Positions 1-64,000 of a stretch of DNA of 64,000 nucleotides are shown here, piece after piece. The stretch spans positions 127,194 through 191,193 of the forward strand of contig JBEKKK010000003.1 in NCBI GenBank assembly GCA_050010755.1, given 5' to 3'. Position numbers and translations under genes: made by a program. The DNA is from Candidatus Bathyarchaeia archaeon (GTDB lineage Archaea > Thermoproteota > Bathyarchaeia > Bathyarchaeales > Bathycorpusculaceae). Numbering within the stretch: position 1 is the first letter of the stretch; each line of letters begins with the position of its first letter. The notes under the pieces were generated by a model, which saw only the letters and a program-made list of their open reading frames with translations, was not told where the DNA came from and ran no database searches.

Positions 1-1
1 A

Positions 2-1369
2 GAACAGACCCTCAACTACTGGAGAGAACAATACGACAGATACCAAGAAAAGAAACAACTGCAAACAAAAAGAAGATTCCTCGAAAGAGAACTCGCCTGG
101 GCAGAAGCCTCAAGAAGAGAAGAAACACTCAGACAAATAGAAACCAACAGGAAAAAGCTCCACGAAGCCCTAACACATATAGAAGAAGAACAAAAAACCG
201 TCAAGGGCAACCTGCAAGACCAACAGGACGAAAGCGGAAAACTCAAAAACGGCTGGAAACTACTCATCGATGAACGACTGAGCCTGGAACGCGAAAGAGC
301 CACAAACGCCTCAACAATCTCGCTATGCGAACAACTACAAACCGAAACAGCCATGATACACTCCCTCGTCGAAACTCATTCCGCCAAAACAGATTCCAAA
401 GCCAGAGAAAACTCACAATTCAAACTCCTAAGAAGCGGATACCTAAAAGATCTAATACAGAACTCCAACGAGAGACTGTCAAAACTAAACAACCAGATAA
501 CCGGAAACGAAACAAAAACCCAAGAACTCGAAGAAACGGCCGAAAAAGTCAACGGCCAAGTCCTAGAAATCCGAATCAAACTAGCCCTATTACAGTATCG
601 CAGGGAAACAGCAGAGGCCAACCTGAAAGAACTGGAGAAATCACTCTCAGACGCTCGAGCACGAGCAGAAGAATCAACAAAGAAAGCAGAACAAGTCGGC
701 GCCCGAATCGCCGCGATAAAAGAAGTCGGAGAAATTCTGGACGAAATAAGAATGACCGAAGGACACCTAGCCGCATTATCCGACGTCTCGGAAGACGTAG
801 AACGCATGTACGAATCCTACTCAAAACTCTACCTGGAACTGAAGGAGAAAGCCCAACTCGTCGCCGAAAACCGCGAAAAAACCCTGGAAGAAGTAAAGAC
901 CAGGATGCAGTCCTGGCGAACCGTCATACACAACCTTCTCAACCGCGTCAACCTCGAATACCAAAAAACCCTAGTTCAAACCCAAGCAGTCGGCGAAGTC
1001 AGGCTCGCCAACGAGAGCGACATAGAAGGAGCCGGCCTCGAAATACTCGTAGGCTTCAAAGGAGGCAAACCAGTTCCGCTGGACTCCTACACACAAAGCG
1101 GCGGCGAGAGAACCACCGCCATGATGAGTTTCCTCCTAGCCCTACAGCAGCACGTCCGCTCACCCTTCCGCGCCGTCGACGAATACGACATACACATGGA
1201 CCCAAAAAACCGCGAGCTGATCGCACAGATACTCATCTCTTCTGTAAACGACTCCACCGCGCAATACCTCATCATAACACCCAGCCAAATAACATTCGCA
1301 AAAGAAGACGTGAACATAATAACAGTGCAAAACATCGACGGCAAATCGATAATCCGAGAGGTGATCTAA
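2..1369 (+). CDS. SMC-family ATPase, Smc5/6-like (5' partial; coiled coil plus C-terminal head)
   Basis: Frame is open from base 2 (EQTLNYWREQYD...). Long coiled coil, then signature QSGGER, Walker B/D-loop PFRAVDEYDIHMDPKNR and QYLIITP, which resemble eukaryotic Smc5/Smc6 motifs. Confidence 0.9.
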   Translation, partial: EQTLNYWREQYDRYQEKKQLQTKRRFLERELAWAEASRREETLRQIETNRKKLHEALTHIEEEQKTVKGNLQDQQDESGKLKNGWKLLIDERLSLERERATNASTISLCEQLQTETAMIHSLVETHSAKTDSKARENSQFKLLRSGYLKDLIQNSNERLSKLNNQITGNETKTQELEETAEKVNGQVLEIRIKLALLQYRRETAEANLKELEKSLSDARARAEESTKKAEQVGARIAAIKEVGEILDEIRMTEGHLAALSDVSEDVERMYESYSKLYLELKEKAQLVAENREKTLEEVKTRMQSWRTVIHNLLNRVNLEYQKTLVQTQAVGEVRLANESDIEGAGLEILVGFKGGKPVPLDSYTQSGGERTTAMMSFLLALQQHVRSPFRAVDEYDIHMDPKNRELIAQILISSVNDSTAQYLIITPSQITFAKEDVNIITVQNIDGKSIIREVI

Positions 1370-2190
1370 CGCTCCCCGAGAGAGAACAGAAAAAACTCGG
1401 AAGGGAAAAGCTTCAACGCATAATCGACACATGCAAATCCATCGAAGGACGCTCACTCGACCCCTTCACAGTAGACGTTAAGGACAACGTTGACACCCTC
1501 AAAAAATACTTCCCAGAATGGAAAATTCCAGAAGACCTGTGTCTAGATGCCGAAACGATACATCAACTGGCATCCATCATAAAACTTCAAAGCGAATGGG
1601 TCAAACACCGCTCCACGACTCTATACACGGACCCGTTCCTACTAGACGAAAAAATCAGACGAATACAAAAAATAGACATCGTCAGAACCTTCATCAAAGT
1701 CTGGCACCCGATAATCGAGCTGGAACAAATCTCGATCCAAAGCCTGGCAGAAGCATTGACATACTGGGAAAGCCTAGTCCCACTAAACGAAAGATGGAAC
1801 GAAATGACGCCGACACAAACAGCGTCTGGCACAGCAACCAGAGAAGAACTTGTCAACCAGAGAATCCTACGCGACGAAGCCTTTTCCCAGGAATTAGAAG
1901 ATTTCTGGCAAGAACTGAAAAAACAGGTTGCCCAGACCGGGAAAAACGGGAAGATCCGATACCAAAGCTTCGTCTATGCAGACACTTACGGAGAAACCGC
2001 GAACAGAGCCTACATGACAAGTTTTCTCATCACCTACGGTTACGCAACCCTGGAAATTCACCCTCTAGAGGAAGAAATGTTCATAGCGCCTTACGAAAAA
2101 CCAACAGTCAAAACCGGCAACAAACAACTGGTTTCGATTCCCATAGCCCTAACCGCAGAAGATTGGAAGAAATGGAAGAGGGAGAAATAG
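1369..2190 (+). CDS. Putative kleisin (ScpA/Nse4-like) subunit of the SMC complex; start codon uncertain
   Basis: Real coding part of ORF 325..2190, starting right after the SMC stop. ScpA-like LDPFTVDV motif and a C-terminal winged-helix-like segment (RAYMTSFLITYGYATL). No ATG/GTG/TTG near the SD-like GAGGTGA; ACG at 1369 overlaps the SMC TAA. Confidence 0.65.
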   Translation, partial: TLPEREQKKLGREKLQRIIDTCKSIEGRSLDPFTVDVKDNVDTLKKYFPEWKIPEDLCLDAETIHQLASIIKLQSEWVKHRSTTLYTDPFLLDEKIRRIQKIDIVRTFIKVWHPIIELEQISIQSLAEALTYWESLVPLNERWNEMTPTQTASGTATREELVNQRILRDEAFSQELEDFWQELKKQVAQTGKNGKIRYQSFVYADTYGETANRAYMTSFLITYGYATLEIHPLEEEMFIAPYEKPTVKTGNKQLVSIPIALTAEDWKKWKREK

Positions 2191-2191
2191 A

Positions 2192-2752
2192 GTGAGCAAG
2201 AGAAAGGCATACTACACGAGCAAGGTCAAACGAGCCACCCACATGCTGTTCTACAAGAGACACAAGAAACCAGGAGTCAAGGGCTGGGAACTTCGAAAGA
2301 CAATAGGCTCAGACTACCCGAAAGTACTGAGAATAATGGACGATTTCCTGAAACCGCTCGACCTGCAAATCAAAACAGTCTTCGAAGAAGGAAAGCAGGT
2401 TGAAAAACCCACTCAGGAACAGTTGGACAAAGCCAGATTCCTCGTAGAACTACGAGGGGAACTGGCACCAAAAGAAGCCAAAATGATCGGCTGGCGAATA
2501 GACGACCTAGCAGGACTGGCGATCGCCATCTCCTACATAATATCCAAAAAAGGAAAATCCCCCAGAAAAGAAGTCGACGAACTACTACGGGAAAAACTCC
2601 CCGGATGGAAAGTAGCCATCAACATCGACAGATACGTAAAATATGGGTACCTAGCCCAAGACGAAAACCAACAACTATACCTAGACTGGAGAACGACCGC
2701 AGAGGTAGATCAAAAAGCTCTAGTAGATTTGCTTCTAAAAACCGAACCGTAA
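2192..2752 (+). CDS. Putative KITE (ScpB/Nse1/Nse3-like tandem winged-helix) protein
   Basis: Third gene of the SMC operon, 186 aa. C-terminal YVKYGYL...LYLDWRTTAEVD resembles the MAGE/Nse3 WH-B end motif. Confidence 0.6.
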   Translation: MSKRKAYYTSKVKRATHMLFYKRHKKPGVKGWELRKTIGSDYPKVLRIMDDFLKPLDLQIKTVFEEGKQVEKPTQEQLDKARFLVELRGELAPKEAKMIGWRIDDLAGLAIAISYIISKKGKSPRKEVDELLREKLPGWKVAINIDRYVKYGYLAQDENQQLYLDWRTTAEVDQKALVDLLLKTEP

Positions 2753-2763
2753 TTTGCTAATAT

Positions 2764-2964
2764 CTATTTTCTTATCCGATGGTACAAAAAAGCCAAACCA
2801 GCTAAGACGATTACAGCGGCAAGAATGAGCAGCGGACTACCCATAAACTGGGCGCCAAAAGACTCATCCGCAACGCGAACAAGCCCGGCCAAAGCGAACA
2901 TCAGAAAATACCAGAACAAGCCTGACACCGCATCAAGTCCCACGATATAACCTTCCGAATTCAT
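2764..2964 (-). CDS. Small membrane protein (2 TM)
   Basis: 66 aa with two hydrophobic segments and a basic C-terminus; ATGA overlap with the nusA stop. Confidence 0.6.
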   Translation of the reverse strand: MNSEGYIVGLDAVSGLFWYFLMFALAGLVRVADESFGAQFMGSPLLILAAVIVLAGLAFLYHRIRK

Positions 2965-3398
2965 GTTATGCTAACATTTTGTATTTGGAAGTACCTCTTC
3001 ATCAAGAACCGCAAGCGCTCAGCGTTACGGCCGTTCTTCCCTATGGCCACGCCCTTGTCCTTGGGATTTACAGCTACAACAGCGATGGTTTTGCCGTCAG
3101 GCCTTTCAGTCAGACGAACTTCCTGGACCAAAGCTGGTTTCAAAGCGTTCTTAATGAACTGCGCAGGCTCTTCTGCATACTCGATTATTTCGTGTTTCTT
3201 CCCCGTCATCCTCTCCAGCGTGTGAATGTTTCTCCCTCCTCTTCCAATTGCAACCCCGACCTGGCCTTGTCCAACAACGTAAAGCACCCGTCCCTGCTCT
3301 TCATCGATTATACAGTCTTTGACACTTGCGCTTGTTATGCTCTCAAAAAGCGCGATGTAACGCATTTCGTTGCTCGTGAACTTTATTCCGCTAGTCAT
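2961..3398 (-). CDS. nusA: Archaeal NusA-like KH-domain transcription factor
   Basis: Two KH GxxG motifs (GVAIGRGG, GVAIGKNG); canonical position after rpl30e. Confidence 0.95.
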   Translation of the reverse strand: MTSGIKFTSNEMRYIALFESITSASVKDCIIDEEQGRVLYVVGQGQVGVAIGRGGRNIHTLERMTGKKHEIIEYAEEPAQFIKNALKPALVQEVRLTERPDGKTIAVVAVNPKDKGVAIGKNGRNAERLRFLMKRYFQIQNVSIT

Positions 3399-3730
3399 TC
3401 GTTTCCTCCGCTGAGTTCCTCACTTTCAGGGGTCTCCGTCAGCTTAAGGATTTCTGAGTCACCTGGCTCTCTTATACTTAACGCTGAGACGCTGAAGGGC
3501 TTACCGCACACTGCAGCTAGGTCCAGCGACGTACCCTTGTAGATTATCATGGGGACCTTCGAGAGTTTTGAATAGTACTCCACGTCCCCACGAACATCTT
3601 TCGGACAGTTTGAGGCCAGGATTATCAGCTTGACTTTACCTGTTTGAGCATTCTGCACCGCAGAAGCTGCTCCGAGAGACACCTTGCCAGTTTTTACGGC
3701 CGTGGTGATTGCTTTGTCTACGTCTATCAT
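3395..3730 (-). CDS. rpl30e: 50S ribosomal protein L30e
   Basis: AVKTGKVSLG...LIILASNCP...YKGTSLDLAAVCGKPF...PGDSEIL; operon position. Confidence 0.97.
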   Translation of the reverse strand: MIDVDKAITTAVKTGKVSLGAASAVQNAQTGKVKLIILASNCPKDVRGDVEYYSKLSKVPMIIYKGTSLDLAAVCGKPFSVSALSIREPGDSEILKLTETPESEELSGGNE

Positions 3731-6700
3731 TTCTTCTTCTCCTTTTTCTCGAACGTCGACATGAATAGCTCAACTAAGCCCGTGCCGATTGGTATTGATT
3801 GGCCCACTATTACGTTTTCGGTCACTCCTGCCAAGGGGTCGCTTTCACCTTTAACAGCTGCTTCAACGATGTTTGGAACCGTGATTTCAAACGCTGCTCT
3901 GGCCAACACACTTGACTTCTTTCCGCTTATTCCATGTCTGCCTATCTGTTGCACCTCTCCTGTAGAGGTCATCATGTCTGCAACGAGCATCACGTGACGG
4001 TTATCCACATCCAACCCTTGCTCTTCTAAGACCCCCTTAGCCTCGTGAACCAATGCGTTCCTGGAAGCTTCGATTCCTATGGTCTTGGCGATTTCATGCA
4101 CGTTATTCGTCGTGGTCCTCGACGTGTCCACTCCTGGAACCTCCAAAACCTTTGGCAGGTTTGAACCGTCGGTGTTGATGACCCATTCTCCATGTTCCTC
4201 GCTGACCAGCACTCGTTTTATGCCGGGCACGCCTTTAACGTGAAAAACTGAGACCTTGCCCAGCAGTTTCCTGATTGTTTCAACTTTCTTGGGCTGTATG
4301 AGTATGTTGTTTCCTTTCGTCTTCGTCGTGGCGTTGGGTATTTGCAGTCTGTCCTTCAGCTCCTGCATTGTTATTCCACGATCATCCATCATGGTTTTGC
4401 TGGGTTCGATCACTATCTCGTCATGCACTGGATCTATGTATACGGCTTCAGCCACGTTTTCCAACGTTGTATAGATTATGTCCCGGGCAACCTTGACCGC
4501 AGCGTCTCGGCTCTTTCTGTATTCCGGACTCAGATAAATCGTCATTACTGGTGTTGACGGAATTCTTCTGGCGTCAACAATTTCAATCAATCTTGGCAAA
4601 CCGAGAGTCACGTTTTGCTCCTTGACTCCAGCATAGTGGAATGTCCTTAGCGTCATCTGAGTGCCTGGTTCGCCGATGGACTGTGCAGCCACGATGCCAA
4701 CAGCCTCACCTGGCTCCATCAAAGCGCGCTTGTAGCGATCAACAGTTAACCCGATTGCTTTCTCAACACTTGCCGTGCTCAGTTTATATTTGACCAAGTT
4801 TTGTTTAAGTTCATCCCTCAGAATAGGCGTGAGTTGTGCTTCCACTTTCTCCAACTCTTTCTTGACAAATTCAGCGGATGCTGGTTTTCCTCTCTCCTTG
4901 CCGATTCTTATTTGGTCAACCAAACGAGTTACGTTCACTGCTTTGCCATGGTCACTCTTGGCGGGGTCAACGCCATCTTCGCCGTATTGGAATTGAATTA
5001 TGTCGCCTGTTGAGTTTCTCACAGTCCCATCGTATTCCAAACGTATGTGCTCTAACGCGTTAATCAGTCTTCTTTGCATGTAACCGCTCTGCTGAGTTCT
5101 GACGGCTGTGTCCACCAAACCTTCTCTTCCGCCCATAGCATGGAAGAAAAACTCGATGACATCAAGACCGTGCTGATATGACGAGTAAACGAAACCCCTC
5201 GCTTTTGGACGTTGATCTCCTGCCTGAAAATGCGGCAAAGCACGATCGACGTATCCTCGCAGAATTCGCTTTCCACGTACGGCCTGCTGACCGACGCACG
5301 CACTTATTTGGCCGATGTTCAAGCTGGAACCCCTGGCACCTGTCCTCGTCATCACTATGCCCGAGTTATCCAACGTGAAATCTTCATCTGCTATCTTTCC
5401 AGATTCGTCTCTCGCTTTTGCCAGCTCGTTCATTACATATATTTCGAAAGAGTCTTCGATTGTTTGGCCTGGAAGCCTAGATAGCGTGCCTTTGCGATAA
5501 CTTTCAATCAATTCCTCTATTCTCTTCTCAATCTTCTCCATAGTTTTAGCTATTCTGTCCTCGGCCTTCGCAGAAAGCACCAGCTCGTCGTATGAATAAG
5601 TGAAACCTCGCATTGAAATGAAAACCTTTAACATTCTAGTAATCTTGTTAAGAAAGTCTCTCCCAGATTCCGTTCCATAATCCTTTATTATCCGGTGGAG
5701 AAGACTTTCAGACTGTTCGGCCCCTATTGAACGCCTATCTATCACTCCGCTAACCAGTTCACCGTTCCGCACAACCACATAAGCATCGTACTGGCATTCT
5801 TCCTCCAAGCATTTTACGCATCCCTGACAGATATTTGCTTTCAAAATGTAATTCATATCCTTAGGCAGGAACAGGCTGAAAATCTGTTTTCCGCTCCAAA
5901 GTGGTTGGGGCGTCTTGATTTTCGGTTCTGGGACCGGACCCTCGTATTTCGCGGACAGCAACAGCTTGTTGACTTCGTTCCGCGTCACGTAGTTTGATTT
6001 TCTTGTGAACAGATAGGCAGAAGTTATAAAATCCCTTATCGCACCTATTATTGGACCTCCGAATCGAGGTGACAGAATCTGATCCTGAACTTGCATCAGC
6101 AAAAGTGCCTCAGTTCTTGCTTCTTCGCTTTGCGGTACGTGCAGGTTCATTTCATCTCCGTCAAAGTCCGCGTTGTAAGGCGGGCAAACGCACAGATGTA
6201 GTCGGAAAGTTTTGTAGGGTAATACGCGCACGTAATGCGCCATTATTGACATGCGGTGGAGTGAGGGCTGGCGGTTGAAGATGGCCGTATCACCGTCTCT
6301 GAGATGCCTCTCCACAACGAAGCCCAGTTCAACGGCTTCGGCGATCTTTTCCCTGTCCACTACGAACTCGAGCCTTATCCGTTTGCCGTCCGGCCTGATT
6401 ATGTAAAGGGCTCCAGGGTACTTTTCAGGCCCGTTAGTGACTAGTTTCCGCATCTCTTCAATGTTCCATTCAGTGACTTTCTCTGGAACTGACAAGTGCA
6501 TGGCAACTTCCAGTGGGACACCAACTTCGTTTATGTCAAGGTTCGGATCAGGAGAGACCACAGTTCGAGCTGAGAAATCTACTCTTTTTCCTGAAAGGTT
6601 GCTCCTGAACCTTCCTTCCTTTCCCTTGAGTCTTTGTGAGAGAGTCTTCAGTGCTCGTCCGCTCCGATGTCTCGCGGGCGGTATTCCCGAGGCTTCGTTG

Positions 6701-7548
6701 TTGAAGTATGTTGTCACATGATACTGCAGGAGCTCTGACAGATCTTGGATTATGAGCGTCGGGGCACCTGCATCCATGTTTTCCTTCAGTCTCTGATTGA
6801 TTCGAATTATGTCCACAAGTTTGTGCGTCAGGTCATCCTCTGAACGTATACCAGATTCCAGTGTTATTGATGGACGAACGTAAACCGGAGGAACTGGCAA
6901 AACTTGCAGAACCATCCACTCAGGCCTTGCCGTATTCGGATTGAATCCCAAGAGCTGAAGATCCTCATTAGGTATGCGTTCCATTCTCTCCCGAACCATG
7001 CTAGGAGTCAATGGTTCCGAACCGCTATCCGGAATCTGCTCACTGAACTTCGTGGGTTTTTCGAAGGTTATTTTGAACTGTACACCTGCGCAATGAGGAC
7101 ATTGTTTCCTCTTCGTCTCTTGCATAATTGTTTTGTAGACTTCATCCGGAACCAAACCTAAGAGTTCCCTAGTTTTTTCAATCCTTGCTTGAACTTTCTT
7201 GATGGTTTCATCGGGAAGCAAGATGCGCCCGCAGTTTCGACATGTGCACTTGAGGAGATCGAATATTATCTTGGTGAATTCTATGTGTATTATAGGAACC
7301 GCGAGTTCTATGTGGCCGAAGTGACCGGGACAGCGAATCGCTGTGTTGCCGCATGTCTTGCATCTCTGTCTTGGTTCAAGGGTTCCAAGTCTTCCGTCCA
7401 TCAATCCAGCCGTGATCGGCGCACCATCTTCGTCGTAAGTGTCAGGTGTTTGAATCTCAACAACCGAAAGCTTGCGAACGTCTTGCGGCGAAAACATGCC
7501 GAAATCTATCTCGTCTACGACCTTATGGATTATTTCTTCAACAGCCAT
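3727..7548 (-). CDS. rpoA: DNA-directed RNA polymerase subunit A, fused A'/A'' (Rpo1)
   Basis: NADFDGD catalytic motif, N-terminal zinc motif CKTC...CPGHFGH, and the A'' motif AAQSIGEPGTQMTLRTFH, all in one ORF. Confidence 0.98.
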   Translation of the reverse strand: MAVEEIIHKVVDEIDFGMFSPQDVRKLSVVEIQTPDTYDEDGAPITAGLMDGRLGTLEPRQRCKTCGNTAIRCPGHFGHIELAVPIIHIEFTKIIFDLLKCTCRNCGRILLPDETIKKVQARIEKTRELLGLVPDEVYKTIMQETKRKQCPHCAGVQFKITFEKPTKFSEQIPDSGSEPLTPSMVRERMERIPNEDLQLLGFNPNTARPEWMVLQVLPVPPVYVRPSITLESGIRSEDDLTHKLVDIIRINQRLKENMDAGAPTLIIQDLSELLQYHVTTYFNNEASGIPPARHRSGRALKTLSQRLKGKEGRFRSNLSGKRVDFSARTVVSPDPNLDINEVGVPLEVAMHLSVPEKVTEWNIEEMRKLVTNGPEKYPGALYIIRPDGKRIRLEFVVDREKIAEAVELGFVVERHLRDGDTAIFNRQPSLHRMSIMAHYVRVLPYKTFRLHLCVCPPYNADFDGDEMNLHVPQSEEARTEALLLMQVQDQILSPRFGGPIIGAIRDFITSAYLFTRKSNYVTRNEVNKLLLSAKYEGPVPEPKIKTPQPLWSGKQIFSLFLPKDMNYILKANICQGCVKCLEEECQYDAYVVVRNGELVSGVIDRRSIGAEQSESLLHRIIKDYGTESGRDFLNKITRMLKVFISMRGFTYSYDELVLSAKAEDRIAKTMEKIEKRIEELIESYRKGTLSRLPGQTIEDSFEIYVMNELAKARDESGKIADEDFTLDNSGIVMTRTGARGSSLNIGQISACVGQQAVRGKRILRGYVDRALPHFQAGDQRPKARGFVYSSYQHGLDVIEFFFHAMGGREGLVDTAVRTQQSGYMQRRLINALEHIRLEYDGTVRNSTGDIIQFQYGEDGVDPAKSDHGKAVNVTRLVDQIRIGKERGKPASAEFVKKELEKVEAQLTPILRDELKQNLVKYKLSTASVEKAIGLTVDRYKRALMEPGEAVGIVAAQSIGEPGTQMTLRTFHYAGVKEQNVTLGLPRLIEIVDARRIPSTPVMTIYLSPEYRKSRDAAVKVARDIIYTTLENVAEAVYIDPVHDEIVIEPSKTMMDDRGITMQELKDRLQIPNATTKTKGNNILIQPKKVETIRKLLGKVSVFHVKGVPGIKRVLVSEEHGEWVINTDGSNLPKVLEVPGVDTSRTTTNNVHEIAKTIGIEASRNALVHEAKGVLEEQGLDVDNRHVMLVADMMTSTGEVQQIGRHGISGKKSSVLARAAFEITVPNIVEAAVKGESDPLAGVTENVIVGQSIPIGTGLVELFMSTFEKKEKKK

Positions 7549-7549
7549 T

Positions 7550-10500
7550 TCATGCCTTCTCCTTGAGCTTCAGTTTGGGCGATATGCAAAGGCTCATCAA
7601 TTCTTGCAGCAGAAGCTTAAACGCATACGAGACCACCACTGGAGAGATTTTCGATTTATCTTCGCAGAGTTTGCATACGTACTTTCTCTGTTTCATGTCG
7701 TAATAGGCTATATGCCCGCAACTTTCGCATATGTAAAGAGTGTACTTGTCCGATTCCTCCAGCAATCTGTCCCTCAGAAGCATAGCGGCTCCGTGACCAA
7801 TCAGACAGTCACGTTCCATTTCACCGAACCTTAGACCCCCGCCCCTTGCTCTTCCCTCTGTGGGCTGCCTGGTCAGCATCTGGACCTGTCCTCTCGCTCT
7901 TGCATGAATCTTGTCGGCAACCATGTGATGCAGCTTCTGGTAATGTATCACTCCTACGTAAATGTCCGCGACAAACTTTTCACCCGTGACGCCACTGTAA
8001 AATACTTCGGCGCCAGTGTTGCTATAGCCCAACTTGACGAGTTCTTTCCTAAGTTGGTCAGGCGTTTCATTAGAGAAGGGAGTTCCGTCCACAGGGCTAC
8101 CTCTCATTGATGCCACCTTTCCAGCTAGTGATTCAATAAACTGGCCAACTGTCATCCTTGAGGGGATAGCGTGCGGGTTGACTATTATGTCCGGAACTAT
8201 TCCATCCTCCGTGAAGGGCATGTCTTCTTGGGGAACTATCAAACCAATTACACCCTTTTGTCCGTGTCGAGAAGCAAACTTGTCGCCCAACTCCGGAACG
8301 CGTTGGTCACGAACCCTCACCTTTACCAGCTTGCTCCCTTCTCCTGATGCCGTCACGAAAATAGCGTCAACTATACCCGTTTCCGACGGGCGCATGTCTA
8401 CCGAAGTGTCGCGCATAGAAGGACCTTTAACCTCGAATTCCTTGTACTCTTCAAGAAACCTAGGCGGACTGATTCTGCCGATGAGAACGTCGCCCCCCGT
8501 CACAGCTGACTCGAGACCTATTATTCCGTCTGGTTCCAGCAGTCGGTAGTACTGTTCACCCCTGTACCCTCGTGTTCCAGCTTCTGGCAACGTGAACTTG
8601 TCCTTCAACCCTCCTAGGTACTGGCGGCACTCGGCTTCATAAATGCGGAAGAAAGTTGAGCGTCCCAAGCCTCTTTCTATCGAAGCTTTGTTGAACACCA
8701 ACGCGTCTTCCATGTTGTACCCTTCATACGACAAGACGGCCACAACACAGTTTTGGCCAGACGGTCGGAGTTTGTAACCCATCGTTTCCATCAGAGCCGT
8801 CTCGGCGATGGGGAGTTGCGGATAGTGTAGAATGTGCGAACGGGAGTCCACGCGTTGCTGAAAGTTCGTCGAGTAGACTCCTAGAGCTTGCTTTGCCATC
8901 GCGGCTTGATAGGAATTGCGTGGTGATTGGTTGTGCTCAGCATATGGGATGGTTGAAGCGCAGATCCCGAGAATCGTGTACATTGCAATTTCCAAGTGCG
9001 TATGTGAAGGCTCTAGCTCTTCAGGGCACAAGGCGATGTAGGCGTTTTCCTCTTCCTCAGCGTCTATATATTCTATTATGCCGTTCTTGATTAGATCTTC
9101 CCATGCCCACTCGCCGGAGCTTATCTTTTCGACATGCTCTTTTCGGAGTTTGGGAACGCCGTTCTCGACTATTATCAGGGGCCGCCTAACCCTTCCTTCG
9201 TCACAGTTTACATACAGTTCTTCCCTCTCGCCCTGAGCTTTTGTGAAATAAGCCACGTTGACTTCGGTCGATATTTCTCCCCTCCTCCTCCGTTCAACGA
9301 GTTCTCGAGCTAATTCTCCTGGTGAGCCGAAATATCCAATTATGTTTCCGTCTACGAAGACTTTTGAACCAGAGAGTCTTAAGGTTTCATCTGCCTCCAG
9401 TACTGCCCGAACGCCAGAACTGAACAGCAGCTGCTTTATTTTATCGGGATTTACGCCCACTGAGATAGTTGCGGACAATGCTAGGTTCTTGACCAATCCG
9501 CAGTTTGAGCCTTCAGGCGTTTCGTTGGGGCACAGGCGACCCCAGTGTGTTGCGTGCAGATCCCTTGCCTCGAAGTTTGGTTGACTTCTGCTCAGAGGCG
9601 ACTGCAACCTGCGCAGGTGGCTCAGAGTAGAGATGTGGTTCGTCCTATCCAAGAGTTGAGTTATGCCAACTCTTCCTCTTCCCCAGTTTCCAGTCGCAAG
9701 CGCGTGCTGAAATCTTTCGGAAATTATTCCAGGGCGCACGGCTGCTGAAACGGTTATTATCGGCCCCTTCACGCCTATGCGTTCTAGCTGATATTTTATG
9801 TCGCGCGTGAGGTTTCTAAAGGCTACCCTGAAAAGGTCGGCGAGCAAGGGTCCTGCAAGCCTCAGTCGCTTGTTCTTGAAATGGTCCTTGTCATCGATTT
9901 TTCGTCGTTCAAGTTGCAGCTCAATGGCTCTGCAAGCCATCTCACTCAAGAACAATGCTTTATCTTTTCTGCTCTGGTCCGTTCTGCCAATATGCGGCAG
10001 AAAGTTTTTGTCTATCGCCGTTTCGGCTTTCTGGACTCGATATTCTTCCACTTGCCCGTGCGCCACACGATTCCCGATGAACAGAATCGCGTCTTTTGCT
10101 GTGTCTACTCCTAAGGCTTTTTCGTAGGAAGGCTCTAAAGAGGTTTGTACGTCCTTGTCCAGAGAAATTGATTCTGCGATTTCTTTGTCTGATTCTAGTC
10201 CCAGGGCACGCATTAGCACGACGAACGGGATTTCCGAGGGCACTCCTGGGATTGAAACGTATATTGCCGCGTCAGATTTTATCTTTAATTCTATTCTTGC
10301 CCTGAAACCAACGGTGGTTGAGAAAATCTTTGATTGGTATACCGGCGTTGCGCCCTTTTCGTCTATGTCCACGATTATGCGGTTCGGGGCCAGGTCTTCC
10401 ATGGCTACTATTACGCGTTCGGAACCGTTAACTACAAAGTAGCCGCCAGGGTCGTCTGGATCTTCTCCGCATGCTATCAGTTCTTCTCTTGAAAGTTGAG

Positions 10501-10915
10501 ACAAGAAGCACAGTTTCGACTTGAGCATTACGGGTATGTTTCCGACGTAGACGAGTTCTGTGTCTTGTTCCCTGCCGTCTATGACGGGTGTCATCTCGAG
10601 AGCTACGGGGGCGGCGTATGTTAGGTTTCGCAGTCTGGCCTCCATCGGGTAGATTTCGTGTTTTGTGCCGTCCACTTCTGTCGCGTATGGTCCGGTGATT
10701 CTGGTCTGAGGGTCTATGATCCAAATTTGACCCAGCTTGACCTTGTAGGGGCTCTCGGGAACTTCTATTGGGATTTCGCCTATTTCGTCGATTACTTCCT
10801 GAAGGCCTCGGTCGATGAACTCGTTATAAGAGTCCAGATGTTGGCGTACCAAGCCCTTGTCCTTGAAGAAAGCGTTCAGCAGTAGGTGTGTGTCTTCTTT
10901 TGATACTTCAGCCAT
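7550..10915 (-). CDS. rpoB: DNA-directed RNA polymerase subunit B, unsplit (Rpo2)
   Basis: GYFVVNGSERV, CPNETPEGSNCGLVKN, GDKFASRHGQKG, GGLRFGEMERD and a C-terminal zinc finger. Confidence 0.98.
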   Translation of the reverse strand: MAEVSKEDTHLLLNAFFKDKGLVRQHLDSYNEFIDRGLQEVIDEIGEIPIEVPESPYKVKLGQIWIIDPQTRITGPYATEVDGTKHEIYPMEARLRNLTYAAPVALEMTPVIDGREQDTELVYVGNIPVMLKSKLCFLSQLSREELIACGEDPDDPGGYFVVNGSERVIVAMEDLAPNRIIVDIDEKGATPVYQSKIFSTTVGFRARIELKIKSDAAIYVSIPGVPSEIPFVVLMRALGLESDKEIAESISLDKDVQTSLEPSYEKALGVDTAKDAILFIGNRVAHGQVEEYRVQKAETAIDKNFLPHIGRTDQSRKDKALFLSEMACRAIELQLERRKIDDKDHFKNKRLRLAGPLLADLFRVAFRNLTRDIKYQLERIGVKGPIITVSAAVRPGIISERFQHALATGNWGRGRVGITQLLDRTNHISTLSHLRRLQSPLSRSQPNFEARDLHATHWGRLCPNETPEGSNCGLVKNLALSATISVGVNPDKIKQLLFSSGVRAVLEADETLRLSGSKVFVDGNIIGYFGSPGELARELVERRRRGEISTEVNVAYFTKAQGEREELYVNCDEGRVRRPLIIVENGVPKLRKEHVEKISSGEWAWEDLIKNGIIEYIDAEEEENAYIALCPEELEPSHTHLEIAMYTILGICASTIPYAEHNQSPRNSYQAAMAKQALGVYSTNFQQRVDSRSHILHYPQLPIAETALMETMGYKLRPSGQNCVVAVLSYEGYNMEDALVFNKASIERGLGRSTFFRIYEAECRQYLGGLKDKFTLPEAGTRGYRGEQYYRLLEPDGIIGLESAVTGGDVLIGRISPPRFLEEYKEFEVKGPSMRDTSVDMRPSETGIVDAIFVTASGEGSKLVKVRVRDQRVPELGDKFASRHGQKGVIGLIVPQEDMPFTEDGIVPDIIVNPHAIPSRMTVGQFIESLAGKVASMRGSPVDGTPFSNETPDQLRKELVKLGYSNTGAEVFYSGVTGEKFVADIYVGVIHYQKLHHMVADKIHARARGQVQMLTRQPTEGRARGGGLRFGEMERDCLIGHGAAMLLRDRLLEESDKYTLYICESCGHIAYYDMKQRKYVCKLCEDKSKISPVVVSYAFKLLLQELMSLCISPKLKLKEKA

Positions 10916-11181
10916 GTTTAATCATCCCCCGCAGCTTCACGTTGGACGTGAATGAAAGAGATCGTTTCGATGCGGGTTTCATCAAATTCTTGATTTCCTC
11001 CAACTATGGATCATTCCGACTTGAAAAATGGTCACCAATATTTAAGGAGCTAGAAACGTAACTTATATGCTGTCTAATAAACTTTTTGTCCTTCGGCACG
11101 CGTTTCAGTTTGCTCCGTCGATCTGGAAAATTATTGGCAGTTCGAAGCGAAACGCATTAGTGGCTAGCGTCACAAGTTAGT

Positions 11182-11553
11182 GTGTGTGAGTTCAAGGTGG
11201 AACAGAGATTCAGGGCAACGATCGTGTGGCTGATTTTGAACGGAAAAGCTGAAGAAGCGTTGGAAATTCTGGCTAGGAAATATGGTGTCAGAGTTCCCAT
11301 TGTGAAAGTCGGTTTGCCCAAGAGGGATAAGAGGAAGGCGCTGGGATGTTATAACGGCAGGAAGAGGACTATTTTCGTTTTGAACAGTGACACGTTGAGA
11401 AATCCATTCGTGATTCTGCACGAGTTTTACCATCATCTCAGGACTGGCGGCGATGCGAGGCATCGAGGAACTGAGAAGTATGCGAATGTTTTTGCGAATG
11501 AGTTCCTAGAAGCTTATAGGTCGATGGCAATTGCAGAATCGGGAAATGATTAA
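11182..11553 (+). CDS. Small HEXXH zinc-metallopeptidase-like protein
   Basis: ALGCY...VILHEFYHHL...EKYAN.FA pattern resembles IrrE/ImmA-type zincins. Confidence 0.7.
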   Translation: MCEFKVEQRFRATIVWLILNGKAEEALEILARKYGVRVPIVKVGLPKRDKRKALGCYNGRKRTIFVLNSDTLRNPFVILHEFYHHLRTGGDARHRGTEKYANVFANEFLEAYRSMAIAESGND

Positions 11554-11581
11554 TAAGAAAGAGCGGAAAATCTAACTGGGC

Positions 11582-11702
11582 GCAGCGGTAACCAAGCCAG
11601 GTCAAAGGTGAAGGACTCAAGATCGGTTTTCTTGGCCTGAAATGGCCCCTATGAGCCATCCTTTCCCGTAGGGGTTCGCCGGTTCAAATCCGGCCCGCTG
11701 CA
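11582..11702 (+). tRNA. trnL: tRNA-Leu(CAA) with a 36-nt intron (11622-11657) at canonical position 37/38
   Basis: Acceptor stem GCAGCGG/CCGCTGC+A, anticodon CAA at 11618-11620, variable arm CCCGTAGGGG, T-loop GGTTCAAATCC. Bulge-helix-bulge: CTCA/TGAG helix with AGA and CCA bulges. Confidence 0.95.
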
Positions 11703-11771
11703 CTTTTAAGCCTACCTCGGGCTGGATAAAGCGGCATAGGAATTCAGGATGATTTACAGTTTTGCAGGGGC

Positions 11772-12056
11772 GATTGGGAAAACTTGCTTTCGCGGCGGGC
11801 CACTCCCCTTTTTTTCTTTACGTCTGTTGTAATGTTGCTTTGTAATGTGTAAGCGTAAATTTCCATGTATCGTGCAGAGTGTTCCGGAAAACGGGTTAAA
11901 AATGGATTATGCGCGTTAATGTCGGCCCTGTCTGTGTGAGTTTAGGCTTGAGTTCGTGTTGGATTGGGATTTCACCAGTGAACGGTTGACCCCCTCCCTT
12001 TTTTTCTTTACATCAGACGTATTGCTGCGGCGTAAACCGTGATGTGAGTGCGTATT
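11772..12056. repeat. Degenerate ~190-bp-period direct repeat downstream of the tRNA
   Basis: GATTGGGA at 11772 and 11962; CCCTTTTTTTCTTTAC(G/A)TC(T/A)G at ~11806 and ~11996, each followed by similar GTA(A/T)TG(T/C)TGC...GCGTA. Confidence 0.55.
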
Positions 12057-12616
12057 AATACGTGCGAGTTTCGGAGTGAGAGATATCTGACAGTGGGGAT
12101 GAGATAATCGTTTAGAACTCTAGATATGATCAGCCTGATTCAACATGTCGCGCCGTTTTTGACTCTCTTGGTATTGCGACGTCGGTGTAGTTCAGTCGAA
12201 CACCATGTGAGAAAGGCTTATATTACGATTCACGACATCGATGTCTCTGCACGGTTGGCGTTGAGAAAACATGAGGAAGAAAATAGAGTTAGAAGTGCGC
12301 AGGGGAAACCAAAACTCAAAGTTTGAACCGCTCCTCGAAGAGTCTGTCTTTCGCGAATTTGTTGTCAATAGATTGCAGACATAGCGTGTAGGCGATAAAA
12401 CACACCCAAACAATCCCTCCAGACGATGGGATCTGGACAAATCTCGCTTTTCAAAGAAACACGTGTTCGTTTTTGGTCCCTTAATCTTTCTTTTCAGCCC
12501 TTGTGCTGTCCAATTTCTTCAGAGTGGGAACCAGAAAAATGGAAGTCTGGGGGTAAATGCATATATCTCTCTGAATCGTTTAAAACGTTGCGCTGTTTGT
12601 CGTCTAAGGCGGAAAA

Positions 12617-13531
12617 ATGACCCTCGCAGACGAGATATTGAAGCTGAAGAAAGAGAAGAATGCAATAATTTTGGCGCATAATTATCAGAGAGAAGAGGTT
12701 CAAGATATTGCGGACTACATTGGGGACAGCATAGAGCTGGGCAGGAAAGCCATGGAGGAGAAAGATGCGAAGATCATAGTTTTCTCTGCTGTTGATTTCA
12801 TGGCTGAGTCGGCGGCGATCCTTAATCCTGGCAAAAAGGTTTTGCTACCGACGCTTGGTGCGCGATGTCCTATGGCGCAGATGCTCACCGTCGAAGAGAT
12901 TAAGAGGGCGAAGTTGCACCATCCGCTCGTGCCCGTGGTTTTGTACGTTAACACTCTGGCAGTAGCCAAGGCCTACTGTGACATTTGTTGCACGTCGGCT
13001 AATGCTGTTGATGTGGTTGCGTCGGTAGATGCGGACACGGTGCTCTTCGGTCCAGACCGCAATCTTGCTGAATATGTGCAGAGGAAGACTGGAAAGACCG
13101 TTATCCCTATCCCTGAATGGGGATTTTGTCCGACGCACTTGCTCTTTCAATCGGAGGATGTCCAGGTGCTGAAGAGTAGATATCCGGAAGCCAAGGTTAT
13201 GGTGCATCCCGAGTGCACGTTTGAAATGCAGAAAGCCGCCGACTTTGTCGGAAGCACGTCACAAATGTGCAGGTATGCGAGAGAGTGTGAGGCTGAAACG
13301 TTTATAGTGGGAACTGAGGAAGGAATACTTCACAGATTAAAGAAAGATAATCCACGGAAGAAGTTCCTCTTAGCCTACGAAGAGGCAGTCTGCCCGACCA
13401 TGAAGCTGAACACGCTTGACAGGATTTACACGGCTTTGAAAGAAGAGAAATATGTAGTGACTGTCCCCGAGCCTGTCGCAAGGCAGGCGAGGAAGGCCTT
13501 GCAGAGAATGTTTGACCTAAAATGCAGATAG
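12617..13531 (+). CDS. nadA: Quinolinate synthase
   Basis: ILAHNYQ, FMAESA, CPMA, LYVNT, CTSANA, FCPTH, VHPEC, GSTSQM, CPTMK motifs. Confidence 0.97.
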   Translation: MTLADEILKLKKEKNAIILAHNYQREEVQDIADYIGDSIELGRKAMEEKDAKIIVFSAVDFMAESAAILNPGKKVLLPTLGARCPMAQMLTVEEIKRAKLHHPLVPVVLYVNTLAVAKAYCDICCTSANAVDVVASVDADTVLFGPDRNLAEYVQRKTGKTVIPIPEWGFCPTHLLFQSEDVQVLKSRYPEAKVMVHPECTFEMQKAADFVGSTSQMCRYARECEAETFIVGTEEGILHRLKKDNPRKKFLLAYEEAVCPTMKLNTLDRIYTALKEEKYVVTVPEPVARQARKALQRMFDLKCR

Positions 13532-13551
13532 AATGCTATACAGAAAAACCA

Positions 13552-13775
13552 CCATCCTTGAACTTTCACTCGTTTTTTGGCGGCACGGTTATCTCTTGGT
13601 TTTCGAATATGGTCAGCTTTGCCCTTGACTGCTATCGTCTCAAGATAGTGTGTTTGGCTAGGGTGGTGTGCATCGTAGAACAGATGATGCGTGTAAATCT
13701 GTGTTGTGGGTGGCTGAGCGCATTTTCGAGCTCTCCCGACTTCGTGATCATAAAGGATCATCATGAGCCCCGCTT
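13552..13775 (-). pseudogene. nikR: Decayed nikR (C-terminal nickel-binding domain only, two frameshifts)
   Basis: Joining frames gives AGLMMILYDHEV / ELENALSHPQHRFTRIICSTMH / YLETIAVKGKADHIRK...KKRVK, matching the NikR ACT-like domain. No RHH N-terminus is recognisable. Confidence 0.75.
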
Positions 13776-13922
13776 GACATCCAGCAGCGCGCTAAGAGAT
13801 GCCCATGGGGCTGATTCTAAGGGCTTGCCGCAAGGATCGTATGTTTGAAGGAAGAGCAACTTTTTGAGTTGGAAGAGTGATATGTGTTCTTGCAATGACC
13901 CTCTTGGCGGAGCTGGTTTGAC

Positions 13923-14384
13923 TTGGAAGATTTGAGAATAGCGAAGAAGCATCTCGTAGAGGAAGGTTTGACGCTTTCCATCGTCAAGGATGGGTGTGTG
14001 CTCTTTGAGACTGGTTCGCATGGGATTTCGGGCTTGTTGAGGGCGATTCAAGAGGTTGGTGAGCGGCTTAGGGGGGCTTCTGTTGCGGACAAGGTTGTTG
14101 GCAGGGCGATTGCACTCTTGTGTCTCTTTGCTGGGGTTGGAGGGGTGTATGGTTCGGTCATGAGTGGGGCGGCGGAGGAGTTGTTTGAGGAGAATGGGGT
14201 TCATGCTGAATGGGCGGAGTTGATTGGAAGCGTGCTCGACGAGTGCAAGTCGGCGACGTGTCCGTTTGAGAGGTTGGCTGGGGGAATCTCGGATCCTGAG
14301 GAGGCTTACAAAAAACTTAAAGCTCTGCAGGATTCTCTAAAGCATGGTAGGTTGGGAGACAAAGTTGGGAAGCGAGGAGTCTGA
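13923..14384 (+). CDS. DUF1893 (TM1506-like) protein
   Basis: GASVADKVVGRAIALL and CPFE motifs. Confidence 0.8.
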   Translation: MEDLRIAKKHLVEEGLTLSIVKDGCVLFETGSHGISGLLRAIQEVGERLRGASVADKVVGRAIALLCLFAGVGGVYGSVMSGAAEELFEENGVHAEWAELIGSVLDECKSATCPFERLAGGISDPEEAYKKLKALQDSLKHGRLGDKVGKRGV

Positions 14385-14775
14385 GGAGAAGGAACTGGAA
14401 CGTTTGAGGAATAAGAAGTTGGGTGAGCTGGGGGAGAAGAAGCAGGAAGTGTGTGATACACCAGTTCACATTACGGATTCTAGCTTTAAGGAGATAACTG
14501 GCAAGCATGGGGTGGCGCTGGTGGATTTTTGGGCGTCGTGGTGTGGGCCGTGTCGGTCATTGGCTCCGACGATTGAGGAGTTGGCTAAGGATTATGCGGG
14601 CAGGATTCTTGTGGGGAAGCTTAACGTGGATGAGAATCCGCAGACTGCGGAGTGTTTTCAGGTTTTCAGTATTCCGACGATGCTGATTATGAAGAATGGT
14701 GAAGAAGTGGACAGGATTGTGGGTTGCGTTCAGAAGAAATATATAGAGGCTGCTTTGAAGAAGCACATGGAGTAG
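14365..14775 (+). CDS. trxA: Thioredoxin
   Basis: VDFWASWCGPCR, KLNVDENP, SIPT. TTG start chosen after an SD-like GGGAG (ORF track start 14344). Confidence 0.93.
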   Translation: MGSEESEEKELERLRNKKLGELGEKKQEVCDTPVHITDSSFKEITGKHGVALVDFWASWCGPCRSLAPTIEELAKDYAGRILVGKLNVDENPQTAECFQVFSIPTMLIMKNGEEVDRIVGCVQKKYIEAALKKHME

Positions 14776-14783
14776 GTTTGGGC

Positions 14784-14912
14784 ATGGACTTACCGGAGAG
14801 TCGGATGATAGGCGCGCTGTTGCTTCTTCTGGGTGTTTCTGCGTTGGCTGTGGGTGCTTACACTGGCCAGCTGAGCGTCATAGTGAACCTGCTTGAGAAG
14901 ATGTTCCCGTAA
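14784..14912 (+). CDS. Small single-TM protein (42 aa)
   Basis: MDLPESRMIGALLLLLGVSALAVGAY..., directly after trxA. Confidence 0.5.
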   Translation: MDLPESRMIGALLLLLGVSALAVGAYTGQLSVIVNLLEKMFP

Positions 14913-14989
14913 TCGTTGCTGAGCAGGAGTTTTTCTGTTGTGCCGAACTGTTTCGGCTCGGTTTGTCTATTGAACGGGTGGGTGTTTGT

Positions 14990-15562
14990 TTGAGTCCGCC
15001 GGTTGTTGAGGGCAAGGACGGGGAGGGTGAGGCCGTTCTGGAGGCGGCTAAATTCATGTTGGCGGCTGCGCGAACTGCTCCTAAGACGGCGGGTGTGGAT
15101 GACATTGTGGCGTTGGTTGTCTACGGGGCGGAGAAGGATGTCGTCGCCACTGCGATGGAGGAGATGGGGCAGGAGAGGGGGATAGAGGGTTTCAGGCGTG
15201 ATGCGAAGAACGTTAGGGATTCTTTTGCCGTTGTTCTGATAGGCGTCAGGGGGGACAGGAGCCTAGGCTTGGATTGTGGAGCTTGCGGCTATGGGGGTTG
15301 CCGAGAGTTTGATGAGGCTACAAGGAGGAAGGGCGGGGACTTCGTGGGTCCTTCGTGCGTGTTTAAGATCTTGGACTTGGGGATTGCGTTGGGGTCGGCT
15401 GTGAAGACGGCGAGTTTGCTTGATGTTGATAACCGGATTATGTATCGGGTCGGGGCGGCTGCTGTGAGGCTGAAGCTGCTGCCTGAGGCGACGGTTGTTA
15501 TGGGGATTCCGGTTTCGGTGAGGGGTAAGAACATCTATTTTGACAGGCCTGCGAAGATGTGA
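14990..15562 (+). CDS. DUF2148 ferredoxin-like Fe-S protein
   Basis: AARTAPK, DCGACGYGGC, C...DLGIALGSA...DNRIMY. Start could be 14963. Confidence 0.85.
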   Translation: MSPPVVEGKDGEGEAVLEAAKFMLAAARTAPKTAGVDDIVALVVYGAEKDVVATAMEEMGQERGIEGFRRDAKNVRDSFAVVLIGVRGDRSLGLDCGACGYGGCREFDEATRRKGGDFVGPSCVFKILDLGIALGSAVKTASLLDVDNRIMYRVGAAAVRLKLLPEATVVMGIPVSVRGKNIYFDRPAKM

Positions 15563-15670
15563 CCGGGTCTTCGGTGAGCCTGCACTTTTTTGTGTTGTTT
15601 TGTTATGGGCTTCGGGTGAGTTGCTGATGTGGGGTTTGGTTCTGGCGGTTGAGGGCGTGTTGGGGTTTGG

Positions 15671-16258
15671 TTAGGTTTGGGTTTTTGTTTTTTCGTACAT
15701 TTTTTCGAGTGTCCAGCGGATGCTTGATTTGAGTTCTTTGAGTCTTTCTGGGTCGATGTTTTTTATTTGTATTTCGCGGATGGTGTCGCCTTCTCTGAGG
15801 ATGTTGTAGCAGAGGATTTTGTCTGGTGGTAGTTGTCCGTTTCTGGCGAGTTCGTTGTCTCTTTCTTGCATTTTGAGTAGGATTTTTTGTAGGAGGAACT
15901 GGTTGAAGGGTGGGGTGTTGAAATTGAAGTTTTTGTCGTCGGCGAGGACGACGCGGAGTCTGTCTTCTTCGACGTGCATGTGTGCCAAGAGTTCGCCGGT
16001 GTTTGTCTGGAGCGGTGTGATGTTGTCGAGTTCCTGTTCGATATGGGTTTCGCTTGTTGTTTCTGTTGTTGGTGTTTCTGTTCTTGTTGGTTCTTCTTGG
16101 ATTTCTGGGCGTTTGAAGCCTTTTTCGAGGAGGAGGGTGTCGAGGGTTTCGAGCATGGCTTGTGAGTCTTTGAGTTCGGTGGTGAGGTTTTCGATTTTGG
16201 TTTCGAGTTTTTTCTTGAATTCGACGAGGCGTTTTATTCGATCAGCGTCTGTTGACAA
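15671..16258 (-). CDS. Hypothetical protein with N-terminal coiled coil
   Basis: 195-aa ORF with protein-like composition (F..NTPPFNQFL...RLKELKSSIRWTLEKM). Confidence 0.8.
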   Translation of the reverse strand: MSTDADRIKRLVEFKKKLETKIENLTTELKDSQAMLETLDTLLLEKGFKRPEIQEEPTRTETPTTETTSETHIEQELDNITPLQTNTGELLAHMHVEEDRLRVVLADDKNFNFNTPPFNQFLLQKILLKMQERDNELARNGQLPPDKILCYNILREGDTIREIQIKNIDPERLKELKSSIRWTLEKMYEKTKTQT

Positions 16259-16430
16259 TTCTTGTTCACTGTCCTAGCAGTAAGTGCTTGTTTGGCTTAT
16301 CAATTCTTTGCGTCGTGTTTGTGGTCGTTGTTGTTTTTGTTGTTGTGGCGTGGCGGGGTCGGCTGTGTTTTTTGATGTTTGTGTTTTGGGCTGTTTTTCT
16401 GTTTTTGGGTTTGCATCAGTCTCAGGCCTC

Positions 16431-16510
16431 GACTGGATTCGACTGGATTCGACTTGAAATGACTTGATTCGACTCTGTTCGACTTGGTTTGACTCGTTTC
16501 GACCTGTTTC
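16431..16510. repeat. Tandem array of eight imperfect 10-bp units (consensus ~GACTkGwTTC)
   Basis: gactggattc gactggattc gacttgaaat gacttgattc gactctgttc gacttggttt gactcgtttc gacctgtttc, in exact 10-bp phase. Confidence 0.85.
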
Positions 16511-16625
16511 GTCTCGGGCGCATGTTGTTCGTGATGGTGCAGAACTGTCTGTTTGGTTACTCTTGCTTCATTCTTTTCGGAAGAGCTATAGCGGAACTTG
16601 GTATTCTATAGAATGTGAGAGAGCA

Positions 16626-17408
16626 ATGTGGGTCCATTTTGATTTTAAGTGCAGAGTTGACGAGCAGATACGGCTGCATAAGAAGTTCAGACCGTTGATT
16701 TCTAAGTGGCGAGGTCCTCTTGTGAACGGCTGTGTCTTGACCTATCACTTCGAATCTCCGCGCACTCCAGATGACTCGCTTTACGTGTGCCTCAGCATAC
16801 CTTCGATGAAGCCAGTCGAGAGTCGCAGTTTGTACATTTCAGAAGAGCAGAGAGAACATATACCAAGCGAAATCCGGGATACGATGTCTGATTTTTCTTC
16901 AAGATTCCTCATCGACCCTCAGCGGGACAGGCTGGAGATTAAGGATTATGAGTTTGAGCTTGGCAAACCTGAGGTGTTATCTGAATACAATGCTTCTGTA
17001 GATGAAATATTGAACTTCGTTTCGAGAGGAACTGACGTGGCCCTCGAACTGCTGGATGACGCCAGGACGAAACAGCTCAGTTGGACGAACGACAAGGAAC
17101 TGGCGGACACCCTCAAGGAGCGCATAGATGCTCGTCTAACAAGTGAAAACGAGAGAAACAGGGGATTTCATTTTGTCTGCAATTCGATGTGCTTTGGAGG
17201 GCACATTGAGAATTATCTGAGGGGTATACTGAATCAATCCTTCGACGGGGAAGACTACTGGGCGTTAGGATACCTGTACGAGTTAGAGAAGAGCGGCAAC
17301 ATCAAGGAAGCCTTCCAGAGATTTCTCCCAGTAACCGAGCTGAATCCCATGTTTTTCCTCCGCACAACTTACACAATGTCGAGACAAAAACGCTGGGAGT
17401 CATATTGA
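16626..17408 (+). CDS. Hypothetical protein
   Basis: ATG at 16626 (MWVHFDFK...). The upstream ORF extension runs through the repeat and is probably non-coding. Confidence 0.7.
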   Translation: MWVHFDFKCRVDEQIRLHKKFRPLISKWRGPLVNGCVLTYHFESPRTPDDSLYVCLSIPSMKPVESRSLYISEEQREHIPSEIRDTMSDFSSRFLIDPQRDRLEIKDYEFELGKPEVLSEYNASVDEILNFVSRGTDVALELLDDARTKQLSWTNDKELADTLKERIDARLTSENERNRGFHFVCNSMCFGGHIENYLRGILNQSFDGEDYWALGYLYELEKSGNIKEAFQRFLPVTELNPMFFLRTTYTMSRQKRWESY

Positions 17409-17836
17409 AGTTCACCAAGCTAACTCTTACCTGGCCTGTCGACCGCCTTATCGCATCATATGGAGCTAGGAAATTATGATAATCGCAAATTACGAATTCT
17501 CCCTTTTCTTTTCGAATATGGGCAGCGGTCAGCGGTGAGGGCGTTAAACATTGAATTGGCATGATAAGAAAAACTTTGGTTATGGGTAGTATTGTCCGAA
17601 GTTTCTGGCTACGAGGGCTATGTCTTTCATTTTGATTTTTCCTGAAAGTTTGACTTCGTTTTCCTCAAACGTATAGTCAAAGTATGTTTCAATTGAAGCA
17701 ACCCCCGACATTCTAGTCGTGTTGGTGCCCGTTCTTTAGGTTTCGGCTCGCTTCTGAAAGCGCAGGTGTTCCTAGGTGCTTGCGCTAAATGTTAATGAGC
17801 TTGTGGCGCATAATATAACTGGGAAGAGGTTGGGGC

Positions 17837-18982
17837 ATGAACAAGAAATCAAGAGAACTGTTTTTAGCTCTGTTTGTCGCGGTGACGCTGCTGGGCAACT
17901 TGCCAATAATCATGCCTACGGTCAAGGCTCAGCCGCCTGCACCATGCATGTATCTTGTGGGCGCATCGGGTACTAGTAATCAGACTTTTTACGCGAACGC
18001 TGCTTCGGTGGGGAGTCTTTTCAATGTTACCGGGTGGGTGAACACGACGGAGACCAGCACGGGGTGGTCTGCTGCATTGGATTTCAACGCTTCACAGCTT
18101 CAGTTCGTGAAGGAAGTGTTCAGCGGCTCGGGAGGCGCGGAAAGTCAGTGGTTCCAAAACTCCGGTATTCCCACGGCTGACATTATTCCCGAGTCGGCGA
18201 CTTGGAACAACACGGCTGGGACTATAGGCGAGCCTGGGGGTTTTGGCGAATCAGCGCTTGTGCCATATGTCACAACGAGCAATCTTGGCAGCCTGTTCAT
18301 CATAGAGTTTAACATCACGCAGGCTCCTCCGTCGGGGGGCTCACTCTCAAGCATCATCCAATGGGACGCGAACGTTTCGTGCGCCTTCGATGAAAACGGC
18401 ATCACCGAGTCAGGGTTCAACTATGGCAACTGCACTTACACTTTCTATGGGAGCGTTGTCCCATCTGAGGACGTTGCCATCACCAACGTGACCAGGTACA
18501 AGACTGTAGTCGGACAAGGCTACGGGGTAAACGTGACCGTTACAGCAGCAGACTTGGGCCAAGACACAGAAACGTTCAATGTCACAGTCTACGCAAACAC
18601 AACCGTTGCTGTTTCCCAGAATGTCACGCTATCGGCTGGAACGTACGGAAACGTCACGTTTGTTTGGAACACCACGGGCTTTGCTAGAGGCAACTACACT
18701 ATCAGTGCCTACGCTTGGCCTGTTCCAGGCGAAACGAACACGACGAACAACAACTGCACAGGAGGCTGGGTAATTGTTTCTATCGTTGGAGACATCACGG
18801 GTCTGAACGGTTGGCCCGACGGACAGGTTAACATGCGAGACGTAGCCACGGTAGCCAGAGCCTTCGGCTCCAAGCCTGGATCAGGCAACTGGAACCCCAA
18901 CGCAGATATTAACAACGACGGCACAGTTGACATGAAAGACATAGCCCTCGTCGTCCGAAACTTCGGACAACACGCCCCATAA
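17837..18982 (+). CDS. Secreted cohesin-like + CARDB + dockerin protein (adaptor-like)
   Basis: Signal peptide; cohesin-like beta domain (FNVTGWV..GWSAALDFNASQLQ..LFIIEFNIT); CARDB (ETFNVTVYAN..WNTTG); duplicated dockerin loops (PDGQVNMRD / ADINNDGTVDMKD). Confidence 0.8.
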   Translation: MNKKSRELFLALFVAVTLLGNLPIIMPTVKAQPPAPCMYLVGASGTSNQTFYANAASVGSLFNVTGWVNTTETSTGWSAALDFNASQLQFVKEVFSGSGGAESQWFQNSGIPTADIIPESATWNNTAGTIGEPGGFGESALVPYVTTSNLGSLFIIEFNITQAPPSGGSLSSIIQWDANVSCAFDENGITESGFNYGNCTYTFYGSVVPSEDVAITNVTRYKTVVGQGYGVNVTVTAADLGQDTETFNVTVYANTTVAVSQNVTLSAGTYGNVTFVWNTTGFARGNYTISAYAWPVPGETNTTNNNCTGGWVIVSIVGDITGLNGWPDGQVNMRDVATVARAFGSKPGSGNWNPNADINNDGTVDMKDIALVVRNFGQHAP

Positions 18983-19000
18983 TCCCCTTCTAGCGAGCGC

Positions 19001-19015
19001 TAGAGGTTTGTTTCA
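19001..19015 (+). promoter_or_regulatory. Candidate 15-bp operator TAGAG-GTTTG-TTTCA
   Basis: Matches the shared TGGAA-N5-TTCCA type motif; followed by GAAAG and a weak AT-rich box upstream of 19078. Confidence 0.5.
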
Positions 19016-19077
19016 GAAAGGTAGATAAGCGCCCAAATCGAAATACCCATGTAGCGTTGCTCGGGGAGGAGGGTAGT

Positions 19078-19998
19078 TTGAAGAGGACAGTTTCTGGGAT
19101 ACTGTTCATGCTGCTTTTGATAGCGACGTTCACACTTGCATTTGACCTCGGACCCGCCTCGGCGCGCGCGCTAGCTGTTCCTCCAACAATCAGGAATATT
19201 TCTCAGGTTCCTGACGTAAACAGCGTTAATGACAGCCAAGCTGTGGCAGTGTCGGCTAACGTGACGGACAACAGCGGCACAGGATTTGCGAACGTTACCC
19301 TCGTCTATTCACCCGATGGTTGGACTATAAACTCCACTGCTGCAATGACGCCGAACGGTGCAACTGGGTTGTACGGTGGCACCATTCCAGGATTTTTGAG
19401 CGGAACGGTCGTCTACTATGTCATCCAGGCCTACGACAACAGCGGAGGCTTTACGGAAAGTACGCGCGGGACCTATACAGTCGTCTCAAAAGCGCAGGCG
19501 GTGCTGGTTACAGAGATAACACCCAGCACTACGTGGGTTTACCAAGGGCATGTTGTCAACGTCAACGTAACGGTCAGCAACGTCGGAGGTTCTGCCGAAA
19601 AGGTTTGGGTCACCCTGTTCTACAACTTAGCAGCCGAACTAATCATAGGTGCATATACCTCCGCCGTTATCCTGAATATGGGGCAAAACTACACGTTTCC
19701 GTTCACATGGAACACAACAGGCATACCCATCAACTATCCTGGCTACACGCTGACAGCAGTGGCCATGATTAGCGGAGGCTCGAACACACTCTCCGGGAAC
19801 ATAACGGTCAGACTCATTGGCGATGTCAACGGGGACGGAAAGGTTGATCTGAGAGACCTCGCGTTGGCTGCTAGAGCATTCGGTTCCACTCCAACAAGTC
19901 CAAACTGGAACCCAGCCGCAGACATAAACGGCGACGGCAAGGTCGACTTGAAAGACATCGCGTTGATAGCCAGAAACTTCGGACAACGCTACTCATAA
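19078..19998 (+). CDS. Secreted Ig-like + CARDB + dockerin protein
   Basis: TTG start after GGAGGAGGG; signal peptide; GDVNGDGKVDLRD...NWNPAADINGDGKVDLKD. Confidence 0.85.
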   Translation: MKRTVSGILFMLLLIATFTLAFDLGPASARALAVPPTIRNISQVPDVNSVNDSQAVAVSANVTDNSGTGFANVTLVYSPDGWTINSTAAMTPNGATGLYGGTIPGFLSGTVVYYVIQAYDNSGGFTESTRGTYTVVSKAQAVLVTEITPSTTWVYQGHVVNVNVTVSNVGGSAEKVWVTLFYNLAAELIIGAYTSAVILNMGQNYTFPFTWNTTGIPINYPGYTLTAVAMISGGSNTLSGNITVRLIGDVNGDGKVDLRDLALAARAFGSTPTSPNWNPAADINGDGKVDLKDIALIARNFGQRYS

Positions 19999-20124
19999 TC
20001 CCTTTTTGCAGCGATGCTCGGTATAGCGCGTGCTGGCTTTGTCTTGTGAAGTCGGTTCGTTTCGAGTAAGGTTTGGGCCGTCATGGGTGTTGTTTGTTTC
20101 TTGGGCCGTTTTGCGGGTGTGTGG

Positions 20125-20622
20125 TTAGGCGAGTTGTGACAGTGTGTTGCTGGTTAGGGTGATTTCCGTATCTAGTGGGGCTTGGTATGATTGTATTTCG
20201 ATTTTGAGCTCGTTCTGGAGGTAGGTTTCGAATTCATGGAACACAGGACTGTCTGTGTTGTTGAGTTTAATGCACTTGTTTTTTCCGTGTTGTACGGAGC
20301 TGAGGTCGAAGAGGGCTATGTTTTTGGAGTAGTCGGGTTTTTTGAGGACGGTGTTGTACATGTCTTGTGAGGGCGGTTCTGAGAAGAGCCAGGCTTGGTG
20401 GGATTGTTCAACGACTGTGTAGAGGAGTCCTTTGTGGACTATGCATTTTCTGTTTGTGATTATGGTTTTGAATGAGGCTGGGTTGACGTTTTTGGCTGAG
20501 AGGAAGTTGTGGTATTCGTTGTCGAGTTCGACCCAGTCTTCGTTTTCGGATGTTCTCCAGCCGCGGAGTCGGCAAAACTGTTTGAAGCTGGTGACGATTT
20601 CCCATATTCTGGAAATGTTCAT
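20125..20622 (-). CDS. Hypothetical protein
   Basis: 165-aa ORF divergent from the Lrp gene; SD-like GGGAAAG upstream. Confidence 0.75.
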   Translation of the reverse strand: MNISRIWEIVTSFKQFCRLRGWRTSENEDWVELDNEYHNFLSAKNVNPASFKTIITNRKCIVHKGLLYTVVEQSHQAWLFSEPPSQDMYNTVLKKPDYSKNIALFDLSSVQHGKNKCIKLNNTDSPVFHEFETYLQNELKIEIQSYQAPLDTEITLTSNTLSQLA

Positions 20623-20871
20623 AATCTTTCCCCGAGTTGGAGCCTTGTTCTAGAACAAAGTTCTATTCTATCGGCCGAAGGAATTAAGTGTTTCTGTAAC
20701 CACTTTCCGCAAAAATGAATATTTTCAGTCCAATTATTTGCGGTTTTAATTGCAAATACATGCGTTACACACAAATTCGCGGACAAATGGCGGCTATGGG
20801 TTTTTCCATGGAAATGTCTAGGAACACGCTCTTTTGATGATAAGGAATAAATTCATACGAGTTCACTCTGA

Positions 20872-21390
20872 ATGGCGGAGACGCAGGAATTGAGAGTCAA
20901 GAACAATACGGTTTCCTTGGATGCCATGGACATCGAGATTCTGAGAGCACTGCAGAAGGATAGCAGCGAAACATACGCTGCCATGGGCAAGCGGTTTGGA
21001 ATCGCTCATTCAACGGTGCGTGACAGGATACGGAAGATGGAGCAGCAGGGGGTAATACAGAACTATACGGCCACCATCGACGCTGAGAAGATTGGATTAA
21101 GAAACATAACAGCGATGATGACGGTTTACACGGATCCCAAGGAAACTGAGAGAGTGGCTGAGAAGTTGGCAGCGCTGCCAGAAGTTCTCGAGGCCTACAC
21201 GTCCCTTTCAGAAGAACTCCTTATCATCGCAAAAGTGTCGGCGGCAAGCCAGGAAAACCTACATGAGTTCATAGCCAACTCTGTCGCTCCCCTGCCTGGA
21301 GTCTCGAGAATTCGCACGTCAATCATCACGAAAAAGTTTAAAGAAACCCAATTTTCAATCACAGAGGCGTCAAAAAAGGTAAATTTATAA
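20872..21390 (+). CDS. Lrp/AsnC family transcriptional regulator
   Basis: LDAMDIEILRALQKDS...HSTVRDRIRKMEQQGVI HTH, followed by a RAM domain ending RIRTSII. Confidence 0.92.
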   Translation: MAETQELRVKNNTVSLDAMDIEILRALQKDSSETYAAMGKRFGIAHSTVRDRIRKMEQQGVIQNYTATIDAEKIGLRNITAMMTVYTDPKETERVAEKLAALPEVLEAYTSLSEELLIIAKVSAASQENLHEFIANSVAPLPGVSRIRTSIITKKFKETQFSITEASKKVNL

Positions 21391-21425
21391 AAGAGTATGC
21401 GATATCAAACACGGACTGACGAGTT

Positions 21426-21770
21426 ATGACTATGAATACGGATTCAAAGATCCTCAAAACAGTTCCGAGGGAGAAAGCGTTCTATTTCTTCACGTCGATT
21501 GGAAACTACACTGGATCGAGCGCAGCGTCCCTGAAGGAATTCATGGGAAGAATAAACGAGGTTAACGTGAAGTCCTTGGAGTTTCACCTGGGCCGCGGAG
21601 ACTTTGAAAAATGGGTAGCAGAGGTCCTGCAGGATCAAGAACTCGCGGGCGAAATCAAAAGGTTGCAGAAGCTAAACCTCACGGGCAACGGCCTGAGGGA
21701 CCAACTCAGCTTTGTCGTTTCGCGACGTGTGAAAAGATTGACAACTCAACCTACCCCTAGCCGCTACTAA
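21426..21770 (+). CDS. DUF5752-like small protein
   Basis: AFYFFTSIG...SLKEF...SLEFHL.RGDFEKWV..VL.D.ELA motif. Confidence 0.75.
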   Translation: MTMNTDSKILKTVPREKAFYFFTSIGNYTGSSAASLKEFMGRINEVNVKSLEFHLGRGDFEKWVAEVLQDQELAGEIKRLQKLNLTGNGLRDQLSFVVSRRVKRLTTQPTPSRY

Positions 21771-21921
21771 GAGCTCATACAAATTATCCAGCTCGCCTGC
21801 GGACAAAGACTGGCGAGATTTAAGAAAGCCGTCTTCGCTCTTGCGTCTTAGCTTTTCGTTCTAGATGAGTCTAACCATTGGCAAAAAACGTTTCTAAAAC
21901 AGTGGAAGGAACAAGCCTGTC

Positions 21922-24072
21922 TCAATAAGCCGTCGTACGCGTGCCAAAGAACCTAACCACTATGGCCATGTCTTTCATGTTAACTTTACCGTCACAGTTT
22001 ACGTCTGCGGCCAGGTTCCAGTTTGGACTGCCCGGGGTGGAGCCGAAGGCGCGGGCTACCAGAATTATATCTTTCATGTCGATTTTTCCGTCCCCGTTTA
22101 CGTCGCCTCTGAGCCTGACAGTTATGTTGCCGTCAATAAATGTGTTCGAACCCGTTGGTATGGTTGCCACAGCTGCTAATGTATAAATGCCCACTGGCAC
22201 GCCCACAGTACTCCAAACGAACGTGTGTGTGTAGTTTTGGTTCATCTCGAGATGAATTTGAAGCGCTCCTATGACCTGGTTGGCCGTTATGTTATAGTAG
22301 AGGGTGATCATCGCGTCTTCGGCGAAGTCTCCGATGTTCCAGACTGTGACGGTGATGTTGGCGCATTCATGTGGAATGACGGGTATGTCTTGGTAAGTCC
22401 ACGGTGGCCCCGTGACGCTTGTCACGATGACTTCGTGGATGCCTGTTATGTAAATGCCTGTTATTGTTCCGCATTCCTCAGTTACGTTGAGCGATGCCGA
22501 CTCTAGCGTCGACAAGCCGGTGGTCGAATTCCAATGGTATGTCGTCACGCTGCCGACCAATCGCGGCAGAAACTCGAAGGTGTGAGTGGACCCGACGAGC
22601 CATATGAACGACAAAGGCAGCTGCGCCGCAGAATATCCGACGGAGTCTACGATGACCACGGTACCATTGTAGTCAGAACCTACTCCAAGCTGATCAAATG
22701 TGACTGAAGCCTTCGGCGGTACGCTGATGGGAAGTATCTCGATGATAGGGCCAACCCACTCCGTAGCGATTGCCACGCCACCATCGATGGGATCTTTCCC
22801 GTCATAGACGCTGACAATTACCGTAGCTGCGCCTGAGAACGCCGACTTCGGAATGCAACTGCTGCAAACGGGTACGCTAATTGTCCAGTTCTTGTACTCA
22901 CCCCATGCTGCACCTTCCACAGTCGTCGTGAACTCTGCAGTTCCTATCGTAACATTCAGGTTGTCTGATATTTCAGCCAGAATAAGAATGGGGTATGGTT
23001 GACTAGTCGGGAGTTGTTGCATGTAGTATGAGCCGTAGGTCACGTAAACGTTAACGGGGTCGCCGTGGCCGTATCCAGGAGGTGGACCTGGCTCGGGCGG
23101 TGGATTGTCCGTCGTGACGTTCCAGACGTGCACGATGTAGTCATACTGGAATTGCATCGAATCTTCGACAAACTGATCGGCAACCTGAACTATCGTGGTC
23201 ACCGTCCAAGTTCCAAGCAGACCGTCCGGGTTTGGGGATTGCCATGGCATTCTAACACTGACGCTGGCAACCCCAATCGAGTCTGTCACACTACCGAGCG
23301 TAGCGTACAACGCGGAGTTTGGTTCCTGAATTTCGAAGGCAACCGTCTCGTTTTGCACCGGAACGCTGTTTGCGGTTACGAAAGCATTTAGGTATATCAA
23401 GGTCTGAGGCTCAACTACGTCCATCGGATTGTTGGGACCTTCTCCGCCGTATGGAGCTGGGAACGCTAAATCGGTTTGCTCAATGATGCCAACCAGGTTT
23501 CCATGGCCACCGTTTACTGCCCCACCGTATAGGTCCACATTCAAACCTGATTGAGTCTTCGCATACTGGAATTGCATCATATCCTCGGCTGACTGATTGG
23601 CAGCTTGTATTGTTGCGTTCACGGTCCAGGTGCCAAGAAGACTCTCTGGGTTTGTTGATGGCCATGGCATCCTAGCACTGACGCTGGCAACCCCAATCGA
23701 GTCTGTAAAACCCATAAGTGTAGTGTACAATGTAGAGTTTACTTCTTCACCGTAAATGGGTTCAAAAATTTCGAAGGCAACCGTCTCGTTTTGCACCGGA
23801 GCGCTGTTTTCGGTTACGTACGCGTTCAGGTAGATCAACGTTTGAGGCTCAACGGCGTTCATCGGATTGTTCGAGCCTTGTCCACCAAAAGGAGCCTGAA
23901 ACGCCAAATCGATTAGCTCGTGGACGCCAACCAAGCCTCCAGTGCCGCCGTTCACCGCCCCACCATAAAGATCGACAGCCAAAGTTGATAGAGCCCCAAC
24001 TGGAAGAGCCCTAACGCACATGAAGGCTAGGGTAATGATAATCAAAAATAGAATAGTCACTTTGGCCCTCAA
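21922..24072 (-). CDS. Secreted surface protein: two GGAVNGG/FPAPYGG domains, CARDB, dockerin
   Basis: Signal peptide, internal ~140-aa duplication visible at DNA level, C-terminal GDVNGDGKIDMKD...ADVNCDGKVNMKD. Confidence 0.85.
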   Translation of the reverse strand: MRAKVTILFLIIITLAFMCVRALPVGALSTLAVDLYGGAVNGGTGGLVGVHELIDLAFQAPFGGQGSNNPMNAVEPQTLIYLNAYVTENSAPVQNETVAFEIFEPIYGEEVNSTLYTTLMGFTDSIGVASVSARMPWPSTNPESLLGTWTVNATIQAANQSAEDMMQFQYAKTQSGLNVDLYGGAVNGGHGNLVGIIEQTDLAFPAPYGGEGPNNPMDVVEPQTLIYLNAFVTANSVPVQNETVAFEIQEPNSALYATLGSVTDSIGVASVSVRMPWQSPNPDGLLGTWTVTTIVQVADQFVEDSMQFQYDYIVHVWNVTTDNPPPEPGPPPGYGHGDPVNVYVTYGSYYMQQLPTSQPYPILILAEISDNLNVTIGTAEFTTTVEGAAWGEYKNWTISVPVCSSCIPKSAFSGAATVIVSVYDGKDPIDGGVAIATEWVGPIIEILPISVPPKASVTFDQLGVGSDYNGTVVIVDSVGYSAAQLPLSFIWLVGSTHTFEFLPRLVGSVTTYHWNSTTGLSTLESASLNVTEECGTITGIYITGIHEVIVTSVTGPPWTYQDIPVIPHECANITVTVWNIGDFAEDAMITLYYNITANQVIGALQIHLEMNQNYTHTFVWSTVGVPVGIYTLAAVATIPTGSNTFIDGNITVRLRGDVNGDGKIDMKDIILVARAFGSTPGSPNWNLAADVNCDGKVNMKDMAIVVRFFGTRTTAY

Positions 24073-24189
24073 TGAAAGCCCTTTCCCTCTCCCTTCTACA
24101 ACTATTTCACGGTTACGTTGATTTAAATGTTTGCTCCACTAGAGTCTGCACGTCAGTTTGAACGAATCTTTGCTCAACTTGGGGAAGGA

Positions 24190-25920
24190 CTAGTAGGTCG
24201 CTTGGCTGCCAAAGAACCTGACTACTAAGGCCATGTCTTTCATGTCAACGACACCGTCACAGTTTATGTCAGCGGCCGGGTTCCAGTTGGAGCTGTTCGG
24301 AGTGGATCCGAAGGCACGGGCCACCAACACGATGTCTCTCAAGTCGACCCTTCCGTCTCCGTTCACATCGCCTTTGATTCTGACGGTTATGTTACCGTCT
24401 ACGTAGATGAAGGAACCCGTTGGTATCGTTGCCACGGCCGTCAACGTGTAGGTTCGAGTTGGTATGCCAACAGTCTTCCAAATAAAAAGATGAGTGAAGT
24501 TTTGTCCTACTTCAAGATGGACCTGGAACGAGCCTACGAGTTGATTGGCGGTTATATTATAATAGAGGTAGACCGTTGCGTTTTCGGGAAAGTCTCCCAC
24601 GTTCTCGACCGTGACAGTGATGTTGGCACATTCATGAGGGATCACGGGTATGTCCTGGTACGTGTATGTTGGCGCCGAGACGTTAGTGATGATAACTGCG
24701 TGGAGGCCGGTTACGTAGTTGCCTATTATGTTTTCGCAGACAGCGGTCACGGTGATCGATGCCGACTGTAGGGTAAACAGACCGGTGGTGGAAACCCACT
24801 GGTACTTCCTGATACTGCCGACCAATGGTGACAGAAACGTGAAGTTGTGCGTGGAGCTGAGTATCCATATGAATGAAACAGGCAGTTGCGACAAGGAGTA
24901 GTTGACTCCGTCGACGATAAGCACGGTGCCATTGAAATCTGTGCCGACTCCCGTTACAAAAAAGGTTAGTGAACCTTTCGGCGGGACGCTTATGGGGAGT
25001 ATCTCAACCGTTGGACCTACCCACTCTGGCGTGATTGCCACACCGCCCTCTGATGGTTCTAATCCATCGAAGACGGAGATAGACACGGTGGCTAGGCCTG
25101 CGGCGGCGAACTTCGGTACGTCCAGGTTAACGTTAATTGTAGAGTTCTTGTACTCACCCCATGCTGCTCCTCCAACTGTTGTGGTGATTTCTGCGGTTCC
25201 TATCGTCACGTTCAGGTTGTCTGTTACTTCGGCTAGGATGAGGACCGGGTACGGTTGGCTGGTCGGCAGTTGTTGCATGTAGTATGAGCCGTAGGTCACG
25301 TGGATGTTTAGAGGGTCGCCGTGGCCGTATCCCGCGGGGGGGCCAGGCTCGGGCAACGGGTTGTCCGTTGTTACGTTCCAGACGTGGACGATATAGTCAT
25401 ACTGGAATTGCATCATATCCTCGGCTGACTTTGCCGCAACTTGTACTGTTGCATTCACGGTCCACGTGCCAAGCAGACCGTCCGGGTTTGCGGATGGCCA
25501 CGGCATCCTAGTGCTGAAGCTGGCAACTCCCATCGAGTCTGTCACATTCCAAAGTTCAGCGTACGACGTAAAGTTTGGTTCCTGCAGCAGGAAGGTAACG
25601 TTCTCATTTGACAACGGAAAGCTGTTTTCCGTAACGTATGCGTTCAAGTAGACCAGCGTTTGAGGCTCAACGACGTCCATCGGATTGTTAGGGCCCTCTC
25701 CGCCGTATGGAGCTGGGAACGCTAAATCGGTTTGCTCAATGATGCCAACAAGGTTTCCATGACCACCGTTCACTGCACCCCCGTATAGGTCCACAGTCAA
25801 ACCTGATAGAGCCTTCACAGGAGCAATCTCGGTGCACATGAAGGCGAAGGCAACACTGATCAACAAGAACAACATTAATGTTCTTCTAATAGAAAGCCCT
25901 CCGCCCCTTTGCTTCAACAA
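24190..25920 (-). CDS. Paralog of the previous gene with one FPAPYGG domain; CARDB, dockerin (start may be ATT at 25890)
   Basis: Near-identical DNA and protein segments to 21922..24072; dockerin GDVNGDGRVDLRD...ADINCDGVVDMKD. Confidence 0.85.
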   Translation of the reverse strand: MLKQRGGGLSIRRTLMLFLLISVAFAFMCTEIAPVKALSGLTVDLYGGAVNGGHGNLVGIIEQTDLAFPAPYGGEGPNNPMDVVEPQTLVYLNAYVTENSFPLSNENVTFLLQEPNFTSYAELWNVTDSMGVASFSTRMPWPSANPDGLLGTWTVNATVQVAAKSAEDMMQFQYDYIVHVWNVTTDNPLPEPGPPAGYGHGDPLNIHVTYGSYYMQQLPTSQPYPVLILAEVTDNLNVTIGTAEITTTVGGAAWGEYKNSTINVNLDVPKFAAAGLATVSISVFDGLEPSEGGVAITPEWVGPTVEILPISVPPKGSLTFFVTGVGTDFNGTVLIVDGVNYSLSQLPVSFIWILSSTHNFTFLSPLVGSIRKYQWVSTTGLFTLQSASITVTAVCENIIGNYVTGLHAVIITNVSAPTYTYQDIPVIPHECANITVTVENVGDFPENATVYLYYNITANQLVGSFQVHLEVGQNFTHLFIWKTVGIPTRTYTLTAVATIPTGSFIYVDGNITVRIKGDVNGDGRVDLRDIVLVARAFGSTPNSSNWNPAADINCDGVVDMKDMALVVRFFGSQATY

Positions 25921-25995
25921 TCATTTCATCCCTGAATACGATTGCTCAATACTTGCCCAATCATTTGCGAACTCTATCTTTCGCTCCAACGCGCA

Positions 25996-28377
25996 CTAGT
26001 AGGTCGTAAAGGCGCCTATGTTTCTGGCTATTAGAGCTAAGTCTTTCATGTCAACTACGCCGTCGCCGTTTATGTCAGCTGCCGGGTTCCAGTTCGGGCT
26101 GCTTGGGCTTTGGCCGAAAAGCATTGCCACGGTCGCGATGTCCCTTAAATCAACTCTCCCGTCGCCGTTGACATCGCCAACAAGTCTGACGGTTATGTTA
26201 CCGCCGATAAACGTGCCCGAACCCGAGGGTATCGTTACCACCGCTGCTAGCGTGTATGTGTGGCACGACACGGTTCCAGTGTTCCACATAAATGTGAGCG
26301 TGAAGTTTTGTCCTTTCTGCAGGAACACAGGGTATGCGCTTATGCGACCGGTTGCCGTTTTGTTGTAGTATGTGATGATGACCCACGCGCTTTCGTTGAA
26401 TTGCCCGATGTCGCTGACTGTGACGCTGATGTTGACGCTGAACCCGTGATAGACCCACAGGGGCGCCGTTATATTTGTAACTACAACGTTATGGGCGCCA
26501 GTCGTGTAGTCGCCAATCACGCTTCCAGGGCCGCCGATGGTTATTGTGGCAGACTGCAGAGTCGACAAGCCCGTTGTAGAGGTCCAGAAGTACTGCTTTG
26601 CAGGCGAAACGACGACGAGTGGCGACTGGAACGCGAAACTGTGCGTTGAGCCACTGTTGTACCAGAATGAAGTCGGCAGACTACTGACGCTATAGTTTGA
26701 GCCGTCTACGATGATCACTGTGCCCGTGAAGTCCGAGCCAACGCCTGATTGATTGAAAGTGACATAATATTGGGTCACGTAGTTCGCGGTCACTGTCTTA
26801 TTTCCGTCCATCATAACCGTCGTTGATGGTGAGCTTGGGCTGGTTATTTCCTGCATGTTAGTTGTTGTCCAGCCGGTGAATTGGTATTGGGAAATACTGG
26901 ACATTATCGTGACGCTCTGGTTTGCCGTTATTGGCGCTGAAGAACCTGCAGAATAGAGCCCCTGTCCAGTGGGAGTGCCGATGTCAGGCGGGTTTGTGAC
27001 CACCGTTAGGAAATACTGCGCAGTCGTAAAGGTTATAGCTTGACTTACGTTGGCGCTGCTGACCGTGATAGAACCAGACGCTGGAGAGGCCGCGTAGCCT
27101 AGGACAATGCCGACGGTGTATGGATAACCGCCATTGCTGATCCCTGAGAATGTGATAGTATCGGACGTTGAAGACTGTGTCACTCCGTTAAACGTCACGT
27201 TCCACATTGTGCCGGATGTTAAGCCGCTTTCGGTGAAGGACACAGAAAAAGTCTGCCCTGAGACAAAGTTGGCAGTTATCGTGCCTGGACTGCTGACGTT
27301 TGCCGTTGTGGAAGCTGATGATGGATTGCTCAATGTTATTGATCCCGTGGTCGTCCAGTTGGAGAACTTGAAGCCAGAGTTGGGCGTCGCGGATATCGGA
27401 AGCCCTCCAGCGTCCTCCCAGACATTCGTTCCCGATGGAGTAGTTGTTCCGCCTCCCGAAGGACTGACGGCAAACGATACTTCGTACTGAGTTTTGTAAG
27501 AGCCAGTCACGGTCTCGGTTGCTGAGACTGTTAAGGGCGAAGTGACGTTAACTCCCGTGTTGACGAACTGTTTGCCAGAAACGCTGCTTGAAACATTGGT
27601 CTGATACGCAAAGAGTAGAGTGTCTCCAGTGTTGGCTGAAGTGATATTCGGCAGTTGGCTGAAAGTCTTCGCTGTGCCATTAACGGTTACAACCGTTCCA
27701 GAAGCAGAACTGTCCAGGCCAGATTGGGCGAAGGTGATCTGCTGTTTCGAAACAACGCTACTGCTGAAAGTGTAGGTGCAGTTGCCGTAATTGAATCCTG
27801 GCTCTTCGATGCCAAGATTATCAAAACCGTAAGAAAGGAGAGAGTCCCATTGGATGATGCTTGAGAGTGAGCCGCCCGGCGCAGGAGCCTGAGTGATATT
27901 AAACTCTACGATGAACAAACTGCCAACGTCGATTGTGGCTAGGCCCGTACCCAAAATTGTTTCGCCAAAACCGTTAGGCTCGCCAATCGTGCCATCTGTG
28001 TTGTTCCAGACCGAGGGCTCTTGAACAAGGCTCGAAACGGCAATCCCGTTGGTCTCCATCCACAGGCTTTCTTTGCCCCCTGTGCCACTGAACGTAGCGG
28101 TCACTACTTGAAGCTGTGACGGGTCGAAGAATAGTCCAGCAGACCAACCAGAGCTGCTGTCGGGGGCATCGATCCAACCGGTCACGTTGAATAGTGTGCC
28201 CACTGAAGCAGTGTTGGTGCTGAAAGTTTCGGTGCTCGGGTCAAGGTATAGTGATGGTTGGGGGGGCTGAGCCTTTACTCTTGGCGTGACCACTTGAAGG
28301 CCTAAAATCTGTAAACCGACCATTAACATTGCCATGACAACTAGAGTCGAAATAATCTTGCTCAGTTTTCTATTCAT
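25996..28377 (-). CDS. Secreted cohesin-like + InlB-B/Ig-like repeats + CARDB + dockerin protein
   Basis: N-terminal domain is paralogous to that of 17837; SPSGGGTTTP..ATPNSGFKFSNW repeats; thermopsin-C-like VSFTESGL..WNVT repeat; C-terminal dockerin. Confidence 0.85.
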   Translation of the reverse strand: MNRKLSKIISTLVVMAMLMVGLQILGLQVVTPRVKAQPPQPSLYLDPSTETFSTNTASVGTLFNVTGWIDAPDSSSGWSAGLFFDPSQLQVVTATFSGTGGKESLWMETNGIAVSSLVQEPSVWNNTDGTIGEPNGFGETILGTGLATIDVGSLFIVEFNITQAPAPGGSLSSIIQWDSLLSYGFDNLGIEEPGFNYGNCTYTFSSSVVSKQQITFAQSGLDSSASGTVVTVNGTAKTFSQLPNITSANTGDTLLFAYQTNVSSSVSGKQFVNTGVNVTSPLTVSATETVTGSYKTQYEVSFAVSPSGGGTTTPSGTNVWEDAGGLPISATPNSGFKFSNWTTTGSITLSNPSSASTTANVSSPGTITANFVSGQTFSVSFTESGLTSGTMWNVTFNGVTQSSTSDTITFSGISNGGYPYTVGIVLGYAASPASGSITVSSANVSQAITFTTAQYFLTVVTNPPDIGTPTGQGLYSAGSSAPITANQSVTIMSSISQYQFTGWTTTNMQEITSPSSPSTTVMMDGNKTVTANYVTQYYVTFNQSGVGSDFTGTVIIVDGSNYSVSSLPTSFWYNSGSTHSFAFQSPLVVVSPAKQYFWTSTTGLSTLQSATITIGGPGSVIGDYTTGAHNVVVTNITAPLWVYHGFSVNISVTVSDIGQFNESAWVIITYYNKTATGRISAYPVFLQKGQNFTLTFMWNTGTVSCHTYTLAAVVTIPSGSGTFIGGNITVRLVGDVNGDGRVDLRDIATVAMLFGQSPSSPNWNPAADINGDGVVDMKDLALIARNIGAFTTY

Positions 28378-28494
28378 TTTTTACGCCATTCTCCTTTATT
28401 CGAATGAAATTTGCTATGGCGCAAGGCTCGCGCCTTCTGTCTTTCTCTCTTACCCTCATCTATCAAGTTTTGCGACCGAGCCTATTATTGTTTC

Positions 28495-28509
28495 TGGAAT
28501 AATCCTCCA
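28495..28509 (-). promoter_or_regulatory. Candidate operator TGGAA-TAATC-CTCCA (plus-strand spelling)
   Basis: Copy of the shared motif upstream of 28377, 5 bp from an AT-rich box. Confidence 0.6.
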
Positions 28510-28623
28510 TGTCGTATTTCGTTCAGAATATCGCTAGGCCGCGATCCTTTGAAGCATGAGCATCTAAGCGAGCTATCCTTTGGGCTGAAGCCTTTTCATG
28601 ATGATATATCAGAGTTGAACATA

Positions 28624-28638
28624 TAGAGGTATCTTACA
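28624..28638 (+). promoter_or_regulatory. Candidate operator TAGAG-GTATC-TTACA
   Basis: Degenerate motif copy 6 bp upstream of ATTAAATA, upstream of the 28800 gene. Confidence 0.4.
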
Positions 28639-28799
28639 TAGCTGATTAAATAGTTCCGTGTTCATGATTTTTTTGAAGTTAAAAGGAAGGAGTAGGCTTC
28701 GATGCGCGATTTGACGGGAGGTTAGCGCTGAAAAGCCGCCAGAAACTGGCAGTGTTGTGAATGACTCTATGCAAACGGAAGCTGCGAGAACTCAACGTT

Positions 28800-30647
28800 T
28801 TGAAGCATAGAGCGTGCGTCATACTCGTGATGCTTCTGGTGATCACGCTTGCTTCCACCGTTGTGGGCGTCAAGATTGTTCCTGCGAAGGCTCAATCGGG
28901 CAGCTACGTGGATATCTTCACTCAGAGGGGTGGTGAGGGAGCAAACCAGTCAAGCGACATGTTTGGACCGCAAGAGATTGTCCAGTTGTACGCGGCGGTT
29001 GCAGCGAACGAGGAACCTGTCGATGGCGTCTTGGTCACGTTTGGCATAACCGAGCCGATGCCTGTTTCGAACGGAATCGCATTCATCAGAACGGCGACAA
29101 CCAATGCTAGCGGGGTGGCAGAGACGGATTTTTCGTTGCATTCTATGGGTCAGAATGAAGCCTTTGGAACTTGGACAGCTGATGCAACTGTTGATGTTGC
29201 CGGAATGATCCTGACGGATAGCTTGACTTTCACAGTAGAATGGACGGTCGAAGTTGTTTCTGTCAGAACAGTCGATGCGAACCCCCCGAACTACAGCGGG
29301 TTCCCTCCTTCCCGCACTTCCTGGGGGGAGACTGGATGGGTCGGCCTTGAAATAGCCCTGAGGAATAATTTGATGAACATTCAGAATGTTTCTATAGCGA
29401 TTTCCCTCGTTGATAATTTGTTGACGACCGTGAATTATACGCAGATAGATGGCTTTCTCATGCCCCCGAACGGAAAGATCGTCTACATCTTCAGAAACAT
29501 TGGGATTCCAAAACACGCTGCACCAGGAAACGCATCAGTCCTCGTTGACGTTTTTAACCAAGAAAACGTATCGCTCTCTCCTCAAGCTTCAGCCAGCCTG
29601 CTAATAGATATCGGCAACCCGGCTTTTCCGAATTTCATCGATGACTCAGTGGTTTACGCTTATCTAACTCCGACGTTTGTCGAAGTCGGCGGCCAGATCA
29701 ACGCGACAGTGCTCATAAGAAATGAAGGAACCGTCATTCTTAACGATATTATTGTGGACATGGAAGTCGACAACAGCATCGTGTCTGAACAGACGATTGC
29801 CTCGCTCGAGCCATACGACTACGAATTTCAAAGCGTGCTCCTGAACACCACCGGGCTCTCTGAAGGAATCCACGTTTTCTCTGTAAACGCCACCATTTTT
29901 CCCGAGGAAGCGGATCTCACCGACAACAACTACTCGGTACCCTTCATAATCGGGCCTGCTCAGACCCGAATAACTTTCGACCAATCGGGCGTGGGCCAAG
30001 ATTTCAGCGGCACCATAGTCGTCGTCGACTCGGTCGGCTATTCTGCGGCGCAACTGCCAGTTTCGTTCGCATGGAGCGTCGGCTCCACCCACAGTTTCGC
30101 ATTCGAGACACCCCTTCGTGTAAACGCAAACGCCAAGCAGTATCTTTGGTCGAGCACGACTGGCCTGTCAACGGTCGAAAATGACACCATCACAGTATCA
30201 ACTTCCGGAAACATAACAGGAAATTACAGGACACAATACTACCTGACTGTCACCTCGCCACACGATTCTCCCATTCCATCAAGCGGCTGGTTCGACTCTG
30301 GAAGCACAATACCCGCATCTGTGACCTCCCCAGTGTCCGCAGATTCTGCAACCCAGTACGTCTGTACGGGTTGGACAGGCACTGGAAGCGTTCTAGCTTC
30401 TGGGTCCGCCACATCACTTACCTTCACCATCACTGAGCCCTCGAGCATAACTTGGAACTGGAAGACCCAGAGTCAAGTTAAACCATTAAAAATACCGGTT
30501 TACCTAATTTTGCTGTTCCTCTTCGGGTTGGGGATCATCGGAGCTTTAGTCTTGTTCTTGTTCGCTGGAATCATGAGAAGACGACGAAGAAGAAAAAAGA
30601 AACTACCCGGACCTTCTTATGCGGTTATAGTTCATCCACACATTTAA
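28800..30647 (+). CDS. Membrane-anchored surface protein (divergent GGxG-PQE domain, CARDB, Ig-like, C-terminal TM + poly-Arg)
   Basis: Signal peptide, DIFTQRGGEGANQSSDMFGPQE, and a TM followed by RRRRRRKKK. Start could be 28761. Confidence 0.85.
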   Translation: MKHRACVILVMLLVITLASTVVGVKIVPAKAQSGSYVDIFTQRGGEGANQSSDMFGPQEIVQLYAAVAANEEPVDGVLVTFGITEPMPVSNGIAFIRTATTNASGVAETDFSLHSMGQNEAFGTWTADATVDVAGMILTDSLTFTVEWTVEVVSVRTVDANPPNYSGFPPSRTSWGETGWVGLEIALRNNLMNIQNVSIAISLVDNLLTTVNYTQIDGFLMPPNGKIVYIFRNIGIPKHAAPGNASVLVDVFNQENVSLSPQASASLLIDIGNPAFPNFIDDSVVYAYLTPTFVEVGGQINATVLIRNEGTVILNDIIVDMEVDNSIVSEQTIASLEPYDYEFQSVLLNTTGLSEGIHVFSVNATIFPEEADLTDNNYSVPFIIGPAQTRITFDQSGVGQDFSGTIVVVDSVGYSAAQLPVSFAWSVGSTHSFAFETPLRVNANAKQYLWSSTTGLSTVENDTITVSTSGNITGNYRTQYYLTVTSPHDSPIPSSGWFDSGSTIPASVTSPVSADSATQYVCTGWTGTGSVLASGSATSLTFTITEPSSITWNWKTQSQVKPLKIPVYLILLFLFGLGIIGALVLFLFAGIMRRRRRRKKKLPGPSYAVIVHPHI

Positions 30648-31151
30648 CCACGAGCGTATTTCTAAGTTCTCGTCATCTCAAGATTCACCGAGTTGATCTA
30701 TTCTTCATGAAAAATGCTTCCCATTTCCAGATTTGTACAGCAACTCTCTTTAGATAAAGTCGATCGCGCACACTGTTCCACGAAGGGATCTGTAGAGTAA
30801 TTTTGTTCTGAGAAACGACGGAAGGGATAGGTTGGATACGCGTACGTTTACGATCTCAGATTCTGAGTGGCTTCATGATGCAAGGACATGAACGAAGGAT
30901 ACCTTTGAGAAGTTCGGCAGCACATGAGCGCTTTTAGTATATCCATGCAGCATCTTAACGTTGACACAGTTAAGAAAGAATGCGCCTGGTACGTGACCTT
31001 TGGAGGTTTTTAGGATTGTTAAGTTCTTAAAGGACGAGACAGTTAACACGTGCGTTTTCTGCACTTTACTTTGGATTTTGGAATGTGTTCAATTTACGCG
31101 CAACCTTAATTTGGCAGCTCGTGATTCATTCTTATTTAAGGGAAGAAGGGA

Positions 31152-33071
31152 ATGAAGAGGATTTTTTCTTGGATATTACTGATTTTGCTTGCAACTTGCG
31201 CATTCACTTTAGGGTTCAATGTGAGGCTTGTCCACGCGCAGGCTGAGACGGTTTACATTAACAGTGACGGAAGCGTTTCTCCGTCCTCTGCGCCCATCTC
31301 AAGTGTTGACAACATCACCTACACGTTCATGGGTAACATGACCTCTCCAACCTATGAGGGGGTTGTCGTCGAAAGAAACAATATCACGATTAACGGGAAC
31401 GGATACACTTTACAAGGAAATCAGAGTGGAGACGGCCTTTATCTGGCAAATATAAATAACACGGAAGTCGAAAACATGAATGTTGAAGACTTTCTTTACG
31501 GCATTTATCTCAGCAGTTCTTCAAACGACACTGTGAGCGGGAACACCGTGACAGCAAACAAAGACGTTGGTATTTATCTCCTCAATCCTTCGAACGACAC
31601 CGTTAGCAGGAACACTGCAACAGCAAACAGCTATGGCATCTTTCTCTCCTCTTCTTCGAACGATTACGTCTTAGAAAACAACGTAACAGCAAACAAGGAT
31701 GGCATCTTTCTGAGCGCTTCTTCGTACGAGACTGTTAGCGGGAACACTGCAACAGCAAACAGCTATGGCATTTATCTAAGCGATTCTCCATACAACACTG
31801 TCAGCGGGAACACTGTAACAACAAACAGCAATGGCATCTTTCTCTACTCTTCTTCGAGCAACTTCGTCGACGAAAACAACGTAACAGCAAACAGCTATGG
31901 CATCTTTCTTTCCTCTGCTTCGAACGATTACGTCTACGAAAACAACGTAACAGCAAACAACAGTACGGGAATCGATATCTTAGGTTCTATTTTCAACACG
32001 ATATATAATAATGACTTTGTCGGAAACGTAGCCCAGGCCACAATTGACCAAACATCCCAAGGGGCGAACGTTTGGGAAGGCGCCTACTCCACAGGAGGAA
32101 ACTACTGGAGCGACTACCACGGCAGGGACTTGCGCAGTGGCCCTTACCAAAACGTGACCGGAAGCGACGGCATAGGCGACACGCCATACATCATAGATGC
32201 AGCGGTAGATACTTTGGACAATGACACATATCCTTTGATGAAACCGTTCGGCCAGTCATCAACATTCGTCGTCACAACACCCAACCCAGTCCCTACCGGT
32301 CTCCCTGTCACCTGCACCGCAAGCGTATATGGATCAAGCCCAACGGGCAATGTCACTTGGACGACGAGCAGCAGCACGGGAATCTTCAGCCAGAAGGTTT
32401 GCACATTGTCCTCTGGAAACTGTTCTACCTCGTACACGGACAACAACACGGGCTACGAAACCATCACGGCAAGCTACAGCGGAGACTTGAACAACCTTCC
32501 AAGCAGCGGAAACACGACTCTAACTGTTTACGTTAATGTCGCGGCAGGGACGAACGTGACGGTCACTCCGAGGAACAATCTTGAACTGACGTTCGCCAAC
32601 GTCACAACCGCCGGTATCATCATCGCAATCGAAACGCCAACTGTCAACGCGCCCACACCGAACAATATGGTTGGACAGTTCTACAGCATCAACGTGACGG
32701 CTGGCTTTTCTGGCAGCGTGACGGTTGGCCTGGCGTTCGATGGGTCGAACATGACGCAACAGCAGAAGAGCGGTCTGCAACTGGTTCAGTACACGTCTAT
32801 TCCCGGCGACGTTCAACCGCCGTGGGGCATAGTTGACATGAGAGACGTCGCCTACGTTGCAAGGCACTTCGGAACAAACTCCACGAGTCCCAACTGGGAC
32901 CCCGCGGTAGACGTTAACGGTGACGGCGTAGTCAACATGAAAGACGTCGCTATAGTAGCGAGACACTTCGGATTCACCGCCAACTGGATAAATATCACAA
33001 CGAACGTTGACATCACAAACAACATCATCTATGGAAGCAGCACTCACTTCTCATTCATAGGAATTGACTGA
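31152..33071 (+). CDS. NosD/CASH parallel beta-helix protein with Ig-like domain and dockerin
   Basis: 22-aa GIYLSSSSNxTVSGNTxTAN repeats, GGNYWSDY..GDTPY, dockerin near the C-terminus. Confidence 0.88.
   Translation: MKRIFSWILLILLATCAFTLGFNVRLVHAQAETVYINSDGSVSPSSAPISSVDNITYTFMGNMTSPTYEGVVVERNNITINGNGYTLQGNQSGDGLYLANINNTEVENMNVEDFLYGIYLSSSSNDTVSGNTVTANKDVGIYLLNPSNDTVSRNTATANSYGIFLSSSSNDYVLENNVTANKDGIFLSASSYETVSGNTATANSYGIYLSDSPYNTVSGNTVTTNSNGIFLYSSSSNFVDENNVTANSYGIFLSSASNDYVYENNVTANNSTGIDILGSIFNTIYNNDFVGNVAQATIDQTSQGANVWEGAYSTGGNYWSDYHGRDLRSGPYQNVTGSDGIGDTPYIIDAAVDTLDNDTYPLMKPFGQSSTFVVTTPNPVPTGLPVTCTASVYGSSPTGNVTWTTSSSTGIFSQKVCTLSSGNCSTSYTDNNTGYETITASYSGDLNNLPSSGNTTLTVYVNVAAGTNVTVTPRNNLELTFANVTTAGIIIAIETPTVNAPTPNNMVGQFYSINVTAGFSGSVTVGLAFDGSNMTQQQKSGLQLVQYTSIPGDVQPPWGIVDMRDVAYVARHFGTNSTSPNWDPAVDVNGDGVVNMKDVAIVARHFGFTANWINITTNVDITNNIIYGSSTHFSFIGID
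31495..31980 (+). repeat. 66-bp coding tandem repeats (beta-helix rungs)
   Basis: Recurrent aacaacgtaacagcaaaca and gaacactgcaacagcaaacagctatggcat. Confidence 0.8.
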
Positions 33072-33193
33072 CATGCCGTACCTACGGCAGGGTCTTCGTT
33101 GAGAGCATATCGCCAAATTTGATGGGCGCCTAAAGGGGTCTTCTTATTCTTTCCTTCTTTCGTGAGGGACTATATCGGGGTGTCACGTTTCGG

Positions 33194-34807
33194 CTATTTT
33201 GGACGTTTTCTGCGGTAGCTGATGGCTGCTGCGGCGGTTGCAAGCATGAGAAGCAGCAGGAGGAAGGGATATGGAAACTCAGGTGTTATTGTTACCTCTT
33301 CTGATGCTGGTGTGAAGTTGAGGTAGAGGTAACTGTTTGTTTGGTTGGAGCTTGGCAACAAGGTGTAGGGGATTTCTGTTCCGTTAGCGAAGACCTTGTA
33401 AGGTGCATTGATCAGCGCTGTTGGAATGCTTATTCTGCAGAAATCAGCCGTGGCATTTGTGTTTTCAATGTTGAAGCTGATGGCTGAACCGTTGAAGGTG
33501 AATTGTGAAACTGTGAAATTGCTTATCAGCTGGACTCTTTCGTTCGAAATTGTGTTGAACTCTGAAAACATTCCCATCAGAGGGTATTGATCGATGATGA
33601 CTGGGTTGATGACGTTTTGGACGTCGCCTATGCCGTCGCTTCCGGTCACATTCTGGTAAGGGCCGCTGAGAGTATCTGCGCCGGAGTAATCACTCCAGTA
33701 GTTGCCCCCCGAAGGATAGCCGTCATCCCATGCGTTGATAGATTCATTGAAAGGGCCTTCCACGTACGCTTGGAGGAGAGTGTTGTTTATGAAATTGTTG
33801 TGGAAAATGCTGTTCCCAGAGGCTTCATTGAGTTCAACGGCGTCCTCCCTGTTTGTCGTGCAAGTGTTTTCCGAGAGAACGTTGCCAGAAGAATGGTCTA
33901 TGTAAACACCGTATCCGTTGTCCAAGATGTTGTTACCAGATAACGTGTCGTTCGAGGAAATGAGCAGATAAACTCCGTAGGTGTTGTTTATCATGCTGTT
34001 GCCGATCAAGATGTTGGAAGAAGAATGGTCAAGATAGACGCCGTCCGAGATGTTTGCCGTAAAATTGTTTCCAGAGAAGACGTTGCCAGAGGATTGGTCG
34101 AGATAGAAGCCGTTGTTGTTGTTTGCCACAGTGTTGTCAAATAGGCTGTTGTTGTCGCAGGATGAGAACCAGATTCCAAAGTTGCTTGCCATGACGTTGT
34201 TTCCAGAAAAGGTGTTGGCGTCGGAAATGCCGAGCCAAACGCCGTAATTGTTTGTTGTGAAATTGTTGGCTGACAAGCTGTTATTGTCTGAGGAAGAGTT
34301 GAGCAGAATGCCGTAACCGACGTTTGACGTAACTGTGTTGTCTGACAGGACGTTGTCAGAAGAGTTGTCGAGCCAAATGCCATAACCGTAGTTTGCCGTG
34401 ACATTGTTGTCGTAGAGCAGGTTACTGTCAGATGATGAGACGAGGCGAATTCCAACAGCGAAGCCTGTTATGGGTGTGTTTTTTATCGTCACGTTGCTCA
34501 TACCGGACAGGTAGAATCCGTCTTCGGTGGTTCCCAATCCTGGGCCTTGAAGCGTGTATCCATTCCCGTTGATAATTATGTTGTTTCGCTGGACTGTGAT
34601 TTGTTCATTGACGTTTCCCACAAAAGTGTAGGTTATGTTGTCTGCGGTGGTGAGTAGAGCTGTCGATGGCGATATGCTTCCATCTGGCAGTATGTATATG
34701 GCCCCTTGAGCCCGAACCAATGGAGCATTCAACGTTGTAACAAACACGGCGGACATTAGAACAAAAGCACAAATGCTAAAAACCAAGTCATATGCTGCCC
34801 GATTCAA
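33194..34807 (-). CDS. NosD beta-helix protein with PEF-CTERM-like sorting signal
   Basis: Beta-helix repeats, GGNYWSDY; ends TPEFP + hydrophobic TM + RRKRPK. Confidence 0.88.
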   Translation of the reverse strand: MNRAAYDLVFSICAFVLMSAVFVTTLNAPLVRAQGAIYILPDGSISPSTALLTTADNITYTFVGNVNEQITVQRNNIIINGNGYTLQGPGLGTTEDGFYLSGMSNVTIKNTPITGFAVGIRLVSSSDSNLLYDNNVTANYGYGIWLDNSSDNVLSDNTVTSNVGYGILLNSSSDNNSLSANNFTTNNYGVWLGISDANTFSGNNVMASNFGIWFSSCDNNSLFDNTVANNNNGFYLDQSSGNVFSGNNFTANISDGVYLDHSSSNILIGNSMINNTYGVYLLISSNDTLSGNNILDNGYGVYIDHSSGNVLSENTCTTNREDAVELNEASGNSIFHNNFINNTLLQAYVEGPFNESINAWDDGYPSGGNYWSDYSGADTLSGPYQNVTGSDGIGDVQNVINPVIIDQYPLMGMFSEFNTISNERVQLISNFTVSQFTFNGSAISFNIENTNATADFCRISIPTALINAPYKVFANGTEIPYTLLPSSNQTNSYLYLNFTPASEEVTITPEFPYPFLLLLLMLATAAAAISYRRKRPK

Positions 34808-35150
34808 GCTTTTTCCTCCTTCAACACCATGTAATCAAAGGTTCTGTTAAGTGTTTTGACAAGAAAAGCCTACGCTGACAAAAAGCAGGGGCACAAGCCC
34901 AGATGGTCAAAAGCGCTTTCTTCAGTGTGATGCCGCTTCCTGTCCAATGTGCAAAAGCCGCCTGCGCCCAATGTCCACGTTCGCAAGTCTCTCGACTCGC
35001 TCTTCTACGCCTCTTGCGAAAGGGAAGACACGTTCGTTGTTCGCCGGCCTTGGACACATGTCAGCCAAGAACCTGGAAAAAAGTGCTTGCATCACGGTCA
35101 GAGGGCAGATAGGGTTGAAAAATCGATTATTGAAGAGCGGCTTTTTATTT

Positions 35151-35172
35151 GGAAAAGGGTAAAAAGGGGAGT
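35151..35172 (-). terminator. Pyrimidine/oligo-T terminator
   Basis: Minus strand CTCCCCTTTTTACCCTTTTCC just after the 35216 stop. Confidence 0.5.
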
Positions 35173-35215
35173 TGCGAGAGGACTTTTCGTCTTGCTCGTC
35201 GCGAGCTTTTTAGGC

Positions 35216-36823
35216 TCAGTCAGTCATTCCGAAGTGCCTTGCAACGAGGGCTATGTCTTTCATGTTTACTACGCCGTCGCCGTTAACGTCTGCAGCTGGG
35301 TTCCAGTTTGAACTGGGTGGGGGACCGCGAGAAGATCCGAAGGCTCTAGCTACGAGGGCCAGGTCTTTCATGTTGCAAACGTGGTCCTGGTTAACATCCC
35401 ATGTTTGGAATTGGGATATTTGGACCGTTTGAGACGTTTGGTTAGTTCTTGATTGAGAGTCGGTTACGGTCAAGGTGACGGTGTAGTTGCCTGGCTGCGT
35501 GAAAGAGTGCGTTGTTGTACTGGTGCTCGTTGTGTTGATTGTTCCGTCGCCGAAGTTCCACTTGTAACTCGTGATGTTCGCGTAGCCGGGGATTAGCGAA
35601 CTCCATCCAAGCTGAGTGGAAGAGGCGTTGAAATTCACTGTCACATTCGCGCCTGGTGAAGGCGGTGTCCAAGTGAAGTTTGCGGTAGGTCCGAAGTCGG
35701 GACTCACAACTACGGGTTTTACTGTAGTTGACCATAAGCCGACGCTGTTTGTTACGTTTAACTGCACGAGGTACGTTCCTGAACTGGGAAACACATGATA
35801 CATGTAGGGGCTGGTTCCCGTCGTCTGCAGGACGCTGTTTATTGTCCATGCGTACTGTGTTATTGTGACTCCTGTGCCTTCGGCCGAGGAGGATGAACCG
35901 TCAAAAGTGACGTTTTCACCTCCGTAGATTAGGAGTGGCGAGTAACTGAAGGCTGCCTGAGGAGGGCTCGGAGCTTGATTCAAGTTGAAGGATGTTGAAG
36001 CTTCGCTTGCGAAATGGGTGCTGGGGGACACTGCTGTTGCATATACGCTGTAGTTGCCAGGAACCGTGTAGATGTCGGGTGGCATTCTGAAATTTATTCC
36101 GTATTGGCCTGTGGCAGATGTGTTAGCGGCTGGAAGCACGGAGTTGGGAGTTGGGATGAGGGGGTTTCTTGTCAAATAGAAAACATAAGGCGTCTCAGGT
36201 ACTAGGGGAGTTCCGCCATTGCTTGGATAATCGCTGAACACGTTGATCACTGCTAGAGCCTCGCCCGAGTAGGCCCATTCTGGGACAGATACTAACCATG
36301 AGACTGACACGTTCTGGTATGCGCCCATAGTGACTTGGCTCGAGAGTGCAGATATTGGAATCAGGTTTCCGTCAAAAACGGTTCCTGTGACGATAGCTTC
36401 GTACTGGTTAGCAAGGTTGTTGTGCAGTGTTGCATAAAGGTTCATCACGCTGTTGATTTCTATTGAGTTCGTCACGTTAAAGAGAGAGTTAGTCACGCCT
36501 ATTGCAGTCACATTCAAGGACCACACTTGCGGAGGAGTAGGGGCAGGATTCCCAAGAGGGACTGTTCTGAAGAGAATTGGGAACCCCCTCGGATTGTCGA
36601 CTTCGACACTTGCTAAGGTGTTTGTTGTGGGTAGGCCATTTAATAACATTTTGCCGTTTAAGGCAACCGGTTGTCGAATATAGTACGAGCTCGCATTCGC
36701 AGCCACCGTGAGGCTCATCGTCGACGCGGCTAGAGTTCTAGTTGGGCACAGTATCAAGACAGCAGGGAGTGTCGCAATTAGAACGAGTAAACACAAAGTT
36801 TTCAAGGAAAGCTGAATTGTCAT
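35216..36823 (-). CDS. Secreted protein with two PKD domains and dockerin
   Basis: VTFDGSSS..YAW, YKWNFGDG..HSFTQPGNYTVTLTVTD; dockerin WDVNQDHVCNMKD...ADVNGDGVVNMKD. Confidence 0.88.
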   Translation of the reverse strand: MTIQLSLKTLCLLVLIATLPAVLILCPTRTLAASTMSLTVAANASSYYIRQPVALNGKMLLNGLPTTNTLASVEVDNPRGFPILFRTVPLGNPAPTPPQVWSLNVTAIGVTNSLFNVTNSIEINSVMNLYATLHNNLANQYEAIVTGTVFDGNLIPISALSSQVTMGAYQNVSVSWLVSVPEWAYSGEALAVINVFSDYPSNGGTPLVPETPYVFYLTRNPLIPTPNSVLPAANTSATGQYGINFRMPPDIYTVPGNYSVYATAVSPSTHFASEASTSFNLNQAPSPPQAAFSYSPLLIYGGENVTFDGSSSSAEGTGVTITQYAWTINSVLQTTGTSPYMYHVFPSSGTYLVQLNVTNSVGLWSTTVKPVVVSPDFGPTANFTWTPPSPGANVTVNFNASSTQLGWSSLIPGYANITSYKWNFGDGTINTTSTSTTTHSFTQPGNYTVTLTVTDSQSRTNQTSQTVQISQFQTWDVNQDHVCNMKDLALVARAFGSSRGPPPSSNWNPAADVNGDGVVNMKDIALVARHFGMTD

Positions 36824-36868
36824 GTTACATCAACTTAAGCTCTGAGGATTTGCTGCACTTAAGTATTC

Positions 36869-36883
36869 TGGAATAAACCTCCA
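36869..36883 (-). promoter_or_regulatory. Candidate operator TGGAA-TAAAC-CTCCA (plus-strand spelling)
   Basis: Motif lies 5 bp upstream of TATA-like CTTAAG of the 36823 gene. Confidence 0.65.
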
Positions 36884-37034
36884 TCCGAGCGATTCATCAA
36901 TACCACGATTGATCTTATTATTCGCGTTCACTATGCCAGCAGGTTCGTCCAGAACAAAGTCATCAACATACCGTCACGCATTCGCCACACTAGAACCCTG
37001 CAATCGGGCTAACTCAATGTTAGAATAGAAGAAC

Positions 37035-37048
37035 AAAAAAAGGGGAAA
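37035..37048 (-). terminator. Oligo-T terminator
   Basis: Minus strand TTTCCCCTTTTTTT after the 37073 stop. Confidence 0.6.
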
Positions 37049-37072
37049 TTGTTTTGGGATGTGTCACTTCGT

Positions 37073-39604
37073 CTACGCTGGCATTATCAATATTGTTGGG
37101 CCAACGTATAATGGTGTGATTGCCACACCGCCTGCAACTGGTTCAAGACCGTCGAAGCCAGCGACGTTTATTGTTGCTATGCCTGCGTAGGCCCATTTCG
37201 GAATGGTTATTTGAACTGAGCCTGAGTATTGGCTATATGTGCAGAATACTGCTCCGCCGACTGTTGTTGTGTATGTTGCGGTTCCGACTGTCACTCCTAG
37301 GTTGTCTATTATTGAGACTTCGATGAGCACTGGGAATGGTAGGCTTATTGGGAATTGCTGCATGAAGTACGAGGTGAAGTTGAAGTAGACGGTGACGGTG
37401 TCGCCGTGATTGTACATTGACATGTCTGTTGTGACGCTGGTGATGTGGATTATGTAGTCGTACTTGAAGTTCAATGTGTCGTTGATTACAACGTCGGCTA
37501 ATTCGACTGTTGAAACCTCGTTCCACTTGCCCAACAAGGCGGCGTCTTGGTTAGGATCGCATGGCCATGGCATTCTGATGCCAATGGTGGCGATTCCATC
37601 GGAGTCTGTGATGGCTGAAGTCTTCATGTAGAGCGAACCGTCGGGTTCTGTGATTTCAAAGGCTACGTTCTTGCTCTGAACTGGCCAGCCGTTGTAGGAT
37701 ACGTACGCGTTGAAGTACACGAATGATTGTGGCTCAACCATGTCCATCGGCATGTTTGCACCTTGTCCGCCGTATGGTGCGGGGAATGCCCAGTCGTTGC
37801 CTTCGGTAACTGGGAACGGACTATCAGTGCCCGTTAGCAGGTATCCGTGGCCACTGTTCACTGCTCCACCATACTCGTCAATCATTCTTCCTACTTGCCA
37901 GGCTGGTGTTGTTACTTCGTAGAGTGCGTTGATAGGTGCCAGCATGATTGGGTAGACTATGTTACCCATACCATCAAGGCCTACGATGAACGAGGCGCTC
38001 GGGTCATTGAGTATCGTCAAGGGACTTGTGATGCTTCCGGTTGGCGGTTGGTACAAGCACTGGAACGTGATCTCCGCTATGACATCAGACGCATTTGCGA
38101 ATGGGGGCATCCATCCTCCATTCGTCTCGTTTGGCAGAATGATGTCAGCGAACAGCACGTTTGGTCCCCAGGTTCCTATGTTGGAGTTGATTGAAGTGCT
38201 TAGGAATGTGTTTTCACCGTTGTTAGCTGCTGCTGCCCATTCTGGGAAGAACGGACCCTCAGCGACGCTGAGCGGTGCCATCAGAGTAGAGTTGTACTGT
38301 AGCACGAACTGTGCACCAATGACGTTGTTTGACTTTCCTGGGTTCAAGGTGACGTTAACGACGAATGTGTTTCCAACGCATGGGTTTGGACCCTCAATTG
38401 TGAGCGGTGGCTGTACGACGAACTGCGCAGGGATAACGGATAAGAATCCATAGACCTGCACGTCCGGAGCATTAACATCTGCGGCGCGCGTCACTATGCC
38501 CGTGGTGTTGTACAGAACTGTAGTGCCCGAGTTTACAACCATGTTGGAATCGTCGTAGTATCCCATTGGATATGGCGGAATGATCTCTTGGGTTAGTATT
38601 TGGAAGCCGATAACCGCGAAAGTTCCTGGTGAGTTAGTATTGTTAGCTGCGAATAGCGTTATAACGCCAGGACTGACAATGGCTGGTGTGCCTGTCCAGT
38701 CTGCGCCGTAGGTTACGTTTGTCACTGTTAGCAACGTTGTGTTGCTGTAGTCGACTTCAACAGTAGCGTTTACTGCATTCCAGTTTGGAATGGTAACATC
38801 CTCATAGAAGCTTGTTCCAACCTCGTTGTTGAGGTCGTATCCTGTTGGACCCGTAATGGTTGCGAAAGTAGTCGATGTCTCGGGCGTGATTTTAACGTAT
38901 GGCATTTGTGGTGGCGGTGGTGGTGGCAGAGCGATTTGATAATTGTAGTTGCCATAGGCAGTGGCAAAGTCTTGCGAACCTCCAGTGTTGACTATGAACG
39001 CAACACTCGGGTCCCAAGCGATCGTGCCAATTGCTGGAAGTGACGAGAAAGCGCCCGCTTGCCACTGGAACGTCATGGTTATGAGTTCTTCTACGAACGG
39101 TGCTGTTGCCGGCAACACGGATATTCCCAAGAGTACTTCACCGAATCCTGAGGGCTCGCCTATGGTGCCCGCAACGTTGTCCGGTGCGCTCGGAGGCGTA
39201 ACAGAGTCCAAAAAGGGCGGTGTTCCCGTGCCAGGAGCGTAATAGGTGTTGTCGAAGAACCATGAGCTTTGCGAGCTACTGTTGGCAACAAACGCGACGC
39301 TCATGCAGTGGATTTGGGTTGCGTTGAACGTGAATGCACCTACCCAACCACCCTCATCGGCAGTCGTGTTGATCCACGCTGTTACAGTGAAAGTGCCTCC
39401 AACGGTCGCGTTAACGCCACTTGTGTAGAAATCTAGACCTTGGTTGGTTACTGATCCTACGAGAAAGAGGCATGGTGCTGGTGCCGTAGCTACTGGGACA
39501 CTTTGCGGTGCAGCTGTTGCCCTGAACATGGCTGCTGGTAGAAAGCCTAAGATCATTGCTGTTATGAGTACAGTTGCAAGTAATTTACTTAATGCTTTGT
39601 TCAT
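37073..39604 (-). CDS. Multi-cohesin scaffoldin/S-layer-like protein with C-terminal FPAPYGG module
   Basis: Signal peptide; two to three cohesin-like domains (GNTFVVNVTL..GAQFVLQYNSTLM..EGPFF..IAEITF); poly-Pro linker; no dockerin and no TM. Confidence 0.75.
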   Translation of the reverse strand: MNKALSKLLATVLITAMILGFLPAAMFRATAAPQSVPVATAPAPCLFLVGSVTNQGLDFYTSGVNATVGGTFTVTAWINTTADEGGWVGAFTFNATQIHCMSVAFVANSSSQSSWFFDNTYYAPGTGTPPFLDSVTPPSAPDNVAGTIGEPSGFGEVLLGISVLPATAPFVEELITMTFQWQAGAFSSLPAIGTIAWDPSVAFIVNTGGSQDFATAYGNYNYQIALPPPPPPQMPYVKITPETSTTFATITGPTGYDLNNEVGTSFYEDVTIPNWNAVNATVEVDYSNTTLLTVTNVTYGADWTGTPAIVSPGVITLFAANNTNSPGTFAVIGFQILTQEIIPPYPMGYYDDSNMVVNSGTTVLYNTTGIVTRAADVNAPDVQVYGFLSVIPAQFVVQPPLTIEGPNPCVGNTFVVNVTLNPGKSNNVIGAQFVLQYNSTLMAPLSVAEGPFFPEWAAAANNGENTFLSTSINSNIGTWGPNVLFADIILPNETNGGWMPPFANASDVIAEITFQCLYQPPTGSITSPLTILNDPSASFIVGLDGMGNIVYPIMLAPINALYEVTTPAWQVGRMIDEYGGAVNSGHGYLLTGTDSPFPVTEGNDWAFPAPYGGQGANMPMDMVEPQSFVYFNAYVSYNGWPVQSKNVAFEITEPDGSLYMKTSAITDSDGIATIGIRMPWPCDPNQDAALLGKWNEVSTVELADVVINDTLNFKYDYIIHITSVTTDMSMYNHGDTVTVYFNFTSYFMQQFPISLPFPVLIEVSIIDNLGVTVGTATYTTTVGGAVFCTYSQYSGSVQITIPKWAYAGIATINVAGFDGLEPVAGGVAITPLYVGPTILIMPA

Positions 39605-39667
39605 TCTTTATTCTCCCTTCTCCTTTTATGCAATGTTAAATGGCGTAATTACAAGATTTAAACCTTC

Positions 39668-39682
39668 TGGAATTATCTTCTA
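39668..39682 (-). promoter_or_regulatory. Candidate operator TGGAA-TTATC-TTCTA (plus-strand spelling)
   Basis: Motif lies 5 bp upstream of TATA box TTTAAAT of the 39604 gene. Confidence 0.65.
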
Positions 39683-39992
39683 TCATGCAGAAAGAGAAAA
39701 CCCGCGCAGCACCGGACACCGCCGCACTCGACGGTGCCAAGCCCAGCCAACGCTGATTGCTCTGTCACACCATGAAAAGCATGACTAAACAAATCTTTCA
39801 GCCCTGTGCTCACGGCCGGCATATCAACATACGATCGTGGCGACGGTTTGGATCCACGATTTCGTCGATTATTGAAGCTTTCATCGTTTTCACCCGCTAA
39901 GTCAACTTGTTTACAACTGTGAAGAGGCGAGTCGTGACCATCTTTCAGCCGTCACTTTGTAAGTAGAGTCCACGTGCCCAAAAATCTCAGTT

Positions 39993-42458
39993 TCACAACT
40001 TTGAAAGTATACGTATAGAATGTTCTCCTGACAATCCAAGAATCCAGTACTCTGTTCCATGAGTGTAATATGGACCTCCCAGGAACACAACTTGCACGTG
40101 CGCCTGCAAGCATGCGGTGTTAGACGTTGTCTGGGTTCCATCGCTGTCGGTTACATTGACATAGATACTGTACGGTCCCGCAGACCTTGGCGTGAAAGTC
40201 CATGTTGAACTCGTAGCTCCTGAAACCGAGGCATCGTTGAGATACCACTGGTAAGAATAGGGAGATGTGCCGCCAGAAACTGTTGAGTTGAACGACTGGG
40301 ATTGAAGGAGGCCCAAAGTTGCGGTATCAGGCGAAACAGCAATTGAAAGCGGCCCCTCTTCATAGTATGCCGTCAACGTTCCGCCATTCGAAACTGTTAC
40401 TGTTGACGTCGTTTCGCCTGTGGTCCAGTTAATGAAAAAGTGACCTTGCGGGTCTGTGCTCGAAACTGTGAAGGTGTGGACTCCTATCAATTCGGCGAAA
40501 GTGTAGGGTGTCGTTGAGACCGTCGGCGAACCATCCATGGCTACGCTGACGTTCACGTCAGTATTCTCTGTGAGACAATGAGCAGTTATGGTAACGTTAT
40601 ATGGCAGCGTATAGATTTGCGAGAAATATATGCTGTTTGAGGGCAAATTGGACACGTACGTCGCGTTGGCTATCATGTTCCACGAGTTGGTGAACGTCAC
40701 CTGCCAGACTCCGCTCTGATTGAAGCTGCAAACGATGGGTGACTCCCCGTACTGGAACGACATGGTTCCAGCATCGTTTACTGGAATGGTTATCGTTTGG
40801 TTCGCCAAGTTAAACTGGAACATTTCTGGGTCGATGTCTTGAATGTACTCATAGTTCAGTTCTTCCAACGGAAAAGCGAGGGTTGTGTTGCCAGGAACTA
40901 TTCCGATCATGAACAATAATATTTCTGCCTGAGCAGTCGCAGTACAATCGTCGGCAAAGACACCGCTATTGCTGCTTGCAGGTTGATCTTCACTGAACAT
41001 GCCAGTTGCCGCGTCATACAACCCTACTCCGTACTGATTCGCTGTGGCATTATACTGGCTCAGCAATAGGGCCCACGCAGGCTGAAGATTCTGGTTCCCA
41101 GAAAGCATGTCCGTCACACTGCTCTGATACGCGCTGCTCAGCTGCGAGTAAACGCCCTGCAGTGTTTGCCACGTTCCGAGAGTGTTCTCCAACCTTCTCT
41201 GTGTGTTGCTAGGGTTTGCATGGACGACAGCATAAGCTGCAAGATAAGTGCTTGCGTCGACCCATTGTGGACTGTTCCATTCCTCAGAAAGAAACCTGTC
41301 ACCTAAATCCTCCAGAACGTAGGTCCAGTTGCCGAGAGAAGGGTAGTAGTACTTCAGCATACTTATGATTTTCAGGAAAAACGCTGCTTCACATTCGTAT
41401 GTAACTGTTGATGCGTAGCCGAAATAGCCAAGGTTGTCATTCCAGTGAGTGTTGACCAGATGGTTCCACCAGTACACCGCTTTGTTCAAGGCGTCAGAAA
41501 CATTGAGAAGAGCATAAAAAAGAACGTAAGACTCAACGGTGTCCGCATCCTCATCATAGTACCTATTAGCGAATGCCGTTCCTGTTCCGTTCGCATAAAC
41601 CTGAAGGGGAAGCCCGCCGCCATTCGCAAATGAATAGTTTATGGCAGTGTCGAAAAAGTTGTATGCTGCCGTGACGTTCCATTTCGAGTTGTTCTGGTAT
41701 CCCCCAATCCAAGAACAGTTGTTGAAGTAGTAGCCGTACAGTCCCCATTGGTTCTCAATGTTGAAGTCGTTTCCTCCATAACTGCTGCTAGTCATAGGCA
41801 GGCTTCCAACCATCGTGTAGTTTCCAAGAGCATATTCAACGTCTGCTTGAACGTCGCTTGGAACGCTGTCATACCAGAGCTTGTTGCATATGGCAGCCCA
41901 TTCCAAAACGTTGATCCACTGTCCTGCAGACGCATAGTTGTCTATCATTGTTTGCATTGACGTCTGATTCTGGCCTAGGACATAAGCGAGATATGGTGAA
42001 ACTTCGTTGAAGTCGTTCGCGGCTTGAACCGCCCCCATGGTTTGGATTAGAGAATCAAAGTAGGACACCGTGCCCGCTTCGGTGTAATCGTAAACGTTGA
42101 CGGATCTGTTTCCAGTCGTCGCCCAGACATCGTCAGAGTCGTTTACCCAGAAGTCAAAACTTATTACGCTGTTGCCGCTGGGATACGTCTCCGTGTAGTT
42201 TGCCCAGGCCTGAGTGCCTGAAAGGCTGAGTGTAGAATTTGCGGCCGCGCCTGTGATGTTAGTCTCTAGTATTCCCAAGCTCAGCGCATTCGAGTCTGAG
42301 CATTCAAATGAGAACTGCGCCGCTAGGCCAGAGTAAACGTTGTTGATGAAAAAATCCTGAATCACCGGAGAAACAGAACCCTCGACGCTGGTCTCAAGTT
42401 TGGCAGGATTTGCAAAGCGTACGCCTGCAAGAAAACTCGTCAAGACGAGGAGGCACAC
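39993..42458 (-). CDS. Secreted protein with a helical (alpha/alpha-toroid-like, possible glycoside hydrolase) core and Ig-like domains; start may be ATT at 42491
   Basis: Aromatic- and acid-rich helical central region (RYYDEDA, YECEAAFF); C-terminal GGTSPYSYQWY Ig domain. Confidence 0.7.
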   Translation of the reverse strand: MCLLVLTSFLAGVRFANPAKLETSVEGSVSPVIQDFFINNVYSGLAAQFSFECSDSNALSLGILETNITGAAANSTLSLSGTQAWANYTETYPSGNSVISFDFWVNDSDDVWATTGNRSVNVYDYTEAGTVSYFDSLIQTMGAVQAANDFNEVSPYLAYVLGQNQTSMQTMIDNYASAGQWINVLEWAAICNKLWYDSVPSDVQADVEYALGNYTMVGSLPMTSSSYGGNDFNIENQWGLYGYYFNNCSWIGGYQNNSKWNVTAAYNFFDTAINYSFANGGGLPLQVYANGTGTAFANRYYDEDADTVESYVLFYALLNVSDALNKAVYWWNHLVNTHWNDNLGYFGYASTVTYECEAAFFLKIISMLKYYYPSLGNWTYVLEDLGDRFLSEEWNSPQWVDASTYLAAYAVVHANPSNTQRRLENTLGTWQTLQGVYSQLSSAYQSSVTDMLSGNQNLQPAWALLLSQYNATANQYGVGLYDAATGMFSEDQPASSNSGVFADDCTATAQAEILLFMIGIVPGNTTLAFPLEELNYEYIQDIDPEMFQFNLANQTITIPVNDAGTMSFQYGESPIVCSFNQSGVWQVTFTNSWNMIANATYVSNLPSNSIYFSQIYTLPYNVTITAHCLTENTDVNVSVAMDGSPTVSTTPYTFAELIGVHTFTVSSTDPQGHFFINWTTGETTSTVTVSNGGTLTAYYEEGPLSIAVSPDTATLGLLQSQSFNSTVSGGTSPYSYQWYLNDASVSGATSSTWTFTPRSAGPYSIYVNVTDSDGTQTTSNTACLQAHVQVVFLGGPYYTHGTEYWILGLSGEHSIRILSKL

Positions 42459-42754
42459 AAAAAGTCCACTGAGCTTTCCTGTCTCCCTAATCCCGGCTCC
42501 TCCTCCGAATATCGATAGCCGCGTCCGTCAAGTTAAACCTATCCTTTCAGCTCAGCGGTCAAACTGAAAAAAACTAGAAACTAAGAGACACGTGCCGAGA
42601 AGAAGAGGCGTGCGATAACTTGCTACAAAGATAAAGGCATTTGATTGACCATCAGGTCTCAGCGAAGGCGAGGCTTAGGCCACTCTTCACATTTCAACGT
42701 GGTTCAGTGACGCTTGAGAGCTGTTACGAAAACAGGCTCGCACGAAGTGCGGGC

Positions 42755-43978
42755 TTACCTGCTCTGTGTCGTTCCGGTTCCTGTTTGAGGCTGCCCAGAA
42801 AAGTCTGGTCTGCGCATCTTTTGCTGTCTCAATCTTCTCACGCGGTTTCTTCGCACCGCCGACCTGACCGAGGATATCACTATGGCGGCGACGATGATTC
42901 CGAGGAAGGTGTACAAGATCGGCGTCCAGTCGAAGAGGTTCAGGGCCAAGTCCACCGTGATCGGGTAAATGAAAGGCGTAGAAACCTGGGTCGCGTTGGG
43001 GCCTGATCGAGCCACGAGAGTCAGGTTCACATCAAATATGCCCACTCCTGTGTAAACGTGTGTTATGAGCGCGTCCGTCGGAGACCCGGTCGCATTGACC
43101 ACAGTCGTGTTTCCATCGCCAAAGTTCCAGATGTACTCGGTTATCGTTCCATATTTATCGTAGGAATCAGAGGCGTTAAAGTATGTTGGCAGGTAAGCGA
43201 AAACATTAGTTGTGGTAACCCCTTCACCAGCCGTATACATAAGGAGCAGGTGGTTCTTGCTGCTGACGGGTGTGCCGTGGCATACGAAGGAGCCAAACGG
43301 CGGTGGAACGGAGAGTCCGGCGATTACGATGAGCGTCGCATTCGTTAAGTCAAAGTTGTCATTTTCACCACCTAAAAGAGCCTGATCCGAGTTTTGCGTG
43401 AACGTATACCATGCTTGGCTGCCTATTGGAGGGAGCATAGCGGTGTTGTTGATTGTGGAAATGTGAACAGTTGTCTCTCCCGCCGTTGCAACCGTGAAGT
43501 TCACTTGAAAGAGCAAAGCGTTGGAAACATCCATGCCCGCTGTGGTGAGCAGCGACTGGCCAGCTTCTGCGACGCCAAATTGGTCCCTAAGATCTATCAA
43601 TGAAGACGGCGTCTGGTTAAACGGAGTAAGCATCGTCGAAACAGGACTGTGCGATCCAAACACGTTGTTAGCTGGAAACGTGAGATCTGTCATGTTCAGC
43701 ATCGTCTGGTTGTACTTGAACACTATTTGGTAGTCATAAAGGTCTGTGTAATCTGTTATGTTCACGTTCATCGTGAAGGTCTCATTTACCTTCAGGATTA
43801 ACGTATCGTTCTGCTGCTGGCTGTTCGACTCTTGGCCAAGGATTAGGATTTTCGGCACTGTTGCCGCTGACACCGTGGCCACGTGCGTGGTCAGCCCTGC
43901 CACAACAATTGCACAGATGATAATTGCCGAGAGCTGTCTCAGTCTTCTTGAATAACCTGTGTCTATCCGTTTTTTCAT
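42755..43978 (-). CDS. Membrane-anchored cohesin + PKD protein, last gene of the ABC operon
   Basis: ATG at 43978, 11 nt after the oppF stop; cohesin FTMNVNITDYTDLYDYQIVFKYNQTML..LFQVNFTV; PKD YIWNFGDG; TM + basic tail. Confidence 0.82.
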   Translation of the reverse strand: MKKRIDTGYSRRLRQLSAIIICAIVVAGLTTHVATVSAATVPKILILGQESNSQQQNDTLILKVNETFTMNVNITDYTDLYDYQIVFKYNQTMLNMTDLTFPANNVFGSHSPVSTMLTPFNQTPSSLIDLRDQFGVAEAGQSLLTTAGMDVSNALLFQVNFTVATAGETTVHISTINNTAMLPPIGSQAWYTFTQNSDQALLGGENDNFDLTNATLIVIAGLSVPPPFGSFVCHGTPVSSKNHLLLMYTAGEGVTTTNVFAYLPTYFNASDSYDKYGTITEYIWNFGDGNTTVVNATGSPTDALITHVYTGVGIFDVNLTLVARSGPNATQVSTPFIYPITVDLALNLFDWTPILYTFLGIIVAAIVISSVRSAVRRNRVRRLRQQKMRRPDFSGQPQTGTGTTQSR

Positions 43979-43989
43979 GTTTTGCTTCC

Positions 43990-45051
43990 TCAACCAGTTG
44001 ATTGTGAGACTGCGTAGCAGGCCACGAAATGTCCTTGTCCTGAGTCCAATAGCATGGGTTCCTTCTTCTTGCAAATGTCCATGGCCAACGGGCATCTGGG
44101 ATGGAAACGGCACCCAAGCGGGGGATTCACAGGGCTGGGCACTTCGCCTGTTAACGGCGCACGTTCCTTTCTCCTCGTTGGATCAGGTATGGGCACTGAG
44201 GCTATGAGGGCCTGAGAATATGGGTGCAGCGGAGTGTGGAATATCTGCTCCGTCGTGGAGTACTCAACGATTTTGCCTAAGTACATGATGCCGACCCGAT
44301 CGCTGATGCATTCGACGATGCTTAAGTCGTGGCTAATGAACATATAAGTGAGGCCGAATTCTTTTTGCAGATCCTGGAAGAGGTTCAGCAGTTGTGCTCG
44401 AACCGAAACGTCAACAGCAGAGGTCGGCTCATCGAGAATCACGAATTCAGGGTGGCTCACCAGCGCCCTCGCGATGGCTATTCTCTGTCTCTGGCCACCG
44501 CTAAATTCATGCGGAAACCTGAACAGCGCGCGCTCTGACATTCCTACTCTTTCAAGAATCTCCATGACCATTTTCTTGGCTTCTTCGCCACTGGCTATTC
44601 CCTGAGCATAGAGAGACTCCCCCACCACGTCCTTCACCAGCATCCGCGGATCCAACGACGTCGTGGGGTCCTGGTACACTATCTGCATTCTTCTCCTGAG
44701 TCGACGCAGATCCATTCCCGCATAGGTTGCTATGTCATACTTTCGTCTCAGTCTTCGAAGCACCGGAGAACGGGGGTTGCTCCTCGAAAGCTGATTGATT
44801 TGTGCAGTGACTTCTGCGGGAACACCGAAATAGATGCTTCCAGCATCGGGTTTCAGCAGTCTCAGAAGTGTCTTTCCCAAGGTTGTCTTTCCGCAGCCTG
44901 ACTCTCCGACCAACCCGAAACATTCGCCTCTATCCACGCTTATAGACACATCGTCAACTGCTCTCACACTGGCCACCCTGCGCTTGAAAACCCCACCGTA
45001 TATCGGATAATACTTCTTCAATTGTTTCAGTTCCAACAGTGGCGCCATCAT
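43990..45051 (-). CDS. oppF: Oligopeptide/dipeptide ABC transporter ATP-binding protein (OppF/DppF)
   Basis: GESGCGKTT, FSGGQRQR, ILDEPT, HDL, C-terminal PPLGCRFHPRC; ATGA overlap with oppD. Confidence 0.93.
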   Translation of the reverse strand: MMAPLLELKQLKKYYPIYGGVFKRRVASVRAVDDVSISVDRGECFGLVGESGCGKTTLGKTLLRLLKPDAGSIYFGVPAEVTAQINQLSRSNPRSPVLRRLRRKYDIATYAGMDLRRLRRRMQIVYQDPTTSLDPRMLVKDVVGESLYAQGIASGEEAKKMVMEILERVGMSERALFRFPHEFSGGQRQRIAIARALVSHPEFVILDEPTSAVDVSVRAQLLNLFQDLQKEFGLTYMFISHDLSIVECISDRVGIMYLGKIVEYSTTEQIFHTPLHPYSQALIASVPIPDPTRRKERAPLTGEVPSPVNPPLGCRFHPRCPLAMDICKKKEPMLLDSGQGHFVACYAVSQSTG

Positions 45052-46568
45052 GACCCTCCGTAAAGATGGCACGAGACATAGTGGTCAGGTTTGACCTCAA
45101 TGAACTTCGGCTTCACGCTCAAGCACTGCTCGGTTGCATAGCTGCACCTGTCGTGAAACCTGCAACCTTTCAACGGGTTTACCAAACTCGGAACTATGCC
45201 CGGGATTGACTTGAACGGTTCGCCCGGCCTCGGGATTGAATCGAGCAGTGCACGTGTGTACGGGTGAAGCGGGTTGCTGAATGTCTCGAAAACATCAGCG
45301 GTCTCGACCACGTTTCCAGCGTACATCACCGCAACCCGATCGCATGATTGCGCGACTACACCCAGGTCGTGTGTAATATAGAGGATTGCCGACCCAAGGT
45401 TCTTCTTCAGCGTCTTCACCAGATTCAATATCTGGGCTTGAACCGTGACGTCCAAGTTGGTAGTCGGTTCATCGGCTATGAGCATTCTTGGATTGCAGGC
45501 TAACGCCATGGCAATGACTACTCTCTGTGCCATTCCACCGCTCAGTTCATGCGGATACATGCGTGCCACCCGTTCCGGATCAGGTATTTCCACGCTCTTC
45601 AGCACCTTGACGACCTCTTTCCGAACCTCGTTCTGGAACTGGCGTTTGCGATTAAACCTCGCCGGAAACCTCATGGCCCTGACGCGAACAGCCCCTGGGA
45701 TTCTGGTGCCTAAGCCCGGCTTGTATTCCGTGGGCTCGACCTGCATGAGCTCAGCATACTGTCTGTTACACTGTCCCAGCCACGCCATCACAGACTGCTT
45801 CTGTTTGTTAATGCTGACCATCTGCTTTTCTGTTCCTTTCTTTCCCTCTAGTTCTGTTTTCTGTTTCTCAAGCGTAGCCCTTAACCTTTCGAGCTTTGCC
45901 TTCTTCTTTTGAAACTGTCGCGCATTCTCAGTCGACCAATACCGCTCAGCCTTCAACAACCTTCGGTAAGATGCTATCTCATTGTTCGAGGGCTGTTTGG
46001 CCGTCAGGGCGGCAAGTCTCTTTTCAATCGTTTGCCTGCGTTTGGCAAGCTCTACCTTCTCTTTTTCTCCTTGAGGGTTCTCTTTGTCAAGCCGAGCCTT
46101 CTCCTTTTCGAGCACTGCCTTTCGGCCGTCGATGAGCCTCTTCTGAACAGAGGCTATGCTGTTTTCCAACAGTTCTTCTCTTCTGTGAACGAGCATGACC
46201 TCGGCGATCTGATTTTCAACCGAGTAAACAGGGTTGAGGTAGGCTCTCGGCTCTTGGAAAATCATCGATATATCTTTGCCCCTCACTTTTCTGATTGTAT
46301 CCTCTTTCATCGTTAGAGTGTTTTGTTGTTTCCCTGAATCTCGCAGAATAATCCTCCCGCCCTCAATGACGCCAGGCGGGGGGACCAGCCTCATGATTGA
46401 AAGACTCGTCACGCTCTTGCCACTACCTGTCTCGCCCACGAGGCCGAGAATTTCACCTTCCCTCACGAAAAGGTTGACTCCGTCAAGCGCTTCAACGACG
46501 CCTGCGTACGTGTAGAACTTTACTTCGAGATCTTGCACTTCAACTATGCTGCCCTTAGACATTGTCAT
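45048..46568 (-). CDS. oppD: Oligopeptide/dipeptide ABC transporter ATP-binding protein (OppD/DppD) with a large coiled-coil insertion
   Basis: GETGSGKS, MIFQEP, LSGGMAQR, IADEPT, GCRFHDRC; ATGA overlap with oppC. Confidence 0.93.
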   Translation of the reverse strand: MTMSKGSIVEVQDLEVKFYTYAGVVEALDGVNLFVREGEILGLVGETGSGKSVTSLSIMRLVPPPGVIEGGRIILRDSGKQQNTLTMKEDTIRKVRGKDISMIFQEPRAYLNPVYSVENQIAEVMLVHRREELLENSIASVQKRLIDGRKAVLEKEKARLDKENPQGEKEKVELAKRRQTIEKRLAALTAKQPSNNEIASYRRLLKAERYWSTENARQFQKKKAKLERLRATLEKQKTELEGKKGTEKQMVSINKQKQSVMAWLGQCNRQYAELMQVEPTEYKPGLGTRIPGAVRVRAMRFPARFNRKRQFQNEVRKEVVKVLKSVEIPDPERVARMYPHELSGGMAQRVVIAMALACNPRMLIADEPTTNLDVTVQAQILNLVKTLKKNLGSAILYITHDLGVVAQSCDRVAVMYAGNVVETADVFETFSNPLHPYTRALLDSIPRPGEPFKSIPGIVPSLVNPLKGCRFHDRCSYATEQCLSVKPKFIEVKPDHYVSCHLYGGS

Positions 46569-47701
46569 CTCCTCCTGAGCATCGGGTCTAGAACGTCTCT
46601 GAGCGCGTCTCCAAGCAAATTCCACCCGACCACAAACATCGCGATGAAGAATCCTGGAATAAAGAATGTGTGGAAGTAGAGCACTATGTTGCTGGCGTTT
46701 GTTATGACGCTTTGAGAGGCGCTGACAAGCTGTCCCCAATCTGGGTAGTTCGGGGGTGCGCCTATGCCGATGAACGCCAAAGCGGCTGCGGTCAGTATCA
46801 CGGAACCTATGTCCAAAGTGGCCACGATGAAGACAGGGTATATGCTGTTCGGCAGGATGTGCCTTGTTATAGTTCGAAAATCTGAGGATCCTGAGGCTCT
46901 TGAAGCTTCAACGAAATCCTCGTTCTTCACCCTTAAGACTTCCCCTCTGATTAACCTAGCGTAGCCTGGCCAACCGACCAGCGTCAACGCAACGAGAACT
47001 TTGTCCAGTTTTCCAAGATTGAGATTAAGAATTAACGGGAAGTACAGGTAGGTTATTAGCGAAAAGGCCAGGATTACCAAGAATACAGATGTAAATATCG
47101 CGCCAGTGCGATCGCGCCTCAACCCAAGAAAGATCACGACGAAAAATGCGGAGATGCCCAGAAACAGCATTGAAAGGTTCAACGGGATAGCTACTGGAAA
47201 AGCAAGCACTATTGCTATGGCAAGGATCAAGCCCGGAAAAGCGATTATGATGTCAGTGAATCGCATCAACGCCTCATCTATCACCCCCCCGTAAAATGCC
47301 GCCAACGTTCCGATAAGAAGACCGACGATGAGAGATATTACAACAACTGTCAAGCCTACCCTGAACGCCGTTATTGTTCCCCAGATGCAACCGTAATAAA
47401 TGTCATACTGATAGTACGTGGTACCAAAAATGTGTTCTGTTGTAGGCGGCGTTGGAACGTTATACCCAACCAGACCTGTGATGGTTTGGTCTTGGGGAAT
47501 TGCCCATGGATTGCCGCGATTCACAGAGGGAATTGGCGCGAGCACTGGAGCTAAGCATGCGATGACCACGAAGCCCAATATGATGATCAGGCCGGCCATG
47601 GCGAGGTTGGACTGTCTCATCCTCTTCAGCATGAACCTCCATTCTGAGATTCTCGGACGCATTCCTGTTTTGAACTCTTCCCATCTCGATGTCAGGCTCA
47701 T
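46565..47701 (-). CDS. oppC: Peptide ABC transporter permease (OppC/DppC)
   Basis: HIFGT...DIY, GWPGYARLIRGEVL, EAA loop FVEASRASG, RHILPN, PDWG, NLLGDALRDVLDP. Confidence 0.93.
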   Translation of the reverse strand: MSLTSRWEEFKTGMRPRISEWRFMLKRMRQSNLAMAGLIIILGFVVIACLAPVLAPIPSVNRGNPWAIPQDQTITGLVGYNVPTPPTTEHIFGTTYYQYDIYYGCIWGTITAFRVGLTVVVISLIVGLLIGTLAAFYGGVIDEALMRFTDIIIAFPGLILAIAIVLAFPVAIPLNLSMLFLGISAFFVVIFLGLRRDRTGAIFTSVFLVILAFSLITYLYFPLILNLNLGKLDKVLVALTLVGWPGYARLIRGEVLRVKNEDFVEASRASGSSDFRTITRHILPNSIYPVFIVATLDIGSVILTAAALAFIGIGAPPNYPDWGQLVSASQSVITNASNIVLYFHTFFIPGFFIAMFVVGWNLLGDALRDVLDPMLRRR

Positions 47702-47702
47702 G

Positions 47703-48752
47703 TCAATCCAACCTTATTCTGGGGTCGATGTACGCGTACATGATATCAACTATTAGGTTCGCTGACACAAACAAAAGGGCCGTAAGAACCGTGTAACCCA
47801 TAATGAAGGGAATATCCAAATTCGTGATGGCTTTGACGGCCGCACTTCCCAAACCTCCAAAGCCAAAAACTGTTTCAGTGATAATCAAACCAGTCAGGAG
47901 GCCCGCTACCAACATCCCGGAAAGAGTTGCAACAGGGATGAGAGCATTCCTTCTTGCATGCTTGTAGATGACGACCTTGTTGCTCAGACCCTTGGATCTC
48001 GCCGTCGTAATGTAAGGCTTGCTCAGCGTCTCAAGCATAGAGGAACGCATCACTCTTATCAGCAAGGCAACATCGATGGTGACAACGGTGATCACGGGCA
48101 GAACGCAATGCCAAAGAACGTCAAGCGATAAGTACGGCTGACCGTTCAACAGCCCGTCAAACAAGTCTATACCAGTGTAATGCATGAAATGGTTCTTCGG
48201 AGTCAGCATATAGACTAACCAGGTATTTGTCATCGATCCCGCATAGGGGAACCAGCCAAGAATACCCGCAAACACCGCCAGAAGCAGCATGCCAACGAAG
48301 AACGAGGGAAGCGACCAACCGATGATAGACAGGAGCCTCGATGCTTGGTCAATCGGTCCGTTCCTGTGAATCGCAGATTGAACCCCAAGATATATCCCCA
48401 AGAAAATAATCAACGGGGCTGCAAAGACAACAATCTCAAACGTGTAAGGCCACTTCGTCGCAATTGACACTACCACGTCTTGATTACTGCTCACTGACCA
48501 CCCGAGGTTCCCATGCAACAGATTTATCAACCAGGTCCAGTACTGCACATAAAACGGAGCATTCAAATGATACTGTTGAATTGCGTTTGCTATCGCCTCT
48601 GTAAGATACTTAACACTCCCATGAACATAAAGAAGCGCTCTCATATCGACAGGAAGCAGCATAGTGACAATGAAAACCAAAATAGTAACACCGAGCAACA
48701 CGAACACAAGCAAGATTAACCTTCTTACTATGTAAGCTGCTAGATTCGCCAT
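47703..48752 (-). CDS. oppB: Peptide ABC transporter permease (OppB/DppB)
   Basis: YIVRRL, QYWTWL..LLHGNLGWS, RSSMLE..YITTARSKGL, KHARRNAL, YAYIDPRI; ATG at 48752. Confidence 0.93.
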   Translation of the reverse strand: MANLAAYIVRRLILLVFVLLGVTILVFIVTMLLPVDMRALLYVHGSVKYLTEAIANAIQQYHLNAPFYVQYWTWLINLLHGNLGWSVSSNQDVVVSIATKWPYTFEIVVFAAPLIIFLGIYLGVQSAIHRNGPIDQASRLLSIIGWSLPSFFVGMLLLAVFAGILGWFPYAGSMTNTWLVYMLTPKNHFMHYTGIDLFDGLLNGQPYLSLDVLWHCVLPVITVVTIDVALLIRVMRSSMLETLSKPYITTARSKGLSNKVVIYKHARRNALIPVATLSGMLVAGLLTGLIITETVFGFGGLGSAAVKAITNLDIPFIMGYTVLTALLFVSANLIVDIMYAYIDPRIRLD

Positions 48753-49381
48753 CTCCGAAACCCCGACATAAATCAACCTAAAATCAATATTTAAGCCTGT
48801 CGCACTAGCGCGATTCCTTGTTCCTTCCGTCTCACGTGTCTTGTGACGCAACTCCCAACGCTAGAGCGCGCAGCTCTTCCTCTTCTAACAAAAGCGCGCG
48901 CGCAAAAAATGAAAGCAAGAACTGATTCGAAGTCTCCAACAGTCAGCCGGCTTTAATCTCCATTCAGTTCATTGCTCGCGTCATTGTCTGGAAGTTCTCG
49001 CATAACCCAAGCCCAGTTTCGCAAGACAGAAGGAAAATGTTCCAACGTAACAGAAAGAGGCAATTTGTCTTTACAAATCGTCCACCTCAAAATCAAGCTC
49101 TCAACACACATCAAACCCAACCCGGAGACAAGAAGCGTACAGAGCATGATTTCGCAGCCACAACAAAACCCGCTTCCTGATATCCTACTCAAACGACAAA
49201 GAAAAATTATAAGATACAAGTATTCGTGCCTCAAGAATAAGAGAAGAATATCAAAAGAAGCCTCAGCAGAGGGAACAGAGTTTTCAATTTTGAAGCAACG
49301 CGTTCGTTCAGAAGCAAGCGACTTCAACAATTCAAGGAACGCAAACTCGTAGAATCAAATCCTGCAGCGCGAGGCTCAAAC

Positions 49382-49397
49382 AAGAAAAAAGGGGGAG
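49382..49397 (-). terminator. Oligo-T terminator after oppA
   Basis: Minus strand TCCCCCTTTTTTCTT just after the stop. Confidence 0.55.
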
Positions 49398-49423
49398 AGT
49401 GTTTAGCTTAGGTCTTCAACCGT

Positions 49424-52114
49424 TTAAGAGGCGTACACGCCAGCCCACATCGAATAGGTCGTAACCGTATTCGATAGGCCCGCTGTCGTGCGTGCTGATG
49501 CGACGGCGCCTGTGAACGTGTCAGTCACTGTGCAGAAGACGTAGGAGCTTCCAGCCGGAGCGGTAAACGTGAATGTTGCTCCTGTTGGGCCCGCTGTCGG
49601 TGCACCTAGCTGACCACTTGCCAACGTTCCATAGTACCAATGTATCACACGGCCAGTCGGGTTTCCGTAGCCTGTAAGAGGCGTTGCGGTAAAGGTTATA
49701 CCAGTTCCTGTAGACACAACGCTTGTGATCGGCTTTATGGTCACCAATGGACCAAATGTGCCGATCGGGCTGGATACACCGAACTGTCTAGCCACGAATG
49801 CAATGGCCTTCATGTTGATTGTTCTGATGTTCACAAGGTCATCCACGAACACCCAGTTTATTGGGATAGGTTCGGTGAAGCTTGAGCCGAACGCACGAGC
49901 GATTGAGGCGATGTCTTTCATGTTGACTGTGCCATCGCGGTTAACGTCTGCGGCCAGATACTCACTGAACGGTTGCGTTGCACTGGCCTGGTTTGCTTCT
50001 GGCACGTAGTAGAACTTGTATTCGTTAAAGTAGTTGTGGCCTGGGTAAATGGGGTTGTAGTACCAGCCCTGAACCCAGTCGTACTCAAAGTGGCGGCCCG
50101 TGGGGGTGATAACCATAACACTCGGGCAGTCAGCAATTGCTAGCTGTGCCACAGCGCTATAGTCTGCAGCTCTCGCTGGACCGTTAGGTAGAGTAATGGC
50201 GTCGTTAATCAGAGCGTCCATCGTGGCGTTAGAGTATAGTTGCCATGAGCTGAATGCGCCTCCAGTGTGGTAGAATGGCAGTGCGAAGTCGTGCGGGTCT
50301 GGGAAGTCAACGAGCCAGCCGATGACATACGTAGATATTTGCTGTGTTTCTGCGGCTAGCAGGTACGGTTTCCAATCGAGGCTTATTATGTTGACGTGGA
50401 AGTTCGGACTTATGCTTTGGATTGCTGTCTGGATCAAAGTGCACAGCTCTTGCCTCTCTCCGTTGCCAGTGTTGTAGGCCAACGTTATGGTGAACCCGTT
50501 GGTCATTAGGTTTGGCCAAGCATTGAAGTATTGAGCTGCCGCTGTCAGGTTGTAGTTGAAGCCCACGATGCTTGCATTATATCCGTACAAGCCTGGAATA
50601 ATGGCTGTTGCGGGTACAATGCCTTCACCCAACGCTGCAACTGCGAGTTCCTGCGCGTAGTTTATACTGTACGCGAAGGCCTTCCTCATGTCGATACCGT
50701 ATGGGTTACCAAACGGCTCGTTTCCGAAGAAGTTGCTCGGAATTCCAGCAGGGTTAAAGGTCGCAGGACCGCCTGACACTGGTGGGTCGATTACTCCGTA
50801 AGGAGTCGCGGTCGATATGTTCATTGTGAAGAACAGACCGTCGACTTCCAGCTCAGCCAGGTTTGCGTAGCAGCGTATGCCAGCATCTGGAAAGTTTGTC
50901 GATGAAGACGGCAATGGATAGTAGCTTCCGGTATAGCCATTCGTGTAGATGTCACCGATGTTAGCAAGTGAAGGAAGCGCCGCAAAGTCACAGTCACCGG
51001 ACTTGAAGAAGCCCTGTGCTGCTGACCATGCGTAGTTCCACGACACTTCAATCGAGTTCGCGTAGCCTGCAACTCCTGCGCCAGCCTCTGTTGGATAGAA
51101 GGCCGGTGCTCCGCCCCACCAGTTGGGGTTTCTGGTTGCAGCCCATTCATTGTGGGTGTAATCCGGTGTGCCTGGCGTCAGGATGAACGGACCAGAACCG
51201 TACTCCATCGGAGTTGGTGTGTCCAACGGCGATAGTGCGGGGTTCCAGAGGGGCACCCATGCTGTCAGGTTCGTGAAGCTTCCGTCCCAGTCGGGGCGGC
51301 CTGCTCCGGCGATGACTTGGTTGTTGATCCACTGCTTGCTCTCTACAGATGACCAGGTCTGGCAGAGAATCTGCAGGAACGGTGCGTAAGCGCCTGGGAA
51401 CATTATGTTGAACCAGACGTCCGTAGCGTTATACTGCACAGAGTCTCTGACCAGTGCGCCAATCTGGGCGTCCATCGCTGTGTTCGCGAAGTCAGTTCTA
51501 TTGAAATATGGCAATCCAGCTAATCCTCCGTATGAAGGATTAATGCCTCCGGCGTTGTCCAGCAAGGGTTCGTCCAACATCCATTGTGGACCACTTGCCC
51601 TGTCCTGGAACAACGTGCGTTGGAAGCTGTATACAACGTCTGCAGTTGTTAGGCTGTAGTTGTAAGGAGGCGCAAACTGGACACCTTGGCGGAGTTTGAA
51701 GTCATACTGCCAGTAATACTGAGCATTTGTCGTGCCATTAAGCTGTGCATTGTTTTCGAAGAGCAATGCGGAAACTGAATCAGAGCTAGGCGGATTCGGA
51801 ACTCCAATGGTAGAATGCCCACTGGTTACCGGCCCATCTGATTCGCTCGTAGCGAGTGCGAAGATGTACGGAGAACTTGAGCTCTCTGCGTTCCACATGA
51901 GCAGCGTGTCCATCGTGTTCTGCAGTATTTCGCCGCTTGCAGTGTCGTAACACCATGAGTAGTCAACGGTCGATGGGTTTCCACCCTGAATGGTGATGTC
52001 GTACAAGTCCATCGGTCTCTTAATCGGCGGTGATGCCATTATCGGCGGTGCTAATATCGCTGATACTCCCAGTAGAAGACCTATGATCAAAGCTATTGGA
52101 ATCATTTTGTTCAT
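49424..52114 (-). CDS. oppA: Family-5 (Opp/Dpp) solute-binding protein with C-terminal dockerin and Ig-like domain
   Basis: YDTASGEILQN, FKLRQGVQF..LTTADVVYSFQR, GSGPF, MRKAFAYS, GWLVDFPDP; then ADVNRDGTVNMKDIASIARAFG. No lipobox and no TM. Confidence 0.9.
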   Translation of the reverse strand: MNKMIPIALIIGLLLGVSAILAPPIMASPPIKRPMDLYDITIQGGNPSTVDYSWCYDTASGEILQNTMDTLLMWNAESSSSPYIFALATSESDGPVTSGHSTIGVPNPPSSDSVSALLFENNAQLNGTTNAQYYWQYDFKLRQGVQFAPPYNYSLTTADVVYSFQRTLFQDRASGPQWMLDEPLLDNAGGINPSYGGLAGLPYFNRTDFANTAMDAQIGALVRDSVQYNATDVWFNIMFPGAYAPFLQILCQTWSSVESKQWINNQVIAGAGRPDWDGSFTNLTAWVPLWNPALSPLDTPTPMEYGSGPFILTPGTPDYTHNEWAATRNPNWWGGAPAFYPTEAGAGVAGYANSIEVSWNYAWSAAQGFFKSGDCDFAALPSLANIGDIYTNGYTGSYYPLPSSSTNFPDAGIRCYANLAELEVDGLFFTMNISTATPYGVIDPPVSGGPATFNPAGIPSNFFGNEPFGNPYGIDMRKAFAYSINYAQELAVAALGEGIVPATAIIPGLYGYNASIVGFNYNLTAAAQYFNAWPNLMTNGFTITLAYNTGNGERQELCTLIQTAIQSISPNFHVNIISLDWKPYLLAAETQQISTYVIGWLVDFPDPHDFALPFYHTGGAFSSWQLYSNATMDALINDAITLPNGPARAADYSAVAQLAIADCPSVMVITPTGRHFEYDWVQGWYYNPIYPGHNYFNEYKFYYVPEANQASATQPFSEYLAADVNRDGTVNMKDIASIARAFGSSFTEPIPINWVFVDDLVNIRTINMKAIAFVARQFGVSSPIGTFGPLVTIKPITSVVSTGTGITFTATPLTGYGNPTGRVIHWYYGTLASGQLGAPTAGPTGATFTFTAPAGSSYVFCTVTDTFTGAVASARTTAGLSNTVTTYSMWAGVYAS

Positions 52115-52169
52115 TCTTTTCTCTCCTTTCTCATTTTTTCAGCGTTAAAAACCTACTAGAAAGCAGTAT

Positions 52170-52457
52170 TTAATCCTTGTGGAACAATGTTTCAGTAGAA
52201 ACTTCGCAAAAAAACTTGCGCGCAACATCGTTCGACAAGTCATCCTCAGCCTCTTCATCCTCTTCAGACTTGTCGGAAACCCATTTCCTATAGGTTCTCA
52301 GAATGAGCCAGAGAGCCAGAACCACTATAAGCGCAAGGACAGCCGAACCTGGCGAAAAAGCAAAAATCAACTCCACAAGCACGAAAGCCCCCAAAACCCC
52401 CACCAATATCGTAAAGAAAAGCATCCAGAACCATTTTTGCTTAAGAGGCCAAGTCAA
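52170..52457 (-). CDS. Small 2-TM membrane protein
   Basis: Two hydrophobic helices, then an acidic tail whose end overlaps the oppA promoter. Confidence 0.6.
   Translation of the reverse strand: MTWPLKQKWFWMLFFTILVGVLGAFVLVELIFAFSPGSAVLALIVVLALWLILRTYRKWVSDKSEEDEEAEDDLSNDVARKFFCEVSTETLFHKD
52180..52194 (-). promoter_or_regulatory. Candidate operator TGGAA-CAATG-TTTCA (plus-strand spelling)
   Basis: Motif lies 5 bp upstream of TATA box ATTAAATA of oppA. Confidence 0.6.
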
Positions 52458-52936
52458 CTCAGAACATCGTACAAAATGAACCAGTTCTCAGCATATATCT
52501 GTTTCTGACACCAACATCATCGCCCCCAAATCACCGTCACCACAGAAATGTCTGAGCTGCTCGACTCATCATGTTAAAAGCCAAACATACGAGCGAACGA
52601 ACGAAGGTCATACAGATAAAACTGCCAACCCCCCCTAAAAGGCGCCAGAGCGATGCCGAATTCTGGAGTATCAAATGAACTGCTTAACCATGCTTTAGGC
52701 CAGTTGAGTGAACGCCGATGATTTCAATGTCAGAAGAGTCCAATTTTTGCCAAGAATCGCCGAGAAACACGATTCGCTTCGGAAAAACCAACGCACACCC
52801 AAAAATCAAACATACTCGAACCGGGAACATACGCTAAACTGCTGTTTTTCGGAAACACGGCTCTTCCCAACATATTATCAAAAGGTTTATTTCGTCCGCT
52901 CGGCTCAGGTAAATTATTGCTGACGAGTGAACATCA

Positions 52937-53488
52937 ATGACAGATAAAAGCAGCAGACGAAAAGCGTCAAAAAAGAACAAATGGCTACTTGTTTCTGCCA
53001 TCGTCATCTTTCTTGTTCTAATATCTGCACTGGCCGCTTACAGCTACATAAATCAAATGGACAAGAAACCAGTTATTTATCCTTCAAGCACATACTTTGC
53101 CATTTCAGACCTTGCTGGAACCTTTCAAACGACAGGAATCGCATACAACGGCACGGGCACCCCCCCTGCTTCAGTCCTCGTAAACGAACTGGCCTTCAAC
53201 TTCACACCGGTCGGAGGAGACGCAGACAACGTTAGAATATTCATGCCAGGAATGACCGACCCAGAACAAACATGGTGGATAACCCCGATAAAAAACGGCA
53301 CTTCAACCTACTCTGGAGAGATCCAACTCGGATCACCAGTTGAAGTCCAGAGAGAAGCTGATGGGACATACAACTTTCCAATACGAATCGCCGCTGACGA
53401 GGCCAACGGAACAGTAATACTGAACTTCGACCCGAACGCGAACACGCCGGGATACAACTTCGTCTGGGTTGGACAGCGCAGCGTATAG
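52937..53488 (+). CDS. Hypothetical N-terminally anchored membrane protein
   Basis: Basic N-terminus, one TM, beta-rich ectodomain. Confidence 0.75.
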   Translation: MTDKSSRRKASKKNKWLLVSAIVIFLVLISALAAYSYINQMDKKPVIYPSSTYFAISDLAGTFQTTGIAYNGTGTPPASVLVNELAFNFTPVGGDADNVRIFMPGMTDPEQTWWITPIKNGTSTYSGEIQLGSPVEVQREADGTYNFPIRIAADEANGTVILNFDPNANTPGYNFVWVGQRSV

Positions 53489-53949
53489 TGATTGACGTCA
53501 GCATTCACGAGGAAACCAAACCAGATGAGCGAGGCATAGCCCGAGTGCAAAAAAATTTTAGAGACCTGAACGTCAGCCTGCCGGATCTCGTAAAAGAGAT
53601 AATCGAGTTTTTCGAGTCAGAAAAGTTCGACAACGTCACAGCCCTCAAAACGGAAACCGGCTACGAAATAATAGCCGGAGACTCCCACAACTACAAAATG
53701 GAAACCGACGTGCAAGTCACCATCGAAGGAACACCAGACGATTTCACATTAGCCCTGACCCAGTGCAAAGAAGAAAAAACCCACACCACAGCCCCAATGA
53801 TGCTCGCCCAAATGTTCGGCCTCGGCTACCTCTACCTCAAAAGCGTGAGGTCTCAAGAAGCAATACAGAAGCTTGAAACAAACTTCAGGAAAAAATTAGG
53901 CGGCATGATATCCCAAACCCAACAAGACCGAGAGATAAGAAACCCGTAA
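53488..53949 (+). CDS. Hypothetical protein
   Basis: 153-aa ORF overlapping the previous stop. Confidence 0.7.
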   Translation: MIDVSIHEETKPDERGIARVQKNFRDLNVSLPDLVKEIIEFFESEKFDNVTALKTETGYEIIAGDSHNYKMETDVQVTIEGTPDDFTLALTQCKEEKTHTTAPMMLAQMFGLGYLYLKSVRSQEAIQKLETNFRKKLGGMISQTQQDREIRNP

Positions 53950-54092
53950 CCAGCAAGAACGCCTCAAACAAGCGCCAGATAAGAACACGCGATAAAAAAA
54001 CCCCCACAGACGGCGCAGGGAATAATAAACGACAACGATTTATATTCGAAAAAGCCTATTAACCAGTAGAGAGGCGGGAGAGTCGATATCCA

Positions 54093-54356
54093 ATGGTCAG
54101 TTTGATGGTTGAAATCAACTGCCAAGACTCCGGCATAGAAAGATACAAAGTGAAAATCATAAAGAAATACAACATAAGACAAGGACAAATCCTGCCGAAG
54201 TTCAGAAGCAGACCAGCACACGAACTTAGCGGCATCGTCATCGGAAAAAGCATAAGCTACGAAACCGCCAAAGAATACCTCGAACGCTACTTATACCAAA
54301 ACCAACAAATGAGCGAACGAACACGCGTGCTCATGAGCGTCAGGCTCCTCAAGTAA
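54093..54356 (+). CDS. Hypothetical small protein
   Basis: 87-aa ORF with codon usage like its neighbours; start may be the second Met. Confidence 0.65.
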   Translation: MVSLMVEINCQDSGIERYKVKIIKKYNIRQGQILPKFRSRPAHELSGIVIGKSISYETAKEYLERYLYQNQQMSERTRVLMSVRLLK

Positions 54357-54696
54357 AACATCACCCTGACGTATCACCTTCCAAAACCCCGCCCCAAACG
54401 GGCGCAAGTCAAGCACCCAGCCTCTAATTCAGTTCTATCAAATCCTTTTCAAGCACTCTGATCGAATCGCGCCCGCAGTCTCCAATCTAAAAAAGACCCC
54501 TTTGAACCTTGCTCCTTCAAACCAAATTGGACAAGCGCGCGCAAATCAGCGGTTAACACGTGCGCTCTACTCCCCGATACTAACGCACAAAGCCGGATCG
54601 AGCCGTTTCAGCAAGGGTTCACATGCGCACAGTTTCTCAGCGTCCGCAAATCATATTTCCCAAATGCTTTCATATCTGACTAACCTGGCGAAACGC

Positions 54697-57468
54697 TTGA
54701 AAAAATTCGTTCTGGGAACAGTGGCAATCCTTCTTCTGGGACTGAGTTTCTACACAAGCTTTTCACGTGCAGACGCAACCACGATGTCAGTCACGCCCGC
54801 ACAGATAACGGTCACGCCTGGCCAATCTTTCACAATCAACGTGACCGTAAACAACGTCAACAACCTGAACTCGTGGCAAATCGACCTAAAATACAACGCC
54901 TCAATAATCAACTGCACCGCAGCATGGATTCCCCAAGACAATGTTTTCGATAACCAGCCAACAATCCCAGTTCCCCCCCTCCTGAACGCGCCCACCCTCG
55001 ACGGCTACAACTACTCAGAGTACGGCCTCGCGCTGTTCTCCGGCTCAACAAACGTGAGCGAGGGCATTCTGTGCAGCCTCAACTTCACCTGCCAAGCATA
55101 CGGCTCAGCGCCCCTGCAAATAGCAACCGCCTCAAACCCCGTCGAGACCGGCAACTTCTACTCTCCAACACAACATTATTCTTTCCTCTTGGACCCTGAC
55201 GTAAGCGAAATACCGTTCGCCAACCAAGACGGGCAAATAACGAATGGTTTGCAGCAGATCCTTACAATCATCTCAGCACCCGATGGAACTACTTCTCCCC
55301 CGCCCGGAAACTACTCCTACACCTACGGAGACAACGCCTCAGTGACAGCAATTCCAGACACCGGCTACATCTTAAACAATTGGAAACTCGACAACAGCAC
55401 GTTCGGATCCGCAAACCCCGCCACAATCCTTATGGACACCAACCATACGCTACAGCCAATGTTCGTTCAGGCAAACTGCACGCTAATCATAAACGGAGCG
55501 ACCGGAGGCAACACAAGCCTCCCGCCAGGAACATACACCTACATTGCGGGACAAACGGTCAACGTCTCCGCCACGGCCGATAACGGCTACGCATTCAGCT
55601 ATTGGATGCTCGACGGCTCAGAGGCAGGCTCAGCAAACCCCCTGGCCATCAGCATGAGCGCTAATCACACACTCGCACCAGTTTTCACCTCAACAAGCTA
55701 CGAGTACGTCTACATCAGGACTGACGGCAGCATCGATCCTCCAATAGCCCCGCTCTTAACCTCAGACAACATCACATACCAGATAACTGCCGACCTGAAC
55801 TCCACGTTAACAGTCCAGAGAAGCAACATAGTCATCGATGGAGATGGCCACACGCTCCAAGGCAGCGGAAACGGAGAAGGCATCAGACTGATAGCAGTAA
55901 ACAACGTCTCCATCACCGACATCAACATAACAGGCTTCGACAACGGCGCCGACCTCTCAGAAACATCCCAGGATTCAATCTCAGAGACCAACATAACAGC
56001 AAACAACGGGGTAGGCATCAGCCTCTACGACTCATCCAACAACACGATTTGCAGAGACAACATTAACGCGAACGAAGGCGGTGCCCTACGTCTTGACTAC
56101 ATGTCCAACTACAACAGCATTCTGGGAAACAACATAATAAACAACGGTTACGTAGGCATCTACGTCGACTCTTCCTCAGCCAACCTCTTTTGTGACAATA
56201 ACATCATAAACAACACCATCCAAGCCCAAGTAGCCGCAAACGGGTACCCGCCCGTCAATTCTTGGGACAACGGCATAGAGGGCAATTATTGGAGCGACTA
56301 CCTCGGAGCCGACTCCCACCTAAACGGAATAGGCGACCAACCCTACACCGTAGCCGAAAACAACACCGATCGCTTCCCACTCATGGGCCTCTTCTCAAGC
56401 TTCAACGCGCCGCAAGGCTATTCGCTTAGCCTAGTCTCGAACTCCACGATAACGGATTTCAGCTACTCAAATTCAACCAGAAAAATAAGCTTCAACACCC
56501 AAGGCGAAAGCGGCACGACAGGCTTCTGCGCGCTGACGATTCCCCACGCCCTCATAAACGCAGGTCACATGCAAGTACTCATAGACAACGGAAGCAACCC
56601 GATACTGTACTCAAACCTCGACCTCCGCGACAACACGACCCACAGATGGATATACTTCTCATACAAACAGTCAACCCACACCGTCACAATCCAAGAAGAC
56701 TGGACACCTCCCACAATTATCCTGCTGTCCCCCGAAAACACAACATACGCCGCAAACCATGTTTCCTTAAACTACACCGTGAGCGAACAAATGTCCTGGG
56801 AAGGGTACAGCCTCGACGGCTCAGCCAACGCCACGATAATCGGAAACCAGACCCTCACCAACATCCCTGACGGCTTCCACTCGATAATCGTCTACGGCAA
56901 CGACACGCAAGATAACATGGGTTCCTCAAAAACCATCCAGTTCACAATCGACACAACACCCCCCAGCATAACCAAGATACTGCAAAACCCAGAAAACGAA
57001 GTGTCGCCGAACGAACCAGTAACCATCACCGCCACAGTAACCGACAACACCAGCGGAGTCAAAAACGTAACCCTGAACTACACATACACGAACGGATCCG
57101 CAACAGTCGCAAACCTTCTTGCAATGCAAAACGTTCAGGGAAACACTTGGAACGCCACTATACCCGGCTTCTCATATGGCACGAACGTAACCTACACGAT
57201 AACCGCTGAAGACAACGCGGGCAACACCAACACAACACAAGGGACAGGACAAGCCTATCAATACGAAATACTGCCCGAAATCCCAGCCCTGTTCACTCTG
57301 CCACTTCTGATAATCATCTCACTACTAACGACGACGCTCATGAAAAGAAAAACCGCAACCGTACACCGTACCCGAAACACACTATACTTTCATCCAACAC
57401 CCAACACCATTTCTAACTCGCCACCTCGAGATTCGTGCGCCCCTGAGAAAATCCGACCTTCTGAATAG
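54697..57468 (+). CDS. Cohesin + InlB-B repeats + NosD beta-helix + Ig-like protein with PE(I)-CTERM-like anchor
   Basis: Cohesin GQSFTINVTVNNVNNLNSWQIDLKYN..LCSLNF; GNYWSDY; ILPEIP + TM + KRK. TTG start chosen (ORF track start 54502). Confidence 0.85.
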   Translation: MKKFVLGTVAILLLGLSFYTSFSRADATTMSVTPAQITVTPGQSFTINVTVNNVNNLNSWQIDLKYNASIINCTAAWIPQDNVFDNQPTIPVPPLLNAPTLDGYNYSEYGLALFSGSTNVSEGILCSLNFTCQAYGSAPLQIATASNPVETGNFYSPTQHYSFLLDPDVSEIPFANQDGQITNGLQQILTIISAPDGTTSPPPGNYSYTYGDNASVTAIPDTGYILNNWKLDNSTFGSANPATILMDTNHTLQPMFVQANCTLIINGATGGNTSLPPGTYTYIAGQTVNVSATADNGYAFSYWMLDGSEAGSANPLAISMSANHTLAPVFTSTSYEYVYIRTDGSIDPPIAPLLTSDNITYQITADLNSTLTVQRSNIVIDGDGHTLQGSGNGEGIRLIAVNNVSITDINITGFDNGADLSETSQDSISETNITANNGVGISLYDSSNNTICRDNINANEGGALRLDYMSNYNSILGNNIINNGYVGIYVDSSSANLFCDNNIINNTIQAQVAANGYPPVNSWDNGIEGNYWSDYLGADSHLNGIGDQPYTVAENNTDRFPLMGLFSSFNAPQGYSLSLVSNSTITDFSYSNSTRKISFNTQGESGTTGFCALTIPHALINAGHMQVLIDNGSNPILYSNLDLRDNTTHRWIYFSYKQSTHTVTIQEDWTPPTIILLSPENTTYAANHVSLNYTVSEQMSWEGYSLDGSANATIIGNQTLTNIPDGFHSIIVYGNDTQDNMGSSKTIQFTIDTTPPSITKILQNPENEVSPNEPVTITATVTDNTSGVKNVTLNYTYTNGSATVANLLAMQNVQGNTWNATIPGFSYGTNVTYTITAEDNAGNTNTTQGTGQAYQYEILPEIPALFTLPLLIIISLLTTTLMKRKTATVHRTRNTLYFHPTPNTISNSPPRDSCAPEKIRPSE

Positions 57469-57553
57469 ACCTCAATGTTCTCCAACCGTTTAAAGAGCAC
57501 ATCCGCAAGAAAAACCCTCATCTGCCCATATTTTCTCAGATCTTCTCTCAGAC

Positions 57554-59485
57554 CTATTGAGAATAGTACTTATTAAGATCACGCATGTAGATGACTCTCT
57601 TCACCAAGAACACAATCAAGAAAGCAGCCGTCAAGAATAAGGCCACATCTGGGATAGCTCCCCCAAAAACCACCGGGCCGTTGATCGTCGACGGCACACG
57701 TCCACCTTCTGAAATTTCGGCCTTGAGCAAACCTAGGCTGGTGAAGGGTATGCCAAAGCATTCGGTGAGCAGAATCGCCGGGTATCCTTGGTCGGTGATT
57801 TCAGTCTCCACAAACACTGAATGCACTGCAAGTGACGCAACCAAGAAAATCAAGGTCAAAAGGACAATAATCATGACCTCTTTCCCGCCGATTAAAGAGG
57901 TAACATCGTGCGTAAAGCCCTTGAGAAGAATCCTTAAGCGGGATTGGAACAAATACACAGCGGCCACACTCGTCACGGCGACCGCCGCAAAGGAAATGTA
58001 GAGTTCTTCAAGAAATGGACTGAAAATCGTGGATAAAACCCGCATTATCGAAAGCCCAGCAGCCTGCGTTTGACTCTCAAGATCGGCCGCTGTAACCCAC
58101 CCGGCGGTGGATGAGGTATCATTTTCAGTGTTTATCCAATCCAGCGGTGACGAACTAATCATGATGCTCGACTTCACGCGCGACCCGTTCACGTCCTCTA
58201 TCCCAGATGTCCCTCCCCAGAGCGAACTGTAAATCTTATCGGCCAAGGCAGGATTTCTGAAAGTCTCCTGATCCGAGCCTCCCGTGTTTATCACGCTCAC
58301 GGTCAAGCCCAAATCAGCAGCCGCGCCCGTGACAATACTCTGCAAATTCAGTCCATTATCATCTGGAAACGTTTGCGAAACCGTCATCATCTGACTTCCC
58401 AGCGAGTCCAAGTTAATCACGGCGACAATGTTGTTCATCTCGGACTCGTGCTGCTTAACATAATTTACCGAACCCGCAAACCCGAGATCCCCACCGGCGA
58501 AGGCTACGAAAACAAGCGTGTACTGTGGCTTGTATTCGCCCTCTCGCTCAGCCTCAGAAAAAACCCTAGCCAACTCTAACACAGCCGCCGTTCCTGAACC
58601 GTCACCGCAAAACCCCGCGTTCATAACAGTGTCATAATGCGCCGAGACTACAATCATCTTCTGGGGATCCACGGAGCCAGGAAGCTCCGCGACGATGTTG
58701 TAATGCGTACCCTGTCCGATTGCAGCAGGAATGGAAACGAAGGCGGAAACGTTCTCCTCAGCCATCATCGCACCGATCGAGGCGCTGTCGCTGGAATCGA
58801 TCCAGCCGACGGGAATCTTCATGTTCCAATAATCCATGCCTCCGTGAGGGCTGAACAGCTCTGGCCCATCTGCAACCGTAAATATTATGGCCGCGGGCGT
58901 TTGAGAGTTTATCTTGGCCAAAAATTGCAGGGCAAACTCAGATGGAACGTTGTCTGGGACGAGCAAGACCGTGCCAGTGCTGTCCAACGCGAGCCAAACG
59001 CCTGGATCGTAGTACGGGGGCAACGCCACGACGCTCGCGTTGACTCCCCCTTTAGGAGTGGGCCAACTGTAATGTTCACACTGAAAAGAGCTTATCGCAA
59101 CCTGAGAACTCGAAACGTTCAAGCCTCCGTAGCCGTACACCACAAGAGTCGGCTGCGCCAAGAGACCCCAAGTTGTCAAATTGAAAGTCTCATTACTAGT
59201 TTCAAGCCCGAACCCCTCGAACTGCTGTTGAATCCAACCTGCCGCCGCCTCTGCCCCTGGCGAACCGGACGAGCGAAACGTGTAGCCCGACAAGCTCTGA
59301 TTCAAAGCAATATTCTCCAGCTGCAAATCATAATTGTATATGTTCGTACCATTTATCTGTGAAACGATCTCAGACTCGACCGACGACAAGTGCGAATAAT
59401 CGCTGGTCGCCGACACCACTACAAAATTCGTCAGTATCAAAGCTAGCACACAGAAGACAGCAATCCCCAAACCGGCGAACTTCAA
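57554..59485 (-). CDS. M28 aminopeptidase-like protein (PA-like insert, C-terminal TMs) with degenerate active site
   Basis: NIVAELPG..IVVSAHYDT, AVLELAR, AVINLDSLG, GSDQETF; the canonical EE and final His are missing. TTG start at 59485 after GGGGGA. Confidence 0.82.
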   Translation of the reverse strand: MKFAGLGIAVFCVLALILTNFVVVSATSDYSHLSSVESEIVSQINGTNIYNYDLQLENIALNQSLSGYTFRSSGSPGAEAAAGWIQQQFEGFGLETSNETFNLTTWGLLAQPTLVVYGYGGLNVSSSQVAISSFQCEHYSWPTPKGGVNASVVALPPYYDPGVWLALDSTGTVLLVPDNVPSEFALQFLAKINSQTPAAIIFTVADGPELFSPHGGMDYWNMKIPVGWIDSSDSASIGAMMAEENVSAFVSIPAAIGQGTHYNIVAELPGSVDPQKMIVVSAHYDTVMNAGFCGDGSGTAAVLELARVFSEAEREGEYKPQYTLVFVAFAGGDLGFAGSVNYVKQHESEMNNIVAVINLDSLGSQMMTVSQTFPDDNGLNLQSIVTGAAADLGLTVSVINTGGSDQETFRNPALADKIYSSLWGGTSGIEDVNGSRVKSSIMISSSPLDWINTENDTSSTAGWVTAADLESQTQAAGLSIMRVLSTIFSPFLEELYISFAAVAVTSVAAVYLFQSRLRILLKGFTHDVTSLIGGKEVMIIVLLTLIFLVASLAVHSVFVETEITDQGYPAILLTECFGIPFTSLGLLKAEISEGGRVPSTINGPVVFGGAIPDVALFLTAAFLIVFLVKRVIYMRDLNKYYSQ

Positions 59486-59953
59486 ACAGTCCCCCGTACA
59501 CGAGTGCAAAACCCAACTTTTAGGCTTAACTGAACGCAGATCGAAAAAGCTCTCATAAACCTACGACACAAAACACGCAAGCACTAGCTTTCATACGGTT
59601 GGGACAACGGGCTTGGGAAAAAGAATATCGAAACGCTCATCTTATGCAAGTCACATTCATGAAAGGCCGCAAAGAGCCGGTAAAGACAAATACAACAGAC
59701 CCAACAGCAGATTCAGCGAAGAATTTCACCAAACGGGTGGGCTCAAATGCGTGGAGAGTCTGTTGCGCATTGGAGAATGGAAAAGCAAATGTCTCCGCAC
59801 ACCTTGCCTCTTCACGTGGGAACGGCTTAGGAATGAAATCAGTACCGGCAGGGTCAAGAATTCCAAAGACAGCGAAATAGGGGAAAGACAGTTTTCAGGG
59901 TTTGAGAAGAACGAGTAAGCTTAGAATCAAGAGAAAAAAGAGGTTGTTGGTGG

Positions 59954-60946
59954 TTATTTACCATGCTTCTTGCGTGCTATCGTAATCGCAACTGCTAACA
60001 TGGCTATCATAATGAACAGCAATGACAGAACTGCGTACTCAGGTATGACCGTGTTCTGGTAAGGCGAGCTCTCAGTGAAGCCTCCGTTATTGTCGTAGAC
60101 GTCGACGACATAGGTTACAACCGTTCCGCCAATGTAACCAGGAATGGTGCCATCGTACAACCCAGTTGTGGCGTTCAGCGTCATGGGAGCAGTGTAGTTT
60201 GTAATCCAGTTTACAGCCGTTTCATAGATGATCGTAGCGTTCGCAATTCCTGCGCCGCTGTTGTCAGTCACGTTGGCCGACACAACCACAGCTTCACTGT
60301 CATTAACACTGTTTACGTCAGGAACCTGAGTCACGGAGTTGATTGTTGGAGCAGGAGCGTAGGATAGCGTAAAGCTTGCATCGTAGAGGTTGGCCGCAGA
60401 AATGATTGTGTTTCCGTTGACATCGTCGAAGAACGTGCCCGCCAAGCCTGTAGCATTGATGTCAAAGATCCCGGTGATTGGCGTTGGGTTTGCCGCGTTG
60501 GGCATCGATGTGATGTTAAACTCGGCATACATCAAACTGGCATTCTCTTCAGGTACGTAGTCACTTATTCCTAGAAGGCTCTCGCCAAACTCTATGCTGC
60601 CGAGGACGTTGTCAACCACTGGAGAGGGGCCTACAATGGTGTGCCCGGCAAAGTATTCGCTTGTTGTTCCGGCTGTGTAGCCACACGCCACTTCCTGGAA
60701 TACTGATGCATCAAAGTTCATTGTAACCTGCCAATCATACGTGCCGTTCTCCATGTTTGCCCACACTGTAAGATTGAACAGCGTTCCAACACTCGCATTG
60801 TCTGTGCTATACGATACGGTCGAAGGAGACACCCACATCGAGTCAAGCGGATACGACTGGGCTCTAACACTGTTTGTTGAAGCCATAACCAAGAAAAGCA
60901 TAAGTCCTATGATAGCAATAGCACTCGTGAATTTCTTTAAAGACAT
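59954..60946 (-). CDS. Cohesin-like + Ig-like protein with PEF-CTERM-like anchor (anchoring scaffoldin candidate)
   Basis: Signal peptide, LFNLTVWAN..DWQVTMNFDAS..LMYAEFNIT, ending VIPEY + TM + RKKHGK. Confidence 0.82.
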   Translation of the reverse strand: MSLKKFTSAIAIIGLMLFLVMASTNSVRAQSYPLDSMWVSPSTVSYSTDNASVGTLFNLTVWANMENGTYDWQVTMNFDASVFQEVACGYTAGTTSEYFAGHTIVGPSPVVDNVLGSIEFGESLLGISDYVPEENASLMYAEFNITSMPNAANPTPITGIFDINATGLAGTFFDDVNGNTIISAANLYDASFTLSYAPAPTINSVTQVPDVNSVNDSEAVVVSANVTDNSGAGIANATIIYETAVNWITNYTAPMTLNATTGLYDGTIPGYIGGTVVTYVVDVYDNNGGFTESSPYQNTVIPEYAVLSLLFIMIAMLAVAITIARKKHGK

Positions 60947-60994
60947 TTTTCCACCTTGGGTAAGTATATCGAGTGCTCAGGTTTTTAAGCTTTT

Positions 60995-61009
60995 TCCAAC
61001 ATCTTTTCA
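60995..61009 (-). promoter_or_regulatory. Weak candidate operator TCCAA-CATCT-TTTCA (plus-strand spelling)
   Basis: Same 5-bp spacing to TATA-like CTTAAAAA, but one arm is degenerate. Confidence 0.35.
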
Positions 61010-61309
61010 AGAACCCAGAACGATGAAAAAACGCCCTAACACGTTGCGAAACTCGTCAGCACCCAAGTCGGTTTCATCAGAGTCTTTGAGATCATATTGA
61101 TGAACATCGCAGTTCTTCTTGATCTCACGCTCTAAAGATCCCCTTCTCTCATTCAAGAATGGCCGCAAACTCGGTCAAGCTAAGGCATTCTTCTAAACCC
61201 TCAAGGAAACCATTAAACTCTCACAGCGCACTGAACGGCGCATCAAGAGAAGTCGCATTTGATGTAGGTTTTATGCCAACTCCTGAAATGATCATTCTGT
61301 AGTCAGTAG

Positions 61310-64000
61310 CTATGGCGAGCCAGGGCCATAGATTTTTCCGAAGTTTCTGGCAACCAACGCGAGGTCCTTCATGTTGACTATTCCGTCACGGTTCAAGTCT
61401 GCCGCAAAATTCCATCCTGGACTGGTTGGCGTGGATCCGAAGGCGCGGGCCACTAACGCCATATCCTTCATGTTGACCATGCCGTCGCCATTGACGTCCC
61501 CCATGATTCTGACCACCAGGTTCGCTTGAGACAACATGTTTGACCCCGTCGGTATCGTTGCCACTGCAGTGAGTGTATAGCCTTGGCCGTAGCGGGTCGG
61601 CACGTTTGAAGTGTCCCATCCGTAGCCTACCCCGTTCCACCCGAAGGTGAGCGTGTAGCTCTGCCCTGGACCCAGCTCTATAGGATATGCATCTATAGTT
61701 TCGTTCGCTGTCATGTTGTAGTACAACGTGACCCAAACAGGTTCGCTAAAGTTGCCATTGTTCTTGACCGTTACGTTAATGTCAACTATCCATCCCTGGT
61801 AAACCCACGGCGGCATTGAAATGTTTGTCACGACAACAGTTGTCTCCGGAGCCGAAATGACGGTAACAGACCAGCCAGAACTACTTGAAACAGAACGGCC
61901 GAGAGCATCACTACCAGACGCCGAAACAGTGTCCGAAACAACGGTCAAGCCGGAAGGAACCGTGTAGTTGACAGTAAACGTGTCAGAAGCCACTGTAAAC
62001 AGTCCCGAGAACACTATCAGTAACAAGCACGCCGTTAAGCGCACAGTCGCCTGTATTCTTGACCACAAGTGTATACGTTATTGTGTCACCGACATGCGCA
62101 CTGGCCGGAGCAGATTTGGAAACACTGATGCCAGGGTGAAGAACGGTCGTGGACCAGCCAGAACTACTTGAAACAGAACGGCCGAGAGCATCACTACCAG
62201 ACGCCGAAACAGTGTCCGAAACAACGGTCAAGCCGGAAGGAACCGTGTAGTTGACAGTAAACGTGTCAGAAGCCATCGCTAAGCGTACAGTCACCAGTAT
62301 TTGAAACCGTAATCGTATATGTGATCGTGTCGCTGACATGGGCATACGCAGAGCCAGACTTGACGACGCTGATGCCAGGGTGAAGAACAGTAACAGACCA
62401 GCCAGAACTGGCAGAGACCACACCGCCAAGAACATCACTGCCAGAAGCAGAAACAGTGTTCGCAACAACCGTCAATCCAGAAGGCACAGTGTAGTTAACA
62501 GTAAACGTGTCGGAGGCGCCAACAGCTAAGCCACCACTATAAACAGTTCCTAGAAGACCGTCGGTCACAAGCACGCCGCTGAGAGTGCAGTCACCTGTAT
62601 TCGAAATAGTAATCACATAAGTAATCGTGTCACCCGCATGCGCACTTGCTGGACCAGACTTGGACACGCTTAATCTAGGATGAAGAACTGTAACGGACCA
62701 ACTAGCGTTTTCAGAAACCAAACCTCCAAGAACGTCGCTACCAGAAGCAGAAACAGTATTAGACAAGGTAGGCAACCCGGAAGGAACAGTGTAGTTAAGG
62801 CTAAATGTGTCTGAAGCCCCAACAGCCAAGGCGCCAGTATAGACAGTCCCTAGAAGGGTGTCCGTTACAAATACGCCGTTGAGCGCACAGTCACCCGTGT
62901 TGGTGACTGTTATGATGTACGTTATGGTGTCACCCGCGTGAGCGTAAAGTGGACCTGTCTTAGAAACAGTGATACTGGGGTGAAGAACGGTCATAGACCA
63001 GCCACTACTACTCGAAACCGAATGGCCTAGAGCGTCACTGCCACCCGCCGAAACACTGTCCGAAACAACAGCCAAAGCCGAAGGAACAGTGTAAGACTCA
63101 GTAAACGTGTCAATGGCGCCAACAGCTAAACCACCACTATAAACAGTCCCGACGAGACTATCAGAAACAAATACGCTACTAAGATCACAGTCTCCAGTGT
63201 TCGAAAGCGTAATGGTGAAGGTGACAGTGTCACCCACGTGAGCGTAAGACGGAGCCGTTGTAGAAACAGTGATACCAGGGTGAAGAATAGCAACAGTCCA
63301 TAGGGCTACGGCCGTCACCTGCTGTTGAAGGGCGTCCTCGTAGGTTGCGGTTACTGTATCTGTTATGTCGCCACTCGGAGACGGAACGGTGTAACTGAAA
63401 CTCCGAGACTCAGAAGCACCCGCAGCTAAACTGGCTGAGAAACTCGAAGAAACATCACCCAAAAGCGAATCAACAACCGAAACCTTCGTAATCGTAGCGT
63501 CACCAGTGTTGTTGACGGTTATCGTAAGGCTAATCGTGTCGCCCTCATGCGCCTTCACAGGACCAGACTCAGACACGCTAATACCAGGATAGAGAACAGC
63601 CACTGACCAACTGGAGCTGGCCGAAACCACACGACCAAGAACATCACTGCCGGAAGCAGAAGCAGTGTTTGAAATCACAGCCAAGCCGGAAGGAACCGTG
63701 TAGTTGACAGTAAACGTGTCAGAAGCGCCAACAGCTAAACTGCCACTGTAAACAGTCCCAAGAAGACTGTCAAACACGAGGACACCAGTAAGATCGCAGT
63801 CACCAGTGTTCGTAACCGTAATCGTATAGTTTATTGTGTCGCCGACATAGGCATACATGGGCCCGGACTTGACAACGTTGATGCCGGGATGAAGAACAGT
63901 AACAGACCAACCGGAGTTGGTCGAAACTAAACCGCCAAGAGCATCACTGCCTGAAGCCGAGACACCGTCAGAAACCACAGTTGAAGCCGACGGAACAGTG
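61310..64000 (-). pseudogene. Large DUF11-like tandem-repeat protein with CARDB + dockerin; 5' partial, with two frameshifts (~62275 and ~61992)
   Basis: ~100-aa repeats LHPGISVSKSGP..GDTITYTITVTNTGDC.L; three ORF pieces (62266..64000, 61983..62275, 61310..61992) join into one gene. May be an assembly artefact. Confidence 0.75.
61869..62275. repeat. Two identical 124-bp copies (61869-61992 and 62152-62275)
   Basis: Base-for-base identical, while the other repeat units of the gene are diverged. Confidence 0.9.

Follow-up and report, generated by a model that had tools for sequence, protein, structure and literature searches.

The window, a 64,000-nucleotide stretch of a contig from a Candidatus Bathyarchaeia archaeon, carries a gene for an Lrp/AsnC-family regulator, a divergent gene for a 165-aa protein, and genes for cohesin, dockerin and peptide-binding proteins, several of which are preceded by copies of a 15-bp dyad. 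The features concerned, with matrix scores for the dyads (see below), are as follows.

19001..19015, forward strand: dyad TAGAGGTTTGTTTCA (score 14.3), with TAGATAAG 6 bp downstream; upstream of dockerin gene 19057/19078-19998
20125..20622, reverse strand: divergent 165-aa gene (P0001), conserved partner of the Lrp gene, its likely transcription start lying under the operator
20638..20665, unstranded: double operator, dyads TGGAGCCTTGTTCTA and TAGAACAAAGTTCTA offset by 13 bp
20682..20688, unstranded: TATA-like box AATTAAG / CTTAATT, about 16 bp from the operator; (A)ATTTAAA in relatives
20872..21390, forward strand: Lrp/AsnC-family regulator (P0002), 172 aa, the proposed binder
28495..28509, reverse strand: dyad TGGAGGATTATTCCA (score 15.1), with AATAATAG (28489-28482) 5 bp downstream; upstream of dockerin gene 25996-28377
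28624..28638, forward strand: dyad TAGAGGTATCTTACA (score 15.0), with ATTAAATA 6 bp downstream; upstream of gene 28761-30647
36869..36883, reverse strand: dyad TGGAGGTTTATTCCA (score 14.4), with CTTAAG 5 bp downstream; upstream of PKD-dockerin gene 35216-36823
39668..39682, reverse strand: dyad TAGAAGATAATTCCA (score 16.8), with TTTAAAT (39662-39656) 5 bp downstream; upstream of cohesin protein gene 37073-39604
52180..52194, reverse strand: dyad TGAAACATTGTTCCA (score 16.9), with ATTAAAT (52174-52168) 5 bp downstream; upstream of OppA-like binding-protein gene 49424-52114

Five of these dyads (19001, 28495, 36869, 39668 and 52180; scores 14.3–16.9) had been described in the initial annotation as the main copies of a shared inverted repeat, and all five are correct in position and letters, each being intergenic and upstream of the gene named for it. 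Three further copies had been listed there as weaker: that at 28624 scores as high as the main copies, whereas 20695..20709 (forward strand, score 7.8) does not represent the dyad, sitting instead in a separate conserved non-coding block (…TTTTCCGCAAAAATG…), and 60995..61009 (score 4.5, against 9.9 for the neighbouring 60984-60998) is not supported. Dockerin genes 24190-25920 and 21922-24072 come after 25996-28377 on the same strand, and the shared strand and short gaps suggest that the three form an operon; oppBCDF-like genes likewise come after the OppA-like gene. Gene 28761-30647 encodes 628 aa with no Pfam family, and parts of the cohesin gene are covered by contigs of four metatranscriptome runs. 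These contigs yielded no transcript start and no depth over the PKD-dockerin gene 35216-36823, where missing coverage has no evidential weight. The 5′ leaders that follow the dyads at 39668 and 52180 resemble each other.

Across the genome, the dyad stands out by its spacing. The scan covered 2.19 Mb and counted both strands, with 1455 intergenic segments delimited by crude gene calls (78% of the genome called). Matches to T[AG]GA[AG]-Nx-[CT]TC[CT]A in intergenic DNA numbered 72 at x=5, compared with 20, 20, 26, 18 and 6 at x=0–4 and 18, 16, 22, 32, 8 and 8 at x=6–11; in coding DNA there was no peak, the 50 matches at x=5 lying inside the 38–84 range of the other spacings. Inner positions left free by the search pattern were also biased, to S-A-n-T-S: the middle three prefer A-W-T, and positions 6 and 10 are G or C in approximately 80% of sites. 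The consensus is T(A/G)GAA-N5-TTC(T/C)A, a 15-bp dyad whose extended form, wTAGAA-S-A-n-T-S-TTCTAw, spans 17–19 bp with flanks. The consensus first put forward, TGGAA-N5-TTCCA, has to be replaced by TAGAA-N5-TTCTA/TTCCA, as the exact string occurs nowhere in the genome's intergenic DNA. A position matrix was trained on intergenic dyad matches, with thresholds of ≥14 for site counts and ≥13 for gene association; at ≥14 it found 54 intergenic and 10 coding matches, 19-fold more per base, although this and the other matrix-based enrichments are somewhat inflated because the training matches were intergenic. The genome total is about 54–70 sites.

These counts already contradict the idea that the copies are chance matches, or functionless remnants of duplicated paralogue promoters, which we regard as exceedingly improbable. 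The window taken alone would be compatible with it, since its 46 matches to TGGAA-N5-TTCCA with ≤2 mismatches are not significantly above the 36.0 ± 6.1 of shuffled sequence (4/100 shuffles reach 46), and it is the genome, through the N5 peak, that bears out the recurrence of the motif first noticed in the window. Duplication could be suspected from the CARDB-dockerin targets, which are paralogous with similar promoters, and from the alike leaders after 39668 and 52180. However, the excess appears at a single spacing and only in intergenic DNA; moreover, flank similarity was not detected among 23 target promoters with the site masked, and a 78%-identical OppA paralogue is without the site, so that the dyad is not a copy-number artefact. 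N5 also exceeds N6 in each of the four other genomes from this genus (N5/N6 counts 37/18, 59/20, 51/13 and 60/16) and in several other genera, the double operator is kept across families of the order, and the link to dockerin genes recurs in a sister species at genes without orthology to those of the window. It is clear that the dyad is a real site, specific to intergenic DNA and conserved across the genus.

The position of the dyad relative to the promoter is constrained, with TATA boxes and transcription starts here and throughout being predictions from sequence. Its near end lies 6–7 bp upstream of a TATA-like box, and so abuts the expected BRE; in 35 oriented sites the A+T fraction climbs to 0.69–0.86 at +7 to +13 past the site, in fair agreement with the distance of about 5 bp initially annotated, and site-to-ATG distances cluster at 50–85 nt. 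Abutment of the BRE, together with a TATA-side half-site that mostly reads TTCCA and then cAA or gAA, is what one would expect of a basal promoter part, for example an extended BRE serving a particular TFB or TBP paralogue and marking a promoter class without a dedicated regulator. The initial annotation had recognised that its regulon would fall if the motif were only an extended BRE, and we consider this highly unlikely: the dyad is two-fold symmetric with a strict N5, sites scoring ≥14 number only ~54 in 1455 intergenic segments, the proximal half-site with its flank (TTCCA[GC]AA) is not enriched intergenically by itself (105/464 occurrences, against an intergenic share of 22%), and at the conserved operator the dyad is found downstream of the TATA box. 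The same scarcity rejects the dyad as a general element of most promoters. These observations support its treatment as a candidate site for a specific regulator rather than as a general promoter element.

Genes downstream of the dyad are enriched for surface proteins. A site scoring ≥13 was present within 250 nt upstream of 9/37 dockerin genes, compared with 45/1876 others (Fisher 4e-7), and upstream of 21/214 secreted-like genes, compared with 33/1699 others (7e-8); with dockerin genes removed, the secreted-like enrichment was still 14/188 (1e-4). Besides dockerin and cohesin proteins, PKD, NosD, CARDB and further secreted-like proteins are over-represented in this promoter class, to which the gene for the OppA-like peptide-binding protein also belongs. 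The CARDB-dockerin genes within it are paralogues with visibly similar promoters (common ‘...GTTCCAcaaNtgTTAATTc...’). The surface-protein regulon of the initial annotation holds in its tie to dockerin and secreted-like genes but proves too narrow, with 33/54 of the genes that have a site ≥13 (about 60%) not being secreted-like. Outside the window, 9 of 26 target genes have surface-protein domains and 17 are without any counted domain of this kind; among the latter, some of which may be false positives, are MsrA, ThyX, an amidase and PstS/PhoU. Seventeen of the sites scoring ≥14 lack a correctly oriented called gene within 300 nt.

Of the two sister species tested, one likewise shows the association with dockerin genes. 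In G004, 6/19 dockerin genes have the site compared with 8/315 control genes (3e-5), and these dockerin genes have no orthology to those of the window; in G002 it precedes only 1/18, which counts against the surface-protein link. Conservation of the motif in orthologous promoters, to which the initial annotation had looked, found no footing at the cohesin and dockerin genes: searches of the four other genomes of the genus with the first 200 residues of the cohesin protein, and likewise of the 793-aa dockerin protein, gave no match at E≤1e-8. OppA has few orthologues among the relatives.

The strongest copy in the window, absent from the initial annotation, is the overlapping pair at 20638-20665 (20638-20652 scores 14.4, 20651-20665 scores 19.1), placed between the Lrp gene and the divergent 165-aa gene. 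The Lrp protein combines an N-terminal AsnC-type HTH (PF13404, 5.3e-13, residues 16-57) with a C-terminal AsnC_trans_reg/RAM domain (PF01037, 2.8e-13, residues 84-154), and its nearest solved relatives, FL11/PH1519 (2.4e-20) and LrpA (2.5e-19), both align over the full length. Nine RAM-domain frames are present in the genome, and as only three are long enough (172–196 aa) to carry an HTH, there are few rival Lrp paralogues.

This arrangement is well conserved. Lrp orthologues with ≥54% identity were found in 19/30 relatives, and the 165-aa gene adjoins the Lrp gene in 14/14 loci. The operator, with CAATA as its conserved centre, is present in the intergenic region between the two genes at 12/13 of the relatives' loci and 26/26 further Bathyarchaeia loci, 198–305 nt upstream of the Lrp ATG; its distance to the ATG of the 165-aa orthologue is near-constant, at 26–35 nt in 12/14 loci. 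The TATA-like box at 20682-20688 coincides with a block that is conserved when 12 intergenic regions are aligned, and is predicted to be the promoter of 20125-20622. The operator is separated by ~190 nt from the proximal TATA-like box of the Lrp gene itself.

We consider it reasonably probable that the dyad is bound by a dimeric HTH regulator, most likely the Lrp/AsnC protein encoded at 20872-21390. It was this resident Lrp that had initially been suggested as binder, and the suggestion gains from the conserved operator in the putative control region of its gene, seen across Bathyarchaeia, and from the agreement of the dyad with the E. coli Lrp consensus (see below). A different protein might bind the dyad, either a transcription factor encoded elsewhere or the 165-aa protein acting on its own promoter, with the Lrp gene merely a conserved neighbour; we think this possible but unlikely. 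The operator keeps a fixed distance to the 165-aa ATG and not to the Lrp ATG, and such anchoring to the neighbour's promoter would speak for regulation of the neighbour rather than for Lrp binding. The 165-aa protein has no Pfam match, and its structure model (pLDDT 86.5) yielded nothing at E≤0.001 in Foldseek, a best Z of 7.3 in VIA-align, within the range that the tool calls common, and no usable match for the protein in the ESM Atlas; without a known family or clear fold, a DNA-binding role is possible for it, and the weak structural matches of the model include nuclease-like folds. Against such a role, neither a helix-turn-helix nor any other domain recognisable as DNA-binding is seen in the model.

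Across genomes, the N5 excess goes only loosely with presence of the Lrp orthologue, and this also tells against the Lrp reading and for another binder: N5/N6 exceeded 1.8 in 9/19 genomes with an orthologue and in 3/11 without, among the 30 relatives, two of the three latter genomes being only 64% and 76% complete. G008 and G009 keep the Lrp orthologue and are without the operator. Their recognition helix, AHSTVYDR, is the same as in the others, which makes covariation of helix and operator loss uninformative. At least one other regulator gene, of the HTH_45 type (C1:218162-218446), has a site upstream, although 278 nt away. Opposed to these points are the fit of the dyad, with its AGAA/TTCT half-sites, to the published Lrp consensus, and the layout of the locus. 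A divergent regulator–target gene pair with the operator in between is the usual Lrp/AsnC arrangement. Examples of such pairs are given in the portion of PMC2995911 drawn on here.

The E. coli Lrp consensus, in the portion of PMC5554404 drawn on here, is yAGhAwATTwTdCTr / AGAATwwwATTCT; half-sites and spacing equal those of the 15-bp dyad, and 13/15 consensus positions are compatible. At positions 6 and 10, G/C is preferred here where the E. coli consensus has A/T, a point against the Lrp reading. E. coli Lrp is a global regulator, and the part of its regulon described in bioRxiv 10.1101/2022.03.07.483379 includes peptide transport (oppA), fimbriae and flagella, which the putative targets here, an OppA-like gene and surface proteins, resemble. 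However, oppA is repressed by E. coli Lrp while the geometry here suggests activation, the E. coli protein is only distantly related to 20872-21390 (2gqq E=2e-10), and the promoters here are archaeal, using TBP and TFB.

Closer parallels in promoter geometry come from archaea. Sites of archaeal Lrp proteins are described in the same portion of PMC2995911 as imperfect inverted repeats of 13–17 bp, a class into which the dyad falls as a 15-bp repeat, and Lrp-type activators as binding a few bp upstream of the BRE in a highly constrained position. Ptr2 of M. jannaschii and LysM and Ss-LrpB of S. solfataricus have a dimer site there, and the dyads, judged by their predicted TATA boxes, occupy this constrained position a few bp before BRE/TATA. 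Control of the regulator's own or a neighbouring gene is common to these systems and to the one proposed here. The likeness concerns the size and position of the site; the target functions differ. Moreover, Ptr2, LysM and Ss-LrpB have at least two sites phased by two or three helical turns, and Lrp targets usually have several phased sites, whereas those here are mostly single or doubles offset by 13 bp, which counts against Lrp: around 64 anchor sites, partner distances near 21 or 31 bp were not in excess, and only 13 bp was preferred (11 counts against 0.05 expected). FL11 (PH1519) of Pyrococcus, by the account in the same portion of PMC2995911, is a global ‘feast/famine’ Lrp controlling ~200 transcription units, recognises a palindrome as a dimer, and is chiefly a repressor, for which lysine serves as co-repressor; its co-crystal site is 13 bp rather than 15 bp, and no surface-protein regulon is listed for it there.

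Taking Lrp as the binder, the following scheme can be proposed. Lrp 20872-21390 would be a global regulator that binds the dyad as a dimer. At some 40–60 promoters the site abuts the BRE, and binding there would probably activate transcription, this being the position used by the activators Ptr2, LysM and Ss-LrpB. At its own locus the double site lies about 10–16 bp downstream of the predicted TATA box of the 165-aa gene, across the expected transcription start, and binding would probably repress. The presence of a RAM (ligand-binding) domain makes a small-molecule signal likely, amino acids having been the conjecture of the initial annotation, and in this way Lrp may couple a nutritional signal to cell-surface make-up and peptide uptake. 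Tentatively, and with low confidence in the whole, an ancestral local module of Lrp, divergent 165-aa partner and double operator over the transcription start may have been extended in the genus to a global circuit that switches on cohesin–dockerin surface assembly and peptide uptake, with overlapping dimers offset by 13 bp, unusual for Lrp, and with the 165-aa partner as a new sensor or co-regulator.

Anoxic sediments and peat harbour abundant Bathyarchaeia, and we know of no genetic system for them. No work on their gene regulation (Lrp, regulon or binding motif) was found in the literature searched, a body outside which most subscription journals fall. An operator, a named candidate regulator and ~50 target promoters would together give a testable handle on cohesin–dockerin display and peptide uptake in these archaea, and the conserved operator may serve as a marker for tracing the change from a local to a global regulator.

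Between 17.8 and 62 kb, the window, which spans C3:127194–191193 of the genome, is crowded with genes for extracellular proteins. Among 28 ORFs scanned, eight carry a dockerin domain, one a cohesin domain and several NosD/beta-helix, PKD or Flg_new_2 domains, and an M28 peptidase gene is also present. Metatranscriptome contigs from four runs match parts of the cohesin gene at 95–100% identity, and one crosses its start codon, reaching 39616; this gene, or that of a near relative, is present in RNA libraries, in contigs that show neither transcript starts nor levels. The initial annotation had reported five main copies of a 15-bp inverted repeat, or dyad, in this region, and all five were found where it had placed them, each intergenic and upstream of the gene named.

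The consensus it had proposed, TGGAA-N5-TTCCA, fared less well: the exact string occurs 0 times in intergenic DNA and, with up to two mismatches, matches in the window alone were at chance level (46, against 36.0 ± 6.1 in shuffles). Half-site pairs were therefore counted across the genome (2.19 Mb, 8 contigs, 48% G+C) at each spacing from 0 to 11. The pair T[AG]GA[AG]-Nx-[CT]TC[CT]A, on both strands of intergenic DNA, was found 72 times at x=5 versus 6–32 times at all other spacings, while in coding DNA, a compartment 3.6 times the size, the count of 50 at x=5 fell within the 38–84 of other spacings; TAGAA-N5-TTCCA occurred 13 times in intergenic DNA (0–3 at other spacings) versus 4 in coding DNA. 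Moreover, the inner five positions, which the pattern leaves unfixed, were far from random in 36 intergenic sites: about 80% have C or G at positions 6 and 10, A stands at position 7 and T at position 9, with an A just before the dyad and a T just after it. The element is therefore real, with consensus wTAGAA-S-A-n-T-S-TTCTAw and common half-site variants TGGAG and TTCCA. Scoring with a symmetric matrix of 19 columns, refined on intergenic matches, gave 54 intergenic versus 10 coding matches at a score of ≥14 (19-fold per base) and 70 versus 28 at ≥13; because its training set was intergenic DNA, with a higher A+T content, the matrix somewhat inflates these ratios, and the spacing test is their clean control. 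With 2.9% of the genome's bases, the window holds 8 of the 54 good intergenic sites. Two weak copies in the initial annotation, 20695 (score 7.8) and 60995 (score 4.5), are not instances of the dyad.

Genes and dyads of the window (score, fit to the position matrix)
20125–20622 (−), 165-aa gene, divergent neighbour of the Lrp gene
20872–21390 (+), Lrp/AsnC regulator of 172 aa (Lrp), the sole one among the ORFs scanned
37073–39604, cohesin gene
49424–52114, OppA-like binding protein, followed by oppBCDF-like genes
19001, dyad, score 14.3, intergenic
20638, dyad, score 14.4, intergenic, one half of the double operator
20651, dyad, score 19.1, intergenic, one half of the double operator
28495, dyad, score 15.1, intergenic
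28624, dyad, score 15.0, intergenic
36869, dyad, score 14.4, intergenic
39668, dyad, score 16.8, intergenic
52180, dyad, score 16.9, intergenic
38805–38819, dyad TAGAAGCTTGTTCCA, score 14.4, within the cohesin gene, among only 10 coding matches ≥14 genome-wide

Other repeats were seen near some sites. The most over-represented intergenic word pair in the genome is a palindromic TAGCGCGCGCTA-like repeat (TAGC/GCGC-type pairs, counted about 160 times where about 14 would be expected), of which a degenerate copy, CTAGCGAGCGCTAG, adjoins the 19001 dyad (18990–19003). A composite element, TATAACTTTTCCG…(~25 nt)…AAGGACTGA, runs directly into a dyad, TAGAAGAATCCTCTAG, at C1:948388, C3:116434 (10.8 kb before the window), C7:7155 and C7:7984; its TTTTCCG block resembles a conserved block beside the Lrp operator. 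Several top-scoring sites (18–21) lie in long stretches without a confident gene call, followed only by ORFs of 50–100 codons (C1:58449–58476, C1:234729–234756, C1:1044816 and C2:69908), and might control the expression of small proteins or non-coding RNAs.

The dyad is specific and conserved, and holds a fixed place beside TATA-like boxes. When 35 sites were oriented by the sole neighbouring gene reading away from them, the A+T fraction climbed to 0.69–0.86 at +7 to +13 past the site (typically …TTCCAgaaggTTTAAAT, …TTCCAcaaggATTAAAT or …TTCTAtaaagcTTAAGAA), and the distance to the ATG clustered at 50–85 nt. The near edge of the dyad would therefore lie 6–7 bp from a TATA-like box, right against the expected place of the BRE, with TATA boxes and transcript starts both predicted from sequence. 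An extended BRE common to all promoters, which the initial annotation had named as the alternative to its own proposal, can be rejected: the half-site and flank alone, TTCCA[GC]AA, showed no intergenic enrichment (105/464), and a good site is present in only about 54 of 1455 intergenic segments. The element therefore behaves as the site of a specific regulator.

Surface and secreted-protein genes are enriched among its targets. Crude calls over the whole genome gave 1913 genes (78% of bases), and 39 dockerin matches fell in 37 of them. A site of ≥13 within 250 nt upstream was found for 9/37 dockerin genes and 45/1876 others (Fisher p 4e-7), and one of ≥11 for 14/37 and 111/1876 (p 2e-8). For a rough ‘secreted-like’ class of 214 genes (a hydrophobic helix at the N-terminus and no more than one other hydrophobic segment), sites of ≥13 preceded 21/214 versus 33/1699 others (7e-8), and 14/188 once dockerin genes were removed (1e-4). 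Duplication of promoters is rejected as the source, 23 site-masked secreted-like or dockerin promoters (site ≥13) sharing no mutual similarity at E≤1e-3. Outside the window, annotation covered 26 genes preceded, within 300 nt, by a site ≥13 accompanied by a TATA-like run. Nine encode dockerin, cohesin, CARDB, NosD, PKD, Big_3_5 or Flg_new_2 domains; most others are ordinary genes (MsrA, Cas1, an HTH_45 regulator, GNAT, an ABC ATPase, inositol monophosphatase, amidase, ThyX, and divergent PhoU and PstS-like genes), some of them likely false positives, or have no Pfam family. The surface-protein regulon originally proposed thus stands as an enrichment and is wider than its name, since 33 of the 54 genes preceded by a site ≥13 fall outside the secreted-like class. 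The Cas1 gene (C1:658436–659464) has dyads of 16.9 and 12.9 upstream, and a probable CRISPR array is indicated by a GTAA…TGTA…TTAC pattern strongly repeated in intergenic DNA nearby. A 78%-identical OppA paralogue (C3:65788–68460, −) has no site ≥7; because a TATA box, TTAAATA, lies upstream of it without a dyad, the two OppA-like copies are probably regulated differently.

The N5 spacing is also favoured in related genomes. Counts of TAGAA-N5-TTCYA (forward and reverse) against an N6 control, made in 30 relatives, were 35 versus 10 in the genome under study and 37/18, 59/20, 51/13 and 60/16 in four others of the genus, with an excess in other genera or families (G010 36/16, G011 28/8, G019 47/17, G023 24/12, G025 20/7, G026 29/12) and none in G006 (7/6), G028 (0/20) or G029 (7/27). 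With the queries used, the surface proteins of the window had no orthologues within the genus, and the dockerin association itself was therefore tested in two sister species. It replicates in one: in G004, 6/19 dockerin genes had an upstream site ≥13 in the same layout (e.g. TAGAATAATGTTCCAgaagccTTTAATT), against 8/315 crude gene calls in 380 kb of its contig C1 (Fisher 3e-5), whereas in G002 only 1/18 did.

Of all copies in the window, the strongest is a double one, two dyads offset by 13 bp (20638–20665) between the Lrp gene and the divergent 165-aa gene, and this double operator is conserved over the promoter of the latter. Lrp orthologues (≥54% identity) occur in 19/30 relatives; all 14 loci fetched, that of the window included, pair Lrp with the 165-aa gene in divergent orientation, and 12 of the 13 foreign loci have a site scoring 16.7–20.0 at 198–277 nt before the Lrp ATG. 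Public genome contigs returned 31 loci, of which two truncated matches and three of ≤31% identity were left out; in all 26 scanned a site lay between −213 and −305, its commonest form being TAGAACAATATTCTA, although four are the same places as in G001–G004 and others may coincide with G005–G030. Two relatives without the operator, G008 and G009, also have no genome-wide N5 excess (15/15 and 8/13). Two orthologues are broken by in-frame stops, G001:C18:16022–16507 by one TGA and G026:C88:2804–3289 by one TGA and one TAA. Read from the 165-aa gene, all parts keep the same arrangement: a TATA box (TTTAAAT or CTTAAGT), a gap of about 10–16 bp, then the double dyad, the distal dyad lying 26–35 nt from the ATG. 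Because of this layout, the operator would cover the expected transcription start of the 165-aa gene, which is the geometry of a repressor. The rest of the intergenic region (20690–20870, 12 loci aligned) has further conserved non-coding blocks, e.g. TTTTGTCAnnnTTTTCCGCAAAAATG(A/T)AG, TTTTGTAGGCA, ACAAATTTGCGG and CATTTTTCCGAC-N-AATAAAT; they contain no conserved ORF, a 39-codon frame from 20716 being lost in relatives, and may represent a long leader or a small RNA, or serve as binding sites for another factor.

The adjacent Lrp, a member of the Lrp/AsnC family by its sequence, is the natural candidate to bind the dyad. A regulator gene and a divergent target with the operator in between is the classic arrangement of this family, and only three of nine RAM-domain frames in the genome (172, 185 and 196 aa) have the length needed to include an HTH. 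Besides two or three longer Lrp-like genes there are six stand-alone RAM-domain frames of 81–101 aa (C1:41431, 1043189, 1133146, 25056, 374384 and 1039921), which could enter mixed oligomers with Lrp, as reported for Pyrococcus DM1. The half-sites and spacing of the dyad match the E. coli Lrp consensus given in PMC5554404 (yAGhAwATTwTdCTr, AGAATwwwATTCT). Archaeal Lrp dimers are described as binding imperfect inverted repeats of 13–17 bp with an AT-rich centre, and Lrp-type activators as having a dimer site a few bp upstream of the BRE (PMC2995911); this position of the site is the layout seen at the surface-protein promoters.

Other evidence weakens the case for Lrp. The operator is tied to the promoter of the 165-aa gene and not to Lrp's own proximal TATA-like box, AATAAAT, which lies about 20 nt from its ATG; orthologue presence and N5 excess correlate only loosely among the 30 relatives; and the Lrp recognition helix does not differ between genomes that have the operator and those that lack it. 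Lrp targets normally have multiple sites spaced by two or three helical turns, whereas no such phasing was seen here: the sole preferred partner distance was exactly 13 bp (11 counts against 0.05 expected, 64 anchors; the Lrp operator, C1:58449/58462, C1:234729/234742 and C1:217865/217878). The dyad thus agrees with Lrp sites in size, symmetry and presence at the regulator's own locus, and departs from them in phasing. We consider it unlikely, if far from negligible, that the binder is instead the 165-aa protein itself or a transcription factor encoded elsewhere. The 165-aa protein leaves some room for such a role, having no Pfam family and no clear fold (Foldseek nothing at E≤0.001; best VIA Z 7.3), but its predicted structure (pLDDT 86.5) contains nothing resembling a DNA-binding domain. 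Residues conserved between it and its orthologues in the fetched loci (L046–L058) include C17, H38, C60 and C117.

Taking Lrp as the binder, a dimer would occupy the dyad, activating where the site abuts the BRE and repressing the 165-aa gene. Six putative activated promoters in the window (19001, 28495, 28624, 36869, 39668 and 52180) could, if gene strand and the short gaps are a guide, control transcription of most surface-protein and opp genes from 19 to 52 kb. An amino-acid signal, as suggested in the initial annotation, is plausible for a protein with a RAM domain, but several archaeal Lrp proteins are described as not responding to amino acids (PMC2995911). So proposed, the system would work like a global feast/famine Lrp, of which FL11 is an archaeal example (PMC2995911), and the E. 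coli Lrp regulon is reported to include peptide transport (oppA) and fimbriae (bioRxiv 10.1101/2022.03.07.483379). A literature search covering few subscription journals found nothing on Bathyarchaeia Lrp regulators or Bathyarchaeota regulon binding motifs, and papers pairing Bathyarchaeota with dockerin and cohesin concern, judged by their titles, other organisms. The dyad and its targets make up an unusually clear, testable candidate regulon for an uncultured lineage.

Follow-up and report, generated by a model that had tools for sequence, protein, structure and literature searches.

How does an archaeal cell without an outer membrane keep a secreted binding protein close to its importer when that protein has no lipid or transmembrane (TM) anchor of its own? 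The question is raised by a 64,000-nucleotide stretch of DNA (the window) from an uncultured peat archaeon of the Candidatus Bathyarchaeia (genome G000), in which the genes of an ABC importer, including one for a dockerin-bearing binding protein, OppA, are followed by a gene for a membrane-bound cohesin protein, cohTM (Table 1). We consider it reasonably probable, on the sequence evidence, that OppA is retained non-covalently at the cell surface with its dockerin in the cohesin of cohTM, an arrangement that would replace a lipid or TM anchor. Comparative genomics speaks for the proposal, through gene linkage and through the way in which anchor types complement one another among binding proteins.

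Table 1. Features of the importer locus and of two neighbouring cohesin genes (window coordinates)
Feature	Coordinates	Strand	Description	Basis
oppA	49424..52114	-	Substrate-binding protein, 896 aa	ORF, Pfam, 14-row ortholog alignment
OppA signal peptide (predicted)	52034..52114	-	aa 1-27, MNK...PPIMA/SPP	Sequence, hydropathy scan
OppA dockerin	49772..49957	-	aa 720-781	HMM of the genome's own dockerins, alignment
OppA Ig-like beta-sandwich	49427..49744	-	aa ~791-895	AF2, Foldseek
oppA-oppB spacer	48753..49423	-	671 nt	Sequence read
oppB	47703..48752	-	Permease; start ATG 48752	Pfam BPD_transp_1 E 1.5e-36
oppC	46565..47701	-	Permease	Pfam BPD_transp_1, OppC_N
oppD	45048..46568	-	ATPase, 506 aa from ATG 46568	Pfam ABC_tran, oligo_HPY
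oppF	43990..45051	-	ATPase; TGA 43992-43990	Pfam ABC_tran, oligo_HPY
cohTM (P0001)	42755..43978	-	407 aa: signal peptide, single cohesin, PKD, TM helix, Arg-rich tail	
cohTM cohesin domain	43313..43855	-	aa ~42-222	AF2, Foldseek, family PF00963 matches
cohTM PKD domain	42938..43207	-	aa ~258-347	Pfam PKD_4 E 1.5e-10, PDB profile matches
cohTM TM helix	42866..42925	-	aa ~352-371	Hydropathy
Second membrane cohesin protein	54502..57468	+	988 aa, start codon uncertain	Pfam, cohTM-profile match
Secreted cohesin-bearing protein	37073..39604	-	843 aa	Pfam Cohesin E 2e-9

Gene order at the importer locus

All five components expected of an Opp/Dpp-type (PepT family) ABC importer score above the Pfam cut-offs: an SBP_bac_5 receptor (E 1.5e-28, aa 136-620), two BPD_transp_1 permeases, one of them with OppC_N, and two oligo_HPY ATPases. 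By these domain assignments the system is an Opp/Dpp-type importer, with peptide as the predicted substrate class. Orthologs of OppB are 345-350 aa long. OppD carries a charged insert of ~130 aa within its ABC domain, and its Pfam ABC_tran match is drawn out over 343 residues; OppD orthologs span 372-424 aa, and that of the closest relative, L023, has 506 aa.

The translocator genes are tightly packed, with a gap of 1 nt between the oppB TGA and the oppC ATG, and ATGA overlaps at both the oppC-oppD and oppD-oppF junctions. The oppF stop codon (43992-43990) is followed by 11 nt and then by the cohTM ATG at 43978, exactly the distance given in an earlier note on this DNA, and an independent DNA contig (43041-44140) spans this junction with 0 differences. 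Orthologs of cohTM likewise overlap oppF or start within a few nt of it. We infer that oppBCDF and cohTM are co-transcribed. The spacer between oppA and oppB, for which L023 has a 558-nt counterpart at the equivalent position, contains a T6 tract ~45 nt past the oppA stop and a TTAAATAT box ~40 nt upstream of the oppB ATG, which may represent terminator and promoter elements, respectively. Since the spacer and T-tract separate oppA from oppBCDF-cohTM, the amounts of OppA and cohTM may not match.

OppA and its dockerin

The features that would mark OppA as a lipoprotein or a TM-anchored archaeal binding protein are missing. Cys is absent from aa 1-40, and hence from the signal peptide, and a hydropathy scan of the whole protein places its sole hydrophobic segment at aa 1-29, so that there is no C-terminal TM helix; sequence and scan thus agree with the earlier note, which had described OppA as devoid of both a lipobox Cys and a C-terminal TM segment. 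There is also no linker ahead of the conserved core, which begins ~8 residues after the predicted cleavage site, where position -1 is Ala or Gly in 13/13 aligned OppA N-termini. The conserved -3/-1 motif and the missing linker together suggest that the signal peptide is cleaved.

The dockerin is internal in the chain, being followed by an Ig-like domain that is confidently modelled (AF2 block means mostly 67-93) and for which Foldseek returns generic V-set-like Ig folds (E ~3e-4). This end domain is restricted to the window's OppA subclade and is missing in the more distant orthologs of the alignment.

The Pfam Dockerin_1 (PF00404) match to OppA falls short of its cut-off of 22.9 bits, with 18.4 bits over aa 720-741 only and, at the identical place, 22.7 bits in a whole-genome scan; a homolog in the OppA binding-protein family, P0035, carries a precomputed PF00404 match. 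A profile HMM of 37 G000 dockerins, OppA not among them, gives 57.7 bits over aa 720-781 and places the domain at 49772-49957, where the earlier note had claimed one at ~49775-49955. OppA is nevertheless among the lowest scorers on this HMM (57.7 and 52.7 bits versus 100-125 for most others). Alignment to the same 37 dockerins reveals two tandem F-hand repeats, each of ~22 residues comprising a 12-residue Ca loop and a helix with a short linker between the two, complete with the linker Trp and both ...FG ends.

Loop 1 (D723-D734, DVNRDGTVNMKD) is canonical, with ligands D723, N725, D727, and D734. Loop 2 (D759-A770, DLVNIRTINMKA) is indeed degenerate, as had been claimed: relative to the consensus of the G000 dockerins, DINGDGVVNMKD, it shows the changes N3>V, D5>I, G6>R, and D12>A, and of the Ca ligands D1, N/D3, D5, and D12 it retains D759 only (V761, I763, A770). 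More distant operonic orthologs have ligands in both loops, with a canonical D-x-N-N-D-R...D loop 2; by this comparison the degeneration is derived and particular to the window's subclade. Judged from canonical dockerins, the loss of three ligand positions in loop 2 could harm folding or binding; in the earlier note's conjecture, it might confine docking to a single orientation. The AF2 model of this region is unreliable and uninformative (pLDDT 33-44, i.e. <50). The contact helices (MKDIASIARAFG / MKAIAFVARQFG) closely resemble the generic consensus of G000, which makes cross-binding to the wider scaffold plausible. A tree of 66 dockerins, drawn from G000 and 11 related loci, groups 12/12 OppA dockerins in a clade that includes just one other sequence (local support 0.835).

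The membrane cohesin and its linkage to oppF

Pfam finds no PF00963 match in the window's cohTM at E<=0.1, although 10/18 members of its family match at that threshold (best 4e-8) and five homologs carry precomputed PF00963 matches. Profile comparison of the family with solved cohesins in the PDB gives weak matches (E 0.0014-0.08, the best to 2y3n at E 0.0014). The AF2 model (mean pLDDT 77.8; block means mostly 72-91 over aa 41-220, falling to 60 at aa 121-130) has the flattened beta-sandwich of jelly-roll type that defines the cohesin fold, and a Foldseek search of the PDB matches it to cohesins at probability 1.00 (e.g. 2w1n, E 6.7e-9), with TM scores on the target of 0.60-0.74 for 5lxv, 6kgf, 3ul4, and 1aoh (6kgf_A, 0.74). 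On the family, profile, and structural matches together the cohesin is real despite the missing Pfam match. PDB profile matches relate the PKD domain to those of ColH/ColG. The TM helix has a conserved DW(T/S)P motif ahead of it and RSAVRRNRVRRLRQQK behind it; W351, R372, S373, and R379 are invariant across 18 cohTM sequences, and the positive-inside rule predicts a type I topology. The cohesin-PKD-TM architecture that the earlier note read in the gene after oppF is thus upheld by Foldseek, Pfam, and hydropathy in turn.

The nearest paralog that the cohTM cohesin has in G000 belongs to the second membrane protein in Table 1, which has a signal peptide, a cohesin, InlB B-repeats, a NosD beta-helix, an Ig domain, and a C-terminal TM segment (aa 923-948), and has an ortholog at the equivalent relative place in L023. 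Against the cohTM profile (positions 8-205) it scores 121.5 bits, and in a second comparison 117.6 bits, where the next best reaches 59.6 bits. Missed by Pfam and with one close paralog, the cohTM cohesin appears by sequence to be a divergent, distinct subtype. The secreted cohesin-bearing protein is an ortholog of the gene directly after cohTM in two other genomes (phmmer, 343.7 bits to a 781-aa gene of L012 and 305.5 bits to a 772-aa gene of L015). At least four cohesin proteins of G000 besides cohTM have TM segments, so cohTM is not the sole possible dock.

Of 332 same-family genomes searched with the cohTM profile, ten contain full-length cohTM (G000, G597, G390, G396, G581, G559, G490, G521, G576, and G495). 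In all ten it shares the strand of oppF and lies downstream of that gene, directly adjacent in eight; the distance grows to ~5.3 kb in G576 and G495, where two to three cohesin or dockerin genes intervene. A dockerin-bearing OppA stands at the start or end of the same locus in 8/8 operons with enough contiguous sequence. Identity of these cohTM proteins to that of the window is only 27-34%, which implies that the linkage is old; the compared genomes being related to each other, it may stem from a single ancient event. In a set of 78 metagenome loci gathered with OppA as query, partly the same as the genome loci, cohTM directly follows oppF in four of the five dockerin-positive operons with sequence beyond oppF (L018, L023, L026, and L030), and in the fifth (L048) the genes are ordered differently, with four cohesin genes downstream of OppA. 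No cohesin-like ORF was found in the locus in 15 dockerin-negative operons with at least 1 kb beyond oppF. Dockerin-OppA and cohTM are both missing from three of four same-genus genomes (G590 and G592, 97-99% complete; G593, 77% complete). The two genes, whose co-occurrence the earlier note had made a test of its proposal, are therefore linked across relatives. Five same-family genomes (G562, G530, G579, G598, and G599) have a close dockerin-OppA without full-length cohTM, always as an orphan gene; in three of these (G598, G599, and G530) the cohTM profile matches a cohesin alone, with strong to moderate scores. Orphan copies are present in G000, G396, G597, and G490 as well. Judging from these distributions, dockerin-OppA is not strictly dependent on cohTM.

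Modes of anchoring

In the mechanism that we favour, OppA would lose its signal peptide on export, and its dockerin would then engage the one cohesin of cohTM. The latter, translated from a tightly coupled message shared with OppBCDF, would expose its cohesin and PKD spacer outside, cross the membrane by one TM helix, and keep its basic tail inside. The dockerin-cohesin pair would thereby take the place of the anchors of dockerin-less relatives, which in the five whose ends were read comprise an N-terminal TM segment (L033, L036, and L041, with or without a PT-rich linker after it) or a C-terminal one (L039 and L049). If so, OppA and its orphan paralog OppA2 would stay near the translocator. 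On this reading the OppA dockerin would bind the cohTM cohesin, and OppA would have its main partner in cohTM and not in another membrane cohesin.

The second of these points bears on a somewhat unlikely alternative, that cohTM is a general membrane socket for another dockerin protein, e.g. a peptidase, with OppA docking elsewhere or competing with ~40 others; a peptidase held beside the importer would couple hydrolysis and uptake. G000 has 41 dockerin and 14 cohesin Pfam matches, its dockerin cargo includes peptidases (Peptidase_A4, Peptidase_C25, and Peptidase_M14), and the generic character of the OppA dockerin helices fits such a role, as do the dockerin-only and cohesin-plus-dockerin adaptor genes between oppF and cohTM in G576 and G495. 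Moreover, cohTM tracks the translocator genes rather than OppA, orphan copies of which never have it. However, OppA is the only dockerin protein constantly present in the cohTM locus (in all eight contiguous loci), its dockerins form their own clade apart from the generic ones, the cohTM cohesin is likewise a divergent subtype, and a single cohesin holds one dockerin at a time. A very improbable reading, suggested by the loss of the second Ca site, is that the subclade dockerin is a decaying relic, OppA being shed or kept by its Ig-like domain or by the S-layer space. Consistent with this are the loss of N3, D5, and D12 from loop 2, the sub-threshold Pfam score, the lack of a confident dockerin fold in AF2, and the gain of the new Ig-like domain in the same subclade. 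Against it, loop 1 and both helices show conservative changes only in nine subclade sequences, and the degenerate loop reads DLVNIRTINMK in five of these and differs at one or two positions in the other four, a near-constancy indicating purifying selection rather than decay. F742, G743, P749, W754, D759, F778, and G779 are also invariant over 14 sequences, and the subclade keeps cohTM beside oppF (L023; P0003-P0008, 55-68% identical).

It is also quite unlikely that the OppA N-terminus is an uncleaved signal anchor, with the dockerin only drawing a receptor that is anchored already into a larger assembly at the surface. The hydrophobic stretch of OppA (aa ~4-26) is long enough to span the membrane, and other binding proteins of G000 do use N-terminal TM anchors. 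Four of eight binding-protein-family ORFs surveyed in G000 are of this kind, with an S/P/T-rich linker and no dockerin, whereas three (OppA, OppA2, and a PstS-like protein) combine a signal peptide with a dockerin and one has neither; TM anchor and dockerin are thus mutually exclusive across the eight. In the four anchored proteins, Tyr/Trp residues come after the hydrophobic segment and precede the S/P/T-rich stretch (long in one only), and an A-x-A-like site is lacking. In contrast, OppA has Pro-Pro-Ile-Met-Ala/Ser, with the Ala/Gly at -1 and the nearby core noted above, and the PstS-like protein similarly has ...VRA/D, its dockerin following immediately after the signal peptide.

Anchoring of OppA by cohTM would set it apart from the Opp-type binding proteins of Sulfolobus, which have a C-terminal TM anchor. 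The SBP_bac_5 family, the oppBCDF operon, and receptor retention without an outer membrane are common to both. In TM-anchored archaeal receptors, including the five relatives described above, the anchor is covalent and belongs to the receptor itself, whereas here the TM helix is on a separate polypeptide and the link to it is a predicted protein-protein module.

Dockerin-bearing binding proteins of the OppA/NikA and TroA types have been described in ANME archaea (Chadwick et al., 2022, PLoS Biol, PMC9012536), and the likeness extends to an archaeal OppA/NikA-class importer receptor with a dockerin and to a genome rich in cohesin and dockerin proteins, some combining both. The same text cites work in which archaeal cohesin-dockerin pairs bind, and touches on scaffoldin anchoring. 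The section describing these proteins gives domain annotations from Halobacteriota and names no operon-encoded membrane cohesin, whereas here, in the Bathyarchaeia, the opp operon closes with a conserved single-cohesin/PKD/TM gene. The 'different anchoring mode' of the earlier note therefore needs dividing: gene linkage and complementary anchors favour a dockerin-cohesin link instead of a lipid or TM anchor, but dockerin-tagged binding proteins were already known (PMC9012536), and the apparent novelty lies in the single-cohesin membrane subunit that the operon encodes and relatives conserve.

A further likeness, on the predicted mechanism, is to the bacterial cellulosome scaffoldins, in which an envelope-fixed cohesin captures a dockerin protein. 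The cohTM model matches cellulosome cohesins in Foldseek, and the family profile matches them weakly (Clostridium thermocellum SdbA/OlpA/OlpB, PDB 2b59, 3ul4, and 4fl4; Ruminococcus flavefaciens ScaE, 2zf9). The scaffoldins of these two species are anchored via SLH repeats or sortase linkage, whereas cohTM has a TM helix; their cargo is a glycoside hydrolase or scaffoldin, here it would be a transport receptor; and cohTM has one cohesin per protein, encoded within the transporter operon. We know of no transporter context for the cohesin and dockerin proteins of Archaeoglobus fulgidus, whose non-cellulosomal cohesin (PDB 2xdh) shares the archaeal cohesin fold and is matched by the cohTM model at Foldseek rank 36 with probability 1.00.

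The opp operon and its membrane cohesin gene

The importer parts encoded by the operon (see table) are of the Opp/Dpp type and all score above their Pfam thresholds. The genes are separated by a 1-nt gap at oppB/oppC, ATGA overlaps at oppC/oppD and oppD/oppF, and an 11-nt gap between oppF and cohTM, the gene for a signal peptide/cohesin/PKD/TM protein. The architecture and gene order described in the earlier note, with a dockerin on the substrate-binding protein OppA and a cohesin gene directly after oppF, are confirmed. The window belongs to the genome G000 (2.19 Mb, 8 contigs, 93% complete), and its DNA also occurs in peat and wetland metagenome runs; the 16 runs listed include no RNA run. 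A contig from a separate metagenome run (43041–44140) spans the oppF/cohTM junction with 0 differences, and the junction is therefore not an assembly artefact; an assembly chimera at the locus is contradicted by independent contigs.

Coordinates of features in the window and elsewhere in G000 (C-numbers denote G000 contigs; coordinates without one are window positions)
Feature	Coordinates	Strand	Length	Remark
oppA	52114..49424	minus	896 aa
oppA-oppB spacer	48753-49423		671 nt	non-coding
oppB	48752..47703	minus
oppC	47701..46565	minus
oppD	46568..45048	minus	506 aa
oppF	45051..43990	minus
cohTM	43978..42755	minus	407 aa	3' of oppF
Hairpin + T-run	42751-42739			directly 3' of cohTM stop
Cohesin/NosD membrane protein	54502-57468	plus	988 aa
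M28 peptidase	57554-59509	minus	651 aa
Eight dockerin genes	17837-36823; 61310-62068		381, 313, 716, 576, 793, 639, 535, 252 aa
Lrp/AsnC regulator	20872-21390			within dockerin-gene run
RNA polymerase subunit A	3727-7548	minus	1273 aa
RNA polymerase subunit B	7550-10915
oppA2	C3:65785-68460		891 aa	orphan paralog
PstS-like (PBP_like_2)	C3:91831-93048			with dockerin
PstS-like paralog	C1:1387968-1389119			with N-terminal TM
Multi-TM cohesin protein	C1:574224-575636		470 aa
Peptidase_A4	C5:23664-24977			outside window
Peptidase_C25	C6:43382-46864			outside window
Peptidase_M14	C7:29239-31197			outside window

The spacer that separates oppB from oppA carries a CCCCCTTTTTT tract directly 3' of oppA and a TTAAATAT box 5' of oppB; a terminator/promoter pair, or else an RNA element, may lie within it. 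At the same position the spacer of the metagenome locus L023 measures 558 nt and those of more distant orthologs 57–270 nt (57–147 nt in genome loci, 270 nt in L026). A scan for bacterial-type promoters and terminators gave no excess over shuffled sequence (10 versus 8.9 and 10 versus 10.4), and the hairpin and T-run behind cohTM carry no weight. OppD is longer than most of its orthologs (372–424 aa); that of the closest relative, L023, is also 506 aa. In the OppD of the window a highly charged, coiled-coil-like insert of ~130 aa (KEKARLDKEN...KQKTELEGKK) lies within the ABC domain and stretches the Pfam ABC_tran match across 343 residues.

Pfam gives no cohesin match in the cohTM protein of the window, but PF00963 is matched in 10 of 18 sequences of the family, which includes 17 full-length homologs. 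Matches of the family profile to solved cohesins are weak, while the AF2 model of cohTM (mean pLDDT 77.8) matches cohesin structures at probability 1.00; the view that the cohesin call is a guess lacking Pfam support is thus contradicted by the fold and by the family members. Behind the cohesin lie a PKD domain and a single TM helix, the latter preceded by a conserved DW(T/S)P motif and trailed by an Arg-rich tail; by the positive-inside rule, we infer that the cohesin faces outward. In a profile search of 1.84 billion representatives, at least 23 of the best 150 matches were full-length, single-stretch cohTM-like proteins of 347–415 aa, a lower bound only, since multi-PKD proteins dominate the matches.

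Linkage to dockerin-bearing OppA and exchange of anchors

The earlier note proposed co-occurrence of the two genes in relatives as a test of their pairing, and this co-occurrence is observed. Full-length cohTM, with 27–34% identity to the window protein, was found by profile search in 10 of the 332 same-family genomes, and in every one of them it is located on the oppF strand, 3' of that gene. Eight genomes have the two genes side by side, whereas ~5.3 kb separate them in G576 and G495, with cohesin and dockerin genes between. Wherever the contig was long enough (8/8), the cohTM locus also holds a dockerin-bearing OppA, which heads the operon in seven loci and is located 1.6 kb beyond cohTM in G490. 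Of the four further genomes assigned to the window's genus, three lack both cohTM and dockerin-OppA.

A metagenome scan with the OppA alignment returned 78 loci, and related loci were searched for cohTM with a 9-row alignment (A3); all are relatives and some metagenome loci may share organisms with the genomes, so the locus tallies are counts, not independent trials. Five dockerin-positive operons have sequence beyond oppF: in four cohTM follows oppF directly, and in the fifth four cohesin genes follow OppA. Dockerin-negative operons that continue for 1 kb or more past oppF number 15, and no cohesin-like ORF is present at any of these loci. The genome-specific dockerin HMM overlooked divergent dockerins in L047, L055, L074 and L078, which were spotted by eye, and L047 was for this reason left out of the dockerin-negative count; L046 and L093 (<400 nt after oppF) were also left out, and L092, whose OppA is 3'-open, is unclassified; at this locus a gene for a 241-aa cohesin-TM protein lies 1.2 kb past oppF.

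A close dockerin-OppA is present in 14 of the 332 genomes, in five of them as an orphan gene with no full-length cohTM found. G000 itself encodes an orphan paralog, OppA2 (78% identical, with the same degenerate dockerin and Ig-like end), beside which there is no transporter or cohesin gene, and orphan dockerin-OppA genes also occur in G396, G597, G490, G562, G530, G579, G598 and G599, that of G597 being a tandem pair with two dockerins on one copy. Hence cohTM tracks the translocator genes, and a dockerin receptor can exist without them.

The receptor of a binding-protein-dependent importer must stay at the cell surface; in the textbook cases it is confined to a periplasm, anchored by a lipid or a TM segment, or fused to the permease. 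The dockerin-less OppA relatives whose ends were read (n = 5) each possess a TM at one end: at the C-terminus, or at the N-terminus, where a PT-rich linker may accompany it. Across the eight SBP-family ORFs (five Pfam families) surveyed in G000, four have an N-terminal TM followed by Tyr/Trp residues and then an S/P/T-rich linker, and have no dockerin, whereas three (OppA, OppA2 and a protein resembling PstS) combine a dockerin with a signal peptide that has Ala at −1, and lack the linker; the remaining one has no N-terminal hydrophobic segment. This mutual exclusion of anchor and dockerin is the strongest argument supporting the proposal that the OppA dockerin does the job of an anchor, and also the main reason to doubt that OppA keeps its N-terminal segment uncleaved as an anchor. 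The tethering put forward in the earlier note gains support from gene linkage and anchor exchange, with the binding itself putative. In the PstS-like protein the dockerin is N-terminal, directly behind the signal peptide, and in a paralog this place is taken by an N-terminal TM with a Ser-rich linker; no cohesin gene was seen adjoining the PstS-like dockerin gene.

The OppA dockerin and its candidate partner

With the Pfam model the OppA dockerin reaches 18.4 bits (cut-off 22.9) over the first repeat only. In an alignment with 37 of the 41 Pfam dockerin matches of G000 the two repeats coincide, as do the Trp of the linker and the two FG ends, and an HMM built from these 37, with OppA left out, scores OppA at 57.7 bits (aa 720–781) and OppA2 at 52.7 bits. 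The AF2 model of the C-terminal 192 aa of OppA (16-row alignment) has pLDDT values of 33–44 in the dockerin part, and the assignment thus rests on sequence; the Ig-like domain that follows has block means mostly of 67–93 and gives generic Ig V-set matches in Foldseek. Loop 1 (DVNRDGTVNMKD) is canonical, while in loop 2 (DLVNIRTINMKA) positions 3, 5 and 12 no longer carry ligands, in agreement with the degeneracy noticed earlier. Within the subclade of close relatives in a 14-row ortholog alignment, loop 2 reads DLVNIRTINMK in five of nine members and differs at one or two positions in four, one member (P0035) retaining D5 and D12. As loop 2 is conserved in this subclade and canonical in all more distant operonic OppA orthologs, its degenerate form is a derived trait under selection; the Ig-like end domain was gained in the same subclade. 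As the earlier note suggested, the degenerate loop might restrict docking to a single orientation.

Whether this dockerin has a socket of its own was considered against a wider scaffold, in which cohTM would be shared and not private to OppA. The contact helices of the OppA dockerin are much like the generic consensus, G000 encodes no fewer than four additional cohesin proteins bearing TM segments as well as numerous cohesin-plus-dockerin adaptors, and oppA is apparently transcribed on its own, so that OppA is probably in excess of cohTM; all of this counts against a private pair. However, few dockerins of G000 diverge as far as that of OppA. In a tree of 66 dockerins, the 12 that belong to OppA proteins of G000 and of 10 related loci form a clade with a single additional sequence (support 0.835), and Arg occupies loop-2 position 6 in 16/16 rows of the OppA alignment. 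The cohTM cohesin is likewise a divergent subtype, its sole close paralog being found at the N-terminus of the 988-aa membrane protein, whose gene lies 2.4 kb upstream of oppA on the opposite strand. We regard a shared socket as unlikely, and predict from these sequence features that cohTM is, on balance, the dedicated partner of the OppA dockerin. Complex prediction for the cohTM cohesin (aa 38–228), OppA aa 708–792 and one Ca gave scores of 0.13 and 0.11, below the mark of 0.32; this uncontrolled prediction counts neither for nor against binding.

Possible surface peptide harvesting and neighbouring genes

Dockerin-tagged binding proteins are already known as a kind; the conserved operonic single-cohesin TM subunit seems to be a new variation on it. 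The question of what non-cellulosomal archaeal cohesin-dockerin pairs do is, to our knowledge, as old as the first reports of them. In a full-text literature search, covering mostly abstracts, no paper was found that places a cohesin gene within an ABC-importer operon or that deals with cohesin-dockerin proteins from Bathyarchaeia. For ANME archaea, Chadwick et al. (PMC9012536) report OppA/NikA- and TroA-type binding proteins with dockerins and ask for binding experiments; the relevant section of that paper does not mention an operon-encoded membrane cohesin.

We tentatively propose, as a possibility somewhat short of an even chance, that cohTM is a true sixth subunit of the ABC importer, made in step with OppBCDF and docking OppA and OppA2 through a private cohesin-dockerin pair, and that together with at least three sister-dockerin peptidases (A4, C25 and M14) it forms one modular surface ‘peptidosome’. 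As a docking subunit, cohTM would keep at the translocator a single binding protein or several interchangeable ones (OppA, orphan OppA2), and protein breakdown and peptide uptake would be assembled together in sediment and peat archaea living on detrital protein. Bathyarchaeia are abundant in peat and sediments, and the finding bears on the mechanism by which they harvest peptides. If correct, a non-covalent tether of plug and socket, the latter encoded by the transporter operon itself, would add to the known ways of retaining a receptor, and non-cellulosomal archaeal cohesin-dockerin pairs would gain a concrete, testable function. The pair is small (cohesin ~180 aa, dockerin ~65 aa), making recombinant binding assays feasible without cultivation.

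The three secreted peptidases, one of them gingipain-like (C25, with a NosD beta-helix), have C-terminal dockerins of the generic type. The remaining dockerin cargo of G000 is mostly NosD/beta-helix, CARDB, PKD/Ig, lectin-like or propeller domains, and the eight dockerin genes of the window mostly have no recognised catalytic domain; an Lrp/AsnC regulator lies within their run. The 988-aa protein comprises a signal peptide, cohesin, two InlB B-repeats, a NosD beta-helix, Ig domains and a C-terminal TM, with orthologs in L023 and similar frames of ~960–1000 aa in G490, G597 and G598. Another type of membrane socket, the 470-aa protein of contig C1, has an N-terminal cohesin and several predicted TM helices; beyond its N-terminal hydrophobic stretch, the hydropathy scan lists seven more, which overlap in part. 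The M28 peptidase, with hydrophobic segments apparently at both ends (judged by eye), adjoins the cohesin/Opp cluster and fits a peptide-harvesting neighbourhood. Elsewhere in the window, RNA polymerase subunit A is unsplit, with Rpb1 domains 1–5, and adjoins an unsplit subunit B.
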